A DNA stretch of 64,000 bases from Verrucomicrobiia bacterium (GTDB lineage Bacteria; Verrucomicrobiota; Verrucomicrobiia; Limisphaerales; UBA1319), in assembly GCA_963664225.1 (NCBI GenBank), contig OY760937.1, forward strand, positions 2,592,001 through 2,656,000, read 5' to 3'. The notes under the pieces are model-generated. The model did not search any database. It was not told the origin of the DNA and saw only the letters and a list, made by a program, of their open reading frames with translations. Numbering within the stretch: the stretch's first letter is position 1; every line of letters begins with the position of its first letter. The position numbers and the translations under genes are program-made. Of this stretch, positions 1 through 64,000 are shown in pieces.

Positions 1-27
1 GTAATACTGAGCAACAACACAGCGACC

Positions 28-417
28 ATGGCTCAACCCAGGCTTGATTTTAGGACGGCTTATTGCCGCATGCACCAATGCTCCGCAGAGGAGTTCTCCA
101 TGGCTGTTTTTCGGCAGTCCCTGCATCTGCGCGCCCGTCCGTTTGCGGGGCTGCTCGCCTGGCTCTACCCGCGTTTTTTCCGCAACGACCTGATGCTCAT
201 CGACGAAGTGGCCCTGGCCACCAGGCGCAATGAATGCCTGGTTGCCCTGCTGGGTTACCGGCAGGATTGCCACATGACCGGCGGCTTTTTGCATAATCAA
301 TGCCGGATGCGTGTTTCGGGAAAGCGCCTCCTGAATGTGTTCGACGCAACGCTTCATCGCGCGGGTGTCGAATCGCCGAAAGAGGATGAACCCATTCTCC
401 CGCCGGATGTGGAGTAG
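28..417 (+). CDS. hypothetical protein (129 aa)
   Basis: ATG-started ORF with host-like codon usage and natural-looking composition; hairpin downstream at 452-484; no family recognised. Confidence 0.6.
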   Translation: MAQPRLDFRTAYCRMHQCSAEEFSMAVFRQSLHLRARPFAGLLAWLYPRFFRNDLMLIDEVALATRRNECLVALLGYRQDCHMTGGFLHNQCRMRVSGKRLLNVFDATLHRAGVESPKEDEPILPPDVE

Positions 418-451
418 TTCTAACGGGCCATTGAAGACTGGGGTGGGGAAA

Positions 452-484
452 GTGGGGTCTGGAGGTGTTTCATCCAGACCTCAC
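452..484. terminator. stem-loop downstream of first CDS (terminator- or REP-like)
   Basis: GTGGGGTCTGGA (452-463) pairs with TCCAGACCTCAC (473-484), one G-U pair; no clear U-tract. Confidence 0.35.
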
Positions 485-520
485 CTATCCTCAAATCCCG
501 TGAATGGGGGGGGCGCCGCA

Positions 521-560
521 CGCCATTCAAACATTCGCAAACATTCGCAGACATTCGCCA
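521..560. repeat. short tandem repeat, 10-bp unit ACATTCGC(A/C)(A/G) x3 plus a degenerate copy
   Basis: acattcgcaa acattcgcag acattcgcca at 531-560, preceded by cgccattcaa. Confidence 0.7.
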
Positions 561-707
561 TGAGAGCCGCGTCATGGGATTGGGTGCATGACAAAACTCA
601 GGAGTGTGGAAAACAGCCATGGCGGTGCGCTGATTTTAAGTCGGCATTGAGGCAACGACAGAACCAGTGTGCGGGGTTCGAGGGGCATTTGAAAACGATG
701 GATTAAA

Positions 708-741
708 GAGCGCTTTAAGCCGGTCTGGAGACCGGCGCTCC
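708..741. repeat. REP-like extragenic palindrome
   Basis: GCCGGTCT-GG-AGACCGGC (719-736) perfect inverted repeat, extended by GAGC/GCTC. Confidence 0.55.
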
Positions 742-913
742 GAAGACAGCAGTCACCCTATTTACTCCACTGGCATTTTTTGGCCTTCTTCTGCTGGCAA
801 TAGAATTTTGTCCTGGGCGTCATGGCATTCCAAGTCCAATTCGGGCGTTGCGTCGGGACCTCATTTCGGCTACTCGTGTGTTCGTTAAGACAATGATAAA
901 CGCAGATCGAGAT

Positions 914-1714
914 ATGACGACGAAAGATAGTCCGGCCCGCGGCTTGAGCCTCCGGGGCTTTTGCAAGGCGTCCTTGTTGCTGACGGCGCTGCTGTGGACT
1001 GCCGGGGCGGGCGCGGCTGAACCCGCCGATGTTCTGAAGGCGGCGGTGGAAAAGCTCGCCAAGGGCAGCAATTACACGTGGACGACGACTTTCAAATTTC
1101 CAGACGCGCCAATCCATCCCGGCCCCATTAACGGCCAGATCGACGCCAGCGGCTATACCCTGTTGAGCCAGCATATTGGCAACGCTGACTTCGAAGCGGT
1201 GATCAAAGAGGGACTTGGGGTTCTCAAGCTGCCCGTTGGCTGGCTCAGCGCGAGCGAGATCATCGAGGGCAACCCGCAAGGGGCCGTGGGACCTGCAATG
1301 CTGATGTCGCGCGTCCTGTTCAATGTGCGCAAACCGGATATCGAAGCTGCGGAATTGTTGAAAATGGGCGTTGTCTTCACCCAGGACGATAAGGGTGTGA
1401 TCACGGAGCAACTGAGCGAAAACGCCGCTTTGACCTTGATCCGCAACGGCATCACCGGACGCCCCAATCCCACAGCCCCACCGCTGAAGCAAGCCAGGGG
1501 CAACGTCAAGTACTGGGTCAATGGCGGATCGATCGAGAAATATGAAATCAATCTGCAGGCGCAAATGATGCCCAGCGCCCACAATAACGCCGTCGATTTC
1601 AAGCCCACCACCATTGTCGAAATCACCAATGTGGGCACCACCAAAGTCCAGCCGCCCCAAGCCGCGCTCGACAAACTGGCGGCGTTGACGGCTCCGCCTG
1701 CGGCCGCGAAGTAA
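914..1714 (+). CDS. secreted hypothetical protein
   Basis: ORF 848-1714; likely start ATG 914; signal peptide LLLTALLWTAGAGA|AEP; beta-rich mature region. Confidence 0.75.
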   Translation: MTTKDSPARGLSLRGFCKASLLLTALLWTAGAGAAEPADVLKAAVEKLAKGSNYTWTTTFKFPDAPIHPGPINGQIDASGYTLLSQHIGNADFEAVIKEGLGVLKLPVGWLSASEIIEGNPQGAVGPAMLMSRVLFNVRKPDIEAAELLKMGVVFTQDDKGVITEQLSENAALTLIRNGITGRPNPTAPPLKQARGNVKYWVNGGSIEKYEINLQAQMMPSAHNNAVDFKPTTIVEITNVGTTKVQPPQAALDKLAALTAPPAAAK

Positions 1715-1729
1715 TCCAGCGCGCGGGAA

Positions 1730-3154
1730 TCAGCCGCGGAAAAACAGCAGCCACACGAGGATCAGCATCGGGACCATGAACGGCAGCGTGTACTTGAAAA
1801 TGTAGCCCAGAAAGGTCGGCACATTGGGCACGCGGCTTTGCTCAGCGATGGCCTTGACCATGAAATTGGGGCCGTTGCCGATATAAGTGTTCGCCCCGAA
1901 AAACACCGCGCCGACGCTGATGGCCACAATGAAGTGGTTGTAGGCCACGTTGCCCAACAGAAACGCCGTTTCAATCTGGCTCTTCGTGACCGTTCCCGAG
2001 GCTATTTCGCCGCCATGATACTTTTGCAGCGCGGCCAGCGTTTGGCGAATATGCTCCGCCTCGGAACCTGTCAGCGAGGAAGCGCCCGAGGCCAATGCGG
2101 TTTGGACCCCGGCGATGACTTCAGGTTTGATGAACGCTCCAAAAGCCGCGCTCAGAAAGCTCAGGTAGGTCGGGGCGTTATCCAACACGCTCGAGAGTGT
2201 GCCGCTGGCCCAATAGAATAGCGCGGCGGTGGGCTTGAACAACCCGGCGGCGTGGCCCTGCAGGTAATCCAGCGCGGGCATCATGGTGGCGAAGATTCCG
2301 GCAAACAGGATCACCACTTCCATCACCGGATGGAAATTGAATGCGTTGGCGTGATGAATCGTTTTTTTCGTTGTGTAGTAAGAACCGACCGCCGCGCCCA
2401 CCATCAGGAGTTCCCGTAACATCACCGGTTTTTGGATGAACACCGCCGCCAGGATGACGCCCAGAAAAAACACATTCGACAGCCCGGTGCAGCTCCAGCG
2501 ATTGACCGGCTCCGCCAATTGTTCGCGCACCTGTTTGGGCGCCTTGAGGTAATTGCGCGTGTCCACGGCGTAAAACATCGCCAGGAGCGAGCCCACTCCC
2601 ACGGCCCAAATCGGCCAGCAATGCTCCGCCACCCACCAGAATGGAATGCCCTGCAGATAACCCAGGAACAACGGCGGGTCGCCAATCGGGGTGAGGCATC
2701 CGCCCACATTGGACACGATGAATATGAAGAAGACGACATGATGGCCGGTCACCCGGTATTTATTCATGCGAATCCACGGACGGATCAGCAGCATGGAGGC
2801 GCCCGTGGTGCCCAGCAGATTGGCAATCACCGCGCCGAAAAACAGAAACTTCACATTCTCCCACGGCGTCGCCTCGCCATTGATCTGGATGTGAATGCCA
2901 CCGGCAACCACGTAGAGCGAACCGATCAGGGCGATAAAGCTGACATATTCCATCGCGGTATCCGCGGCGCGCGGCCAGGCGTGCAGTCCCGCCAGATAGT
3001 AAATCACCGTCACTGCGCCCAGGCCCAGGGCGACCAAGGGATAATGCCTGCCCCACCAGCCCGGGAAAAACAACGGAGCCAGCGCAATGGCCGCCAGCAG
3101 CAGCACAAACGGCAGGATCATCCAGGTGTTTGGCTCAATGATCGCGTGCGACAT
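1730..3154 (-). CDS. ion-transporter superfamily protein (putative Na+/H+ antiporter, CitMHS-like)
   Basis: multi-TM; motifs GTTGASML, SNVGGCLTPIGDPPLFLG, LSSVLDNAPTY, GANTYIGNGPNFMVK. Confidence 0.85.
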   Translation of the reverse strand: MSHAIIEPNTWMILPFVLLLAAIALAPLFFPGWWGRHYPLVALGLGAVTVIYYLAGLHAWPRAADTAMEYVSFIALIGSLYVVAGGIHIQINGEATPWENVKFLFFGAVIANLLGTTGASMLLIRPWIRMNKYRVTGHHVVFFIFIVSNVGGCLTPIGDPPLFLGYLQGIPFWWVAEHCWPIWAVGVGSLLAMFYAVDTRNYLKAPKQVREQLAEPVNRWSCTGLSNVFFLGVILAAVFIQKPVMLRELLMVGAAVGSYYTTKKTIHHANAFNFHPVMEVVILFAGIFATMMPALDYLQGHAAGLFKPTAALFYWASGTLSSVLDNAPTYLSFLSAAFGAFIKPEVIAGVQTALASGASSLTGSEAEHIRQTLAALQKYHGGEIASGTVTKSQIETAFLLGNVAYNHFIVAISVGAVFFGANTYIGNGPNFMVKAIAEQSRVPNVPTFLGYIFKYTLPFMVPMLILVWLLFFRG

Positions 3155-3160
3155 ATATAA

Positions 3161-4732
3161 TTATGGGGCGGACGGTGCGGAAGGGATGTTCGTGCTGGTG
3201 TTACCAGCGGCTGCCAACTTGCTGGGAAACTGGGCCGTCCCGAGTTTCATGCGCTCATGGCGATACTGCCGCAGACCGGCCCCGGTGGTTTCGATGGCCA
3301 GCGGCGGTCCGCTAAAATCCACCACGCCCGACATGGACGCGGCCAGGACAGGCGGCATGGCCACGGATTGACTGGCGTCCCAAACGGCCAGGCACCGCGC
3401 AAAAGGCCGTGCCAGCGTCGGTTCAATAAAGCCCGGACAAAACACCGGCAGTCCGGGCACTTGCAGCCGGACGTTGCCCGCGATCCAGAAATTCTCGGCG
3501 GCGGCGAATCCGATCTGGCCGGAACGCGCGGCGATGCTCCGGGTCAGTTTATCGAAAGGAGCGTTGAGCAATTCGTGGCGGTGCATCGTTTCCGCCAGCC
3601 AGATGCGGCCCGGAATGGCGATGCAGATCAAGGCGCCCAGCACCAGTGCAATGCGCATCAAACGCAATGTGGGCAGCGGCCTGGACCAGGCGTCGAAGGC
3701 CGTCACAAAAAGCACCGGCGTCAGGATCATCAGCGGCTCGAACCACCGTTCCTTGAAATGCGTGGCGTGAAAAACCAGGGCCAGCACCGCAATGACCAGC
3801 ACGGGCAGGCCAATGGCCGTGAGAATTAAATTTCGCGTGCCAATGGTTTTTTCCGAGGTGCGTCCCGGTTTTCCCCAGGTGACCAGCATCCAAAAGACCA
3901 GGGCGGGCGCGGGCACGGCAAGAACCGCCAGCACCAGCGAGGAAAGGCCCATCCAGGCTGCGCGCAGGGCCGTGATATTGGTCTGGGTGTCGAATTTGTT
4001 CACGCTGACCAGCACCAGGTCGCGATGGTTTAAAACCCAGTTCAGATGCGGGGCCACCAATGCCGCCGCCAGGGCCAGCGCCAGCAACATGCGCGCATCC
4101 AGCACGGTGCGGCGATAGGCTTTGCAAACCGCGCCCGCGCAAACCAGCCCCAGTCCGACAAAGGCGTAATTATAATTTGAGAGCGTTCCCAAACCGAGGC
4201 ACGCCCCCAGCAGCAGGTATTTCCACAGGCGCGGCCGTTCATGCAGCACCAGCAATACATTCAGCGTGACGATGGCCATGGTCGCCGCCAGGACCGTGTG
4301 CGTGAGGTCGCGCTGCGATTCCCACACGATGTGCGGAAACAGAAACAGCAGCAGCGCCGCGGTGACCCCGGCCCGGTGCTCGCCCGCGATCCGGCGCGCG
4401 CTGTCATAGGTGAAATAATACGCGCCGAACAGAAGCAGGTTCTTCAGCAGCGCCAGCGAGAACACGGAAACGCCGAACGCCTGGAAAAACACCGTTTGCA
4501 GCCAGGTGTATAAAGGCGGTTGCGGCCCGTATCCCCATTGAAAAATCTGCGTGAAAACCAGTTGCTCGCTCTCGTCCAGATCGGCCGTGGGCGAAGTGAC
4601 GATCCGCAATACTATTTGAATGCCGAAATACAGCGCCACCAACCGCAGGAACCGGCTGGGTGTGCTGATCAACCGCGACAACGCCGTTGACGCCGCTGGT
4701 TTGGTGGTGGATGCGCCCTGAACAGATTCCAT
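3161..4732 (-). CDS. ArnT/PMT-like GT-C membrane glycosyltransferase
   Basis: DLDESEQ...WGYGPQPPLYTW first-loop motif, many TM helices; adjacent to GT9. Confidence 0.8.
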   Translation of the reverse strand: MESVQGASTTKPAASTALSRLISTPSRFLRLVALYFGIQIVLRIVTSPTADLDESEQLVFTQIFQWGYGPQPPLYTWLQTVFFQAFGVSVFSLALLKNLLLFGAYYFTYDSARRIAGEHRAGVTAALLLFLFPHIVWESQRDLTHTVLAATMAIVTLNVLLVLHERPRLWKYLLLGACLGLGTLSNYNYAFVGLGLVCAGAVCKAYRRTVLDARMLLALALAAALVAPHLNWVLNHRDLVLVSVNKFDTQTNITALRAAWMGLSSLVLAVLAVPAPALVFWMLVTWGKPGRTSEKTIGTRNLILTAIGLPVLVIAVLALVFHATHFKERWFEPLMILTPVLFVTAFDAWSRPLPTLRLMRIALVLGALICIAIPGRIWLAETMHRHELLNAPFDKLTRSIAARSGQIGFAAAENFWIAGNVRLQVPGLPVFCPGFIEPTLARPFARCLAVWDASQSVAMPPVLAASMSGVVDFSGPPLAIETTGAGLRQYRHERMKLGTAQFPSKLAAAGNTSTNIPSAPSAP

Positions 4733-4737
4733 GAGTA

Positions 4738-5826
4738 TTAACTACCCTTTGGCAGGGGTCTGGACAATTGAAAATGATCGAGCGCCTGCAACACTTCGTC
4801 CGGCCTGATATCCGCCAGACACCGCGCGTGCGGCGCGTTGCGGCAGGTCGGCTCCTTCAATCCCGCGCATCGACACGCCACGACCCGGTGCAGATGGTTC
4901 TCCCCGCGCGGCAGCCATTCCTTCAAGCCGGCATATTCCCGGAAAATCGAAAACGTGGGAATGCCCAGCGCACAGGCCAGGTGGATCACCCCGGAATCCG
5001 GCCCCACGTGCAGTCGGCACCGCGTCAGAACCCCCGCCAGTTGCGCCAGGCTCAGGTCGGTCAAAACACGCACACGCACATCGCCCGCCTCTTCGGCGAT
5101 CTGCCGCAACCGTGTCTGTTCCCGCGTCCGGGAACTGCCGGTGACGATGACGTTGAGCAGCGGATTCTTCGCCAGCAACCCCTTGACCAACGCGATGGAA
5201 TGTTCCAGAGGCCATTCCTTGAGATGCGTGCTCGCGTTTGGCGAAATATGCACCGAACCGGCGGGCACGCGTTCTTCCGCCCAGTCCAGGGCCAGCGGAG
5301 GCACTTTCAAGTTGAATTGCGCCGGGGCCAATGTGAATCCGCATGCGGTCAGCACCTGCCGCCGTTGTTCGAACACCGGCAGCGTTCGGTCCTGCTCAGG
5401 CACCACGCAGTGCATCAGCCAGGGAGTCCAGAAATGTTTCCGGGCCGCCTCATGCGTCATGCGCAATCGCGCGCCGCTGAGTGCTGTGAGAAAGATTGTC
5501 CGATCCGCCCCGCTGAAGTTATACGCCACGTTGAAATGCTCGCGCCGCAGTTTTTTGATGATGTCCCAATGTTTCCAGAAGGGCGGGCTGGGCGGTCCCA
5601 ATGGAAAGGCCCAGGCCTTATCGACACACGACACCAATTGCAGCACTTCGGCCCCCAGGGGCGAGGTGAGAACATGAATGGCCGCGCGCGGATGATGCCG
5701 CCGCAGCTCCCACAACGCGGGGATGAGATGAATCGAATCGCCCAGAAAGCCCAGATCGATGACCAGAATTTTCCCCGCCTTCTGGCACTCCTTCTGGCTC
5801 ATCGAATAAAATTGATCCGGATTCAT
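4738..5826 (-). CDS. glycosyltransferase family 9 (LPS heptosyltransferase-like)
   Basis: KILVIDLGFLGDSI N-terminal motif; GPDSGVIHLACALG C-terminal motif. Confidence 0.9.
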   Translation of the reverse strand: MNPDQFYSMSQKECQKAGKILVIDLGFLGDSIHLIPALWELRRHHPRAAIHVLTSPLGAEVLQLVSCVDKAWAFPLGPPSPPFWKHWDIIKKLRREHFNVAYNFSGADRTIFLTALSGARLRMTHEAARKHFWTPWLMHCVVPEQDRTLPVFEQRRQVLTACGFTLAPAQFNLKVPPLALDWAEERVPAGSVHISPNASTHLKEWPLEHSIALVKGLLAKNPLLNVIVTGSSRTREQTRLRQIAEEAGDVRVRVLTDLSLAQLAGVLTRCRLHVGPDSGVIHLACALGIPTFSIFREYAGLKEWLPRGENHLHRVVACRCAGLKEPTCRNAPHARCLADIRPDEVLQALDHFQLSRPLPKGS

Positions 5827-5980
5827 GTTCGTTTTAATTCAAGAGCGCGTGCCCCATCCCGATAATGTGGCGACTACTTTTTCTTCTGAAATTTCTGCAT
5901 GACGGACACCCTGACGCCGCGTGAGGGCACGCGGCCTACAATATAAACAGGCGCACCTGCTTGCAGGCCCGGTGTCCTGT

Positions 5981-8251
5981 TCATTTGTTCTTCTGTGATT
6001 TCTGCAAGGCTTCCGTAAACCAATCCGTTGTCGGCGGTTTGCTGGCGGGTACCGGACGCGCCCCGCGCATCGGGGCATTGCTCGATCCCGAACGCGCCGT
6101 TGCCGGTCCAATCTGAGGCGCGCTGCGCAGCGACAAGGCAATGCGTTTGCGCGGCAGGTCCACTTCCGTGACCGTGGCCATGACCTTCTGGCCGACCTTG
6201 ACCACTTCCGCCGGATTCTTCACAAACCGGTCCGCCAACTGGCTCACATGGACGAGCCCGTCCTGGTGCACCCCGATATCGACGAACGCCCCAAACGCCG
6301 TCACGTTGGTTACCAGGCCCGGCAGTTTCATGCCCGGCTTGAGGTCCTCCATTTTTTCCACGCCTTCCTTGAACGCGAAGGCTTCGAATTTCTCGCGCGG
6401 ATCGCGGCCCGGCTTGGCCAGTTCCGCCATGATGTCCGTGAGCGTGGGCAGACCCACCTGCTCGGTGACGTATTTTTTAAGATCGATCTTCTGGCGCAAT
6501 GCCGCGTCGCGCATCAAGTCCTGCACGGTGCATTTCAAGTCCTTGGTCATGGCATCGACCACCTCATAACGCTCCGGATGCACCGCGCTCGCATCGAGCG
6601 GATTGCCAGCCCCGCGGATGCGCAGAAAGCCCGCCGCCTGCTCGAACGCCTTGGGTCCCAAGCGCGTCACTTTCTTTAATTCATTGCGTGTCTTGAACGG
6701 CCCGTTTTCGTTGCGATAGGCCACGATGTTCGCCGCGATCTGCGCGCCAATTCCCGAGACATAACCCAGCAACTGGCGGCTTGCAGTGTTCACTTCCACG
6801 CCCACGCCGTTGACGCAACTCACCACCACGTCGTCCAGACCGCGCTTGAGCGCCGCCTGGTCCACGTCATGTTGATACTGACCCACGCCGATGGATTTCG
6901 CATCCAGCTTGACCAACTCAGCCAGCGGATCCATGAGACGGCGTCCGATGGAGACCGCACCGCGCACGGTGATGTCCTGGTCGGGAAATTCCTCGCGCGC
7001 GGCCTCGGAAGCCGAGTAAATCGACGCGCCGCTTTCGTTGACCATGACAATGGCAATCGAGGCCGGCAGTTTCAACGAGCGTATAAACGTCTCCGTTTCG
7101 CGGCCTGCGGTGCCGTTGCCAATGGCAATCGCCTCAATCGCAAACTTCTGGCAGAGCACCCGGATTTTATTCTCAGCCTCGGACACCCGCGCGTCGGATT
7201 GCGAGGGAAAAATCACGTCGTGGAAAAGCAGTTTCCCCTGGCGGTCCAGGCAGACGATCTTGCATCCCGTGCGAAATCCCGGATCGATGCCCAGCACGTT
7301 TTTCTGGCCCAGGGCCGGAGCCAGCAGCAACTCCCGCAGGTTCTCCGCGAACACCCGGATGGCCTCCGCGTCCGCCTTCTTTTTGTATTCGATGCGCGTC
7401 TCCGCCTCGATGGCCATTCCCAGCAGCCGCTTGTAGCTGTCCTGAACCGCCAGCCGCACCTGCGCCGCCGCCAATCCGCGTCCAGTGACAAATAGCGGCT
7501 CCAGCAACATCAGCGCCTCTTCCTCGGGAGGCGTGATCCGCAGGATCAGAAATGACTCCTCCTCACCGCGCCGGATTGCCAGCATGCGATGGGACGGAAT
7601 CGTGGCCACCGGTTCGCTCCAGTCGAAATAATCTTTGAATTTCGCCCCTTCCTCCTCCTTGCCCGTGATGATCTTGGAACGGACCACCGCGCTGCGCACA
7701 TAAAGCTCGCGCAGCTTCGCGCGGGCATTCGGGTCGTCGGCCACGCGCTCGGCCAGGATATCCCGCGCGCCCGCCAGCGCCGCTTCTTCCGTGGCCACGC
7801 CCTTCTCGGCATTTACGAACGCTTTGGCGGCGGCGGAGGGATCCGTGGTGTCCTGCCCGTTGAAGAGCAAATCGGTCAGCGGTTCCAGGCCCAGCTCGCG
7901 CGCAATGGTGGCGCGGGTCCGGCGCTTGGGCCGGTAGGGTTGGAAAATATCCTCCAGCGTCGTGAGCGTCTCCGCCGCGCCAATGGACACCTTCAACTCG
8001 TCGGTCAACAGGTTGCGCTCCTCCAGCGATTTGAGGATCGCCTCGCGCCTGCGGTCCAATTCCCCCAACTGCTCCAGGCGGTCCCGGATGCTCGTAATGG
8101 CCACTTCATCGAGCAACCCCGTCGCCTCTTTGCGATAGCGCGCAATGAAAGGCACCGTGGCGCCCTCGCCCAGCAACAACGCCGTGGCCGCCACCTGCGC
8201 GGGCTTGACCTTCAACTCACCAGAAATCTTGAATATGTGTGTTTCGTTCAT
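5981..8251 (-). CDS. tex: Tex-family RNA-binding transcriptional accessory protein
   Basis: GATVPFIARYRKEATG, GIDPGFRTGCK, VNESGASIYSAS, SIGVGQYQHDV, C-terminal S1 domain; start likely ATG 8251 (ORF extends to 8302). Confidence 0.95.
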   Translation of the reverse strand: MNETHIFKISGELKVKPAQVAATALLLGEGATVPFIARYRKEATGLLDEVAITSIRDRLEQLGELDRRREAILKSLEERNLLTDELKVSIGAAETLTTLEDIFQPYRPKRRTRATIARELGLEPLTDLLFNGQDTTDPSAAAKAFVNAEKGVATEEAALAGARDILAERVADDPNARAKLRELYVRSAVVRSKIITGKEEEGAKFKDYFDWSEPVATIPSHRMLAIRRGEEESFLILRITPPEEEALMLLEPLFVTGRGLAAAQVRLAVQDSYKRLLGMAIEAETRIEYKKKADAEAIRVFAENLRELLLAPALGQKNVLGIDPGFRTGCKIVCLDRQGKLLFHDVIFPSQSDARVSEAENKIRVLCQKFAIEAIAIGNGTAGRETETFIRSLKLPASIAIVMVNESGASIYSASEAAREEFPDQDITVRGAVSIGRRLMDPLAELVKLDAKSIGVGQYQHDVDQAALKRGLDDVVVSCVNGVGVEVNTASRQLLGYVSGIGAQIAANIVAYRNENGPFKTRNELKKVTRLGPKAFEQAAGFLRIRGAGNPLDASAVHPERYEVVDAMTKDLKCTVQDLMRDAALRQKIDLKKYVTEQVGLPTLTDIMAELAKPGRDPREKFEAFAFKEGVEKMEDLKPGMKLPGLVTNVTAFGAFVDIGVHQDGLVHVSQLADRFVKNPAEVVKVGQKVMATVTEVDLPRKRIALSLRSAPQIGPATARSGSSNAPMRGARPVPASKPPTTDWFTEALQKSQKNK

Positions 8252-8561
8252 GATCACCAACTGCGGGAATTTGTACCCCACCGTCCCCGGGATGTAAAAC
8301 ATTGCGTTGGCGGCACGCGGACCCTGGCCCGGTCGAATCTCCTATTGCCAACGCGGTTTTTGCAGCGCAGGGTGAATTCGTCCTTGACGACATCATTGCC
8401 ATGACCACGCTCAATTCATACGATAGGGTCAATCGGTTGTTCTCGATCAGTTTGCCTCTGACCGGCGCTGGCGAATTGCCATTAAGTTTTGACGGAGCAC
8501 ATAACGGGGCCAGTCAGCACGCTCAGGCGAGGCTCGCGAAGTTGGGCTGCAAACAAATCAG

Positions 8562-9047
8562 ATGATGAAAAGTCGACCATCCTATGGTTTCACTCCTATG
8601 CGTATTATCCTGATCACGACAATTATTATTTTGCTCGTTTGTGCAGGATTGTATTTTCCACAAGGTAATGCCCACGCACGCGGTCATGCATTAGTCGATC
8701 AACGCACAAAATTGGTGCATACATTTGAGGGATTGCAGATGCTAGTCATGGAGGACCCAGATGTTTTGAAACGAATCGATACAAACGGAGTTGTCATTTT
8801 AGAGTCCCAAATGATGGAAATCATTCGCACAAGCAAACGAGGCGATGACTTGATGAAGTGGATGAACCTGGGAAGTTACAACTGCTTTATGGATGTTTGG
8901 AAACACCCACTACGGTTTAGATTTGAAAGAGTCGATACGCTTTCTGGTAAAGCCGAAGTAATGGTCTGGAGCATAGGCCCGAATGGCATTGATGAGAACG
9001 GAAAAGGCGATGACCTTGTGATATCAGGCGAGGTGTTTAAGCCATAG
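8562..9047 (+). CDS. pseudopilin-like protein with GspG-type C-terminal motif; low GC
   Basis: GFT-preceded hydrophobic N-terminus; DVWKHPL...WSIGPNGIDENGKGDDL resembles the DPWG.PY...S.GPDG...DDI motif; AT-rich codons. Confidence 0.6.
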   Translation: MMKSRPSYGFTPMRIILITTIIILLVCAGLYFPQGNAHARGHALVDQRTKLVHTFEGLQMLVMEDPDVLKRIDTNGVVILESQMMEIIRTSKRGDDLMKWMNLGSYNCFMDVWKHPLRFRFERVDTLSGKAEVMVWSIGPNGIDENGKGDDLVISGEVFKP

Positions 9048-9123
9048 CGCGAGAGCAACACGACACCCTCGCTGTGAACGGGTCAGTCCTATAATCTTTG
9101 CATCAGGTAGCTGCAGCCGCACT

Positions 9124-9798
9124 CTACCGCCTCGCCGCAATTTCAATCTGCGCCTTGTTTTTGGCCATGTGGCCGGACGGAAGAATCCCGCGCCAGTTCG
9201 TATTCGGATAAACCACGGAATTGCGACCGATGATCGTGCCCGGATTCAGCACCGCGTTGCATCCGATGTCCGTGTGGTCCCCGAGCAGCGCGCCGAATTT
9301 GCGCAAGCCCGTGTCGTATTTCTGCCCCTCCCACTCCAGGATCACATTGCCCGGCACCAGCTTGACATTGGAGATTTTCACGCCCGCGCCGCAATGGGCC
9401 TTGTAGCCGAAAATCGAATCGCCCACGTAATTGAAATGCGGCACCTGGCATTTGTTGAAAAGCAGCGCGTTCTTGAACTCGCAGGAATTGCCGATCACGC
9501 AGCCGTCGCCGATGATGACCTGCTCGCGGATATAGGCATTGTGGCGAATCTCGCAGTTGCGTCCAATGATCGCCGGCCCCTTGATCATCACCCCCGGTTC
9601 GACCACCGTGCCCTCGCCGATGAACACATCCGGCCCAATAAAGCAGGGGCCGATCTCGCGATGAAAGCGCCCCGGTTTCAGATTCGCGGCGATGTATTCC
9701 TTGATCCGCTTCAACGCATCCCAGGCATGCGTGCATCCGTCGAAAATGTCGGCATGTTCCGTTTGCGATAAATCAAAAAGGTCCGTCGGTCCAAGCAT
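9124..9798 (-). CDS. hexapeptide-repeat acyltransferase related to the GlmU C-terminal domain
   Basis: left-handed beta-helix repeats; PHFNYVGDSI, TGLRKFGALLGD, IGCNAVLNPG. Confidence 0.85.
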   Translation of the reverse strand: MLGPTDLFDLSQTEHADIFDGCTHAWDALKRIKEYIAANLKPGRFHREIGPCFIGPDVFIGEGTVVEPGVMIKGPAIIGRNCEIRHNAYIREQVIIGDGCVIGNSCEFKNALLFNKCQVPHFNYVGDSIFGYKAHCGAGVKISNVKLVPGNVILEWEGQKYDTGLRKFGALLGDHTDIGCNAVLNPGTIIGRNSVVYPNTNWRGILPSGHMAKNKAQIEIAARR

Positions 9799-9985
9799 GC
9801 GCGCAGTTTAGAATGCCCGCCCCGGACCGCAACGCAAAAGCGCGAGAGTTCTTCCCGCCTTACAGAAGAATTTTATCGTGCGCACGTGCTGGTCTATGAC
9901 CGGCTTCGCGTGTTGCCAGCCATACCAACCCCATCCCATCGAGTATTCAGGTGCGATTTGCGATATGGTTTGGTAGAACGTCGCC

Positions 9986-11746
9986 ATGAAATCTGAAAAT
10001 GCAACCAAACCCGGCATTCTCCTTTGTGCCGCCCTGGCACTGGCCACCGCCGCGCAGGCTGGGACACTCGTCGTCAATCCCGCTCTGGCGGGCGCGAACG
10101 ATGCCAATCCGGGATCGGACACGCAGCCTCTGCGCAGCATCAGTCGCGCGGCGGCGCTGGTTCAGCCGGGCGATGTGGTGACGATTTACTCCGGCGTTTA
10201 CCGGGAGCAGGTGGCCATCAAGCAATCCGGGACACAGGACCAGCCGATTCGTTTTGAAGCGGCGCCGGGCGCGAAGGTGGTGGTCACGGGCGCCGATGTT
10301 CTCACGGGCTGGATCAAGGACCAGGCCAGCGATCACTCCTACAGCATTGACTGGCCGCACCAGCTTTTCCAGGGGGACGACCATAATCCGCGCGGTACGG
10401 AGCAGGTGTTCGTGAACCGCCAGTTGTATGTGAAGGTCCCGAGTCTTGCGGCCATGACGAACGGAACGTTCTTCGTCGATCTGGCCGCCAAGCGCCTCCA
10501 TCTGTTCGCCACGCGCAATCCGGACGAAGACCCGGCCCTGCAACCGGTGGAGGGTTCCACGCGGGCGGCGATCTGGACCGTCACCGGCTCCGATGTTCAC
10601 ACGCGGGGTTTGTGCTTCCGTTATTCCGCCAGCCGCGCCCAGCAGGGAATGGCCCAATTCAAGGGTGCGCGGGATGTGGTGGAGGACTGCGTTTTCGAAT
10701 GGGCCAACAGCACGGGGGCCACACTCAGCGCCCCGGACATCACGATGCGGCGCTGCATTTTCCAGGACAACGGCCAGCAGGGTTTTTCCGGCAGCCGGAA
10801 CGATCGTTTGCTCCTGGACGGCTGCACCGCGCAGCGGAACAACAACAAGGAATTTCCCAGGGGCTGGGAGGCGGGCGGCAACAAGATGTGCTTTAGCCGG
10901 GATGTGGTTTACGAGAATTGCCGTTTCATCAATAACCACGGCTGCGGCGTGTGGTTCGACATCAGCAACGTGGACGCGACCATCCGCAACTGTCTCATTG
11001 CCGACAACGAGGACGCGGGGATTTTCTACGAGATCAGCTACGGTTTGCACGCTTATGACAACGTGATTGTCGGCAACGGCATGCGCCCGAGCCAGGGTTC
11101 CTGGGGCGCGAACGGCGGCGTGTGCATCTCGAGTTCGCCCGGCTGCGTGATCGAGCGCAACCTGATCATCGGCAACGGGCAGGGCTTTTGCTTCCGCGAG
11201 CAGAATCGCACCACACCCCCCATCGATGGCGCCAAAGGTCCCGAAGTGGCGGTGTGGAATCACGACGAAGTGGTTCGCAACAATCTCCTCGTCAACAACC
11301 ACAGCGCCGAGGTTCAGGGATGGTTCGACATCGACACGGAACGCCACTGGCCCAAGGCGATGCAGACGGGCAAGGGGGACGCAAAGAAGGCCAGGGAAGA
11401 TGTGGCCGCCGGTTACCAGGCGAAAACGGATGGCGTCCCGGCCGGTCTCAGCCTCGAGGATTTGAAGATCACCTTTCAGGACAACGTGTATGCGCACACG
11501 GCGAACCAGCCGTTCTTCATCTGGGGCGTCGATTGGAAACCCAGGAAAATGTTCAAGGACGTTCCCAGCCTGATTGCCGCGCTCGGTTTTGAGACGCAAT
11601 CCAGCCAGATGCTCTCTTCATTCCTGGTGGACGTTGCAAAGCGCGATTTCCGCCTGCCGAAGGAGTTTCTTGAGATCGTCAAACAGGCTTATCCCCAAGG
11701 GAAGGTGCCGGATTGCGCGATGGGAATTGCCCCGGGCAAAGAATAG
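9986..11746 (+). CDS. secreted right-handed parallel beta-helix protein (pectin-lyase-like fold)
   Basis: signal peptide; DANPGS..QPLRSISRAA...PGDVVTIYSGVYRE; GVWFDI, GIFYEIS repeats. Confidence 0.85.
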   Translation: MKSENATKPGILLCAALALATAAQAGTLVVNPALAGANDANPGSDTQPLRSISRAAALVQPGDVVTIYSGVYREQVAIKQSGTQDQPIRFEAAPGAKVVVTGADVLTGWIKDQASDHSYSIDWPHQLFQGDDHNPRGTEQVFVNRQLYVKVPSLAAMTNGTFFVDLAAKRLHLFATRNPDEDPALQPVEGSTRAAIWTVTGSDVHTRGLCFRYSASRAQQGMAQFKGARDVVEDCVFEWANSTGATLSAPDITMRRCIFQDNGQQGFSGSRNDRLLLDGCTAQRNNNKEFPRGWEAGGNKMCFSRDVVYENCRFINNHGCGVWFDISNVDATIRNCLIADNEDAGIFYEISYGLHAYDNVIVGNGMRPSQGSWGANGGVCISSSPGCVIERNLIIGNGQGFCFREQNRTTPPIDGAKGPEVAVWNHDEVVRNNLLVNNHSAEVQGWFDIDTERHWPKAMQTGKGDAKKAREDVAAGYQAKTDGVPAGLSLEDLKITFQDNVYAHTANQPFFIWGVDWKPRKMFKDVPSLIAALGFETQSSQMLSSFLVDVAKRDFRLPKEFLEIVKQAYPQGKVPDCAMGIAPGKE

Positions 11747-11791
11747 TGAATTTGGTGTAAAGCCCGGAAATGCCCATGAAACACGGGCATG

Positions 11792-11826
11792 AAAAAAGGC
11801 GCCTGAAAACCAGGCGCCTTTGTGTT
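11792..11826. terminator. bidirectional intrinsic terminator between convergent genes
   Basis: AAAAAAGGCGCCTG-AAAAC-CAGGCGCCTTTGTGTT. Confidence 0.8.
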
Positions 11827-11847
11827 AAAGGGAAACTTCAGTGAGAC

Positions 11848-13659
11848 CTACTTGGCCAGGCGGGCGCGCAGGTTGGTCAACTGATCGTTCATTGCGGGGG
11901 GCAGAGTGGCGCCGAACTTCGCATAGTTGGTTGCAATGTCCTCGACCTCGTTCTTCCAGCCCTGGATATCCACGGCGAGCAGTTGCTTGATGTCATCGGC
12001 GGTGACCGTCGAGTTCGACAGATCCAGCGCGCCGGGGGCGGGCAGGAAGCCGATCGGGGTTTCCACGGCCTTGCCGGTTCCGTCGATGCGCTCGCAAATC
12101 CATTTGAGGACGCGGCTGTTATCACCGAAGCCGGGCCAGAGCCATTTGCCTTCGGGGCTCTTGCGGAACCAGTTGACGAAGTAAATCTTCGGCAGCTTGG
12201 CGCGATCCGTGCGTTTGGCGAAGGAGAGCCAGTGAGCGAAGTAGTCGCCCATGTTGTAGCCGCAGAAAGGCAGCATGGCGAAGGGATCGCGGCGCAGGAC
12301 GCCGGCTTTGCCCAGGGCGGCGGCGGTCGTTTCCGAACCGGCCGCGGAACCCATGAACACACCGTGTTCCCAACTGACGGACTCGTTGACCAGGGGGATG
12401 GTGCTCGGACGGCGGCCACCGAACAGAATCGCGGAAATAGGAACACCAGCGGGATTTTCCCATTCGGGATCGATCACCGGGCACTGGGCGGCGGGGGCAG
12501 TGAAACGGGAGTTGCCATGAGCGGCCTTGCGCCCGCAGTCCGGAGTCCATTCCTTGCCTTCCCAGTCGATCGCCTTGGCGGGGGCGGGAACACCCATGTC
12601 CTCCCACCAGACATCGCCTTCGGGCGTGAGGGCCACGTTGGTGAAGATCGTGTTTTTGGCGACCGTCAACATTGCGTTGGGGTTGGAATTCATCGAGGTG
12701 CCCGGCGCCACGCCGAAGAAACCCTTCTCGGGATTGACGGCGTAGAGGCGGCCATCCGCTCCGATGCGAATCCAGGCGATGTCGTCGCCCAGGGTGCGGA
12801 CTGTCCAGCCCGGCAGGGAGGGGAGCATCATGGCCAGGTTGGTCTTGCCGCAAGCGCTGGGGAAGGCGGCGCAGACATACTTGGTTTTGCCCTCGGGAGA
12901 GGTCAGCGCGAGGATGAGCATGTGCTCGGCCATCCAGCCTTCATCGTGAGCAATGACGGAGGCGATGCGCAGCGCGAGACATTTCTTGCCCAGCAAGGCG
13001 TTGCCGCCGTAGCCCGAACCGAACGACCAGATGGCGCGGTCCTCGGGGAAATGCACAATGTACTTCTTGGCGGGATCCGGCTCGCAGGGCCAGGGCACAT
13101 CTTTTTGGCCGGGCTGGAGCGGGGCGCCCACGGAATGGACGCAGGGAATGAAGTCCCCGTTGCCCAGGGCGTTCATGGCTTCGGTGCCCATGCGGGTCAT
13201 CGTGCGCATGTTGACGACGACGTAAGGGGAGTCGGACAGTTCGATGCCGATTTTCGCCACAGGTGAACCGATCGGGCCCATCGAGAAGGGGATCACGTAC
13301 ATCGTGCGGCCCTTCATGCAACCCTTGAAGAGGGTCTGCAAAGTCTTTTTGGCCTCAACGGGATCCGCCCAGTTATTGGTGGGACCGGCATCCTCTTTTT
13401 TGCGCGAGCAGATGAAAGTGCGGTCCTCGACACGGGCGACATCGCTGGCGTGGGAACGGGCCAGATAGCAGCCGGGACGGAGTTTTTCGTTGAGCTTGGT
13501 GAAAGTGCCGCTTGCGACCATCAGATCGCACAAATTTTGATTTTCCTTCTCCGAGCCATCGCACCAATAAATGCGGTCAGGCTGACACAAAGCGGCGATG
13601 TCGTTGACCCAGGAGATGAGTTTTGTGTTTTTGGTATTACAATTTCCGAGTGTTGCCAT
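11848..13659 (-). CDS. pckG: phosphoenolpyruvate carboxykinase (GTP)
   Basis: [52 protein letters not shown]. Confidence 0.97.
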
Positions 13660-14337
13660 AGATATTATCGATAATCATTGCTGCACACGCTGCGTTTTGC
13701 GTGCAAACGCGCTACCGCCGCCGCGTGCAAGAACCCCCTGCTTTTTGAACTGCAAGCATGCCAGGAGCCATCGCGAACGCGCGGCCTCTTAATTGGCGGC
13801 GGAGAGTAGCGCCAGCGAGAACTGAATGCAAGCCTCAAATAAAATAAATGAACTTTCCGGGGCGCTTCGAGTGAGGTTCGAGCAAACTGCGGATCAGGAC
13901 ATGAGGGGCGCAACCATTTCTTCACGAGGCTCATGGCCGGGTTGCAGCCCAATCATGAGCCTTGAATGCGGCCCTGGCGCGATGATCGGGGGTTCCGCAG
14001 AGACCCCGCAGGACGGGAGCGCTTTTCGGCGGAACAAATGTGACCCGAGCACGGTTTCATTGTTTTTTCGCAAGGCGCAGGGCAAACATCGCTCTCCGGC
14101 TCGAAAGGCGGGCGGGGATTTTGGAGATCTTTTCATGATGACGAATTCGCTTGTCTGGCGCTTTGGCGATGGCAGAGTATGCGCCCGATGGATCGCGGCC
14201 CTTGGGGGCGCATGCCGACCTTTTTGGCTTGGACGGCGCTTTAGGGTTGATCTTTCGCGCCGCCAGTGTCAGATTCTGGCGTCGATTCGGCGGGTGGCCT
14301 GCTGCAGGCGGGCTGAAAACCCTGTCGATTCAAGTTT

Positions 14338-14413
<76 letters not shown>

Positions 14414-14639
14414 CTTTTTTCAAATTCACTCCCCTCAAAAAAGCTGATGATTGTTTTAATCGCATTTACCTTTATCGATGGGATCTCGATCCCGGTTCAA
14501 TCGCTGGCTTTCCATCCAGAACACGATATCGTGCATTTTATCTTGTCTTATCAATGAGAGCTTGTTACTATGACGCCATAAGCTGGATTAAAGCCATGGA
14601 ATAACGACCGATTCAACTGGGCTGAGGAAAATCATTAAG

Positions 14640-16022
14640 ATGAGATTCATCAAAACATTTTCTGCAATTGTGGCGGCATTTGCGGGTTTTTTCCTTTGCG
14701 CGTCCGCACAAGCCCAATTCGATTACACGACCAATAACGGCACCATCACCATCACCAAATACACTGGCCAAGGCGGTGCAGTGACCATTCCTGACACAAT
14801 CAGTGGTCTGCCGGTCGCCACCATTGGAACCAATGCGTTTTATCGCTGTGATAGCCTGACCAACATTACGATAGGCACCAGTGTCACCAGCATTGAAAAC
14901 TCGGCTTTCTCTAGCTGCCACAGTTTGATAAACGTCACGATTCCAAATAGCCTTTGCAGCATTGGGATTTATGCGTTCTTTTGGTGCAGCAGCCTGACCA
15001 ATATGACTATCCCAAACGGCGTTACTAACATCGGAAGCGGTGCGTTTAGTCAATGTTCCAACCTGTCCAAAATCACGATCCCCAACAGCGTTATCAGCAT
15101 CGGGAACAATGCTTTTTCCTTTTGTTCCAGCCTGGCCAGCATCACGATCCCCAATAGTGTCGTCAGCATTGGAAGCTGTGCGTTTGCGCCCTGTCCCAAT
15201 TTGGAAGCAATCGCCGTGAATGAAAACAACTCCACCTATAGCAGCCTGGCTGGTGTATTGTTCGACAAGAGTCAGGCCACGCTGATTCAATATCCGGGGA
15301 GCCAATCCAGAATCTATACGGTCCCCAACAGTGTTACCCGCATCGGGGATTCCGCGTTCTCTGACTGCTATAGCCTGGCCAGCGTCACAATCCCCAACAG
15401 CGTTACTAACATCGGGGACGGAACGTTCCATAGGTGTTGCAGTCTGACCAATGTCACGCTTCCCAACAATCTCACCAATATCGGTGATGGAATGTTCTTT
15501 GCCTGTATTAGGCTGAATAGTGTCACAATCCCCAACAGCGTCACCAGAATCGGTGGTTCTGCGTTCTACTACTGTGAAAATTTAACCAACGTTACGATCC
15601 CTAATACCGTCACCACTTTAGGTGATGCTGCGTTCCTTGACTGTATCAGCCTGACTCACATCTATTTTCAAGGTGACGCCCCCAGCCTTGAAAGACATTT
15701 GTGCTTCAATGGCTCCAATGCGACCATCTATTATCTACCGGGCACCACCGGCTGGGGCACTACCTACGGCAGTCGTCCGACTGCATTGTGGACACCGCTG
15801 GTACAAACCACCGATGCCACCTTTGGCGTGAGGAGCAATCAATTCGGTTTTAACATCAACTGGGCCAGTGGACAAACCGTCGTGGTGGAAGCCTGCACAA
15901 ATCCGGTCAATCCCACATGGTCTGCCCTGCAAACCAAAACCCTTACCGATGACTCCTTCTATTTCAGCGATCCCGAGTGGACGAATTATCCCACACGCAT
16001 CTACCGTCTGCGAGTTCCGTAG
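14640..16022 (+). CDS. BspA-type (LRR_5) leucine-rich-repeat surface protein 1
   Basis: signal peptide; 23-aa repeats [16 protein letters not shown]-terminal domain ending RIYRLRVP. Confidence 0.92.
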   Translation: MRFIKTFSAIVAAFAGFFLCASAQAQFDYTTNNGTITITKYTGQGGAVTIPDTISGLPVATIGTNAFYRCDSLTNITIGTSVTSIENSAFSSCHSLINVTIPNSLCSIGIYAFFWCSSLTNMTIPNGVTNIGSGAFSQCSNLSKITIPNSVISIGNNAFSFCSSLASITIPNSVVSIGSCAFAPCPNLEAIAVNENNSTYSSLAGVLFDKSQATLIQYPGSQSRIYTVPNSVTRIGDSAFSDCYSLASVTIPNSVTNIGDGTFHRCCSLTNVTLPNNLTNIGDGMFFACIRLNSVTIPNSVTRIGGSAFYYCENLTNVTIPNTVTTLGDAAFLDCISLTHIYFQGDAPSLERHLCFNGSNATIYYLPGTTGWGTTYGSRPTALWTPLVQTTDATFGVRSNQFGFNINWASGQTVVVEACTNPVNPTWSALQTKTLTDDSFYFSDPEWTNYPTRIYRLRVP

Positions 16023-16041
16023 GGATGGAGACGTTTTCACC

Positions 16042-16081
16042 GGTTTCCGGTTCAAGTCCGGACCGAGGCACCACTTTTTTC
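16042..16081 (+). repeat. attR-like copy of tRNA-Lys 3' end
   Basis: GGTTTCCGGTTCAAGTCCGGACCGAGGCACCACTTTTTTC identical to 14382-14421. Confidence 0.95.
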
Positions 16082-16231
16082 TCCGCATTCTCCCCTTCGC
16101 ATTCGAACGTTTTTCAGAATTACCAACGGTGGATCCATTGCCACCGGATGCGGCGGATTATTTCTCCCGGGTGGTGGGGCGCGTGATTATTCTTGTCAGG
16201 TTTCTCCATTGGCGGCTGTTTATTGATTGAG

Positions 16232-17650
16232 ATGCAGACGAATTCAGACGCCCAGTTGCTCCGTGAATACACCGAAAATGGTGGTGAGGCGGCTTTCACC
16301 GAAATCGTCTCCCGGCACATGGATCTGGTGTATTCGGCGGCGCTGAGGCAGGTGGCATCGCCTGATCTTGCCCGCGATGTGGCCCAAAGCGTTTTTATCG
16401 ATCTTGCCCGCAAAGCACCGTCTCTGGTGCGTAAGCAAGACTCTGGCACCTGGTTGATTGGATGGCTTTACCGCAGCACGCGGTTTGCGGCACTGACGTT
16501 GGTGCGCGGCGAGCGTCGCCGCGAGGCGCGCGAAATTCAAGCCATGCAAGACTCCAATCCTGATTCTGAAGTATCACCTGACTGGGACCACGTTCGGCCC
16601 AATTTGGACGAAGCGATGGCGAGCCTGAGCGCTGCGGATCGGGATGCGTTGCTGATGCGGTTCTTCAAAAACCAGGATTATCGAGCGGTCGGCGCGGCCA
16701 TCGGGGTCAGCGAAAACACGGCGCAGCAGCGTGTATTGCGCGCGCTCGAGAAGCTCCGCAAGAGCCTGGCGCGCCAGGGAATCACAACCTCCACCGCCGC
16801 GCTTTCCATGGCCCTTTCCGCCAATGCCGTTCAGGCCGCGCCTGTCGGACTGGCCGCGACCATTTCCGCACTGGCCGTGATGGCCGGTCCCGCCCTATCC
16901 ACCACAACCGCAATCGCCGCCGTAAAAACCATTGCCATGACCACTCTACAAAAGACGTTGATCACCGCGACCCTCGCCGCCGCTGTGGGAACAGGAATCT
17001 ATGAAGCCCGCCAGGCTTCCAGTTTGCGATGCCGTGTCCAGACCCTCGAACAAGAGCAAGCGCCACTGATGGCGCAAATTCAGAAGTTACAGCAGGAACG
17101 CAACGACGCCACGAACCAGTTGGCGCTGATGTCCGAGGCCACGTCCCGCGCCAATAGCAATACGATCGAACTGCTCCGGCTTCGCAGCGCCGTGGGAACG
17201 CTGCGCCAGCGCACCAACGAGCTGGGCAAACTGTTGCAGGACACGGTGGCGGCGAATCAAACATCGCAGGGGTCACTTGGACAGACCAACTTCCCGAGGG
17301 ATTCCTGGACTTTCGCCGGGTTTGCCACGCCCGAGGATGCGATTCAATCCTTTATGTGGGCCAAGAGCCGCGGCGAGGTGAAAACGGCTTTAAGCTCGGC
17401 CACACCGGAGCTGAAGCAGGAATTAATGGTTCGCTATTTCAAAGACAAAACGGACGAGGAGATCTCGGCGGCGTTGATTGATTCGGCAAAGGATCAAACG
17501 GGAATTCAAGTTCTAAAGAAGATGGCAGCGGCGGAAGATCAAGTCGTTTATCAAATCCACATTGATGGAACGCCCGATGCTTCCTACTCGCTGTTGACGA
17601 TGAAGAAAATTGATGGCGAATGGAAAGTCTCCGGCAACGAGGATCGCTAA
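16232..17650 (+). CDS. ECF sigma-70 factor with C-terminal TM, coiled-coil and extracytoplasmic extension
   Basis: SDAQLL..Y....EAAF.EIV.RH..LVYSAALR...LARDVAQSVFIDLARKA (region 2); L...DRDALLMRFF....RAVG.AIGVSE..AQQRV.RALEKLR (region 4); TM TLITATLAAAVGTGIY. Confidence 0.9.
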   Translation: MQTNSDAQLLREYTENGGEAAFTEIVSRHMDLVYSAALRQVASPDLARDVAQSVFIDLARKAPSLVRKQDSGTWLIGWLYRSTRFAALTLVRGERRREAREIQAMQDSNPDSEVSPDWDHVRPNLDEAMASLSAADRDALLMRFFKNQDYRAVGAAIGVSENTAQQRVLRALEKLRKSLARQGITTSTAALSMALSANAVQAAPVGLAATISALAVMAGPALSTTTAIAAVKTIAMTTLQKTLITATLAAAVGTGIYEARQASSLRCRVQTLEQEQAPLMAQIQKLQQERNDATNQLALMSEATSRANSNTIELLRLRSAVGTLRQRTNELGKLLQDTVAANQTSQGSLGQTNFPRDSWTFAGFATPEDAIQSFMWAKSRGEVKTALSSATPELKQELMVRYFKDKTDEEISAALIDSAKDQTGIQVLKKMAAAEDQVVYQIHIDGTPDASYSLLTMKKIDGEWKVSGNEDR

Positions 17651-17844
17651 AATGGAAGTGAGACTGCAACGGCAGTAGAATCTCTAACGGGCTTCGCTAT
17701 TTTCCACCGCCTGAATATTGTCCTGCGCCTGCTGCATCTGGAGATTCAAAAGCGCGATGGTCAGAGGCGGGCAAAGCCACTACATTTGGGCATTGCCTGT
17801 CACCTGTGAGAATGATTTTCAGATTGTGACCGTGCGCTTATAAA

Positions 17845-18915
17845 ATGAAAACAGACTTTTTCCGCCTTCTCTTTGGAACGATGCAGGCGTGGGTTGCGAT
17901 GGCGGGGGTGGCTCTGCCGCTTGGGGCCGCTGAATTCAAGCCGGGCGAGGTCTGGCTGGACACCGAGGGCAAGCCGATCCAGGCGCATGGCGGCGGGATA
18001 CTGGTTCAGGAGGGCGCCTACTATTGGTATGGCGAGGATAAAACGCTCGGGAACATGAACAAGACGGGCATCTCGTGCTACTCCTCCACGAATCTTTACG
18101 ACTGGAAGCATGTGGGAGTCGTATTGCCCAAGGAAGCCATGCCGCCGCAATTTCAGGATCGCGGAGTCGTGGAGCGGCCCAAAGTCCTCTACAATGCGCG
18201 GACCCGAAAATACGTGATGTGGATGCATCTGGACGATCGGGGTTATCACGCGGCCAGCGCGGGCATTGCCACAGCGGATTCCCCTGCCGGACCTTTTGTG
18301 TTCCTGCATAAAATGCGGCCCATTCAATTCGACGTCGGTTATAAGGAGACCGATCCGGATCACCAAAAAGAGCTTGGCGGGACGTATCGCGACATGAACC
18401 TGTTCCTGGACAGCGACGGCAAGGCGTATGCGTTTTATGCGTCGGAGGGAAACGCCACGCTGTATGTGGTGCGATTAAACGAGGACTTCACCGGACCGCA
18501 AACTCCGGCGGAACAAGGCAAGACCTGGGCCCGGGTACGGGTGGGCGAGTTTCAAGAAGCTCCCGCGCCATTCAAGCATGGGAACCGCTACTATTTGATC
18601 ACATCGCATTGCACCGGTTGGGCTCCAAATCCCGCCAGCTACGCGGTGGCCGACAACATACTTGGACCCTGGGTGGTCAAGGGCAATCCGTGCGTGGGCG
18701 CTGAAGCGGAAACCACGTTTCGTTCTCAAAGCACCTTTGTCCTGCCGGTGGCCGGTAAACCCGGATGCTTTATTTTCATGGCGGATCGGTGGTTGAGCAA
18801 AACCCTGCAAGACTCCCGATATATCTGGCTGCCGCTCATTCTCAAGCCGGACGGTTCGTTTACATTGGAGTGGCGGGATCAATGGGATTTGTCGGTGCTT
18901 GACAGCACAAAGTAG
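17845..18915 (+). CDS. glycoside hydrolase family 43 (GH43_24-like exo-beta-1,3-galactanase)
   Basis: signal peptide; IQAHGGG, YYWYGE, ERPKV, RDMNLF, EAPA, SQST, MADRW. Confidence 0.88.
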   Translation: MKTDFFRLLFGTMQAWVAMAGVALPLGAAEFKPGEVWLDTEGKPIQAHGGGILVQEGAYYWYGEDKTLGNMNKTGISCYSSTNLYDWKHVGVVLPKEAMPPQFQDRGVVERPKVLYNARTRKYVMWMHLDDRGYHAASAGIATADSPAGPFVFLHKMRPIQFDVGYKETDPDHQKELGGTYRDMNLFLDSDGKAYAFYASEGNATLYVVRLNEDFTGPQTPAEQGKTWARVRVGEFQEAPAPFKHGNRYYLITSHCTGWAPNPASYAVADNILGPWVVKGNPCVGAEAETTFRSQSTFVLPVAGKPGCFIFMADRWLSKTLQDSRYIWLPLILKPDGSFTLEWRDQWDLSVLDSTK

Positions 18916-19041
18916 CATGGCCTCGATATCAGAATCCATGGGTGGATTCCGGTTCTGGAGCCAACGCGTCAATGTTGGATTCAAGTGTGCTGGCTGATTA
19001 TTTGTTTGACATAACGGACCGTTTTCGTTACACACGTAATC

Positions 19042-21297
19042 ATGGACCAAAAACAAGTGTCTCCATGTTTTGCAAGAACCGTCCGTCCTAATACAACACC
19101 TGTGCTTTTAAGAACCGCCGATGCCAGGACGTTGCTGCCGACTCTCCTGGTTCTATTACTGGTGTTTGCGTTGCCCGCTGCGCTCCAGGCGCAATTCCAT
19201 TACTCAACTAATTTCGGAAGCATCACCATAACGAGTTACACCGGGTCCGGGGATGTAGTCAGCATTCCGGATGTCATTGAGGGTTTGCCAGTCACAAGCA
19301 TAGGCGACAACGCATTTTATTACTGCAGAAACCTTAGAAGCATCACGATCCCCAACAGCGTCACCATCATAGGAACCAGAGCTTTCCAAAACTGCTTCAA
19401 ACTGGCGGACATTACGATCCCCGATGGTGTCACCACGATCAGGGATGGAGCGTTCTACAATTGCGGTAGCCTGACGAGCATCACGATCCCCGACAGTGTC
19501 ACCAATCTCGGGGATTTCGTTTTCTTTAGCTGCGGCCTGACGAATATCACGATTGGCAAAGGCGTCACCAGCTTGGGATACGATTTATTCGATTATTGCT
19601 TCGGGCTGAAAAGCATTACGATACACGACAACATCACCAGTATCGGGGACGATACATTCCGTTATTGCACTAATTTGACGGACGTCACGATCCCCGAAAG
19701 CGTCACCAGTCTCGGGCATGAGGTTTTCAATGAATGCACGAGCCTGACGAATGTCACGATTGGCAAAGGTGTCACCAACCTCTCGATCAGCGTGTTCAAC
19801 GATTGCACGAGTTTGAAATCAATTACAGCAGATGAGCTCAATCCTTCCTATCGGAGCATAGATGGGGTTTTGTTCAACAAAGATCAAACCACGCTCATTC
19901 GATTCCCGCTAAATAAGACCGGAAGTTATACCCTCTCCGATGGCGTCACCCTCATTGGGGACGGTGCGTTCTCCGCATGCACTGGCCTGACAAACATCAC
20001 AATAGGAAAGGGCATCAGCAATATTGGGGATAATCAATTCAATGGCTGCAGCAATCTGAAAAGCATCACGATTCCCAATAGCGTCGCAAACATCGGAAAT
20101 GGAGCTTTTATTAACTGCGTCAGTCTGACAGACATCTCTATTCCCAATAGCGTCGCAAACATTGGCGATTATGGGTTCGCGAATTGCGCCAGCCTGGCAA
20201 ACATCACGATCCCCAGCGGCGTCTATACCTTGGGAGCTTATGCGTTCACCAAATGCACCAATCTGACAAACGTTACGATCCTCAACGGTATTGCCACCAT
20301 CAGGGATTGGACGTTCGATAACTGCCTCAACCTTCAAACGGTGACAATTCCTGAAAGTGTCGCCAGTATCGGAGCTCGGGTGTTCAATAACTGCACGAGC
20401 CTGACTGATATTACTATTCCAGACAGGGCTCGCAGTATTGGTGAATATACGTTCAATAACTGCACGAGTCTGGAATACGTTACGATACCTAATAGTGTCA
20501 TAACCATTAAAACGTGCGCGTTCTTTAACTGCACCAGTCTGACAAACATCACAATCCCCGACAGTGTCACCAGCATCGAAAGCTACACGTTTTACAATTG
20601 CACGAGCCTGAAAGGCATTACGATAGGCAAAGGTCTCAGCAGCATGGGCTGGCGTGCATTGTCCGGTTGCACGAGTTTGTCCGGAATCACGGTGGATGAA
20701 CACAATTCCTACTACTCGAGTTTTGCCGGTTCACTTTTTAATAAGAAGAAGACCGAACTTATTCAATTTCCAATAATGCAGACTGGAAATTATGCGATTC
20801 CCAATACCGTCACCACTATTGCGGGCTTTGCGTTTTCTTCTGCAAGATTGGGCCTCATCACCATTCCCAATAGTGTCACCAACATTGCATTCAGCACGTT
20901 CTCCTACTGCTCAAGCCTGACCAACGTCTATTTTCAAGGTAACGCTCCCGGCATTGACTCGTATGTGTTCGATGGCGCCAACAACGCAACCGTCTATTAC
21001 CTGCCGGGGACCACAGGCTGGGCTGCATCCTTCGGCGGTCGGCCGACAGCTCCGTGGGTTCTTCCGAACCCGCTGATCTTAAATTACGGTTCCGGCTTTG
21101 GCGCGAATACCAACGGCTTCGGTTTCGTCATCTCCTGGGCCACGAACGCGACCGTCGTCGTGGAAGCGTGTGACGACCTCACCAATTCCGGCTGGTCACC
21201 GCTTCAAACCAACGCCCTCGTCAACGGCTCATCCTATTTCAGCGATTCCGAGTGGGTCAATTATCCCGGACGGCTCTACCGCCTGCGCATGCCATAA
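19042..21297 (+). CDS. BspA-type LRR surface protein 2
   Basis: signal peptide ending ALQA|Q; many 23-aa LRR_5 repeats; ends RLYRLRMP; start uncertain. Confidence 0.92.
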   Translation: MDQKQVSPCFARTVRPNTTPVLLRTADARTLLPTLLVLLLVFALPAALQAQFHYSTNFGSITITSYTGSGDVVSIPDVIEGLPVTSIGDNAFYYCRNLRSITIPNSVTIIGTRAFQNCFKLADITIPDGVTTIRDGAFYNCGSLTSITIPDSVTNLGDFVFFSCGLTNITIGKGVTSLGYDLFDYCFGLKSITIHDNITSIGDDTFRYCTNLTDVTIPESVTSLGHEVFNECTSLTNVTIGKGVTNLSISVFNDCTSLKSITADELNPSYRSIDGVLFNKDQTTLIRFPLNKTGSYTLSDGVTLIGDGAFSACTGLTNITIGKGISNIGDNQFNGCSNLKSITIPNSVANIGNGAFINCVSLTDISIPNSVANIGDYGFANCASLANITIPSGVYTLGAYAFTKCTNLTNVTILNGIATIRDWTFDNCLNLQTVTIPESVASIGARVFNNCTSLTDITIPDRARSIGEYTFNNCTSLEYVTIPNSVITIKTCAFFNCTSLTNITIPDSVTSIESYTFYNCTSLKGITIGKGLSSMGWRALSGCTSLSGITVDEHNSYYSSFAGSLFNKKKTELIQFPIMQTGNYAIPNTVTTIAGFAFSSARLGLITIPNSVTNIAFSTFSYCSSLTNVYFQGNAPGIDSYVFDGANNATVYYLPGTTGWAASFGGRPTAPWVLPNPLILNYGSGFGANTNGFGFVISWATNATVVVEACDDLTNSGWSPLQTNALVNGSSYFSDSEWVNYPGRLYRLRMP

Positions 21298-21532
21298 GGC
21301 ACCAAGGCACGGACGTGCTCCAGCAGAAATTGAAAATGGAATGGCGCGGCAAATGGGGCCGGCGCGTCTTAGAGGGAACAAGGTTTTAAGCAAAAGCTTT
21401 TTTGGTGGATTTTATAATTGGATGCAGGTTCTGGAGCCTTCCACAGTTGTGAAACAGAGACCAATTTCGAGGTTCGCCGGATGTCTGTGGATTTCTTGAT
21501 ATATCAGCCCGCGCATGGCATCCTGAATCAAG

Positions 21533-23227
21533 GTGTTCATAAGAAAATTACAAGGTCCCGTCTGTTTTACGAGAACCGCCAATGCCACGAGGTTGATGCT
21601 CATTGTCCTATTGCTGGCATTACCCGCCGCGCTGCTGGCCCAATTCGATTACACGACGAATGACGGCGCGATCACGATCACGAATTATACCGGCGGCGAA
21701 GGCGCGGTCACCGTCCCGGATGTGATCGACGGCCTGCCGGTCACCAGAATCGCCAACAATGCGTTTCTTTCCTGCTACGGGCTGACCAACATCATGATTG
21801 GCGGCAGCGTGACCAACATCGGGGCCGCGGCGTTCAATGGCTGCACGAATCTGGGGGCCATCACCATGGACGACCTCAATCCTGTTTATGCGAGTCTGGC
21901 CGGGGTTTTGTTCGATAAGAATCTGACCGCGCTCATTCAATATCCGGTTGGCCACGGTGCAGACTATACGATCCCCGGCAGTGTCACCCGCATCGGGGCC
22001 GCGGCATTCTACAATTGCACCGGTCTGACCAACATCCTGATCGGCGACAGCGTCACCCGCATCGGTAATAGCGCGTTCTACAACTGCAGCGGTCTGACCC
22101 AGCTCACGCTTCCCAACAGCGTCACCAACATCGGGGCCGGGGCGTTCTCAAGCTGCGCCAGTCTGACTGACATCGCGATTCCCGACAGTGTGATCGAACT
22201 CCAGGATGGGACGTTCGACAATTGCTCCAGTCTGACCAACGTGACGATCCCCGATGGCGTTGCCAACATTGGGAATTATGCGCTCTCCGGGTGCGCGAGC
22301 CTGACCGCCGTGGAGCTCCCCAACGGAGTCACCAACATCGGGGTTGGAGCCTTTTCCAACTGCTCGAGCCTGACCAATATCGCGGTTCCCAACGGCGTTA
22401 CCAACATCGGGGCGGCGGCGTTTGCGAACTGCTACAACCTCACCAACATCACGCTGCCCGGCAGCGTTGCCAGCATCGGGTGGAACGCGTTCGGGAATTG
22501 CACCAACCTGGCGAGCATGACGATCCCCGACTGCGTCACCACCATCAACAACGAAACTTTCCGATGTTGTTACAACATGACCAATGTCACATTTTTAGGG
22601 AGTAACATTACCAGCATCGGATCCGGGGCCTTTGGGGATTGCACCTTGCTGAGCGGCGTCGCGATCCCCAACGGCGTCATCAGCATCGGGGATGGCGCGT
22701 TCTCCTGGTGTCGGAGTCTGACCAACGTCACGATACCCGAGAGCCTGACCAGCATTGGGACCGAATCGTTCAATTATTGCACCAGCCTGACCAACCTCAC
22801 GATACCAAACAGCGTCACCCGCATTGGAGATGGCGCGTTCGCCGGATGCAGCGGCCTGACCGGCATTTTTTTCGAAGGCAACTCCCCCAGCGTGGGTTCC
22901 TCTCCATTCGTTTATGCCGAACGTGTGACCGTCTATTACCTGCCGGGAACCACGGGCTGGGAGGCGACCTTTGGGGGGCGTCCGACCGCATTGTGGAATC
23001 CGGAGCCGCTTACCATCGATGCGAGCCTTGGCCGACCGACCAATTACTTCGGATTCAACATCACCGGTGCCAGCAACCTGGTTGTCGTTGTGGAAGGCTG
23101 CACCAATCTGACCAGTCCCACCTGGTTCCCGCTCCAAACCAACACGCTCACCGACGGTATTTTCTATTTCAGCGATCCTGAGTGGACCAATTATTCCGGA
23201 CGGTTCTATCGGTTGCGCGTGCCGTGA
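21533..23227 (+). CDS. BspA-type LRR surface protein 3
   Basis: signal peptide ending ALLA|QF; LRR_5 repeats; ends RFYRLRVP; start uncertain. Confidence 0.92.
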   Translation: MFIRKLQGPVCFTRTANATRLMLIVLLLALPAALLAQFDYTTNDGAITITNYTGGEGAVTVPDVIDGLPVTRIANNAFLSCYGLTNIMIGGSVTNIGAAAFNGCTNLGAITMDDLNPVYASLAGVLFDKNLTALIQYPVGHGADYTIPGSVTRIGAAAFYNCTGLTNILIGDSVTRIGNSAFYNCSGLTQLTLPNSVTNIGAGAFSSCASLTDIAIPDSVIELQDGTFDNCSSLTNVTIPDGVANIGNYALSGCASLTAVELPNGVTNIGVGAFSNCSSLTNIAVPNGVTNIGAAAFANCYNLTNITLPGSVASIGWNAFGNCTNLASMTIPDCVTTINNETFRCCYNMTNVTFLGSNITSIGSGAFGDCTLLSGVAIPNGVISIGDGAFSWCRSLTNVTIPESLTSIGTESFNYCTSLTNLTIPNSVTRIGDGAFAGCSGLTGIFFEGNSPSVGSSPFVYAERVTVYYLPGTTGWEATFGGRPTALWNPEPLTIDASLGRPTNYFGFNITGASNLVVVVEGCTNLTSPTWFPLQTNTLTDGIFYFSDPEWTNYSGRFYRLRVP

Positions 23228-23394
23228 GATGGAGGGAAACTACCCACGTATTGAAAGGGAGAAGCGACAAAGCCGCAATGCGCCCCGTGACAATCTTTTA
23301 GCGCAATTCGATTTGACAGCGGGATACGCTTCTGAAACTCTGCAGTTTCGCTGGTCTGTTGTTCTTGTCGGAATAATAAGTGGAGGAACATTAC

Positions 23395-25605
23395 GTGTCG
23401 CACAATAAAAAAACGAAGTGTGCTTTTGCCTGGAAATTGGTTGCACTGCTGGCGTTTCTGCTTGTCTGCCAACCTGGCCAGACTCTCGGCCAGACTTATG
23501 ATTACTTCAAATACTCGGTCAGTGGCAGCAACGTGACAATTACAGGGTACTTCGGCCTTGGTGGCGCGGTCACAATACCCGACTCAATACCGGAAGTGGG
23601 AACAGTCACCTCCATCGAAAAGAACGCGTTCTTGAATTGCACCAGCCTGACCTACATCACCATTCCCAGCAGCGTCATCACCATAGGAGACGCAGCGTTC
23701 GCCAGATGCACTGGTCTGACCGGCGTCACCATCCCCAGCAGCGCCGCCTCTATCGGAGATCGGGCGTTCGCCTTCTGCAGCAGCCTAATTGCCATTAATG
23801 TAGATTCAAACAACGCTTCCTATAGCAGTCAAAACGGTGTGCTTTTCAACAAGAGCCAGACAGTGCTCGTTCAGTATCCTGGAGGAATTAAAGGGACATA
23901 CACCATCCCCAACAGCGTCACATCCATCGGAGTTGCGGCGTTCCTCGCCACTGGCCTGACCGGCATCTCAATCCCCAACAGTGTCACCTCCATCGGAACC
24001 TACGCGTTCAACTGGTGCATCGATCTGACCGACATCACCATCCCTAACAGTGTCACCACAATTGGAAACGGAGCGTTCGGAGGCTGCACCAGTCTGATCA
24101 GCGTCACCATCCCTAACAGTGTCACCTCCATCGGAGACTACGCGTTCTCCGGTTGTTTCAGCCTGACAAACATCACCATCCCTAACGGAGTCACCTCTAT
24201 TGGAAACTACGCGTTTGGAGACTGTATCGGTCTGACCAGCATCATCATTCCAAATAGCGTAACCTCCCTGGGTGGCGGGGCATTCCAAAAATGTGCCGGT
24301 CTGACCAGTATCACCCTCCCTAACAGCGTCACATACATCGGAGACTGGACGTTCTATGGCTGCACCGACCTGACCAGCGTTACCATCCCCAGCAGCGTCA
24401 CCTCCATCGGAGGCAGTGCATTCGAAACCTGCACCGGCCTGACCAGCATTACCATACCAAACAGCGTCATCTCCATAGGTGATGCGGCGTTCGCCAACTG
24501 CGCCGGCCTGACCAACATCACCTTCCTGAACAGCGTGACATCCATTGGAGCGTTCGCGTTCAACAATTGCACGGGTTTGACCAACATCACCATCCCCAGT
24601 AGCGTTACCTCCATAAAATACGAGGCATTCGGCAGATGCACCGGCCTAATTGCCTTTAATGTTGATTCAAACAACGCTTCCTATAGTAGTCAAAACGGTG
24701 TGCTTTTCAACAAAAGCCAGACAGCGCTCCTTCAGTATCCTCAAGGGATTAACGGAACATACACGATTTCCAACAGCGTCACCTCCATCGGAGTGATGGC
24801 GTTCGAAAACTGCACCGGCCTGACCGGCATTACCATACCAAACAGCGTCACCAACATAGATGCGGGGGCATTCTTTAGCTGCAGCGGTCTGACAAACATC
24901 ACGATCCCCAACAGTGTCACCTCCATTGGTGGCGGGGCATTCGAAAGCTGTACCGGTCTGACCAGTATCACCATCCCCAACAGTGTCGGCTCCATCGGAG
25001 ACTACGCATTCTTCAGTTGCACGGGCCTGACCCACATCACCGCCCTCAGTGGCGTCACCAACATCGGAGACAGCGCATTCTACAGTTGCACAGGTCTGAC
25101 AAACATAACGATCCCCAACAGCGTCACCTCCGTCGGAGAGCTGGCGTTCGCATGGTGCACCAGCCTGACCAGCGTCACCATCCCCAATAGTGTCACCTCC
25201 ATCGGAGGCTGGGCGTTCGAACGGTGCGCCAACCTGACCAGTGTCTATTTCCAGGGTAACGCTCCCAGTCTTGGAGGGTATGTTTTTGACGGCAGCCAGT
25301 ATACGACCGTCTATTACTTGCCCGGCACCACAGGATGGAGCACGGATTTTGGTGGTCTTCCGACGACATTATGGAATCCAATGCCTCTGGCTGGGGACAG
25401 CCGCTTTGGCGTGCGCACAAATCAGTTTGGATTTCAGATCACTGGTGCCAGCGGCATCATGGTCGTTGTGGAAACAGCCAGCACTCTGACCAATCCCATT
25501 TGGATACCTGTGCAAACAAACATCCTGGCCGGGGGAATAGCCGATTTTAGCGATCCCCAGTGGACGAATTATACCAGCAGGTTTTATCGTTTTCGCATGC
25601 CGTGA
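23395..25605 (+). CDS. BspA-type LRR surface protein 4
   Basis: GGAGG at 23382-23386 before GTG 23395; signal peptide; LRR_5 repeats; ends RFYRFRMP. Confidence 0.92.
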
Positions 25606-25617
25606 GGTGGAACGCGG

Positions 25618-27498
25618 TTATTTTGAGTTTAAACGAGTCCGCAGCTTTGTGGCGTTCCCGTTGTAGAGTTTTTTCAGAATGTCGTCGTTGAGGCCGAGGC
25701 CGTTCAAAGACCAGTGATAGGTGGAGAAATTCCAATCGTAGAAATGCTCGTCCTCGGTTTCCAGAATCCGAAACGTGGTGCGATACATTTCAGGATCGGT
25801 GCCCATGTCCGTGCCGTAAAACAGACGGTCCTGGTAACGGTTGAAGAAACGGGAGGCGTTGTGCGGGATGGGGGCGATTTCCGCCATGCGCGCGCCGATA
25901 TCCGCGTAAAGATTCGGATGGCGATCCAGCAGCGCAGCCAGCTTTGAGAGGTCATAACAGCAGTTGGCAAAGTGACAGGCGATGAAGATTGTGCGGGGAT
26001 GCTTTTTGACGGTCCGGTCGAGGGTGGCAATGACTTCGTCGTGTTCGAGAATGCCGGGTTTGCGAACGATCCGCCATGTGAAGGCGTTCATCAGGCCGTC
26101 GTTGGTCGCATCCATCGGCTCATACATCCAGCGGTCTTCGCCCACATGAATGTTCACGGGCAAGCCCAAGTCCGCGCATTTTTCGAGGATCGCGTCCATG
26201 CGCGCGTCATCCATGTGCATGCCGCCGGAGTTGCCGACCAACCCGCCTCCCTTATCGCTGAGTTCGCCGACGCCCACGGCGCCGGCCTTGCGACAGCGTT
26301 CCAATTCGGCAATGGCTGCGGGACCGAATCCCGGCTGGTCATAGCCGGTGAAATCAATGCCACACCAGACTTCGAATCGGTCCGGGTGTTTCATAAATCG
26401 GGCTGCAGCGTCGTCAAACGATTTGCCGGTGGTCCCCAGCATCACCACGGTTTTTTCAAGCCCCACGGCATCCATGTTTTTAATCCACTGCTCCACATTG
26501 GGCTCCGTCTTCGCATAGGCATGGGAGTGCATGTCGATGACCGGAAAACGGGCCTTCTCCACACGCGTCTGAGGAATCTTATAAATGGAATGGGGGCGAT
26601 ATTGCTCCAGCAGCAGCTTGTCCGGCGAAATGGGGGTTTGCGCGCAAGCGGTGGCAGCGGCCAGACCAAGACAGGCCGCGAGGCTCAGCGTGCGCTTCCA
26701 GAAGAAATTGAGCACGGAATGTCTGGCGGCGGTCTGGTGATGCGCAATGGCCTGGGTGATGAATTCCTTGGCGTGGGCGACGGCCTTTGCCAGTTGCATT
26801 CGGCGCGCGCAGCAGGCGGTGATGGCGGCGGAATAGGTGCAACCGGTGCCGTGGGTGGAAACGCCCTTGATGAACGGGGCCTCCAGGAACCATTCCCCGC
26901 CCTGCCCGTGAAAGAAATCGATGGCCTGTTTGGAGTCGCGCAGGTGGCCGCCTTTGACGAGCGCCGCGCAGCCGTAGAGTTCATGAATTTCCCGGGCGGC
27001 GGCACGGGCGGCATCGATGGAAGCGATTTTGCGGCCGATCAGGATTTCGGCCTCGTCGATATTCGGCGTGACCAGGGTGGCCAGAGGAAGGAGTTCGCGC
27101 TTGAGGGTGGCGATGGCCCCGGGTTTGAGGAGAGGCGCGCCGCTGGTGGCGACCATGACGGGATCGACGATGAGGGGCAGGCCGCGCGGAGCGAGAGTTT
27201 TCAGGGAGGCGGCGACCGCGCGAATGATTTCCTCGGAGTAAAGCATCCCGGTTTTGACGGCGGCCGGGGGCAGCTCCGCAAAGACGGCTTCGATTTGCAG
27301 GCGAACCATGGCGCTGGCGCAGGGATGAATGCCCAGGACGGCTTTGGGGTTCTGCGCGGTCAGGCAGGTGATGGCGCTGGTGCCGTGGGTTCCCAGGGCG
27401 GCAAAGGTCTTTAAATCGGCTTGAATGCCGGCGCCGCCGCCGCTGTCCGAGCCGGCAATGGTCAGGGCGATGGGAATGGAACCTTGAGAGCGTTTCAT
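25618..27498 (-). CDS. thiD: HMP/HMP-P kinase ThiD fused to an amidohydrolase (Amidohydro_2-like) via an internal signal peptide
   Basis: LTIAGSDSGGGAGIQADLKT, VKTGML, DPVMVATSG, TPNIDEA, THGTGC (ThiD); IDMHSH, IHVGE, CHFAN, YGTD (amidohydrolase). Confidence 0.9.
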   Translation of the reverse strand: MKRSQGSIPIALTIAGSDSGGGAGIQADLKTFAALGTHGTSAITCLTAQNPKAVLGIHPCASAMVRLQIEAVFAELPPAAVKTGMLYSEEIIRAVAASLKTLAPRGLPLIVDPVMVATSGAPLLKPGAIATLKRELLPLATLVTPNIDEAEILIGRKIASIDAARAAAREIHELYGCAALVKGGHLRDSKQAIDFFHGQGGEWFLEAPFIKGVSTHGTGCTYSAAITACCARRMQLAKAVAHAKEFITQAIAHHQTAARHSVLNFFWKRTLSLAACLGLAAATACAQTPISPDKLLLEQYRPHSIYKIPQTRVEKARFPVIDMHSHAYAKTEPNVEQWIKNMDAVGLEKTVVMLGTTGKSFDDAAARFMKHPDRFEVWCGIDFTGYDQPGFGPAAIAELERCRKAGAVGVGELSDKGGGLVGNSGGMHMDDARMDAILEKCADLGLPVNIHVGEDRWMYEPMDATNDGLMNAFTWRIVRKPGILEHDEVIATLDRTVKKHPRTIFIACHFANCCYDLSKLAALLDRHPNLYADIGARMAEIAPIPHNASRFFNRYQDRLFYGTDMGTDPEMYRTTFRILETEDEHFYDWNFSTYHWSLNGLGLNDDILKKLYNGNATKLRTRLNSK

Positions 27499-27639
27499 GA
27501 TCGAAAGATGGATGGTTCCAGACGCCGAATCAATACCGCATTATTCGGCCTGGGCGATGGATATTTGGACGGCTGGCGGGATTGAAGAGATTTCGACTGG
27601 GATATTGATGGCGGACGATGGGGCGCGTAAATTGAGGGC

Positions 27640-28728
27640 ATGAAAACCATCCCACTTCAGCGGGCGCTTTGCAGCCTGCTTTCAGCATGGATCATTACCA
27701 CGGCATGTCTTGGGGCCGATCCCGGAGGCACCGCCAATCCCAACGCCTCCCCGGACGCCCGGGCGGTTTTGAAATATTTTCAGGATATTTCCAAACGCAC
27801 GAATAAACGGGTCATTTCGGGGCAATTCACGGATTTTGGCACCGGTGCCAGCCTTCGACTGATGGAGGATATTCACACGAAGACCGGGCACTGGCCGGGT
27901 CTGCTGGGGGCGGATTATGCGGATTTTGGAAAGGGAGGTTTGCTTTGCGACAAGGCGAACGCGGCGGCCATCGCCTACTGGAGAGAAGGCGGATTGGTGA
28001 CGCTCAGCGCGCACCTGTATAATCCGGCGAATCCCAAGGGGGGCGGGTTGAGGGACAAAGGGGTGGACCTGGCCACGCTGCTGGAGCCTGGGGAAACGCA
28101 TGATCGCTGGATGCGCCAGTTGGACCAGTTGGCGGGAGGGTTGCAGGAGTTGAAAGAGGCGGGCGTGGTGGTGCTGTGGCGGCCATTTCACGAGATGAAC
28201 GGTGACTGGTTCTGGTGGGGTCGCCAGGATCCCGCCACGTTCATCAAGGTATGGCGGCATATGTTCGATTACTTTTCCACGACCAAAAAACTCGATCATT
28301 TGCTGTGGGTTTATGGTCCCAATCACGGGGAGAAAACGGCGGCTTACTATGCCGGCGACGCTTATGTGGACCTGACGGGTCTGGATGCCTACACGGACTT
28401 CATCGATCCGCAGCACATCAAGGGGTATGCCGAAGTGGCGGCGTTGGGCAAGCCGTTCGGCTTTACGGAATACGGTCCCCATGGCCCCCAGGATCCACCG
28501 GGCGATTACGATTACCGGCGGTTTATTGCGGGCATTGAGAAGGATTTCCCGGCGACCTGCTTTTTCATGAGCTGGAATGGGAAATGGAGCCTGGCACGGA
28601 ATACCAACGAGAAAGAACTGCTGGAGAACCGGTTAATCATCAATCGCGAGGATTTGCCAAAGGATCTGTGGACCACGGCCGCTCCGGCCAAATCGACGGA
28701 AGAGAAGCCGACGGAAGAGAAGAAATAG
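27640..28728 (+). CDS. glycoside hydrolase family 26 (beta-mannanase-like)
   Basis: signal peptide; LWRPFHEMNGDWFWWG acid/base motif; KPFGFTEYG nucleophile motif. Confidence 0.92.
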   Translation: MKTIPLQRALCSLLSAWIITTACLGADPGGTANPNASPDARAVLKYFQDISKRTNKRVISGQFTDFGTGASLRLMEDIHTKTGHWPGLLGADYADFGKGGLLCDKANAAAIAYWREGGLVTLSAHLYNPANPKGGGLRDKGVDLATLLEPGETHDRWMRQLDQLAGGLQELKEAGVVVLWRPFHEMNGDWFWWGRQDPATFIKVWRHMFDYFSTTKKLDHLLWVYGPNHGEKTAAYYAGDAYVDLTGLDAYTDFIDPQHIKGYAEVAALGKPFGFTEYGPHGPQDPPGDYDYRRFIAGIEKDFPATCFFMSWNGKWSLARNTNEKELLENRLIINREDLPKDLWTTAAPAKSTEEKPTEEKK

Positions 28729-28757
28729 GCTTCAAGTGGGCCATGTCCCGTGTTCAT

Positions 28758-28794
28758 AAAAAAGCCGGGCGGAAATGAATCCGTCCGGCTTTTT
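28758..28794. terminator. bidirectional intrinsic terminator
   Basis: AAAAAAGCCGGGCGGA-AATGAA-TCCGTCCGGCTTTTT between convergent genes. Confidence 0.85.
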
Positions 28795-28822
28795 CGCTGA
28801 AAAGGAAACCTGAAACAGGCGG

Positions 28823-30328
28823 CTATTTCTTAATGGTGACGCTGATCTGGTGGCGCTCGAGCGTGGAGCCTTCCGCCAGCGACAGAGTGGCCAGGGCCTT
28901 ATTATAGGAGGCCAGGGCGGAGATCTCGTTGGATTCGGCAGCGGTCAGGTCCCGTTGAATCTGGAGGACTTCGTAGCTGGTGCTCTTGCCGTTCTCGTAG
29001 AGCTTCTGTTGAGCATCGAGGGCGGCCTCGGCATAGACGCGGGCATCGCGGGTGGAAGTCACGCTATCCAGCGAGGTTTGGGCATCCTTGACGGCGTTGT
29101 CGATGTTGACCAAGACTCTCTGCTCCAACTGCTTGAGTTGCAGCAATATTTGCTGTTTTTGCGCCTTCGAAGTTTTGTAACTGTAGCGGGCCCTTTTGTT
29201 GGTCAAAGGGAAGCTCAAGACCGCGCCATAGGAATAGCTGGGGCTGCTTCCCTCTTCCATCTGGCCGAGCACGCCACCGTAATCCCGCATGATGCCATTG
29301 GCTCCGCTATGGCCGTAGCTTCCGGTAAGGTCCAGCTCTGGAAATAATTGATTGCGGCTGAAACGCAGCTCGATGTCCTTGCTCTCGACATCCAACCGGG
29401 CCTGCTGGAGGTCGGGGCGCATGGTCATGCCTTTGTGCCAGCTATCCTGAAGGCTAAAGGCTTGGGGAATGGCCTCAAGTTTGGCGGCCGGCTCCACATC
29501 GATGGACGACCATTGGGAATAATTGTCGTGGATCAACTGTTTGAGGACATTTTGCTGAACCTGGACCTGCTGGCGGGCCTTGAGCAAAGCGGACTTGGTG
29601 GTGGCCATCTGGGATTCGGCCTGTTTTTCCGAGAGGGGGGCCAATGCGCCCAATTCGACGCGCTTTTTGTTTTCCTGGTAGAGCTTTGTGGCCAGTTCGA
29701 GCGCCTTTTCCTGAACTTTCACCATTTCACGGGCGCTGATCAGGTCGTAGTACCCGTTTTCAACGCTGGTGATGGTGTTCATGATGACGTAGCCCACATT
29801 GATGTCGGACTTCTCCAACGCCTTTTTGCTGACCGCGATGGTGTAGCGGGCATTGTCGATCCAAAAATTTTTCAAGAGCGGCTGAGTCAGCGAAATATTG
29901 GCGCCGCCCGAAGAACTCTCATAAGGCAAGGTGCCGCGAGAACCGTAGCTTTCATTGATATTCCCATTCAACGAATAGGTGGTGCCGCTGGGCAAAAGGC
30001 CACCCAGAGAAGTCTGGTAGTAGTTGGCATCGTTTACTCCGCCCGGGATGTTGAGTCGCGTGGTGCGGTCAATGCTGCTGGGCGACATGTTGAAGGCGTG
30101 GTTGCCGCTGACGCTGAAATTGGGGTCGTACGCCGCATAGCCCATGCTGACGGCATAACGGGCAATTCCGGGATTCAGCCGCTCGATCTGCACGTCCAGG
30201 TTGTGTTCCAGGGCGGACTTCACACAGTCGTCCATGGACATGGTGCGCACTTTGGGCGCTTCGGCGTCAGCCGCCATGCAGGCGGCCACTCCGGCCCATA
30301 AGCCAAGAATAATAGACTGAACTCGCAT
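28823..30328 (-). CDS. TolC-family outer-membrane efflux protein
   Basis: start MRVQSII at 30328; ALEHNLDV, LTQPLLKN, RPDL, FPELDL.GSY, YENGKST.YEVLQ. Confidence 0.9.
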   Translation of the reverse strand: MRVQSIILGLWAGVAACMAADAEAPKVRTMSMDDCVKSALEHNLDVQIERLNPGIARYAVSMGYAAYDPNFSVSGNHAFNMSPSSIDRTTRLNIPGGVNDANYYQTSLGGLLPSGTTYSLNGNINESYGSRGTLPYESSSGGANISLTQPLLKNFWIDNARYTIAVSKKALEKSDINVGYVIMNTITSVENGYYDLISAREMVKVQEKALELATKLYQENKKRVELGALAPLSEKQAESQMATTKSALLKARQQVQVQQNVLKQLIHDNYSQWSSIDVEPAAKLEAIPQAFSLQDSWHKGMTMRPDLQQARLDVESKDIELRFSRNQLFPELDLTGSYGHSGANGIMRDYGGVLGQMEEGSSPSYSYGAVLSFPLTNKRARYSYKTSKAQKQQILLQLKQLEQRVLVNIDNAVKDAQTSLDSVTSTRDARVYAEAALDAQQKLYENGKSTSYEVLQIQRDLTAAESNEISALASYNKALATLSLAEGSTLERHQISVTIKK

Positions 30329-30503
30329 GAGTTGCACAGAATGATATATTTTGCCAAATTCGTCAATAAAGCATGCGGGCGCATTCCGCGTTGCGCCGCC
30401 GGGAACGGATCTCAGGTTTATAGACACCGCACACAGGCCCAAGGTTTCAATTATTTCCAAATTTTGAAAACCGCCCAAATCCCTGGTGCCATGCGGGGGA
30501 AGC

Positions 30504-30557
30504 GGCAGGGCGAGAAGGCTCGGCGGGAGCCTCGCCCTACCAAGCCTCGCCTTACCA
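30504..30557. repeat. GTAG-type REP palindrome with partial duplication
   Basis: minus strand reads GGTAGGGCGAGGCTCCCGCCGAGCC; plus-strand hairpin 30504-30541; AGCCTCGCCTTACCA partial copy at 30543-30557. Confidence 0.6.
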
Positions 30558-30624
30558 ATACGACTGGCTGCGCACATTCTCTTTGCCGCGGACGAAGTTC
30601 CCGGCGACAGTCGACCTGAAATTG

Positions 30625-31596
30625 ATGAAGACACATCGATTGCTGGTTCTCAGCGACATACATTATTCGAGCCCGGGCGAAACGGAACGGGGGCACCCGG
30701 AGAATGCAGTGATCCGCAACCCGCTGCTGCGGATTTCCGCGCGTATGTTCCGCCATTTCATATGGTTGCGCGATCCGCATGGCCACAATTCGCTGCTGGA
30801 TGCCTTCATGGCCGAGGCCGGGGAACCGGATATCGTGGTGGCGGTGGGGGATTACTCGATCGATTCGGCCTTCATCGGGGTCAGCGACGACGCGGCCTGC
30901 GCAAGCGTGCGGGGGTGTCTGGACAAGTTGCGCGGGCGGTTTGGATCGCGCTTTCTCGCGGTGCCCGGCGATCATGAGTTGGGCAAAATGAGTTTGTTTG
31001 GCGGGGCGGGCGGGCCGCGGCTGGCGAGTTGGGAGCGGATGCGGGGTGAATTGGGGCTTCGTCCTTTCTGGCAGCATGACCTGGATGCGCATCGTCTGGT
31101 GGGGGTGACGTCCACGCTGGTTTCCCTGCCGGTTTTCGAACCGGAAATCCTGCCTGAAGAATGGCCCGCGTGGGAGGCCTTGCGGGAGATGCACATGGAA
31201 GACATCCGGAAGGCGTTCGACACGCTGGAGCCTGGGCGGCGCATAATTCTTTTTTGCCACGATCCAACCGCCCTGCCCTTTTTGTGGCTTGAGGAATCGG
31301 TGCGCCGCCGGGCGGCGCAGATCGATCTGACGATGATCGGCCATTTGCACTCGAACCTGATTTTCTGGAAAAGCCGGGTTCTGGCGGGAATGCCCGCGAT
31401 CCCATTTTTGGGCAATTCCATCCGGCGGATGAGCGGGGCCTTGAACCGGGCGAAGGATTGGCAGCCATTCAAACCGGTGCTCTGCCCCTCGCTGGCGGGC
31501 ATCGAGATGCTCAAGGACGGAGGGTATTACGAGCTGGAGCTGGATCCCTCGGCGCAAACGGGGCCGCGGCTGCATTTGATGCCGCTAAAACGCTAG
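30625..31596 (+). CDS. calcineurin-like metallophosphoesterase
   Basis: LSDIH, VAVGD, PGDHE, FCHDP, GHLH motifs. Confidence 0.85.
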   Translation: MKTHRLLVLSDIHYSSPGETERGHPENAVIRNPLLRISARMFRHFIWLRDPHGHNSLLDAFMAEAGEPDIVVAVGDYSIDSAFIGVSDDAACASVRGCLDKLRGRFGSRFLAVPGDHELGKMSLFGGAGGPRLASWERMRGELGLRPFWQHDLDAHRLVGVTSTLVSLPVFEPEILPEEWPAWEALREMHMEDIRKAFDTLEPGRRIILFCHDPTALPFLWLEESVRRRAAQIDLTMIGHLHSNLIFWKSRVLAGMPAIPFLGNSIRRMSGALNRAKDWQPFKPVLCPSLAGIEMLKDGGYYELELDPSAQTGPRLHLMPLKR

Positions 31597-31611
31597 AAAC
31601 GGATTAGTTGA

Positions 31612-32895
31612 TTATTTGAGGCCGTCGTAAATCTGGACCATGTCACGCGCCATGCGGTCGATGTCGAAGATTTCGCGCCCGGTTTTCAGGGCGGCTTCGC
31701 GCAGCCCCATGTAACGCTGCGGATGAAGCAGCAGGGACTCGATGGTGTCGGCCAGGGCGTTGGGTTTTTTGGTTTCGCAGAGCACGCCGGCGCGAGTGGC
31801 TTCGATCAATTCCGGGAAGGATCCCTGGCGGGGCAGGACGACTGGCACGCCTGAGGCCATGGCTTCGGGCACGTACAACCCGAAGGCCTCGGGATGCTTG
31901 GTGGGCATGCAAAGCAGGGAAAGGGAACGGTAAAAGTCCTGTTTGGCGGCGCGATCCGGATTGGGAAAAAAGCGGGTATCCTGCATGGCGGTGGCGCGAC
32001 GCAGACGCATTTGGACGGAATCGACAAAAGGCTGGTCCGAAGGCCCCAGACTCCCGCCAACGAGCAAACGCAGGTCAGGCAGGCTGTTCCTCATCTTGAG
32101 GACCAGAAAGGCTTCCACGAGAAAATCCAGGCCCTTTTCGGGGCACATGCGGGCAAAAAATCCGATGGCGGGAGGTGTGGGCGGCTCCTTGGCGGGACCA
32201 AAGCCCGCGAGGTTAATGCCATTGAACACGACCTTGACCTGACGATCAGGCAGGTTGAGGCGTTTCTTCATCAACTCAGCGAAATACCGGCTTGGGGCGA
32301 TGAACAAATCGATATCGCGCGCCCGATCGGTCAACAGGTCATAGGCGCCGCGACGCTGGGCATCGGGCAGCGCGTCGAGGAAGCTGTCCTCGCCCTGGAG
32401 CGTGCAAACGACGGGAACCTTGAGTTCCTTTTTCAGCCGGCGGGCCATCCCAATCAACAGGGCGTTGGAGAGGCAAATCACGCCAATATCGGGCTGGGTT
32501 TTGAGCCAAAGGATCAATTCCTCGATCTCGCGGGCCTGGCGGCCCTCTTCGCCTCGGAGCATGGAGAGGGTCAGATCGCCGGTATCCTCGGGGCGGATTT
32601 TGACGGCGCGTCTGCCAACGCCGCGGAGCAGGCCCGGCGCGGCAAACCAGCGGCGCAGCCATTTGGGAGCATTGCGGAAAAAGGGATATTTCTGCTCAAG
32701 AAAGACGTTGATGCCGCTGAAAAACACGGGTGTGCCGGCGCTTTGATCCGGCTCCTCGAGGTTGAGGGGCAGATAAAGGGGCACCATGAGCGTATCATGA
32801 CCCGCGCGGCGCAAGGCGGCCACCAGGGCGTTGTCGCGAAAGCAACCGCCGCAGTACATGGCTCCAGCGCCCGGAGTTAGATGCACAATGGTCAT
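31612..32895 (-). CDS. glycosyltransferase family 4
   Basis: VVFNGI, ARMCPEKGL, EAFGLYVPEAMASGVPVV; start MTIVHLTPG likely (ORF extends to 32925). Confidence 0.9.
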   Translation of the reverse strand: MTIVHLTPGAGAMYCGGCFRDNALVAALRRAGHDTLMVPLYLPLNLEEPDQSAGTPVFFSGINVFLEQKYPFFRNAPKWLRRWFAAPGLLRGVGRRAVKIRPEDTGDLTLSMLRGEEGRQAREIEELILWLKTQPDIGVICLSNALLIGMARRLKKELKVPVVCTLQGEDSFLDALPDAQRRGAYDLLTDRARDIDLFIAPSRYFAELMKKRLNLPDRQVKVVFNGINLAGFGPAKEPPTPPAIGFFARMCPEKGLDFLVEAFLVLKMRNSLPDLRLLVGGSLGPSDQPFVDSVQMRLRRATAMQDTRFFPNPDRAAKQDFYRSLSLLCMPTKHPEAFGLYVPEAMASGVPVVLPRQGSFPELIEATRAGVLCETKKPNALADTIESLLLHPQRYMGLREAALKTGREIFDIDRMARDMVQIYDGLK

Positions 32896-33102
32896 TTGTG
32901 GCATGACAGGGAGGGATGAATGCAACCCGTCATGAAACCGTTACGCAAATAGAATTGCCAAATTTAATGGAAAGCGCAAGAGCCGCGGCGGGAAATAAGT
33001 GAAAAAACGCACTGCGATCCACGCCAATCGCGTCCCGCGCCCCATGCCATGGGAGAGCGGGACACCCAAACTTCAATGCGCTGAATGGATTTGGACCAAC
33101 GA

Positions 33103-36100
33103 TCAAGGCAGGCGCGTCACGCGGTAGAACCGGGCCTGTCCCGCAGGCGGCAGGTCCGTGCAGGCCGCGCTGGCATTGGTGGCCGTAACGACGGAGCCCA
33201 GATCGGTCCAGGCGCCCGGCGTGAGCTGATCGGCAGCCTGCACCTGGTATCGGCCACCTGCCTGGGAGGCCCAGCTCAGGGCGACGTTTTGTCCGGGACG
33301 GGCGGCAATGCTCAAAATGCGCAATTCGACGGGCGGATCGACGATGAGGAAACTCAGGGTCGTAGTGGCGCTGCGAACCGGCAGGCCATTGTCGATTACG
33401 CGGATTACGGCCGGATAAAGCCCCGCAGGCAGCGAGACTGGCGGTGTCCATGTAAAGATGCCGCTGACGGGATCGACGACTGCTCCCGCCGGAGCGCCCG
33501 GAGCGAGGCTGAAGCGGAGGATTTGGCCGGGATCGGGATCGGTGGCGACGATGGGGTATTCCAACGGTTCACCGCGAACGATCTCCTGTAGGCCGCTGTA
33601 ATCGCTGATGACCGGCGGCTGGTTTGTGCCCGCAACAGGGACAATGCTTTGATCGAAGTTAATGCCGAAGCCAGAAAGGCGCAGGACGAGACTGGCGGCG
33701 TTGGTCCCAGGGAGGCACCAGAAGCTCAAGGTGTAGGGCGCGCCGGTCGTTAATCCGGGGACCATGGTTTGAAAGATGGAGGAGCCTCTGGTGGTTCCGC
33801 CGACGGAATCGACCACATGCAGGCTCGAATGACCCGAGTGAGCCACGTTGGTGACGATGGATGAATCGATGAGATTGGGCGAGACGGTCCATGGCCCGGT
33901 CAAGTCGGATTCGAAATCGCCGTTGACCAGAAGGTTGGCTCCCACTCCGGCCTCGCTCCCGCTGACGATTTGGAGGTCGTCAAGGTAGAGTTCACCGGGG
34001 GCGGTCAGATAGATATACAATACGGAACTGCTGCCCGTGCCTGTGTAGGTGAAGTAAGTCCAGGCGGGAAGGTCGTTAACAATGACCGTGAATGCCCGCT
34101 GGTCGGACAGAGCCGGAGAGCCGTTGTCGGTGACGCGCACCAGGATTGTGTTGGTGCCCGGGATTTGATCGGGGGCGGGCGTCCAGTGAAGCGCGCCCGT
34201 GGTGGCATCGAGGGTCATGCCTGCAGGGGCGCCGGACACCAACTCATATTGGAGCTTGTTGGCCGGAACATCCGCGTCCGAGGCGGTGACATCAAGGTTG
34301 AGGGCCTGGCCGCGCGACAGGCTTTGGTCGGGAATGGAATCGAGAACGGGCGCGGTGTTGACCTCGCGAACCACGACCAGAAAGGTGCGCGCGTCACTGC
34401 GGGGAGGCAGGCCATTGTCGGCCACACGAACGGTTACGGTGTTGGTGTATGGACCCTGGATTTCATTGGGTATCCAGCGCAGAACTCCGGTGACGGGATC
34501 GATGGCCATTCCGGCGGGCGAGCCACCATCGAGGCTGTAGGCGAGCGTCTGACCGGGATCGGCATCGGTCGCCGACACCACCAGGCGCAGGATGGTGATT
34601 TCGTCCATGTATTGGTCGGCAATGGGAGCGAGCACGGGCGCGTGATTCAATTTGCTGGCGATGACACGGAAGACCTGGCTGGCGCTGAGCGGAGGCTGGC
34701 CGTTGTCAGCTACACGCACGGTGATGGTATTTGTGGAGGGAATATCGCTGGCGGCGGGAGTCCAGGTCAGAAGACCGGTGGAGGAATCGATCCGCATCGC
34801 GGCAGGCGCGCCAGCATCCAGACCGAACGTGAGCCCCTGGGCCGGGAGGTCGTCATCGGTGACGACGACCTGGAAGGAAAGGGTTTCCCCTTCCATGACA
34901 CTCAAATCGGCCGAGGGCTGGATGCGCGGCGCGGTGTTCACCTCATTCACGATGACATGAAAGGTGCGAACATCGCTCATCGCGGGGGCGCCATTGTCGG
35001 TGACGCGCACGGTGATGTCGTAGGCGCCCGGTCCTTGAATCTCTGAAGGGGTCCACGAAAAGGCCCCGGTCACGGCGTCCAGGGAAGCGCCCGGCGGTTT
35101 GGCGTCCAATGAGTACGTGAGCGTTTGCGCGGGCCGGTCGGCGTCCGTGGCCGCGAGGTTCAGGCTCAGGGTCTGACCTTCGCTGATGGTTTGATCGACA
35201 ATGGAGGGGAGCACCGGCGGAGTGTTGACCTCGTTGACCGTGACGGTAACGCGCTTTTGAGCGGTCAACGGCGGAGCGCCATCATCGGTCGCCCGAACGC
35301 TGATCGAATAAACGCCCGGCCCCTGGAGTTCCGAAGGGGTCCAGGAAAAAACACCGGTGACCGGGTCGATCATCGCTCCTACAGGCGCGCTGCCCAAGCT
35401 GAAGGTCAGGGTCTGGTTGGTGTCCAGATCGGATGCCGTGGCCGTGAATTTGAGAGATTCAAGTTCGTTGACGACGGCGTTCGAGAGGACCGTGAGGACG
35501 GGAGGACGATTGCTCGACGAAACGCGGTTGGGCGCGTCGGGTGTGGGATTCTCCATGAAGAAGAATGGTTCGGCGGCGCCATCGGGCCAACGGCCCTGGC
35601 TGACATCGTTTGTTTGCGGCTCGAAGACGACCATGTCCACCAGGCCGCCGTTCGGATCGAACAGCCCAATGGATTCGCCCGACTGGCTGAGCTTGAAGTT
35701 TGTGTGGATCGCCCGATTGGTGGGGCTATTTTGATTCGCGTCGTTATCGGCCCAGACCAGCAGGAAATCCCCGGCCGCGATCGTGGTGCCCGTAGGGATG
35801 ACGAACTGGGTGGTGTTGGTGGGGGTATCGGTCAACGTATAGCCGCCGAGATCCACGATTTCAGACCCGGCATTGTAGAGCTCGAACCAATCGTCGTAGG
35901 GATTACTGGTTAACGGATTGTTCGCGGGATCGGCCAGGGTGCGGGTATTGGAGGCCATCCATTCGTTGATGAACACCTGGATGGGCTGGAAGGCCGGATT
36001 GTTCGTCGCCCCCGGGGTTGGAAATTGGAACCCCTGGTGGCTGAAGGGCTGACCGTCGGGATAGTCGCCATAGGAACGGCCGGCGCCGACGGTGCGATAA

Positions 36101-39100
36101 TTGAGGTAATCGCAAATCACGGGTTGCTGCTGGCTAGTGAACTGGGATAGAACGACAGTTCCGGCTGCGGGAGCGATTCGGAAACCGGCATGGATTTCGT
36201 TTGCGGTGGTTTCCTGGGTATTGCCGTCGGCCCAGACGAGCAAGAAGGTGTTTCCACCCATCGTCGTCCCGGCTGGAAACGACCATTGGCCGGGGTTGGA
36301 GAAATTGGTGCCCAAGTACAGGCCGGCAAGGCTGACCGCATTTGTGCCGGGGTTGTATAGCTCAATCCATGGTTCGCGGTGGCCCGCGGCGTCCACAGGC
36401 CCAGCCACATTCTCGGGCTGAACTTCATTGATCCACACCGGAGGGAATGCAGGCAGGGAGGCGCGCACGGAGTTGACCACGCCGGGGGTGAACCTGACTG
36501 CGGCATTGGTGGCGGTGCAGGCCCAATTTCCAACGCGCGACCGGTCCCGGGCGGGATCGATCAATTGAAGCGAAGGTCCCTGACCATCGGCGACCACCGG
36601 CCAGGGGGCCGAGTCGTGGTATTCGACCTCATCGACGACAAAATCCGAAGAGGGGTCGGCACCGGGAATCACCAGGCGCAGATGCTCGCCGCCGTGGCTC
36701 AACTGGCCCGTGTAACCGGCGGCCACCGGGATGGACGCGCCATAGGCCGATGCGAATTGCACCGCGTCCTGCGCCAAAACCAGATACCGGCCCGGCTCGA
36801 TCAGCAGGCCGTCCGGGAAGGTGAAGCCCAGGCCGTCAAACCGCCAGCGCGAAAGGTCGAAGGTGGTGGTGGTGGAACGATTATAGAGCTCCACATATTC
36901 CGCGCCCGTGATCACCGGGTGATACATGATTTCGTTGATGACCAGGTTATCCTGCGGCAAATCCGCGACGCCGGTGTAATTGATTGTGAGGCTGGCCGTG
37001 GCGCCTGTGAAGAGAGCGCCGGAACGATCGTAACCACGGACCACCAGGGGGTTGGCCCCCGCCTGCAAGGCGACGCGCGCCGACCAGGCGGTTGCCGTGG
37101 TCCAGGTCAGTGGATAGGCCACTCCATTGATCGTGATCTGTCGAACGTCCAGGGGGGCCAGGCCTGTGATGGTGACCAAACCGGCATTGGTGGAAAAGTT
37201 CTGACCGTTGTTGATCGAGAGTCTGAACCCGACCAGGTTGTTGTTCAGGACCGTCAGCAGGTATTGCCGACGCTGTTCGAGCCGGGTTTTGGCATCCGTG
37301 GTATCGCCGACGGCGATGCCGTTGGCCAGAAGGCCCGCGTAAGTGCCGTCGAGAATGGTGCCCACGGTTTTAGGCAGCATGGGGCCGGTGGCGGCATCCT
37401 GTATGGCCTGCAAATAAATCCGGCGGAAGGACGGTGTGGAATAAATGCGGGTCATGACGGGATCGCTGACATCGAAAACATCCTGGTTGGGATCCTGCAA
37501 CAGGAAGTCGATATCCCAGGGGAGCATGATCCATTTACCGGCGGTCGGCTTGTAGGTGTACATGTTCTTGCCCCGGCGGAAACCGTAGCTGTCCCAGTTG
37601 ACCATGATATGTTCGACGGCGAAGACGCGCATCCACTGGTTGACATCCACCAGGGAATCGAAGTTGCGAACGAACGCGTTGTAATCGACGGTGTTGGCAG
37701 CATCCACCAGATTGAAAACGCTTTGGTAATCGTTGGCCGAACTGTTCACGGCCCGTTTTTTCCAGTGCCACCGATAGCGGGCGGTTTTTTTGACACCGCC
37801 GGTGGTGGTGAAGTTTTCCATGGTGGCCGCGGTGTCCCCGTTGTCGCGGGCGAATCCGCTGCCCGCATCGTCGAACTCGAAACCATCGTCCAATTTATAG
37901 AGGTCCCCGTTATTATCCTTGGGAGCGACTTCGTCGATCACATCGCCGCCGGGTTGGAGGCAGTCCTCGTAGATCGTGCCGCGGCGGTTGCCATTGACGA
38001 AAAGATTGATGTAGCGGCGGTAACACCCGTGGGTACCCAATTGCTCCGCCAGCCAGAAGGCGATGTGCTCGAGCTGTCCGGAGACATCGACTTCGAATTT
38101 TGGCCAATCGAGGGTAAACCCGGTCGTGTTCAGGCAGGGATTATCCTCGGGGAATTCAAAGACGTAACCACAGGCGCCGCCAATCGGACCGGAATAACCT
38201 GGGGAAATGAAGGGGCTGCCGCCGTAGAGGGAGCCGACATTATAAATCACGCGGCTGTCGCCATAGACAAAGGTGGCGTCGATGGGCGCGTTATTGAGTT
38301 TTTCACGGTTGGTCCAGAGTTGAACGGCTTTTTGGGTCAGCCACAAATGGTAATTGCCCAAGTTACCGATGGGCTTGGGTTCCGCGAAGCGCACGAGGCA
38401 CTCACGCGCGGGAGCTCCGGCGGGGAAGACGGATTGGAGCGGTGTGGCGGCGGCATCGGTGGCCTGGATGTAAAAGGCGTCGAGCAGGGTGCTGGATTGC
38501 ACAGGAATGACGGCGCTGTAATAGCCCGCCCCGTTGTAAGCCATATTCACGATGGTGTAATTGGTGGCGGGGTCCACACGGTATTTGAGGACCAGGCTGG
38601 CCAGCCCATCGGGGTCGGACACGCGGGCCCGGACGGTGACGTTCTGGCCGAGAGTGGGCAGCACGGGGCTGTGGGAGACATCGAAAATGGCGGGGCCGGA
38701 ATTGGGCGCGGCGCAGGAGTTGCGCGCTCCGGGGGTTCCGGGATTGGGGGGAACCACGAGACTGCCGGAGGCTTCGAGCCAGTTGCCACGCAAACGCAGC
38801 AGCACCTCGGGCCAGCCTTTGAGCCAGCGCACTTTGGCGCGGAGGGTGGCGGTGTCGCCGGGATTGAGTCCGGTCTGAAGGGCGACCCGGATGCGGTTGG
38901 CGCCGGGATCGCCGCGACCTTCGGCGCGAACATGCAGGCATCCGCTGTTGTTGACGCCGCCGGTGGGTTGCCATGTTGTGGCGCCATGGTTGCCCTGGGC
39001 AACCCAGCCTGCCATGCCGGAAGTGAACGAGGGATTGGCAACCAGATTGACGCCCTGTTTGAGGACCTCGACATCGTCCACGAGGCATTCCCCGGCATCC

Positions 39101-41754
39101 TGAAGAAGAACCTGAAGCTGGGGACCGTAGGCATTGACACCGAGATCGAGCACGCCGGTCCATTCCACGGTGGTCCAGGCGCTTTTGGCTGTTTCATCGC
39201 TCGCGGCCCAATTTACGCCGCGCTGGCGATCGGCGCGCGGGTCGATCAATTCGAGGCTGCTTCCGCCGCCATTGGCCCACTCCGGCCAGGCCCCGCCTTT
39301 TTCGAAATTGACTTCGTCCACCACGACATCGATCCAGTTGGTGGTGACCACCGCGCTGGCGTTGGTGGAAAGAACCGGTTCCGGACGCGCCAGGGCAATG
39401 TGGCGGCCTTTGGCCAGGGAACCCTGAAAATCGCCAAAGGTGATCGCCGGGGTAAGGTTGGGGTAGTTGGTCAGGAAATGGGTGACGTTGCGGCAGACCA
39501 CGAAATATCCGCCCGCAGGGATCGCGCTGCCGGCCGGGAAGGTGTATTTGAGGCCATCCGCAAAGGTCCAACCGCTCAAATCGACTGCGGTCTGGCCCTG
39601 GTTGTAAAGCTCCACATACTGGTCGTTGTCGTCCTGCGTCACGGGCTTATACATGATCTCATTGATCACGATGGGCTGGAACAGGCGGTCGGCATTATTA
39701 CTTCCGGGCGTCGGGGCGGCCAGGGCGCGAAACTCCGGCGCACCGTCGGGTTGCCGTCCCATGGAAATCCCCAGCGCCTGCGGCCCGAACCGTTCGGCCT
39801 GCAGAACCCGCGTTCCGGTCGGGTTGATAAAGTATATGGTCTCGCCGGAGGAACTGAGGCCAAAACCCAACTGCGCTTCGCTGAAGGTAAGAAAGCCCAG
39901 GGCGGGAATCACCGTTCCCGCAGGAAGGACGCATTTATTCGTGGCCGGATTATCGGTCAGGACACAGCCGGCAATATCCACCGCCTGGGTGGAATAATTA
40001 TAAAGCTCGATGAAATCGGTCTGGCTGGCGGTGGTATGGGCGAGAAATTCGTTGATGAGCACCGTGCGATAAATGGGATCGGCGGCAGGATCGGCTACTC
40101 CCGGCGAACCACCGACATTCTCACTGGCCGCCCAGGCCATGGGATTGCCCTCACCGTAGCTGGGCCGGGCCAGGACAAGAGAGTGCCCCGCCCCATCCGC
40201 CGAGGCCGGGAACGGCGGCTGGCTGGTGTATGAGGCATCGTAAATGAGATCGCCATTGGGTTTTACCAGGCGGACCTTGCCCGACGCGTTGGAGAGGTTG
40301 TTGGTGAATCCGCCCAGCACATTGGCGATGCCATAAACGGCCTTGATGTCGGCTGGAACCGGCGCCACGACGAGGAACGCGCGTTTGGCGAGGATGGTGT
40401 TTGTGGGGAAGGTGTAATTGATGTCGCCCGTGATCTGCCAGCCGCCGATGTCCTCGCTCCAATCGAAGGTGTTGAAGATTTCGATGTATTCGAGGTTGCG
40501 GGCATCGGCGCGCGCGGCGGGATGATACATGATCTCTGAAACGACCACGCCCCAGCGGCGATTGGAGGGCCCCAACGGTTCCGAGTTCCGGGTGACCAGA
40601 CTGATGGGCAGCGGGACGACGGATTGTTGAAAGGTCGCTTTGGATCCGGCGGCAATGGTGTTGGGCGAGGACGCGCGGTCGCGGATTCCGCTGACGGTCA
40701 GGGTATAAAGAAGGCCGCTCGCGATGGGCGTGGTCTGGAGAACCACCGAAGAGGTGTCGCCGGCGAATTGGGCGCTTACCACGCCGGCCCCATTATCCAG
40801 GACATAATGCGAAGCATCCAGAGCGGTGACGGGATCGACCGGTTCGGTGAACACCACGGTGACCGTGGTGCTTCCGCCCGGGATGGAAATAGCGCTGATG
40901 GCCGGCGGAGTGGCATCCGGCAACACGGAAAGCACCGCTTCACTGCTGTTGGTAAAACCCTGGGCGTTGGAGACAACACAACTGAATCGGCGGCCATTGT
41001 CCGCCATGGTGACCGGTCCAAAGGTCAGGGTGCTGTTGGTGGCTCCGGGAAAGATTGTGCCATTCGTGCTCCATTGATAAACGGCGGCAAAGCCCTGGCT
41101 GACCTGGAGACTGAAACTGGCCAGCCCCCCTTCCGCGACCTTGACGTCCTGGGGTTGGGTCGTGATCTGGGGTGCGCCAAGGCCATACACCAGAAGCCTG
41201 GAGGCGGGAATGGGTTCTTCCATGGTGCCATCAGGCAATTGCCAGCGCACCGCCAGGTAATCATCGCCGCCGCCCTCCTTCATCAGGGCCTCGATATAAT
41301 ACTTCTTTCCGGCTGTGAGCGTCACAGGTGCGGATTGCTGGTTGGCCTCGACAAACCAGGAGCGCGATGGCGTCCAGCCATTAACCCAGGCGATTGCGCT
41401 TCGGGTGGCCGGGGTGGCGTCCGTGCCCAAATACAGACCGGAGGCGTCGTCGCTCGAAATCCAGAAAACATAATTGCCGGTGGTGGGCGGGATGATCAGG
41501 GCGCGCATGCGCTGTCCGTAGGCTTCCGCGATATTGGCCGGCGCCTCGAAATAGTCGGAGACCACGTTCTGGCTGGAGGGGGAATTTGGAAAGGCGGGAT
41601 TGTTGGTCAGATCGGCCAACGTGCCGCCATCGATGCCCTCATAGACCTCCCGCAACAGGCCGTTCATGGGGGTCTGGGCGCTGGCTGTCTGGGAGCCGAC
41701 CAGCAAGGTGGTGGCACAGGCAATGGAACTGAGAATTGATTGAATGACTCGCAT
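33103..41754 (-). CDS. giant secreted multidomain protein: PA14, Ig-like, six lamin-tail domains, CBM-like, CotH kinase, six cadherin/He_PIG-like repeats, C-terminal RFYR domain
   Basis: FWISSDDAS (PA14); six [IS]NE/SE-IMY-type LTD starts; NWDSY..KNMY..W..LPWD.D (CotH); six N..PV/I...TD.D...L.F.L..P.G..ID..TG...WTP repeats. Confidence 0.9.
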   Translation of the reverse strand: MRVIQSILSSIACATTLLVGSQTASAQTPMNGLLREVYEGIDGGTLADLTNNPAFPNSPSSQNVVSDYFEAPANIAEAYGQRMRALIIPPTTGNYVFWISSDDASGLYLGTDATPATRSAIAWVNGWTPSRSWFVEANQQSAPVTLTAGKKYYIEALMKEGGGDDYLAVRWQLPDGTMEEPIPASRLLVYGLGAPQITTQPQDVKVAEGGLASFSLQVSQGFAAVYQWSTNGTIFPGATNSTLTFGPVTMADNGRRFSCVVSNAQGFTNSSEAVLSVLPDATPPAISAISIPGGSTTVTVVFTEPVDPVTALDASHYVLDNGAGVVSAQFAGDTSSVVLQTTPIASGLLYTLTVSGIRDRASSPNTIAAGSKATFQQSVVPLPISLVTRNSEPLGPSNRRWGVVVSEIMYHPAARADARNLEYIEIFNTFDWSEDIGGWQITGDINYTFPTNTILAKRAFLVVAPVPADIKAVYGIANVLGGFTNNLSNASGKVRLVKPNGDLIYDASYTSQPPFPASADGAGHSLVLARPSYGEGNPMAWAASENVGGSPGVADPAADPIYRTVLINEFLAHTTASQTDFIELYNYSTQAVDIAGCVLTDNPATNKCVLPAGTVIPALGFLTFSEAQLGFGLSSSGETIYFINPTGTRVLQAERFGPQALGISMGRQPDGAPEFRALAAPTPGSNNADRLFQPIVINEIMYKPVTQDDNDQYVELYNQGQTAVDLSGWTFADGLKYTFPAGSAIPAGGYFVVCRNVTHFLTNYPNLTPAITFGDFQGSLAKGRHIALARPEPVLSTNASAVVTTNWIDVVVDEVNFEKGGAWPEWANGGGSSLELIDPRADRQRGVNWAASDETAKSAWTTVEWTGVLDLGVNAYGPQLQVLLQDAGECLVDDVEVLKQGVNLVANPSFTSGMAGWVAQGNHGATTWQPTGGVNNSGCLHVRAEGRGDPGANRIRVALQTGLNPGDTATLRAKVRWLKGWPEVLLRLRGNWLEASGSLVVPPNPGTPGARNSCAAPNSGPAIFDVSHSPVLPTLGQNVTVRARVSDPDGLASLVLKYRVDPATNYTIVNMAYNGAGYYSAVIPVQSSTLLDAFYIQATDAAATPLQSVFPAGAPARECLVRFAEPKPIGNLGNYHLWLTQKAVQLWTNREKLNNAPIDATFVYGDSRVIYNVGSLYGGSPFISPGYSGPIGGACGYVFEFPEDNPCLNTTGFTLDWPKFEVDVSGQLEHIAFWLAEQLGTHGCYRRYINLFVNGNRRGTIYEDCLQPGGDVIDEVAPKDNNGDLYKLDDGFEFDDAGSGFARDNGDTAATMENFTTTGGVKKTARYRWHWKKRAVNSSANDYQSVFNLVDAANTVDYNAFVRNFDSLVDVNQWMRVFAVEHIMVNWDSYGFRRGKNMYTYKPTAGKWIMLPWDIDFLLQDPNQDVFDVSDPVMTRIYSTPSFRRIYLQAIQDAATGPMLPKTVGTILDGTYAGLLANGIAVGDTTDAKTRLEQRRQYLLTVLNNNLVGFRLSINNGQNFSTNAGLVTITGLAPLDVRQITINGVAYPLTWTTATAWSARVALQAGANPLVVRGYDRSGALFTGATASLTINYTGVADLPQDNLVINEIMYHPVITGAEYVELYNRSTTTTFDLSRWRFDGLGFTFPDGLLIEPGRYLVLAQDAVQFASAYGASIPVAAGYTGQLSHGGEHLRLVIPGADPSSDFVVDEVEYHDSAPWPVVADGQGPSLQLIDPARDRSRVGNWACTATNAAVRFTPGVVNSVRASLPAFPPVWINEVQPENVAGPVDAAGHREPWIELYNPGTNAVSLAGLYLGTNFSNPGQWSFPAGTTMGGNTFLLVWADGNTQETTANEIHAGFRIAPAAGTVVLSQFTSQQQPVICDYLNYRTVGAGRSYGDYPDGQPFSHQGFQFPTPGATNNPAFQPIQVFINEWMASNTRTLADPANNPLTSNPYDDWFELYNAGSEIVDLGGYTLTDTPTNTTQFVIPTGTTIAAGDFLLVWADNDANQNSPTNRAIHTNFKLSQSGESIGLFDPNGGLVDMVVFEPQTNDVSQGRWPDGAAEPFFFMENPTPDAPNRVSSSNRPPVLTVLSNAVVNELESLKFTATASDLDTNQTLTFSLGSAPVGAMIDPVTGVFSWTPSELQGPGVYSISVRATDDGAPPLTAQKRVTVTVNEVNTPPVLPSIVDQTISEGQTLSLNLAATDADRPAQTLTYSLDAKPPGASLDAVTGAFSWTPSEIQGPGAYDITVRVTDNGAPAMSDVRTFHVIVNEVNTAPRIQPSADLSVMEGETLSFQVVVTDDDLPAQGLTFGLDAGAPAAMRIDSSTGLLTWTPAASDIPSTNTITVRVADNGQPPLSASQVFRVIASKLNHAPVLAPIADQYMDEITILRLVVSATDADPGQTLAYSLDGGSPAGMAIDPVTGVLRWIPNEIQGPYTNTVTVRVADNGLPPRSDARTFLVVVREVNTAPVLDSIPDQSLSRGQALNLDVTASDADVPANKLQYELVSGAPAGMTLDATTGALHWTPAPDQIPGTNTILVRVTDNGSPALSDQRAFTVIVNDLPAWTYFTYTGTGSSSVLYIYLTAPGELYLDDLQIVSGSEAGVGANLLVNGDFESDLTGPWTVSPNLIDSSIVTNVAHSGHSSLHVVDSVGGTTRGSSIFQTMVPGLTTGAPYTLSFWCLPGTNAASLVLRLSGFGINFDQSIVPVAGTNQPPVISDYSGLQEIVRGEPLEYPIVATDPDPGQILRFSLAPGAPAGAVVDPVSGIFTWTPPVSLPAGLYPAVIRVIDNGLPVRSATTTLSFLIVDPPVELRILSIAARPGQNVALSWASQAGGRYQVQAADQLTPGAWTDLGSVVTATNASAACTDLPPAGQARFYRVTRLP

Positions 41755-41810
41755 TTCTTTCCTTAAAACGATAAATAAAATTCAAATAAGACGCTGTGGT
41801 TTTCCACAAT

Positions 41811-43892
41811 TCATTTGCGCGACAGAGGGGCAATGAGCTGATCGAAATCGCGCCCGCGGGTGGCGGGATCGAAATCCAGCGCCGCCTCTTCAGCAACCAG
41901 CGCGGCCCGTTTTTGCTCCACCCGGCTTCGGAGTCCGGCATCAGGCGCGGCCAGGTATATCGCCACGCGGCTTTGCTTGTCGGTAATTTCGACCGTCCGT
42001 CCGGCAACCTTGTGCTCCACATCGTAAACGCCCTCGGAATCGACGCGGAAGACATCCACGGCATTCAACCAGGAGGGCAGATCGAAGCGAAATGTGGCGT
42101 TGCGCCGATGGAACTCAAAGACCTTTTGGGACACGTTCGGCTCGTAATCCAAATCCAGCGCAAAGAGCAGCGCGCCCTGCGGCGCGACAATCGAGGCCAG
42201 ATCCCAGTCCGGTCGGCCGTCCTTGCGGATTTGCTGATAGGACGCCGCGTCGCCATCGATGTAAAAATCGTCCAGCATGCGGATTTCGCGCCCGATGCGC
42301 GTGATTTCGTCGATGGTATCCCGGTATTTGGCGAGCGCCGGAAGACTTAAATTGAACCAGTAAAGAGAGGTGATGCGGCTGGAGAGGGTGTGGTAGGCCT
42401 GCATCCGAATTTCGTCCGGTGTGGGGGTGGCGCGTTTGCGTCCGCCAATCACCTCCCAATCGGTGTTCGGACCTTGGGACCAGGCGGCGATGGGAGCGGG
42501 GCGGCTCAACTCGCGCAGGCAGCGGGTCAGGTCGCCCAGGGTTTCCAGCGGCGCGCCCCATTCGATCGTTTTGTCAGGCCAGCGCCGGTAGGAACGCAAC
42601 TCGTCCGCAGAGGGGGCGCAAACGCGGTAGGCGTCGAAATTCGGATAGTCCGAGAGCCCGGCATAGTAGCGCCAGGCCGATTCGTCGCTCAAGGTGATGG
42701 TGGTGGTGAACCGCGTTTTGGCATAGGGTTCGAGGGATTGAAACACAGTCTGGGGATATTGCGGAGCTCCGGTGTGGGCGGATTGGGGCTCGCCCAGGAA
42801 TTCGACGGCGTGAACGAAAGGCAGTTGGGCGTCCTTCTCGAACGCAGAGCCAGGATCGAGCTTCCCAAACCGTTTGAGGGGGTAGCGCGCATAGAGACCC
42901 TCCGGGCCGGTCTGGTCCGTATAACCGGGCACGGTGGTTATGTTGGCTGTGTTCACATGCATGCGTTTGAGCAACTTCAAAAAAGGCTCATGCGCCAGGG
43001 GATTCACCCCTGCGGGCGCGTTTTGCACCCATCCCCCGCCAATATCAAAGCTCTCCCGCTTGATTCGCAGGCTGCTCCAAAGTGTGAAGCGGCGGCCCCG
43101 CGGATCGGCCATCGTGATTTGCAGTGCGGCAGGGGTCAACGGCAGACGCCCGGTTTTCACACGAATGATCCCCTTTTCACCAGCAGGAATCACACCATTG
43201 GCCGGCCAGGTGCTGATTTGAGAAAAGGGCGGCTGCGGCCATAAAACGTGGCTTTGGGTGTTGGTTTTGGGCCAGTAAAGGCGACCACTGACCAGGCTTA
43301 CGGGTATGGCGGACTGGTTGCTCACATGACATAAGACGGTGTCCGGCAGGCTGTTTTGGTCCGAACTGGTAAAGACGACCGAGGAGAGCCAGACGCCTTG
43401 CGGGGCCATGCTGACCGGCATTTCCGCACGACCCAGCCGCTGCCAGTCCGTGATCGTCAGCGGGAATTGCCGCCCCACGCCCCATTGGGAGGATTTGGTG
43501 TTGAACGACCACACCGTGAGGGCGCCGGGAGGGAGGTTCAACTCCTCCTCCGGCCAGGAGTTGGGTGTGTCGTGCCAGGCCCAGTCACCCTCCAGAATCA
43601 TCCGCTGCGGTTCGCGACCGTCGAAAAGCACCGCGTTGAAGGTTGCGACGCCATTGGTTCCAGAATCGGCCGGGGCGGTATTGCGCAAAAACAGTTCCAC
43701 GCGCGCGCCCATTTCGGTGGATGGGGCGTTCTCGTATTGCAAACTCGACGCGCGGACATGCGGGGTGACGATGACGCCCGAGAGCTCCAAGGGCATCGGA
43801 CGCCCGTTGCCCGCGCCGGATGGAATGGTGTCGTCTGCCAGACCCAAGGCAGAGTACGCCAGGGCGATGGCTAAAACGGCGATGCTTTTCAT
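41811..43892 (-). CDS. secreted hypothetical protein (possible glycoside-hydrolase-like barrel)
   Basis: signal peptide MKSIAVLAIALAYSALGLA|D; FLGEPQ, DAYRV, PTPDEIRMQAY...ITSLYWF motifs; lies 56 bp upstream of the giant gene. Confidence 0.75.
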   Translation of the reverse strand: MKSIAVLAIALAYSALGLADDTIPSGAGNGRPMPLELSGVIVTPHVRASSLQYENAPSTEMGARVELFLRNTAPADSGTNGVATFNAVLFDGREPQRMILEGDWAWHDTPNSWPEEELNLPPGALTVWSFNTKSSQWGVGRQFPLTITDWQRLGRAEMPVSMAPQGVWLSSVVFTSSDQNSLPDTVLCHVSNQSAIPVSLVSGRLYWPKTNTQSHVLWPQPPFSQISTWPANGVIPAGEKGIIRVKTGRLPLTPAALQITMADPRGRRFTLWSSLRIKRESFDIGGGWVQNAPAGVNPLAHEPFLKLLKRMHVNTANITTVPGYTDQTGPEGLYARYPLKRFGKLDPGSAFEKDAQLPFVHAVEFLGEPQSAHTGAPQYPQTVFQSLEPYAKTRFTTTITLSDESAWRYYAGLSDYPNFDAYRVCAPSADELRSYRRWPDKTIEWGAPLETLGDLTRCLRELSRPAPIAAWSQGPNTDWEVIGGRKRATPTPDEIRMQAYHTLSSRITSLYWFNLSLPALAKYRDTIDEITRIGREIRMLDDFYIDGDAASYQQIRKDGRPDWDLASIVAPQGALLFALDLDYEPNVSQKVFEFHRRNATFRFDLPSWLNAVDVFRVDSEGVYDVEHKVAGRTVEITDKQSRVAIYLAAPDAGLRSRVEQKRAALVAEEAALDFDPATRGRDFDQLIAPLSRK

Positions 43893-44058
43893 GGGAAAAA
43901 TCCTGCCGAATTTATTCGAGCGTGGCAATCCGCAATCCGCGGTCCAATCGGAGATCCTTGATTTACCGGGATTTTGGACATTCCATCGATTGGAAAGGCC
44001 TCGACAACATTCCAGGAAATATCAATATCTCAAACCAACACTTTACCAGATCGTCAAC

Positions 44059-45663
44059 ATGAACATGAATCGCCGCCTTTTCATTCAACGCATCGGGCTG
44101 GGAACCGCCGCTTTCGGCGCCGCCGGGTTAATACCCGCCAACGCCTGGGCTGCGCTCGATCGTTCCAAGCCATTGCGCCGGAGCGAACCCGAGGCTCAGG
44201 GCGTGGCATCGGGCGGGATTCTGGATTTCGTCAATGCGGCCGAGTCCGCCAAAGTAAATCTGCACAGCTACATGGTTGTGCGCCATGGAAACGTGGTGGC
44301 GGGGGGTTGGTGGGCGCCCTACTCGCCTGAAAGCAAGCACACGCTTTATTCGCTGAGCAAAAGCTTTACTTCCACAGCGGTCGGCCTGGCTGTGGCGGAG
44401 GGACGGTTGCGGCTCGATGACAAGGTCATTTCGTTTTTCCCGGACGATGTTCCGGCGGTGGTCAGCCCCAATCTGGCGGCCATGCGCGTGAAGGATCTCC
44501 TGATGATGGGCTCAGGCCATGCAGAATGCGCCCTGCTCAACGCCCATGTTTCCATTGATTCCAGGAATTGGGTCAAAGCCGTGCTGGCCCAACCGGTGGT
44601 TTACCCTCCGGGAACCCATTTCGTTTACAATAACGGAGCCACCTTCCTGTTATCGGCGATCGTTCAGAAGGTCACCGGGCAAACGGTTTTGGATTTCCTG
44701 ACGCCCCGGTTATTCTGGCCGTTGGGGATCGAAGGCGCCGATTGGGAAGTCAACCCGGCGGGGATCAATAACGGCGCGTGGGGCCTGCGGGTCCGAACGG
44801 AGGACATCGCCAAACTGGGTCAGCTCTACCTTCAAAAAGGAATCTGGAATGGCAAACAAATCCTGCCGGAAAGCTGGGTTGATGCGGCCACCAGCAAGCA
44901 GATTGAGAATTCGGCGCCCGGGGACACATCGGCGCGGGAGAATAGCGAGTGGGCCCAGGGCTACTGCTACCAATTCTGGCGCTGCCGCCACGACGCCTTC
45001 CGGGGCGATGGCGCGTATGGGCAATTCTGCATCGTCCTGCCCAAGGAGGACGCAGTCATCGCCATGACCTCGGAAACGAACGATTTGCAGGGGATTCTGA
45101 ACCTGGTGTGGAAGCACCTTTTGCCTGCCATTCAGGGTGTGGGCCTGACCAACGACGGCAAGGCCCTGGCGGCGTTGAAGCGCAAACAGACCTCGTTGAT
45201 GCTGCCGTTTCCGGCTGGGCTACCAACATCGCCGGTTGCCGCGCGGGTCAACCGCAAGACCTTTGCGATTGCGGATAACAGCCTCGCCGTCAAAAACGTC
45301 TCGGTGCGGTTCCGGGGCAGGGAATGCGTCTTCACCCTGCAGGACGATCGTGGCGAACACCATGTGGCGTGCGGATTTGGACGCTGGCTGGAAGGCCGGG
45401 TGGATTTGCCCATCAAAGAGTTGTTCCTTGTCACCACCGATCCTCGAAAAGAAATCAAGGTCGCGGCCAGCGCGGCGTGGAGCGATGATCACACCCTGGT
45501 GATGCTCTGGCGGTTCTACGAAACCGCGCATTACGAACGCGTGACCTGCCGCTTCGATGGCGACGGCCTTAAAGTGGAGTTCACCAGGAGCCTTGCCGTC
45601 CTGGACGCCAACTCGAAGGATCCGCGTCCGGTGCTTGTCGGAAAATTGCAGATGGATAGATAG
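44059..45663 (+). CDS. Tat-exported serine hydrolase, beta-lactamase/class C-like family
   Basis: NRRLFI twin-arginine leader; SLSK (SxxK), YNN, FRGDGAYGQ. Confidence 0.9.
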   Translation: MNMNRRLFIQRIGLGTAAFGAAGLIPANAWAALDRSKPLRRSEPEAQGVASGGILDFVNAAESAKVNLHSYMVVRHGNVVAGGWWAPYSPESKHTLYSLSKSFTSTAVGLAVAEGRLRLDDKVISFFPDDVPAVVSPNLAAMRVKDLLMMGSGHAECALLNAHVSIDSRNWVKAVLAQPVVYPPGTHFVYNNGATFLLSAIVQKVTGQTVLDFLTPRLFWPLGIEGADWEVNPAGINNGAWGLRVRTEDIAKLGQLYLQKGIWNGKQILPESWVDAATSKQIENSAPGDTSARENSEWAQGYCYQFWRCRHDAFRGDGAYGQFCIVLPKEDAVIAMTSETNDLQGILNLVWKHLLPAIQGVGLTNDGKALAALKRKQTSLMLPFPAGLPTSPVAARVNRKTFAIADNSLAVKNVSVRFRGRECVFTLQDDRGEHHVACGFGRWLEGRVDLPIKELFLVTTDPRKEIKVAASAAWSDDHTLVMLWRFYETAHYERVTCRFDGDGLKVEFTRSLAVLDANSKDPRPVLVGKLQMDR

Positions 45664-45900
45664 GATGGATGAGGGAGGCAATGGATAATGGACAACGGCA
45701 GAAGTAGAAGGGGAACAATTTAACATGGATAAGCAGGGGGAAATCCGCTGTGGAATGCAATAAATGACCGTAGAGGCATGGAGTAAGCGCGTTCCTGTGA
45801 TTTGTTGGTTTAACCAGCTGCCGGGAATCAAGGCCCCCCCAATTGGCCAGGAAGGTTGATGGAAACCCATTCAACAAAGGGGTTTGGAAACGGTGAAAGA

Positions 45901-45975
45901 TGGAGCCAATGGAGGGAATTGAACCCCCGACCCACGCTTTACGAAAGCGTTGCTCTACCCCTGAGCTACATTGGC
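45901..45975 (-). tRNA. tRNA-Thr (anticodon CGT)
   Basis: reverse complement GCCAATG-TA-GCTC-AGGGGTA-GAGC-A-ACGCT-TTCGTAA-AGCGT-GGGTC-GGGGG-TTCAATT-CCCTC-CATTGGC-T-CCA; 75 nt. Confidence 0.97.
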
Positions 45976-46140
45976 ACAAGTGAGGCAATGAGGGGAACGC
46001 CCCGCATTGTTACCCGTTATTTAATGAATCGCGGAACCCATTGCAAATAAAAACCGCCAAAATGTCAGGGCGCGTTGAGCGGCTCGGTTTTATGACGGCA
46101 CTCCGGAGAGTTGGCGCAGTAGCGAATCCGGGCGCGACGG

Positions 46141-47127
46141 TTATTTTTTGGGAGGCAGCGGCTGAATCGGGACGGGCACGGGGATCATGGGGGCGATTTG
46201 CGCGGGCTGGGTCATGGCAAATCCCTTGGACAGCAACGCCGCGGCTTTGGCGTCACGCACTTTGCGATCTCCGCTGCCCATGACGATGGCGATGACCCGC
46301 TGGCCGGGGCGCGCGGCGGTGGCGGCGATGGAGTAACCCGCCTTGGTGAAGTAGCCGGTCTTGAATCCATCGCATCCGGTGACTTCGGTCAGAAGGTGGT
46401 TGTGGTTGCGCATGACGACGGTTTTATCTCCCGCGTTGGGACGGAAGGGGCGGGTGAGTGTGGAGGTGTAGCGCAGGACGTCGGGATGCCGGAGCAATTC
46501 GAGGCAGAGAATGGCAAAATCGCGCGGTGTGGAGACATCGGGCTGCTGACCAACACTGGGGGGCAGGCCGTGAACGGACTGAAAGAGGGTGTGGGTCATT
46601 CCCAATGCCTGGGCGCGCTGGTTCATCAAGGCCACGAAGGCCTCGGTGCTGCCGGCGGCTTTTTCAGCGAGAGCCACGGCGGCGTCGTTTGCGGATTGGA
46701 TCATCAAGGCGTAGAGGAGTTCGTCCACGGTGAAGACTTCCTTATCCGCGAGCCAGACCTGGGAGCCGCCCGTCTTGGAGGCTTTGGGGCTGACGACGAC
46801 CTGGTCCTGGAGGGAAAGCTGCTTTTGCTCGATTTTTTCAATCAAGATGAGCACGTCCATGAGTTTCAGAACGCTGGCGGGATAGGCCTGGGCGTCGGCG
46901 TGATCCTCGAACAGGACACGGCGGCCGATGGCATCGACCAGGATCGCGCCCACGTAGGGATCCTTGGCAATGCCGGGTCGAGTGACGGGCGCGGCAGCCT
47001 TGGTTGTTTTGGCCGTTTTGCTTGTTTTGGCTTTGGTGGTCGCAGTGGCGGCCTGGGTTGTCGGCACCAGGTTGGCAAGGATGGCGGCCAGGGAAAGGGT
47101 CAGGGCCAGGGAAAGGATCGATTTCAT
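46141..47127 (-). CDS. D-alanyl-D-alanine carboxypeptidase (peptidase S11)
   Basis: signal peptide MKSILSLAL; PASVLK, SANDAA, GFKTGY motifs. Confidence 0.92.
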   Translation of the reverse strand: MKSILSLALTLSLAAILANLVPTTQAATATTKAKTSKTAKTTKAAAPVTRPGIAKDPYVGAILVDAIGRRVLFEDHADAQAYPASVLKLMDVLILIEKIEQKQLSLQDQVVVSPKASKTGGSQVWLADKEVFTVDELLYALMIQSANDAAVALAEKAAGSTEAFVALMNQRAQALGMTHTLFQSVHGLPPSVGQQPDVSTPRDFAILCLELLRHPDVLRYTSTLTRPFRPNAGDKTVVMRNHNHLLTEVTGCDGFKTGYFTKAGYSIAATAARPGQRVIAIVMGSGDRKVRDAKAAALLSKGFAMTQPAQIAPMIPVPVPIQPLPPKK

Positions 47128-47155
47128 GCAGCAGGTTACCCGATAAGAGATTTGT

Positions 47156-47584
47156 TTACAAGCCGAGCACTTCCTCCTGGCTGAGCAGGTGGAGATTATT
47201 TTGCTGGAGGACGACGCGCGCGCCGGGGATGTCCCTGACTTCGATGACGAGGACGGCGCGTTTGTTGGAGACGAAGCCGGAGGAATTCTCGACGTTGATT
47301 TTGTTGCGGGCCAGAACGTCGGCGACATGGTGCAAACCGCCCGGGGTGTCGGCCACCTCGATGGCGAGGACATCGATGAGCGAAACGGTGAAGCCTTTTT
47401 GTTTCAGGGTTTCGCAGGCCTTGTCGCACTGGTCCACGAGGAACTTGGTAACGCCAAAGGTGTCTGAATTGGCAATGGTCACCCAGCGGATGTTCACGCC
47501 GGCCTCGGCGATGACCTGGGTCATGGCCGCCAACCGGCCGCATTTATTTTCCGCGAAAACCGCCACGAGTTTGGCCGCGCTCAT
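47156..47584 (-). CDS. ACT-domain protein (tandem ACT)
   Basis: VFAENKCGRLA...GVNIR and DTPGGLHHV..VL...INVE; downstream of paaK-like gene. Confidence 0.88.
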   Translation of the reverse strand: MSAAKLVAVFAENKCGRLAAMTQVIAEAGVNIRWVTIANSDTFGVTKFLVDQCDKACETLKQKGFTVSLIDVLAIEVADTPGGLHHVADVLARNKINVENSSGFVSNKRAVLVIEVRDIPGARVVLQQNNLHLLSQEEVLGL

Positions 47585-47615
47585 AATATTTAATCGGGGT
47601 TGATGGTGATTCGGG

Positions 47616-48908
47616 CTAGAGAATGCGCTGGTCGATGACCCGTTTGGCCTTGCCTTCACTGACGGGCAGGGAACCCGGGGCGACAAGTTCGACCCTGGGC
47701 CGGACCATGATTTCGGCGCGCAGTTTTTCAATGATGTGATTTTGCAGGCTGACCAGATGATCCACCTGACCGTCGAAATTCTCTGCGGAAAACTCGACCT
47801 GGATGATCATTTCGTCGAGGCCTTCCAGGCGGATGAGCCAGTTGCGGCCGACCTGGGGAAAACTCATGAGGACGCGCTCGATCTGCTGCGGATAGACGTT
47901 GGAGCCGCGCACGATGAGCATGTCGTCCGAGCGACCCATGATGCGGTTGATGCGGCGGTGGGTGCGTCCGCAACCGCAGGGTTCGGCAATGATGGAGGTG
48001 ATGTCGCGGGTGCGGTAGCGCAGGATGGGCATGGCCTCGCGGCACAGGGAAGTAAGGACCATTTCGCCCGTGGCGCCATCGGGCAGGATTTCGCCTGTGG
48101 CCGGATCGATGATTTCGAGCAGGTAATTATCCTCCCAGATATGGAGACCGTGGCGCTCCGTGCATTCGAAGCCGACGCCCGGGCCGTTCATTTCGGACAG
48201 ACCGTAGCAATTGAAGACGAGCACGCCGTAGGCATCCTCGATCTTGCGGCGCGTCTCTTCGGTGTACGGCTCGGCACCCACGAAAGCGCGCTTCAATTTG
48301 AGGTCCTTTCGAGCGTCGATGCCCTTTTTCTGGAGAAAATCGGCGTAATAGAGGGCATAACTGGCCGTCACGTGCATTGCCGTGGTGCCAAAATCCTGCA
48401 TCAATAACAATTGTTTCTCGGAATTGCCCCCGCCGGAGGGAATGACCATGGCGCCCACCTTTTCGGCTCCGTATTGCATCATCAGCGCGCCGGTGAACAA
48501 GCCGTAGGTCATCATGTTCTGGAGCACGTCCTGGGAGGTCATGCCGGACATGACGAGGCAGCGGGCGACCAATTCGGCGGCCTGGTCGATATCCTTGCGC
48601 GAGAAGAAGAGGGCCTTGGGCTTGCCGGTGGTTCCGCTGGAAGTGTGCAGACGGACGATCTGGTTTTTGGGATCGATGACCAGCCCATTGGGATAGCTGT
48701 CCCGGAGGTCCGCGCCGGTGGTGAAGGGCAGTCGCCGGACATCGGCCAGAGACTGAATGTGGCCGGGCTTCACGCCCGCTTCGGCGAACTTCTTTTGGTA
48801 AAACGGCACGTGACGCGCCATGCGCCGCACAGTGCCCTGTAATCGCTTCAACTGCAGGGCCTCGAGTTCCGGCCGAGCCAGTGTTTCTATTTTTTCATCC
48901 CAAAACAT
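47616..48908 (-). CDS. paaK: phenylacetate-CoA ligase family
   Basis: LHTSSGTTGKP, YGLFTG, GAEPYTE, YGLSEMNGPG, RYRTRD, GRSDDMLIVRG.NVYP. Confidence 0.9.
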   Translation of the reverse strand: MFWDEKIETLARPELEALQLKRLQGTVRRMARHVPFYQKKFAEAGVKPGHIQSLADVRRLPFTTGADLRDSYPNGLVIDPKNQIVRLHTSSGTTGKPKALFFSRKDIDQAAELVARCLVMSGMTSQDVLQNMMTYGLFTGALMMQYGAEKVGAMVIPSGGGNSEKQLLLMQDFGTTAMHVTASYALYYADFLQKKGIDARKDLKLKRAFVGAEPYTEETRRKIEDAYGVLVFNCYGLSEMNGPGVGFECTERHGLHIWEDNYLLEIIDPATGEILPDGATGEMVLTSLCREAMPILRYRTRDITSIIAEPCGCGRTHRRINRIMGRSDDMLIVRGSNVYPQQIERVLMSFPQVGRNWLIRLEGLDEMIIQVEFSAENFDGQVDHLVSLQNHIIEKLRAEIMVRPRVELVAPGSLPVSEGKAKRVIDQRIL

Positions 48909-49142
48909 GAGGCATCCTTATAAAATTAACCGCCGCCGACGGCCATTCGGCCCTGATCAGCGGCACACCACGTAAAGAATCCAAATTTGACGGAATCAGA
49001 ATAGTCCCATTTTGGCCACAGCCAGGCCTTGAGTAGCAAGAGAAATCGTGTCTGGCGGGGAATGCGCGGGTTGACTTTGAAGGGCGCGAATCCCGCGGAT
49101 TCATTCGAAAGGAAGAAGAATCAGGCCGCGGTCACGGCCCCG

Positions 49143-49955
49143 TCAGTATTTTTCGTCGGCCGATTCAAGCACCTGCAGGATGCGGTTAAAGGCATCATAC
49201 AGGTCGGCGTTGTTCTGCAGGTCCATGGTGAACCGGCGGTCCTGATTGGATAAGGAAGAAACGTGGCCATCGGTAAACAGGGCGTTGGCAAATTTTTGCT
49301 TGTGATGGGTGCGGGGCTTGATGTTGTAGGCGGCCACGGCGGGGGCACAGAGAAACTGCGAGTCGATGGCCAGGGCGCGAATGGGCTTGCCGTTGCGATT
49401 GTTGCCGGGGTTGTCCAGGCGGATGGACTCGGGTTCGGCGGGGGGTGTGTAAAACAACTGGGTGACACCGCCGTGGCGGTAATAATAACTGCACTGCACC
49501 TGGCTGGCGCCGATATTCGCGAGCTCGGCGTTCACATCCACATTTTGATCGGCGCCGGGGCAGAAGAGCACTCTGGGGGTTTGTGCCAGGTGCTTTTTTA
49601 GAAGCAAACCCAATCCTGCGGGCGCGCCGCTGCGCAGCGAAAGCAGGCTGGTGGGCGTGCCTGTTGAAGGATAGAAATCGGCCGGATGCGAGAAGGGCGG
49701 CGCCACGGGGCCGTAGGGCATTTTGCCGTCATTATCGCCGGCGTAGCCTTGAATGGCGATGCCGATCTGTCGGAGGTTCGAAATGCAGGCGACTTTCCGA
49801 CCTGAATCCCTGGACCTTGCCAGGGTGGGCAGCAACAGGGAGGCGAGAATGGCGAGGATGGCAATGACGACGAGCAATTCAATGAGCGTGAAGGCACAGT
49901 GCGCGGCGGATGGCGCTTGTGTCACGTTGCGTTCCTGTGCTTTCACTGATTCCAC
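49143..49955 (-). CDS. prepilin-type N-terminal methylation protein, DUF1559/H-X9-DG class
   Basis: [36 protein letters not shown]-terminal [11 protein letters not shown]. Confidence 0.9.
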
Positions 49956-49962
49956 TCAACAC

Positions 49963-50952
49963 TCAAGGAGCCTGCCGAGCCTGGTAAAACCGGTTGCCAG
50001 CGGCTGTGTTCGTGTCGGTGAACGAGACGCTGCCGGTCAAATTGGTGATCGTTTCCAGGCTTGTCCAATTGGCCGACGGAAGCGCGCTATTGGTGCAGGC
50101 CAGAATCTCCCATCGCCCGGGCTCGCTTTCGAGAGTGAATCGAAACTGGCCGTTGGTCACGCCCCAGGCCGTCAAGACGGGAGCGGGCACGGTTTCCAAC
50201 CGGACGTTATCCAGGTCCCAATAGCCGCCATTGAGATCGAAACCCACTGTGGAGGCCAGTTCAATGCCGATGTTCTGACCGGCCCACGCGTCGCCCGTCC
50301 GAACGAAGGGAGTCCGGGCTTGAAAATCGACAAAATGAGTGTTGTTGGGAAAGAGCTCCGCAGTGTTTGTGATCGTCGTTGCGGCAACCGTTACTTTGTT
50401 ATTCCCGGCGTCGCGATAATAAAGGCTGATCTGGAGCGGGACACCATTGGACATTCCGCCGCCACCGCCAATGAGTCCGACCTTTAGCGCGTAGGCATTG
50501 CCGACTTCAAAGCGCGCGTTGAATTCGTGCGTTGGAACGGAATTGGTTCCCGAAACCGAGTTGTAATCCTGAAAAATGGAAACGTCCGGCTGCGCAAACA
50601 AAAAGGCCCCCTGCCTGCCCTCAATGTTGTCGATGTGGGTGGGGCTGCCGTTGGTGGTATTCAGGAACTGACCGAGAAACTGGTCCCACGGAAACCCGCC
50701 GCCACCCATATACCACGCGGGTTCGGGGGCCTTCTGCCATGCGTCCATGGCTGGATCCGCGTAGGACGTTTCCGGGGATTCGAACGATCCATTGGGCACA
50801 ACAACGGTTCCCGCTCGAACGGAACCCGTGACTGCCGCCAGGGCGATGAGCCCGGCCAGAAGGGTGAACAAAGACCGGTTGGAGCCGCGCGCATCGGCGG
50901 CCAGATTGCTTTTGAATTCAGGTGTCTGCATTTTATTGAAATGCCTTAACAT
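49963..50952 (-). CDS. secreted CBM-like protein with C-terminal RFYQ domain
   Basis: signal peptide; VPNGSFE...WDLDNVRL jelly-roll-like ends; C-terminus FTDTNTAAGNRFYQARQAP; start 50952 or 50931. Confidence 0.75.
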   Translation of the reverse strand: MLRHFNKMQTPEFKSNLAADARGSNRSLFTLLAGLIALAAVTGSVRAGTVVVPNGSFESPETSYADPAMDAWQKAPEPAWYMGGGGFPWDQFLGQFLNTTNGSPTHIDNIEGRQGAFLFAQPDVSIFQDYNSVSGTNSVPTHEFNARFEVGNAYALKVGLIGGGGGMSNGVPLQISLYYRDAGNNKVTVAATTITNTAELFPNNTHFVDFQARTPFVRTGDAWAGQNIGIELASTVGFDLNGGYWDLDNVRLETVPAPVLTAWGVTNGQFRFTLESEPGRWEILACTNSALPSANWTSLETITNLTGSVSFTDTNTAAGNRFYQARQAP

Positions 50953-50965
50953 AATTGAAGTAATA

Positions 50966-50985
50966 ATATGCACAAACGTGCATAT
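50966..50985. promoter_or_regulatory. perfect 8-4-8 inverted repeat, putative operator
   Basis: ATATGCAC-AAAC-GTGCATAT just upstream of the 49963 gene. Confidence 0.55.
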
Positions 50986-51133
50986 CAGGAGGCGTGGCGT
51001 CAACATTCCCGTTTAAAAGGTTTTGCATTTTCGCATTTTTTCATTGGATGAACGAACTGCTGCCGGTCCGTTGCATTGTGGGGCGGGAGGCTTATGTTGA
51101 GAAAGGAAACCCCGAAACGATAAGGAGTCATTT

Positions 51134-51595
51134 ATGCCGGTCTCCAAATTAAAAGCATTTCTAGACAGCCAGAATGTGAAATACATCCGCATCATCCATT
51201 CGCCGGCCTATACCTCGCAGGAAACGGCGGAGGCGGCCCGGATGCCCGGGAGGGAACTGGCCAAAACCGTGATGGTGAAGCTGGATGGGAGCATGGCCAT
51301 GGCTGTTTTACCCACCAATCGAAAGGTGATTCTGGACGATTTACGCGAAGCGACAGGCGCCGCCGAAGCGAAGTTTGCCACCGAGAAGGAGTTCAAGGAT
51401 CTGTTTCCGGGATGCGAGACGGGGGCGATGCCGCCGTTCGGCAATCTCTACGAAATGGAGGTCTTTGTGTCGCCGAGCCTGTCGGAGGGCGCGGATATTG
51501 CTTTCAACGCCGGAACGCACGCCGAACTGATCAAGCTCTCCTACAAGGATTTCGAGCGGCTGGTGCATCCCACGATCTGCCGCTTTGCGACATGA
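51134..51595 (+). CDS. YbaK/EbsC-family aminoacyl-tRNA deacylase-like protein
   Basis: HSPAYTSQE, LAKTVMVK, GCETGAMPPFG, FNAGTH. Confidence 0.9.
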   Translation: MPVSKLKAFLDSQNVKYIRIIHSPAYTSQETAEAARMPGRELAKTVMVKLDGSMAMAVLPTNRKVILDDLREATGAAEAKFATEKEFKDLFPGCETGAMPPFGNLYEMEVFVSPSLSEGADIAFNAGTHAELIKLSYKDFERLVHPTICRFAT

Positions 51596-51607
51596 TTAAA
51601 GTCAGTG

Positions 51608-51838
51608 TTAATGCGGTCTAACGATGGTTTTAAGCACGGTCATAACCAGCGGCGTGCATCGAGTCTCGTCGTATTCACAGGGCACGATTTGAATTTTCAC
51701 GATTCCATTGTCGCCTGCGCCGTCCATTATTTTCTGAGCCGCATTACAACAATCGATAAAGGATGTGAAATGTTCAAACTGGTTGTTGTCAACACGGCCG
51801 GTAATATTCCGCTCTATGTATGTGTAACCAAATGTCAT
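51608..51838 (-). CDS. small hypothetical protein in low-GC islet
   Basis: ATG start overlapping an upstream TGA (ATGA at 51835-51838); AT-rich. Confidence 0.4.
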   Translation of the reverse strand: MTFGYTYIERNITGRVDNNQFEHFTSFIDCCNAAQKIMDGAGDNGIVKIQIVPCEYDETRCTPLVMTVLKTIVRPH

Positions 51839-51967
51839 CTTATAAACGTTGGCACACGTTTATCCCCATGCCGCCCTGATAAATGCGTACGCGAATAAAG
51901 CCACAACTCAATCCAACAATGCAATGCGGCCAATATAGTGGGCGGGTTTTTGGAGGACAAGAAGAAA

Positions 51968-52162
51968 TTACACACTATACTGGGTCTTGGGGCGCGACCG
52001 TATTCCGCTGAAGGATTTATGATAAGCGAACAAGGTTCTTTCGAAACGGTCTGTGATTTCAGCCAGGCTGGGACGCGAACCAATCTCCTCCGGACCCCGC
52101 CAATTCCGGCCAAAACAATCGTTTAAACAAACCTGATCCCCCTCCCACTTATATGAATACAA
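51968..52162 (-). CDS. small hypothetical protein in low-GC islet
   Basis: TTG-started 64-aa ORF lying between the two 18-bp direct repeats. Confidence 0.3.
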   Translation of the reverse strand: MYSYKWEGDQVCLNDCFGRNWRGPEEIGSRPSLAEITDRFERTLFAYHKSFSGIRSRPKTQYSV

Positions 52163-52212
52163 TATCTTTGGAATCTTTTCCGGGCAAGAGATATTTACAC
52201 ATTATACTGGGT
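51968..52212. repeat. 18-bp imperfect direct repeat pair
   Basis: TTACACACTATACTGGGT (51968-51985) and TTACACATTATACTGGGT (52195-52212), 17/18 identical. Confidence 0.8.
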
Positions 52213-52246
52213 GGATGGAACAGGCGCTTCATGTTTTTGTACCACT

Positions 52247-52465
52247 GTGCATCGACAGCCACATCGTAAAATCCTTGGCGATACAATCCGAATTTATCGC
52301 CAGCAAGCCGGCTTCACCCAGGAGAAGCTGGCTGAGGCCGCCGAATTGCACCACAACTTCATTGGCGAGGTCGAACGCGGCAATATGGAATGCTCGGTGA
52401 CTTCGCTTGTGAGAATTGCAAAGGCCCTCGGCGTGCGCGTTCGCGACCTAGTCGGCGATATTTAG
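52247..52465 (+). CDS. XRE-family helix-turn-helix regulator
   Basis: LGDTIRIYRQQAGFTQEKLAEAAELHHNFIGEVERG...SL.RIAKALGV; GTG 52247 likely (ORF from 52211). Confidence 0.9.
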   Translation: MHRQPHRKILGDTIRIYRQQAGFTQEKLAEAAELHHNFIGEVERGNMECSVTSLVRIAKALGVRVRDLVGDI

Positions 52466-52494
52466 GGCTGGGTTTCCTTAGTGCAGGCACCAGA

Positions 52495-56223
<3,729 letters not shown>

Positions 56224-56301
56224 TTGTGGGAAGTGGCAGCCCCGCAGGCGGCCACGGGGGCAAATGTAACGGGACCGGGCGGTAAAGGCAAATTAAAAAT
56301 C

Positions 56302-56327
56302 AACGCATCAAGATACGTCGATATGTT
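56302..56327. promoter_or_regulatory. imperfect palindrome upstream of metH, resembling SahR/ArsR-type operators
   Basis: AACGCATCAA-GATACG-TCGATATGTT, ~80 bp upstream of the start. Confidence 0.5.
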
Positions 56328-56472
56328 CATAAACACCCCGCAAGGATTCCACCTTCGCGCAGAGGCAAAACTGAGTTCGCCGGATTATGGAGTCGTGGCT
56401 TCAGGTTTAGCCGCAAGCGATGTCATCATGCGGTTTGACGCGTTCGGAGAATTCGATAGTTTGACCAGACCA

Positions 56473-57957
56473 ATGGCAAAGGTTATCGACACCCGTGTGA
56501 TCCTTCGTGGAAGCAAGAACTCCAGGACGCGTGCTGGAATCGCACTGGCCGCCCTGGTCTGCGCGGTCGGGCTTGGCGCGGCGGAATTTAGCTGGACCTG
56601 GACCCCGGCGCCCGGCGATCCAATGCCAACCGCCACCGTCTGCCCGCTCAAGTATGACAAGACCTGGGCTTACGCAATTGAGATCGATGACGGTCCCAAG
56701 TGGGTGCCAACTTTTGCCGTGCCGTTCGTGGCCCAATACCACTACACCGACGCGCCTCCGGGTGTGCGTGGCGGAACCGCGCGGCCGTTTGTGGGCTCGG
56801 TGTCGGTGATTGTCGGCGCGACAGGCAATAACGACAGCGCGCTCAATTGGGACGAGCTCAACCAATTGATCGACACGGGCTGGGGGGTGATGAATCACAG
56901 TTTCGATCACCGCGCCAATCATTGGAGCGGGCCAGCGGCGTTATTGAATCCGCAGCAGGCGCGCGAGGACGCCTATTGGAGCCAGAGTATTTTCGCCGCG
57001 CATCTGCGCGGCGGCCGCGTTCCCACAGGCGCGGTTTATGCCAATGGTTACACCGGCTACAATCTCGAGAATGCCATGTCCGAATGCGGGATTGGCATTG
57101 CCACGCGCGTGGGCGGTGGCAGTCCGCGGGATGTCTGCAGCCCGGACGTGAAGTGGATGGATTTCACGCGTTCCTACCTGGATGAGAGTGTGTGGTCCAA
57201 CGAATCGAACAAGAGCCAGCCGATGGCCGACTTTCCAAACGCGGACAAGGCGGGTCCCGAGATCAACAGCCTGATGATCGATTTCACGCATGGAATCGAG
57301 CGAACACCCGACTCCGCGAACCAGGAACGCTGGCGCACGCGCCTCAAAACCATCGAGAGCCGCTGGGGGTCGGGCGGCGCGGACACGCTGTGGTGCGCTC
57401 CCACGGCCGAGGTCGCGGATTATGTGCGCGCGGCAAAAGCGGCCAGGGTCACTGTGGACGCAGGCAGGGTTTCTGTTTCGCTTCCAGAGAACATTCCCGG
57501 CAGCGCAATCACACTGCGCATTGCCGGCATTGGCGCGAAAGCTTCGGTGCGAGCCCCCGATGGCGGCGTGCTTTATCGTCAGGGCGACACCGTGGTGCTG
57601 ACCTCCCCGCGCATCGGCCTGTGGGGAGCGTCCCCGCCGATCCCGCGCCTGAAACGCGTTTACGAGGGACCGGCGGTATCGGTGAATTTCCCCAAGGCGG
57701 TGGGCGTTGCCGGTGTGACGTTGCGTGTGTTTGGCAATCCAACGTCGGCAGTCCCCTACCGTCTGGCCGTGCGCACGGGCGATGGTGAGAAAGTGTTCGC
57801 ACAACGCACCGTGGGCCCCGGCTGGGTCGTTGGCAGCCAGCTATGTCCCATTGTTCCCACCAGTCCGCCCATCGTCGGCACCGCCCTGGTGGTTGAGGCC
57901 CCCGATCCCTTGAAAAGCATGACCGTCTGGGCCGTGGAGAATGTGGGCGCTCGTTAG
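56473..57957 (+). CDS. secreted polysaccharide-deacetylase-like (NodB fold) protein
   Basis: signal-like segment [29 protein letters not shown]...[15 protein letters not shown] motifs; start uncertain. Confidence 0.65.
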
Positions 57958-58037
57958 AATGGGATCCAGCAACGACGAACGGGTCACAAGGAATCCCGCT
58001 GGCCAGTCAGGCTGACTTATGGCAGGGTCCACTGCAT

Positions 58038-58841
<804 letters not shown>

Positions 58842-58889
58842 TCCTATTTGCAGAAACGCCGAATTCCGGAGGCGCTTTCATTTTGTCCC

Positions 58890-58916
58890 TAAACTATCCG
58901 CGAAGGTTGCCGATGA
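58890..58916 (+). promoter_or_regulatory. sigma-28 (FliA/SigD)-type promoter
   Basis: TAAA-N15-GCCGATGA; GTG start 7 nt downstream. Confidence 0.65.
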
Positions 58917-58923
58917 AATAAGT

Positions 58924-59364
58924 GTGGCATACTTGCACCCACTGGGAAACCGTTGGAAGTCCTCGCTGGCTGAGCCCCGCAAAGCCGGATTTGGGACATT
59001 GCGTCAGCAGATCACCCACACCTCATTACGCCAGGCCAGGGCGATCCATGAGCGTTCTCTGGCGCTCACAGCCCTGGTGCTGATCAACGATTGGCCGGCA
59101 TCGATCCGGCAGGCTCGGATTGTGGCCGCCGATTTGCGGACATTGACCGTTTTACTTGGTTTTTATCGCGACGTATGCGCGGACACAGGCGCCTCGCACG
59201 ATCCGGAAGTCATTGCGCAATATCGCCGTGAATCTCAACTTCTGCTCGTTCAGTTGTCCGGCATCGAGCTTGAACAAAATAATCTCGCCCTTTCAGATTG
59301 GTTGGAATACAATGTGGCCCCATGGACCAGCAGCATGGCAACCAACCTCCAAGGAATGGGCTGA
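58924..59364 (+). CDS. hypothetical helical protein
   Basis: 146-aa ORF immediately after sigma-28 promoter. Confidence 0.55.
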   Translation: MAYLHPLGNRWKSSLAEPRKAGFGTLRQQITHTSLRQARAIHERSLALTALVLINDWPASIRQARIVAADLRTLTVLLGFYRDVCADTGASHDPEVIAQYRRESQLLLVQLSGIELEQNNLALSDWLEYNVAPWTSSMATNLQGMG

Positions 59365-59729
59365 CGCCACGGATGTTTTCCAAGCCAGGGGCGCAAGAGC
59401 AATGCAATCGCTCCGTTCCCCCGCGCGCTTCGAGTCTGGCGGTTCTGCAATGTGTCTTTCTTCGTCCCCGAGTATTCGTCAAAGTCATCCGCCGCCGTTT
59501 ACGGTCAGCGCGGCGCAAGTAAGCCGCCGCCAGTGATTCCGTGGGGGAGGCAAGGCAACTGTTGAGTTATGTACATCTAGTTTGAGGGCAGTATCTTGTG
59601 AAAGTCAGTCCATGTGGCTTCCCTGGTTCGCAAAATATTGCTTTAATCAGACATCCTCATGCGTGCAACTCTCTCTGTTAGACGGGTTTCGTGCATGCGG
59701 GGCCTGCAATTTTTTGAAAAAATAGCGTC

Positions 59730-59756
59730 TAAAGTTTTGGCGGAAAGTGCCGATAA
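59730..59756 (+). promoter_or_regulatory. sigma-28 (FliA/SigD)-type promoter, full extended consensus
   Basis: TAAAGTTT-N11-GCCGATAA. Confidence 0.8.
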
Positions 59757-59804
59757 TTAAAATGCATTGAATGAACCTTGCGCCTGCCACGGAAGGAAAA
59801 ACAC

Positions 59805-60080
59805 GTGCGAATGGATACCAATTTAAATTTGAGCCAGACGACCAGGACATGGTCGGACTCTCGGGCAGGATCCCAACCGATTCAACCTTCGGACTGGGAC
59901 AGGCCAAAGCGTCACCAAACCAATACGCTCAAGGCCGCGCTACGAAAAGAACCGGACGTTCGCCCGGATCAAGTGGAAAAAGCCAGACGATTGATTGGTC
60001 TGGCTCAATGGCCCACGCGTGGAACCATTCGTCGTTTTTCAGCTCTCCTGGCTGCCAATATGTCCGAACGGCTGGAGTAA
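59805..60080 (+). CDS. FlgM-like small protein (putative anti-sigma-28)
   Basis: GGAAGGA RBS before GTG 59805 (ATG 59811 alternative); polar N-terminus then LKAALRKEPDVRPDQVEKARRLI; sigma-28 promoter upstream. Confidence 0.55.
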   Translation: MRMDTNLNLSQTTRTWSDSRAGSQPIQPSDWDRPKRHQTNTLKAALRKEPDVRPDQVEKARRLIGLAQWPTRGTIRRFSALLAANMSERLE

Positions 60081-60149
60081 GCGAGGACGCGAGCCGCCCT
60101 CATTTCCGCATCGCAACGCTCCATCCAATCTGGCCGGTGGCGTGCAAAG

Positions 60150-62384
60150 TCACGGTTTGATCCCAAAGCGTTTTAACACCGTTGGCGGGGCGTTGGTTTC
60201 CAGCGGCGGCGGCGGTTTCAATTGGCTCAAGGCGCTCGGATCAATCTTCGCCAGCGCGTTGGTGACTGATCTAAACATCTTATTCTTTTCCACCCCATCT
60301 GGCGTCATATCCAAGGCTTGAATCACGGCGGGAACGGCCGATTTGGCCTTGGGACCAATGGCTCCCAAAGCTTCAACAACCGATCGACGGTGATCCCGTG
60401 AACTCCTGGCATCAATGGCCTGCTCAGCAAACACGGTGATGCATGGTTCGAGATCCATACCTTTCGAGGACAGGCTCCGTGCCGCGATGAACTGGACGTA
60501 TGAATTCGTGTCCTTCAACAACTTTTGAATTTCCGCGGTGCATTGGCGGTAATCGGCGGAATTAGTGTCTGCGTTGTCAAAGTGGCGTGTCAGCGGGTAG
60601 ATGCCGTTGATGCGAATGTTCGGATCCGTATTCGTGAGGGCCCGGCGCAGGATGGCCTGTGCGGCAGGCAGGTCGCGGTATGGGCCCCATGAGAGAGCAC
60701 TAAAGGCTCTTTGGGCATTATTCGGCTGATCCACTGCGGCGCTAATTTCCTTGAGGACCAACTCCGGTTCTTCGCCGGTTTGGTATGCTTGATAGGCGCG
60801 CGGACTAAGACCTATTTGCTGCCTCTGACGCTCTATATCCCAGGCCTTCGCAACAAAGAACGGGACGCCGATCAGGATCGTTGCGGCGGCGCTCACGATG
60901 ACGAGTTGGAATCCCGCCCGCAGCGGCGCCTCCAACCGACGGTAGTTCAGATAGTTAAGCCAGTGAATGATGGCCAGCATGAGCACTCCACAAATCACAC
61001 CGAACCAGGTGCAACCGAGTCCGAGCGTGGCAGACAACGAATACACATTATCGAAAAGTTCATTGCCATAGTTGTTCCAGTTGCTCATCCCACACAGAAC
61101 CCCCGTGAGAATGAGCGTCTCCATGGTCAGAACGAGGGCGCGCATGCTGGTCCGGGCGAGGCTGGAGGCGAACATAGCCAAAGTGCAGAGCAAGAGACTG
61201 CTGCCGCCCAACGAAAAGGCGATCATAAAAAATTGGAACGAGAACATGCTCTCCGCGCCCGGTTGAAAAGGGCCCGGGTGTGCGAGTAGCGCCAGCGCCA
61301 CCAGACCCACAACAAACGGGAGCACAATGCCCAGGACAATGCAGTGCGCGTAGGCCACCGCGATTTTGATCAGCCACTGCTTCCGATGGGAGGGCGGCAG
61401 GGTCAGGTGCCAGTCGAGCACGCCCATCTGGCGTTCCTCGGCCACAACCCCGGCGCCAACGGTAAATGGAATGATGAGGCCGCAGATAAACACCACCACG
61501 ATGACCAGATTCATAATGATCTGATCGTCCCGCGGCTCGGGCACTGTGCGGACGTAAATCGGGTTGTAGGCCATGAGCAGGCCACTGGCCAGAATCATGA
61601 AACCGGCAATGATGTAGCTGACATCGTGCAGCCGGAACTCCTTGGCCAATATCCTTCCCCAGGCGTTTCCCTGGATGTGTGGCTGGGCGGTGGCCGCCGC
61701 GCCGGTACGCCCGATCCACGGCATCCATGCAGGCATGCGAATGGCCGCGCTCGGGAAACCGGAGGTTTGGAGGTTCAGGAATTGGTTCTTGCCCATCTGA
61801 TGGATCGCAATGGCCATGAGCAGGAGCGGAAGACCAAAAACACAGAAGACGGCATTGGCCTCCGAGGCACCCGGTCCCATATCTTTCGGCATAAGCAGTA
61901 AGACAGTGACAACCCACATCAAAGGCGCCCCCAAGGTTGAAACAACCGCCGCAATTCCATTGCCCATGGTCAACGACATGAAAGGCCCCGCGCTCAAGGC
62001 CCACACAATGGGAAAGATCAGCCAAAACAACGCGAAGATGCCCTCACCCACGGTGCCCAGTTCCCCCCCGCTATTCATCAATGCAAAGGCACTTGCGGGA
62101 AGGAGCGTGAGCAAGGCCATACGGAGCATGCTCATTTTATTGCGCCAGATTTGCCGGCGCGAGACCGGCTGAGCGAGGAGCAAATCCATCGTCTGGTGGT
62201 TCCACTCGGTGCTGAAACTGGCGCAGGCCAGGAGCGCGCAGCCGAGCACGTAGCCGGTGATGCTCCACACGGCGGCGGCCTGGGGCGCTGCCACCAACCA
62301 AAATAGCGGAATGACTGGCAGGAGAAAGGCCGCAATCCAGAATGGCCCCAACGACCGGATTTCCTTGATTGTTTGGACGTTCAT
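60150..62384 (-). CDS. ABC-2-type permease with two tandem permease units and C-terminal HEAT repeats
   Basis: STEWNHQTMDLLLAQPVSR and AEERQMGVLDWHLTLPPSH; EALGAIGPKAKSAVPAVIQAL. Confidence 0.8.
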   Translation of the reverse strand: MNVQTIKEIRSLGPFWIAAFLLPVIPLFWLVAAPQAAAVWSITGYVLGCALLACASFSTEWNHQTMDLLLAQPVSRRQIWRNKMSMLRMALLTLLPASAFALMNSGGELGTVGEGIFALFWLIFPIVWALSAGPFMSLTMGNGIAAVVSTLGAPLMWVVTVLLLMPKDMGPGASEANAVFCVFGLPLLLMAIAIHQMGKNQFLNLQTSGFPSAAIRMPAWMPWIGRTGAAATAQPHIQGNAWGRILAKEFRLHDVSYIIAGFMILASGLLMAYNPIYVRTVPEPRDDQIIMNLVIVVVFICGLIIPFTVGAGVVAEERQMGVLDWHLTLPPSHRKQWLIKIAVAYAHCIVLGIVLPFVVGLVALALLAHPGPFQPGAESMFSFQFFMIAFSLGGSSLLLCTLAMFASSLARTSMRALVLTMETLILTGVLCGMSNWNNYGNELFDNVYSLSATLGLGCTWFGVICGVLMLAIIHWLNYLNYRRLEAPLRAGFQLVIVSAAATILIGVPFFVAKAWDIERQRQQIGLSPRAYQAYQTGEEPELVLKEISAAVDQPNNAQRAFSALSWGPYRDLPAAQAILRRALTNTDPNIRINGIYPLTRHFDNADTNSADYRQCTAEIQKLLKDTNSYVQFIAARSLSSKGMDLEPCITVFAEQAIDARSSRDHRRSVVEALGAIGPKAKSAVPAVIQALDMTPDGVEKNKMFRSVTNALAKIDPSALSQLKPPPPLETNAPPTVLKRFGIKP

Positions 62385-62392
62385 AACGCGCG

Positions 62393-63283
62393 CTATTTGA
62401 GGGTTGCCACGAAGATTTCTTCCAATGCCAGCGCCTCGCTGAACACCGATTCGGGGCGCAGTGTGCTGATTTTGTCCATGAACGGTTTCCCGTTTTCGCG
62501 GACCAGCAGTTCCACTTCCCGGGCCTCCTGATGCTTTTGGAGAATCTCGGGGAAATTGATCACGGGCGGCTCCTGGGCAAACCGAAGGCGGAAGCGTTTG
62601 TATTGCAGGCGCGCCGCGTCGGCCTCGAGTGTGAGCAGCGCCTTGCCCTGGTCGATGATTGTGAATTCATCGATCAATCCCTCGAATTCCGAGATCAAGT
62701 GGGTGGAGACAAAGATCGTGCGATTGCCCGGGTCGGTTTCCTGGTAGGCGCCGATGACGGTTTCAATAAACTCGCGCCGCACAATGGGATCCAAACCGGA
62801 AGTGGGTTCGTCCAAAATCAAGAGTTCCGGCTCGGGACACACCGCCGCAATGAGCGCCACCTGAACGCGTTGTCCGCGCGAGAGGGTGCTTGTCTTCTGG
62901 TCGTAGGGCAGTCGGAACTGGCTGACCAACTGGCTTTCGGTTGCGGAATTCCAGTTTGGCCGGAACGAGGCCAGGTAGCGGAGCGTGTCGCGGATGGTCA
63001 TCCACGGGTAGAACGCCACGTTATCCGGCACATAGGCCAGGCGGGATTTCACGGCCACCTCGTCGCGCGTGGGGTCCAGTCCAAACAGGCGCACCGATCC
63101 CGACGTGGGTTGCAGGAGGTTGAGCAGGCACTTGATCGTCGTGGTCTTGCCCGCGCCGTTGCGTCCAAAGAATCCATAGCACTTGCCCGGCTGCACGTTG
63201 AGCGTCAATCCATTGACCGCGTCGGTCTTGCCATATTTGCGGACGAGCTTGCTGATGTCGATGACAGGGGAGGAATTATTCAT
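62393..63283 (-). CDS. ABC transporter ATP-binding protein (YtrB-like)
   Basis: GRNGAGKTT, LSRGQ, LILDEPTSGLDP, STH. Confidence 0.95.
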   Translation of the reverse strand: MNNSSPVIDISKLVRKYGKTDAVNGLTLNVQPGKCYGFFGRNGAGKTTTIKCLLNLLQPTSGSVRLFGLDPTRDEVAVKSRLAYVPDNVAFYPWMTIRDTLRYLASFRPNWNSATESQLVSQFRLPYDQKTSTLSRGQRVQVALIAAVCPEPELLILDEPTSGLDPIVRREFIETVIGAYQETDPGNRTIFVSTHLISEFEGLIDEFTIIDQGKALLTLEADAARLQYKRFRLRFAQEPPVINFPEILQKHQEAREVELLVRENGKPFMDKISTLRPESVFSEALALEEIFVATLK

Positions 63284-63314
63284 ATCAGGTCGTGGGTTAT
63301 GGGTTGTCAGTCAA

Positions 63315-63731
63315 TCATTTGGGTTGCATGGGGTCCGATCCGCTGGCGTTCCCGGTCCTAAAAGTGGCGAGACGGTCTTTGGCGATTTTCAGAAAATCCT
63401 CGTCGCCCACCTGCAGGTGATGGGCCTGAACGATCGCCGCATCGATATCCCCGGTGAGCATCTCCCGGCGGACCTCCCAGGTGAATGGGGTGTGGTTCTT
63501 GGCCAGAAAACAGCCCTTGCCGGCGAGGGTCTCAATGACCCCCTGGCTCTCCAATTCGGCGTAAGCCTTGGCCACGGTGTTGCGGTTGATGCGCAATTGC
63601 TCCGCCAGGGTGCGAATGGTGGGGAGGGGATCGCCGGGCCGCAGGGAGCTGGAGGCGGCGGCGGCCTTGATCTGATCGACCACCTGAAGATAGGCGGGCT
63701 TGCCCGAATTGAAATGGAGTTGAATGATCAT
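63315..63731 (-). CDS. GntR-family regulator, YtrA subfamily
   Basis: PAYLQVVDQIK...LPTIRTLAEQLRINRNTVAKAY.ELE..GVI....GKGCF; short C-terminus; precedes ABC genes. Confidence 0.93.
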   Translation of the reverse strand: MIIQLHFNSGKPAYLQVVDQIKAAAASSSLRPGDPLPTIRTLAEQLRINRNTVAKAYAELESQGVIETLAGKGCFLAKNHTPFTWEVRREMLTGDIDAAIVQAHHLQVGDEDFLKIAKDRLATFRTGNASGSDPMQPK

Positions 63732-63749
63732 AGGGCGTTCATAACTTAG

Positions 63750-63789
63750 TGTCCTATGACACTATGACAGTCTGTCTGCCCCGCGTCAA
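63750..63789 (-). promoter_or_regulatory. YtrA-type operator overlapping a sigma-70 promoter
   Basis: TGTCCTA-TGACAC-TATGACA (63750-63769); minus strand TTGACG (63789-63784)-N17-CATAGT (63766-63761). Confidence 0.7.
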
Positions 63790-63946
63790 AAGGATTTTGA
63801 AAATATTTTTAAATGGATTGAAAAGGGTGGGAAAGAAACTGGTGAAAGGGGGACTCAGGCCGGGCAGATACGCAGGCCCAATGTCCCAGCAAACAAGGGC
63901 CGGGCTGAAACCAACGCTGAAATCTTACAGGCCGACTCGATCCCCC

Positions 63947-64000
63947 TCAGCGGGGGTACGTGCCGGAAATATAATCCTCGAGCTGGCCTATGGCGACGTT
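63947..64000 (-). CDS. possible 3' end of a gene entering from beyond the window
   Basis: open frame NVAIGQLEDYISGTYPR* ending at 63947. Confidence 0.3.
   Translation of the reverse strand, partial: NVAIGQLEDYISGTYPR

Follow-up and report, generated by a model that had tools for sequence, protein, structure and literature searches.

The window (the whole 64,000-nucleotide stretch of a Verrucomicrobiia genome that was analysed) codes for six proteins that share a C-terminal region, called the FYR tail below. Their ORFs end at positions 16022, 21297, 23227 and 25605 on the plus strand and at positions 33103 and 49963 on the minus strand. Four of them code for BspA-type LRR_5 proteins, one for a PA14/LTD/CotH/He_PIG/CBM_4_9 protein of 2883 residues and one for an HpiC1-like (CBM-like) protein of 347 residues. 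The features of the locus are:

15780..16019, plus strand: FYR tail (last 80 residues) of the LRR_5 protein P0001 (gene 14640-16022); the HMM match stops 0-3 residues before the stop codon, and the protein ends in RIYRLRVP
21055..21294, plus strand: FYR tail of the LRR_5 protein P0002 (gene 19042-21297, start possibly at 19102), matched by the HMM; the protein ends in RLYRLRMP
22985..23224, plus strand: FYR tail of the LRR_5 protein P0003 (gene 21533-23227), matched by the HMM; the sequence modelled with AlphaFold2 (FN3-like)
25363..25602, plus strand: FYR tail of the LRR_5 protein P0004 (gene 23380-25605), matched by the HMM; the protein ends in RFYRFRMP
33106..33345, minus strand: FYR tail of the 2883-residue protein P0005 (gene 33103-41754), matched by the HMM; the protein ends in RFYRVTRLP
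49966..50205, minus strand: FYR tail of the HpiC1-like protein P0006 (gene 49963-51006), matched by the HMM; residues 277-345 of the protein are modelled as six strands
14640..25605, plus strand: cluster of the four tail-bearing LRR_5 genes
16193-17650: ECF-type sigma-70 ORF inside the LRR_5 cluster, without a tail
17845-18915: GH43 ORF inside the LRR_5 cluster, without a tail
49143..49955, minus strand: prepilin-type gene (N_methyl and DUF1559) adjoining the P0006 gene downstream; a neighbour, for which a partner role is unsupported

The original prediction of six real tails was borne out by the ORF ends and by an alignment of the six 83-residue tails, in which a Trp, an Arg, a Tyr and the terminal Pro are invariant. 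It had also assigned N-terminal signal peptides to all six carriers, and their N-termini, read directly, do resemble signal peptides. The predicted tail length of 65-75 residues is about right, with an HMM core of 58 positions and an AlphaFold-ordered part corresponding to approximately residues 20-80 of the last 80. Within the window, the tail HMM matched these six ORFs only; the GH26 (27640-28728), GH43 and beta-helix (9986-11746) ORFs, expected to be devoid of the tail, gave no match. The tail of P0005 belongs to a generic subtype that occurs genome-wide, and a search for homologous proteins with the tail of P0006 returned six close orthologues only.

Using an HMM built from the six tails, we searched the stop-to-stop ORFs of the 5.78-Mb genome. 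The first pass yielded 29 domains at i-E<=1e-3, and after five rounds the collection comprised 128 copies in 126 ORFs, a far larger family than first reported. The same ORFs in reverse gave no match, and the likeness among the tails is not due to chance. In most copies (115/128), no more than 10 residues separate the end of the domain from the stop codon, and in 80 of these 115 the protein ends 4-5 residues past the FYR triplet. A terminal Pro is present in 68 of the 115 C-terminal copies (59%), versus 245 of 3247 control ORFs. The strictly C-terminal position that was to be checked holds for this majority, but not for eight copies found at the N-terminal end, immediately past the signal peptide, or for two upstream tandem copies. 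The expected co-occurrence with signal peptides was found, a crude heuristic being positive for 105 of the 126 carriers versus 1104 of 3247 long control ORFs.

The cargo is highly diverse. Our Pfam scan covered 79 of 125 carriers, those of up to 1066 residues, of which 16 are LRR_5 proteins. Among the others are GH16, glucoamylase and alpha-1,3-glucanase proteins, GDSL lipases, Peptidase_C25 and M10 proteins, a cyclophilin, CAP, LTD and Laminin_G_3 proteins, propellers and cytochromes, and 17 of the 79 harbour no Pfam family at all. The tail region of these 79 carriers is covered by no Pfam family. Small enzymes such as the cyclophilin, the GH16 protein and the CAP-domain protein have exactly one tail copy each. 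One carrier, L022, is an ECF sigma-factor fusion that starts with sigma-70 regions 2 and 4 and is probably an inner-membrane-tethered sigma/anti-sigma fusion. Single-linkage clustering of the cargo by blastp was uninformative, with 86 of 126 proteins merged via shared Ig-like domains.

In public data, 104,074 representative proteins carry the domain. It is present in 52 of 101 Verrucomicrobiota genomes, with per-genome counts limited to 56 scored matches, and in 7 of 61 sampled Planctomycetota genomes. The family is concentrated and greatly expanded in Verrucomicrobiota, and its distribution is lineage-restricted and patchy. Among the best 40 matches from 32 other genomes of the phylum, 36 leave at most 10 residues between the domain and a stop codon, and none has a second copy in the approximately 200 residues upstream. 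Metagenomic relatives harbour tandem arrays of 2-27 copies, the 149 top-scoring ones totalling 911 copies, of which 806 are not the terminal one; in Verrucomicrobiota genomes, internal copies are a minority.

The comparison with Pfam and NCBIfam that had been proposed indicated that the tail is uncatalogued, with no match in either database to the tails of the six proteins or to the isolated tails. Pfam fn3 (PF00041) matched none of them at E<=10, and the titles and abstract openings searched in the literature contain no description of the domain. Structure prediction, also suggested at the outset, yielded a small, FN3-like beta-sandwich. AlphaFold2 modelled the tail of P0003 as five strands with a pLDDT of 86. 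The full-length model of P0006 is poor outside of the tail (pLDDT 52), and its tail region reaches pLDDT values of 70-86. The top structural matches of the tail model (VIA) are FN3/Ig-like sandwiches, including tissue factor, a monobody, 3MPC and fibronectin modules, with Z scores of 5.0-6.3 that are weak on their own (Z<8). A Foldseek search of the PDB gave nothing at E<0.1, and the ESM Atlas returned only unnamed Verrucomicrobiota clusters, at 0.88.

Profile comparisons gave two significant whole-domain matches only, to 3MPC (E 1.1e-4, residues 3-74 of 103) and to the Fn3 module of CtXyl5A, 5G56 (E 7.7e-3). These Fn3-like (X1-type) modules of cellulosomal enzymes, the former from Clostridium thermocellum, share with the tail the pattern L-x-W ... 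Y-x-V ... D ... YYxV, and the two are also among the structural matches (Z 5.2). In both, the FYRv motif of the tail is aligned to YYYVV, which we take to be strand F of the FN3 topology. The structural alignments reach FN3 residues ~70-77 of 89-96, and the tail alignments stop at this F-strand motif. The tail is a divergent, short FN3-like beta-sandwich of ~60-70 residues with strands A to F. Its final strand, x-[FY]-[YF]-R-[VLI], is the FN3 F strand, and there is no G strand after it because the polypeptide ends 4-5 residues further on; the models give five to six strands, not the seven strands A-G. The conserved L, W, G..Y, W, D and FYR residues look like an FN3 core, leaving no conserved surface patch that would indicate a binding site. 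Prediction of a tail homodimer gave a score of 0.01, which, obtained without controls, speaks neither for nor against self-association.

Homologues of the LRR_5 carriers offer a positional analogy. Among 29 such homologues of other phyla, whose last 100 residues we scanned, six have Dockerin_1 there, two have SLH, and a T9SS CTD is present in one above the cut-off and in two below it; the Verrucomicrobiota homologues have the FYR tail at that position. The tail takes the C-terminal spot that dockerin or SLH modules occupy in related BspA-type LRR proteins from Firmicutes and from some Bacteroidales. Dockerin and SLH modules stay on the protein, localise it non-covalently and can be found at either end of proteins or in multiple copies. 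Their folds and sequences are unrelated to those of the FYR tail, and their partners are known, namely cohesins and secondary cell-wall polymers.

We propose, with a probability of roughly 40%, that the tail is retained on the mature protein and serves as a common module for non-covalent docking or retention. It would bind a shared ligand or protein of the cell envelope, possibly via the open edge of the F strand, and would thereby hold enzymes and adhesins, once secreted, on the surface of the cell. In Verrucomicrobiota, the tail occurs as a single copy on the free end of diverse extracytoplasmic proteins, nearly always C-terminal and occasionally just past the signal peptide, and this either-end placement fits a binding module. 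By analogy, its role would most likely be comparable to that of SLH or dockerin modules and not to that of a cleaved translocation signal. The extreme C-terminal bias and the many cargo types would be equally expected of a true sorting signal. A shared module for anchoring or addressing is what the tail may well be, and the original proposal of a sorting or anchoring tag is in part sustained: unrelated cargo with signal peptides, C-terminal bias, lineage restriction, absence from the databases and the location of the tail where LRR homologues of other phyla carry localisation modules all agree with it. Observations that the proposal itself regarded as adverse were also made in part, because the domain occurs internally as well and is distantly related to ordinary bacterial Fn3-like modules.

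Verrucomicrobiota are major polysaccharide degraders in soil, water and gut, and how their many extracellular enzymes and adhesins are exported and retained is poorly understood. An uncatalogued domain that marks the free end of ~115 such proteins in one genome would make a new domain-database family and provide annotation for a large set of 'hypothetical' C-termini. In Verrucomicrobiota, the tail might be a simple means of predicting which proteins are extracytoplasmic and probably surface-associated, and it might be an experimental handle on surface display in PVC bacteria. If it is a tag for surface display or export, some 115 of the organism's enzymes and adhesins would share one address; should it prove to be a true sorting signal, a new route of secretion or attachment would be defined by it.

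Docking competes with another explanation, namely that the tail is a passive FN3-like spacer, folding cap or stabiliser without a specific partner, and that its C-terminal bias results from domain shuffling. The usual view of ordinary Fn3-like modules in bacteria is that they are spacers. The distant kinship of the tail, in sequence and fold, to Fn3-like linkers of glycoside hydrolases, the limitation of its conservation to core-type positions, its long tandem arrays, as in other Ig/FN3 stalk domains, and its occurrence at N-terminal ends as well are all consistent with a passive role. Nevertheless, the 3MPC and 5G56 modules are internal linkers, whereas the FYR tail is terminal and stops after the F strand, and at a free protein end there is nothing for a spacer to separate. 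That 90% of the copies are terminal, with an exact end shortly past FYR and a frequent terminal Pro, suggests selection on the end itself, and the single copy on each of the cyclophilin, GH16 and CAP-domain proteins also speaks against a passive role. We consider such a role somewhat unlikely. A similar debate, binding module versus spacer, surrounds the BACON domain of Bacteroidota, which resembles the FYR tail by its general description: a phylum-associated, small beta-sandwich, usually terminal and sometimes tandem, on glycan-degrading proteins. BACON is mostly N-terminal and is in Pfam.

In another scenario, which we regard as unlikely, the tail is a true C-terminal sorting signal, the functional analogue of the T9SS CTD, and a dedicated Verrucomicrobiota machine recognises it, transports the cargo over or onto the outer membrane and perhaps cleaves the tail off. 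The two have much in common, as both are small C-terminal beta-sandwiches that number in the tens to hundreds per genome, are lineage-restricted and are found on many unrelated signal-peptide proteins, including LRR_5 and Peptidase_C25 cargo. The sharply defined C-terminal end of 115/128 copies, the same placement in 36/40 matches from other genomes, a single tail on dozens to >100 unrelated cargo proteins per genome, the patchy occurrence (52/101 genomes of the phylum, 7/61 Planctomycetota) and the T9SS CTD, dockerin or SLH modules that homologous cargo elsewhere carries in its place are in keeping with such a signal. However, the analogy with T9SS-type translocation, which the original prediction had drawn, did not hold up. 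The T9SS CTD profiles (PF18962 / TIGR04183) matched neither the six proteins nor their tails at E<=10, Por_Secre_tail had no match in the whole genome, and hhalign of the tail profile to six Bacteroidota LRR CTD-like tails gave a probability of 0.05%. The SprA profile TIGR04189 had no match in this genome, and none in the control genomes either. Unlike the T9SS CTD, the FYR domain is not exclusively C-terminal and single-copy, given the eight copies past signal peptides, the two tandem copies and the arrays of relatives. Moreover, one carrier, L022, begins with sigma-70 regions, and the two candidate partner families failed.

These two families, Peptidase_C25 and DUF1559, do not hold up as co-distributed partners of the tail, contrary to what the phylogenetic profiling for translocon genes had been hoped to reveal. 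DUF1559 genes lie within 300 bp of 8/126 tail genes (3.6 +/- 1.8 by random placement), directly downstream of seven, and DUF1559 was found in 1/37 downstream stretches in other genomes. We rejected a DUF1559 prepilin-like partner, as its distribution opposes that of the tail: 15/16 versus 1/16 for the tail in family f12, 1/11 versus 11/11 in f4 and 0/5 versus 5/5 in f17. Peptidase_C25 is present in 18/101 genomes, 15 of which are tail-positive. Its absence from the tail-rich families f4 and f17 led us to reject a role as PorU-like sortase and to class it as recurrent cargo instead of machinery.

A more specific and still less probable hypothesis is that Verrucomicrobiota have an undescribed pathway for surface display or outer-membrane export with the FYR domain as its cargo tag, in which the open F-strand edge of the G-strand-less FN3 fold would be completed or gripped, donor-strand-like, by a strand of an envelope receptor or translocon.

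The discoidin-type chitosan-binding modules 2RV9/4ZXE gave a profile match over 61 residues (53-113 of 136, E 4e-6), short of the full ~130-residue F5/8 type C (discoidin, CBM32) domain, and Pfam F5_F8_type_C gave sub-threshold partial matches only, on array proteins. A carbohydrate-binding module that aims enzymes and adhesins at a polysaccharide is very improbable. In its favour, glycoside hydrolases and lectin-like proteins make up many of the carriers, and some of the weak structural matches are small CBMs. Against it, the carriers also include proteases, lipases, a cyclophilin, cytochromes, LRR proteins and a sigma-factor fusion, the discoidin match covers part of a different, larger fold, and beyond core residues no conserved aromatic platform is evident.

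PEP-CTERM (TIGR02595) is, like the FYR tail, a C-terminal tag found in the same genomes. It consists of a 24-position motif and a transmembrane helix, whereas the FYR tail is a folded domain, and the six tails have no hydrophobic helix. We rejected the idea that PEP-CTERM takes over as anchor in lineages that lack the tail, as the two are not complementary: it is present in 47/52 tail-positive versus 17/49 tail-negative genomes, a comparison confounded by phylogeny. In the genome studied here, none of the tail ORFs has a PEP-CTERM match; the eight matches are on proteins of 181-276 residues.

Translation of the window confirmed the six ORFs of the original prediction, with the gene ends that it had given:

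16022, plus strand: P0001, BspA-type LRR_5 protein by Pfam assignment
21297, plus strand: P0002, same assignment
23227, plus strand: P0003, same assignment
25605, plus strand: P0004, same assignment
33103, minus strand: P0005, 2883 residues, with PA14, six LTD, CotH, six He_PIG and CBM_4_9 domains in Pfam
49963, minus strand: P0006, 347 residues, HpiC1-like in Pfam

Direct reading of the sequences showed that each N-terminus (6/6) has a basic and a hydrophobic stretch as well as an A-x-A-like site, in agreement with the predicted signal peptides. In the alignment of the six C-terminal tails, the W, R, Y and terminal P residues of the proposed pattern are invariant. The last ~80 residues belong to no Pfam or NCBIfam family, also when the tails were scanned alone at E≤10. 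Full-text searches outside the subscription literature found no description of this domain, which we call the FYR domain.

The window represents positions 2,592,001 to 2,656,000 of a single 5,783,426-bp contig (C1). The six tails were made into an HMM, which was run against all stop-to-stop ORFs of at least 50 residues of the genome and iterated for five rounds; this increased the collection from 29 domains in the first pass (i-E≤1e-3) to 128 domains in 126 ORFs. Reversed ORFs gave no match with the first profile, the fourth-round profile or that of A2, an alignment of 114 terminal tails. The anticipated C-terminal position holds as a bias rather than strictly. A stop codon follows within 10 residues in 115 of the 128 copies, and three others end 13, 14 and 42 residues ahead of it; two copies are upstream partners in tandem pairs, and eight immediately follow the signal peptide, at ORF residues ~55 to 145. 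FYR is the triplet in 61 of the 115 terminal copies and YYR in 15; the protein ends exactly four to five residues past the triplet in 80, and the last residue is Pro in 68, versus 245 of 3247 control ORFs. The predicted co-occurrence with signal peptides was also found genome-wide, as a crude heuristic was positive for 105 of the 126 carriers versus 1104 of 3247 long control ORFs, and several of the 21 carriers that it missed have an obvious signal peptide by eye. One ORF of 93 residues (C1:3514912-3515193, plus strand) is hardly more than a tail. It shares its last 12 residues, MRDSVFFRVTAK, with a neighbouring 2386-residue ORF (3506586-3513746) and would seem to be a fragment of a gene or the product of a local duplication.

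When 1.84 billion representative proteins were searched with the profile, 104,074 matched at E≤1e-3, 10,681 at ≤1e-10 and 168 at ≤1e-30. A local scan of the best 150 identified 911 copies in 149 proteins, with 2 to 27 copies each; such multi-copy proteins are unavoidable in a ranking by best match. In 105 of these 149 array proteins the last copy is within 10 residues of the C-terminus. In the arrays taken as examples, every repeat ends in FYR and is followed by a Pro-containing linker, and the end-to-end period has a median of 90 residues and a 5th percentile of 73 (625 consecutive pairs). As the best single copy of the genome scores 81.8 bits and the top 168 proteins score above ~120 bits, long arrays, as distinct from proteins with two or three copies, would form a small minority of the family. 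In six array proteins, the domain falls under no Pfam family and yields just summed partial matches, including sub-threshold ones to F5_F8_type_C. In another representative protein, P0149 (1054 residues), an FYR domain stands after each of two complete LRR_5 blocks, which makes the first tail internal; two tandem genes may have fused, or the gene call may read through.

The organism belongs to the Verrucomicrobiota. Its Tex protein is 74% identical to those of Verrucomicrobiota MAGs, which also supply tail-bearing LRR homologues, and 68% identical to those of Chthoniobacterales. The domain is present in 52 of 101 sampled Verrucomicrobiota genomes, with a patchy distribution by family (f4, 11/11; f17, 5/5; f6, 2/9; f12, 1/16); up to 56 matches were scored in each genome. 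Of the best 40 non-self matches, from 32 Verrucomicrobiota genomes, 36 end within 10 residues of the stop codon, and no second copy precedes any of the 40 within ~200 residues; this sample is tilted towards C-terminal-type copies, since the profile was made from them. Seven of 61 sampled Planctomycetota genomes gave matches, mostly weak. A Tepidisphaeraceae MAG labelled Planctomycetota (G101, found through locus L133) has 10 to 11 strong ones (best E 4e-17), and 54 of the 60 others have no tail; those of G101 could stem either from horizontal transfer or from Verrucomicrobiota contigs binned in error. No tail was detected in the one genome searched for each of Segatella, Anaerocaecibacter, Treponema and Pelotomaculum.

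AlphaFold2 confidently predicted a small β-sandwich from A2 (pLDDT 86), whose five strands lie within residues 22 to 78 of the last 80. The full-length model of P0006 is poor, with the tail, of six strands, as its sole ordered part. Foldseek found no match in the PDB at E<0.1. In an exhaustive VIA-align search, the highest Z scores, 5.0 to 6.3 and all weak alone, were to FN3/Ig-like sandwiches, including tissue factor, a monobody, the FN3 domain of RIM-binding protein, FlgD, small CBMs, the Clostridium thermocellum Fn3-like 3MPC and fibronectin module 1. This kinship with FN3 is independently supported by matches of the A2 sequence profile to 3MPC (E 1.1e-4, residues 3-74 of 103) and to the Fn3 module of CtXyl5A (5G56, E 7.7e-3). 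In both, 'qrFYRvr' of the tail aligns to 'TKYYYVV', which we take to be the FN3 F strand with its tyrosine corner. A G strand normally follows the F strand in FN3 domains. Since the protein stops four to five residues beyond the motif, the tail would lack the G strand; its final residue aligns with about residue 70 to 77 of FN3 chains of 89 to 96 residues. It is reasonably secure that the tail is a short and divergent FN3-like module, uncatalogued in Pfam and NCBIfam. A stretch of 61 residues in the discoidin-type modules 2RV9, 4ZXE and 4ZY9, which bind chitosan, is matched by A2 as well (E 4e-6 to 8e-6), and more strongly than true Fn3-like modules are; this match is puzzling, as the discoidin fold is larger and different.

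The cargo was characterized by Pfam scans (E≤1e-5) of every carrier of up to 1066 residues (79 of the 125 that were fetched); of the 46 longer ones, P0005 was assigned domains as listed above. LRR_5 proteins account for 16 of the 79. Enzymes include a cyclophilin, GH16, a PF10091 glucoamylase, an alpha-1,3-glucanase, two GDSL lipases, Peptidase_C25, an M10 matrixin, a type I phosphodiesterase, a calcineurin-like phosphoesterase and GSDH. Other carriers have CAP, LTD, propeller (NHL, DUF5122, PQQ, PD40), Laminin_G_3, cadherin/Big_9 or Ig-set domains, and 17 have no Pfam family. Downstream of the N-terminal copies are FGE-sulfatase domains in four paralogues, and elsewhere a 3-keto-disaccharide hydrolase domain or multihaem cytochrome c domains; two proteins with such a copy have no Pfam family. 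L022 (C1:1624893-1627385, minus strand; 830 residues) starts with sigma-70 regions 2 and 4, has DUF5122 propeller repeats and ends in an FYR domain. This protein is probably a fusion of an ECF sigma and an anti-sigma factor, and its extracytoplasmic part, probably a sensor, would remain tethered to the inner membrane. A 485-residue sigma-70 ORF is also found between the LRR genes of the window (16193-17650). FYR tails recur on Peptidase_C25 (gingipain-family) proteins in several genomes of the phylum (L027, C1:1848272-1850893; G029:C21; G083:C57). The same protease family bears T9SS CTDs in Bacteroidota.

From other organisms, we collected 49 homologues of P0003 in closed ORFs and scanned the last 100 residues of 29, the other 20 being fragmentary or ending within ~50 residues of the LRR match. 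Dockerin_1 was found in six and SLH in two, Por_Secre_tail in one above the cut-off and two below, fn3 in one and a weak DUF6383 match in one; in six, the LRRs continue to the very end. No family was detected in this region of the remaining homologues, including two Verrucomicrobiota FYR tails. The pattern resembles a choice of anchor and, together with the terminal bias and the diversity of cargo, favours a localisation role for the tail. The observation behind the original prediction is confirmed and extended; its interpretation as an export or anchoring tag is partly supported. We tentatively rank first a retained docking or retention module (probability about 0.4). A passive structural module, second, is possible but less likely. 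A true sorting signal, third, is unlikely. The three features above would suit it, but several observations speak against translocation as in the T9SS: the copies right after signal peptides, the tandem arrays in relatives and L022, with its presumably membrane-tethered sensor part. Moreover, we found no profile similarity to six CTD-like tails from Bacteroidota (hhalign probability 0.05%) and no Por_Secre_tail match in the genome. A search of the genome for SprA was empty but had no positive control. A carbohydrate-binding module, ranked last, is improbable.

For the phylogenetic profiling suggested originally, the data supplied two candidate partners, both of which failed over the same 101 Verrucomicrobiota genomes. 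Peptidase_C25, to which the T9SS sortase PorU belongs, was found in 18 genomes, of which 15 are tail-positive, and one member in the present genome itself bears a tail. It is absent from the tail-rich families f4 and f17, and C25 peptidases are thus recurrent cargo rather than a required partner. The second candidate, DUF1559, came from a neighbour of P0006:

49143-49955, minus strand: prepilin-type gene (N_methyl + DUF1559), 8 bp downstream of P0006

Seven of 39 such genes of the genome, this one and six others, directly follow, on the same strand, a gene with the tail. DUF1559 was rejected, as adjacency was found in just 1 of 37 cases in other genomes and its distribution is nearly opposite to that of the tail. 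PEP-CTERM as a substitute for the tail was likewise rejected, as the two coexist. One of the eight PEP-CTERM matches of the genome (C1:1126050-1126121, minus strand) is in a 276-residue ORF immediately upstream of a tail-bearing 336-residue ORF (1125007-1126017), followed by a prepilin-like gene.
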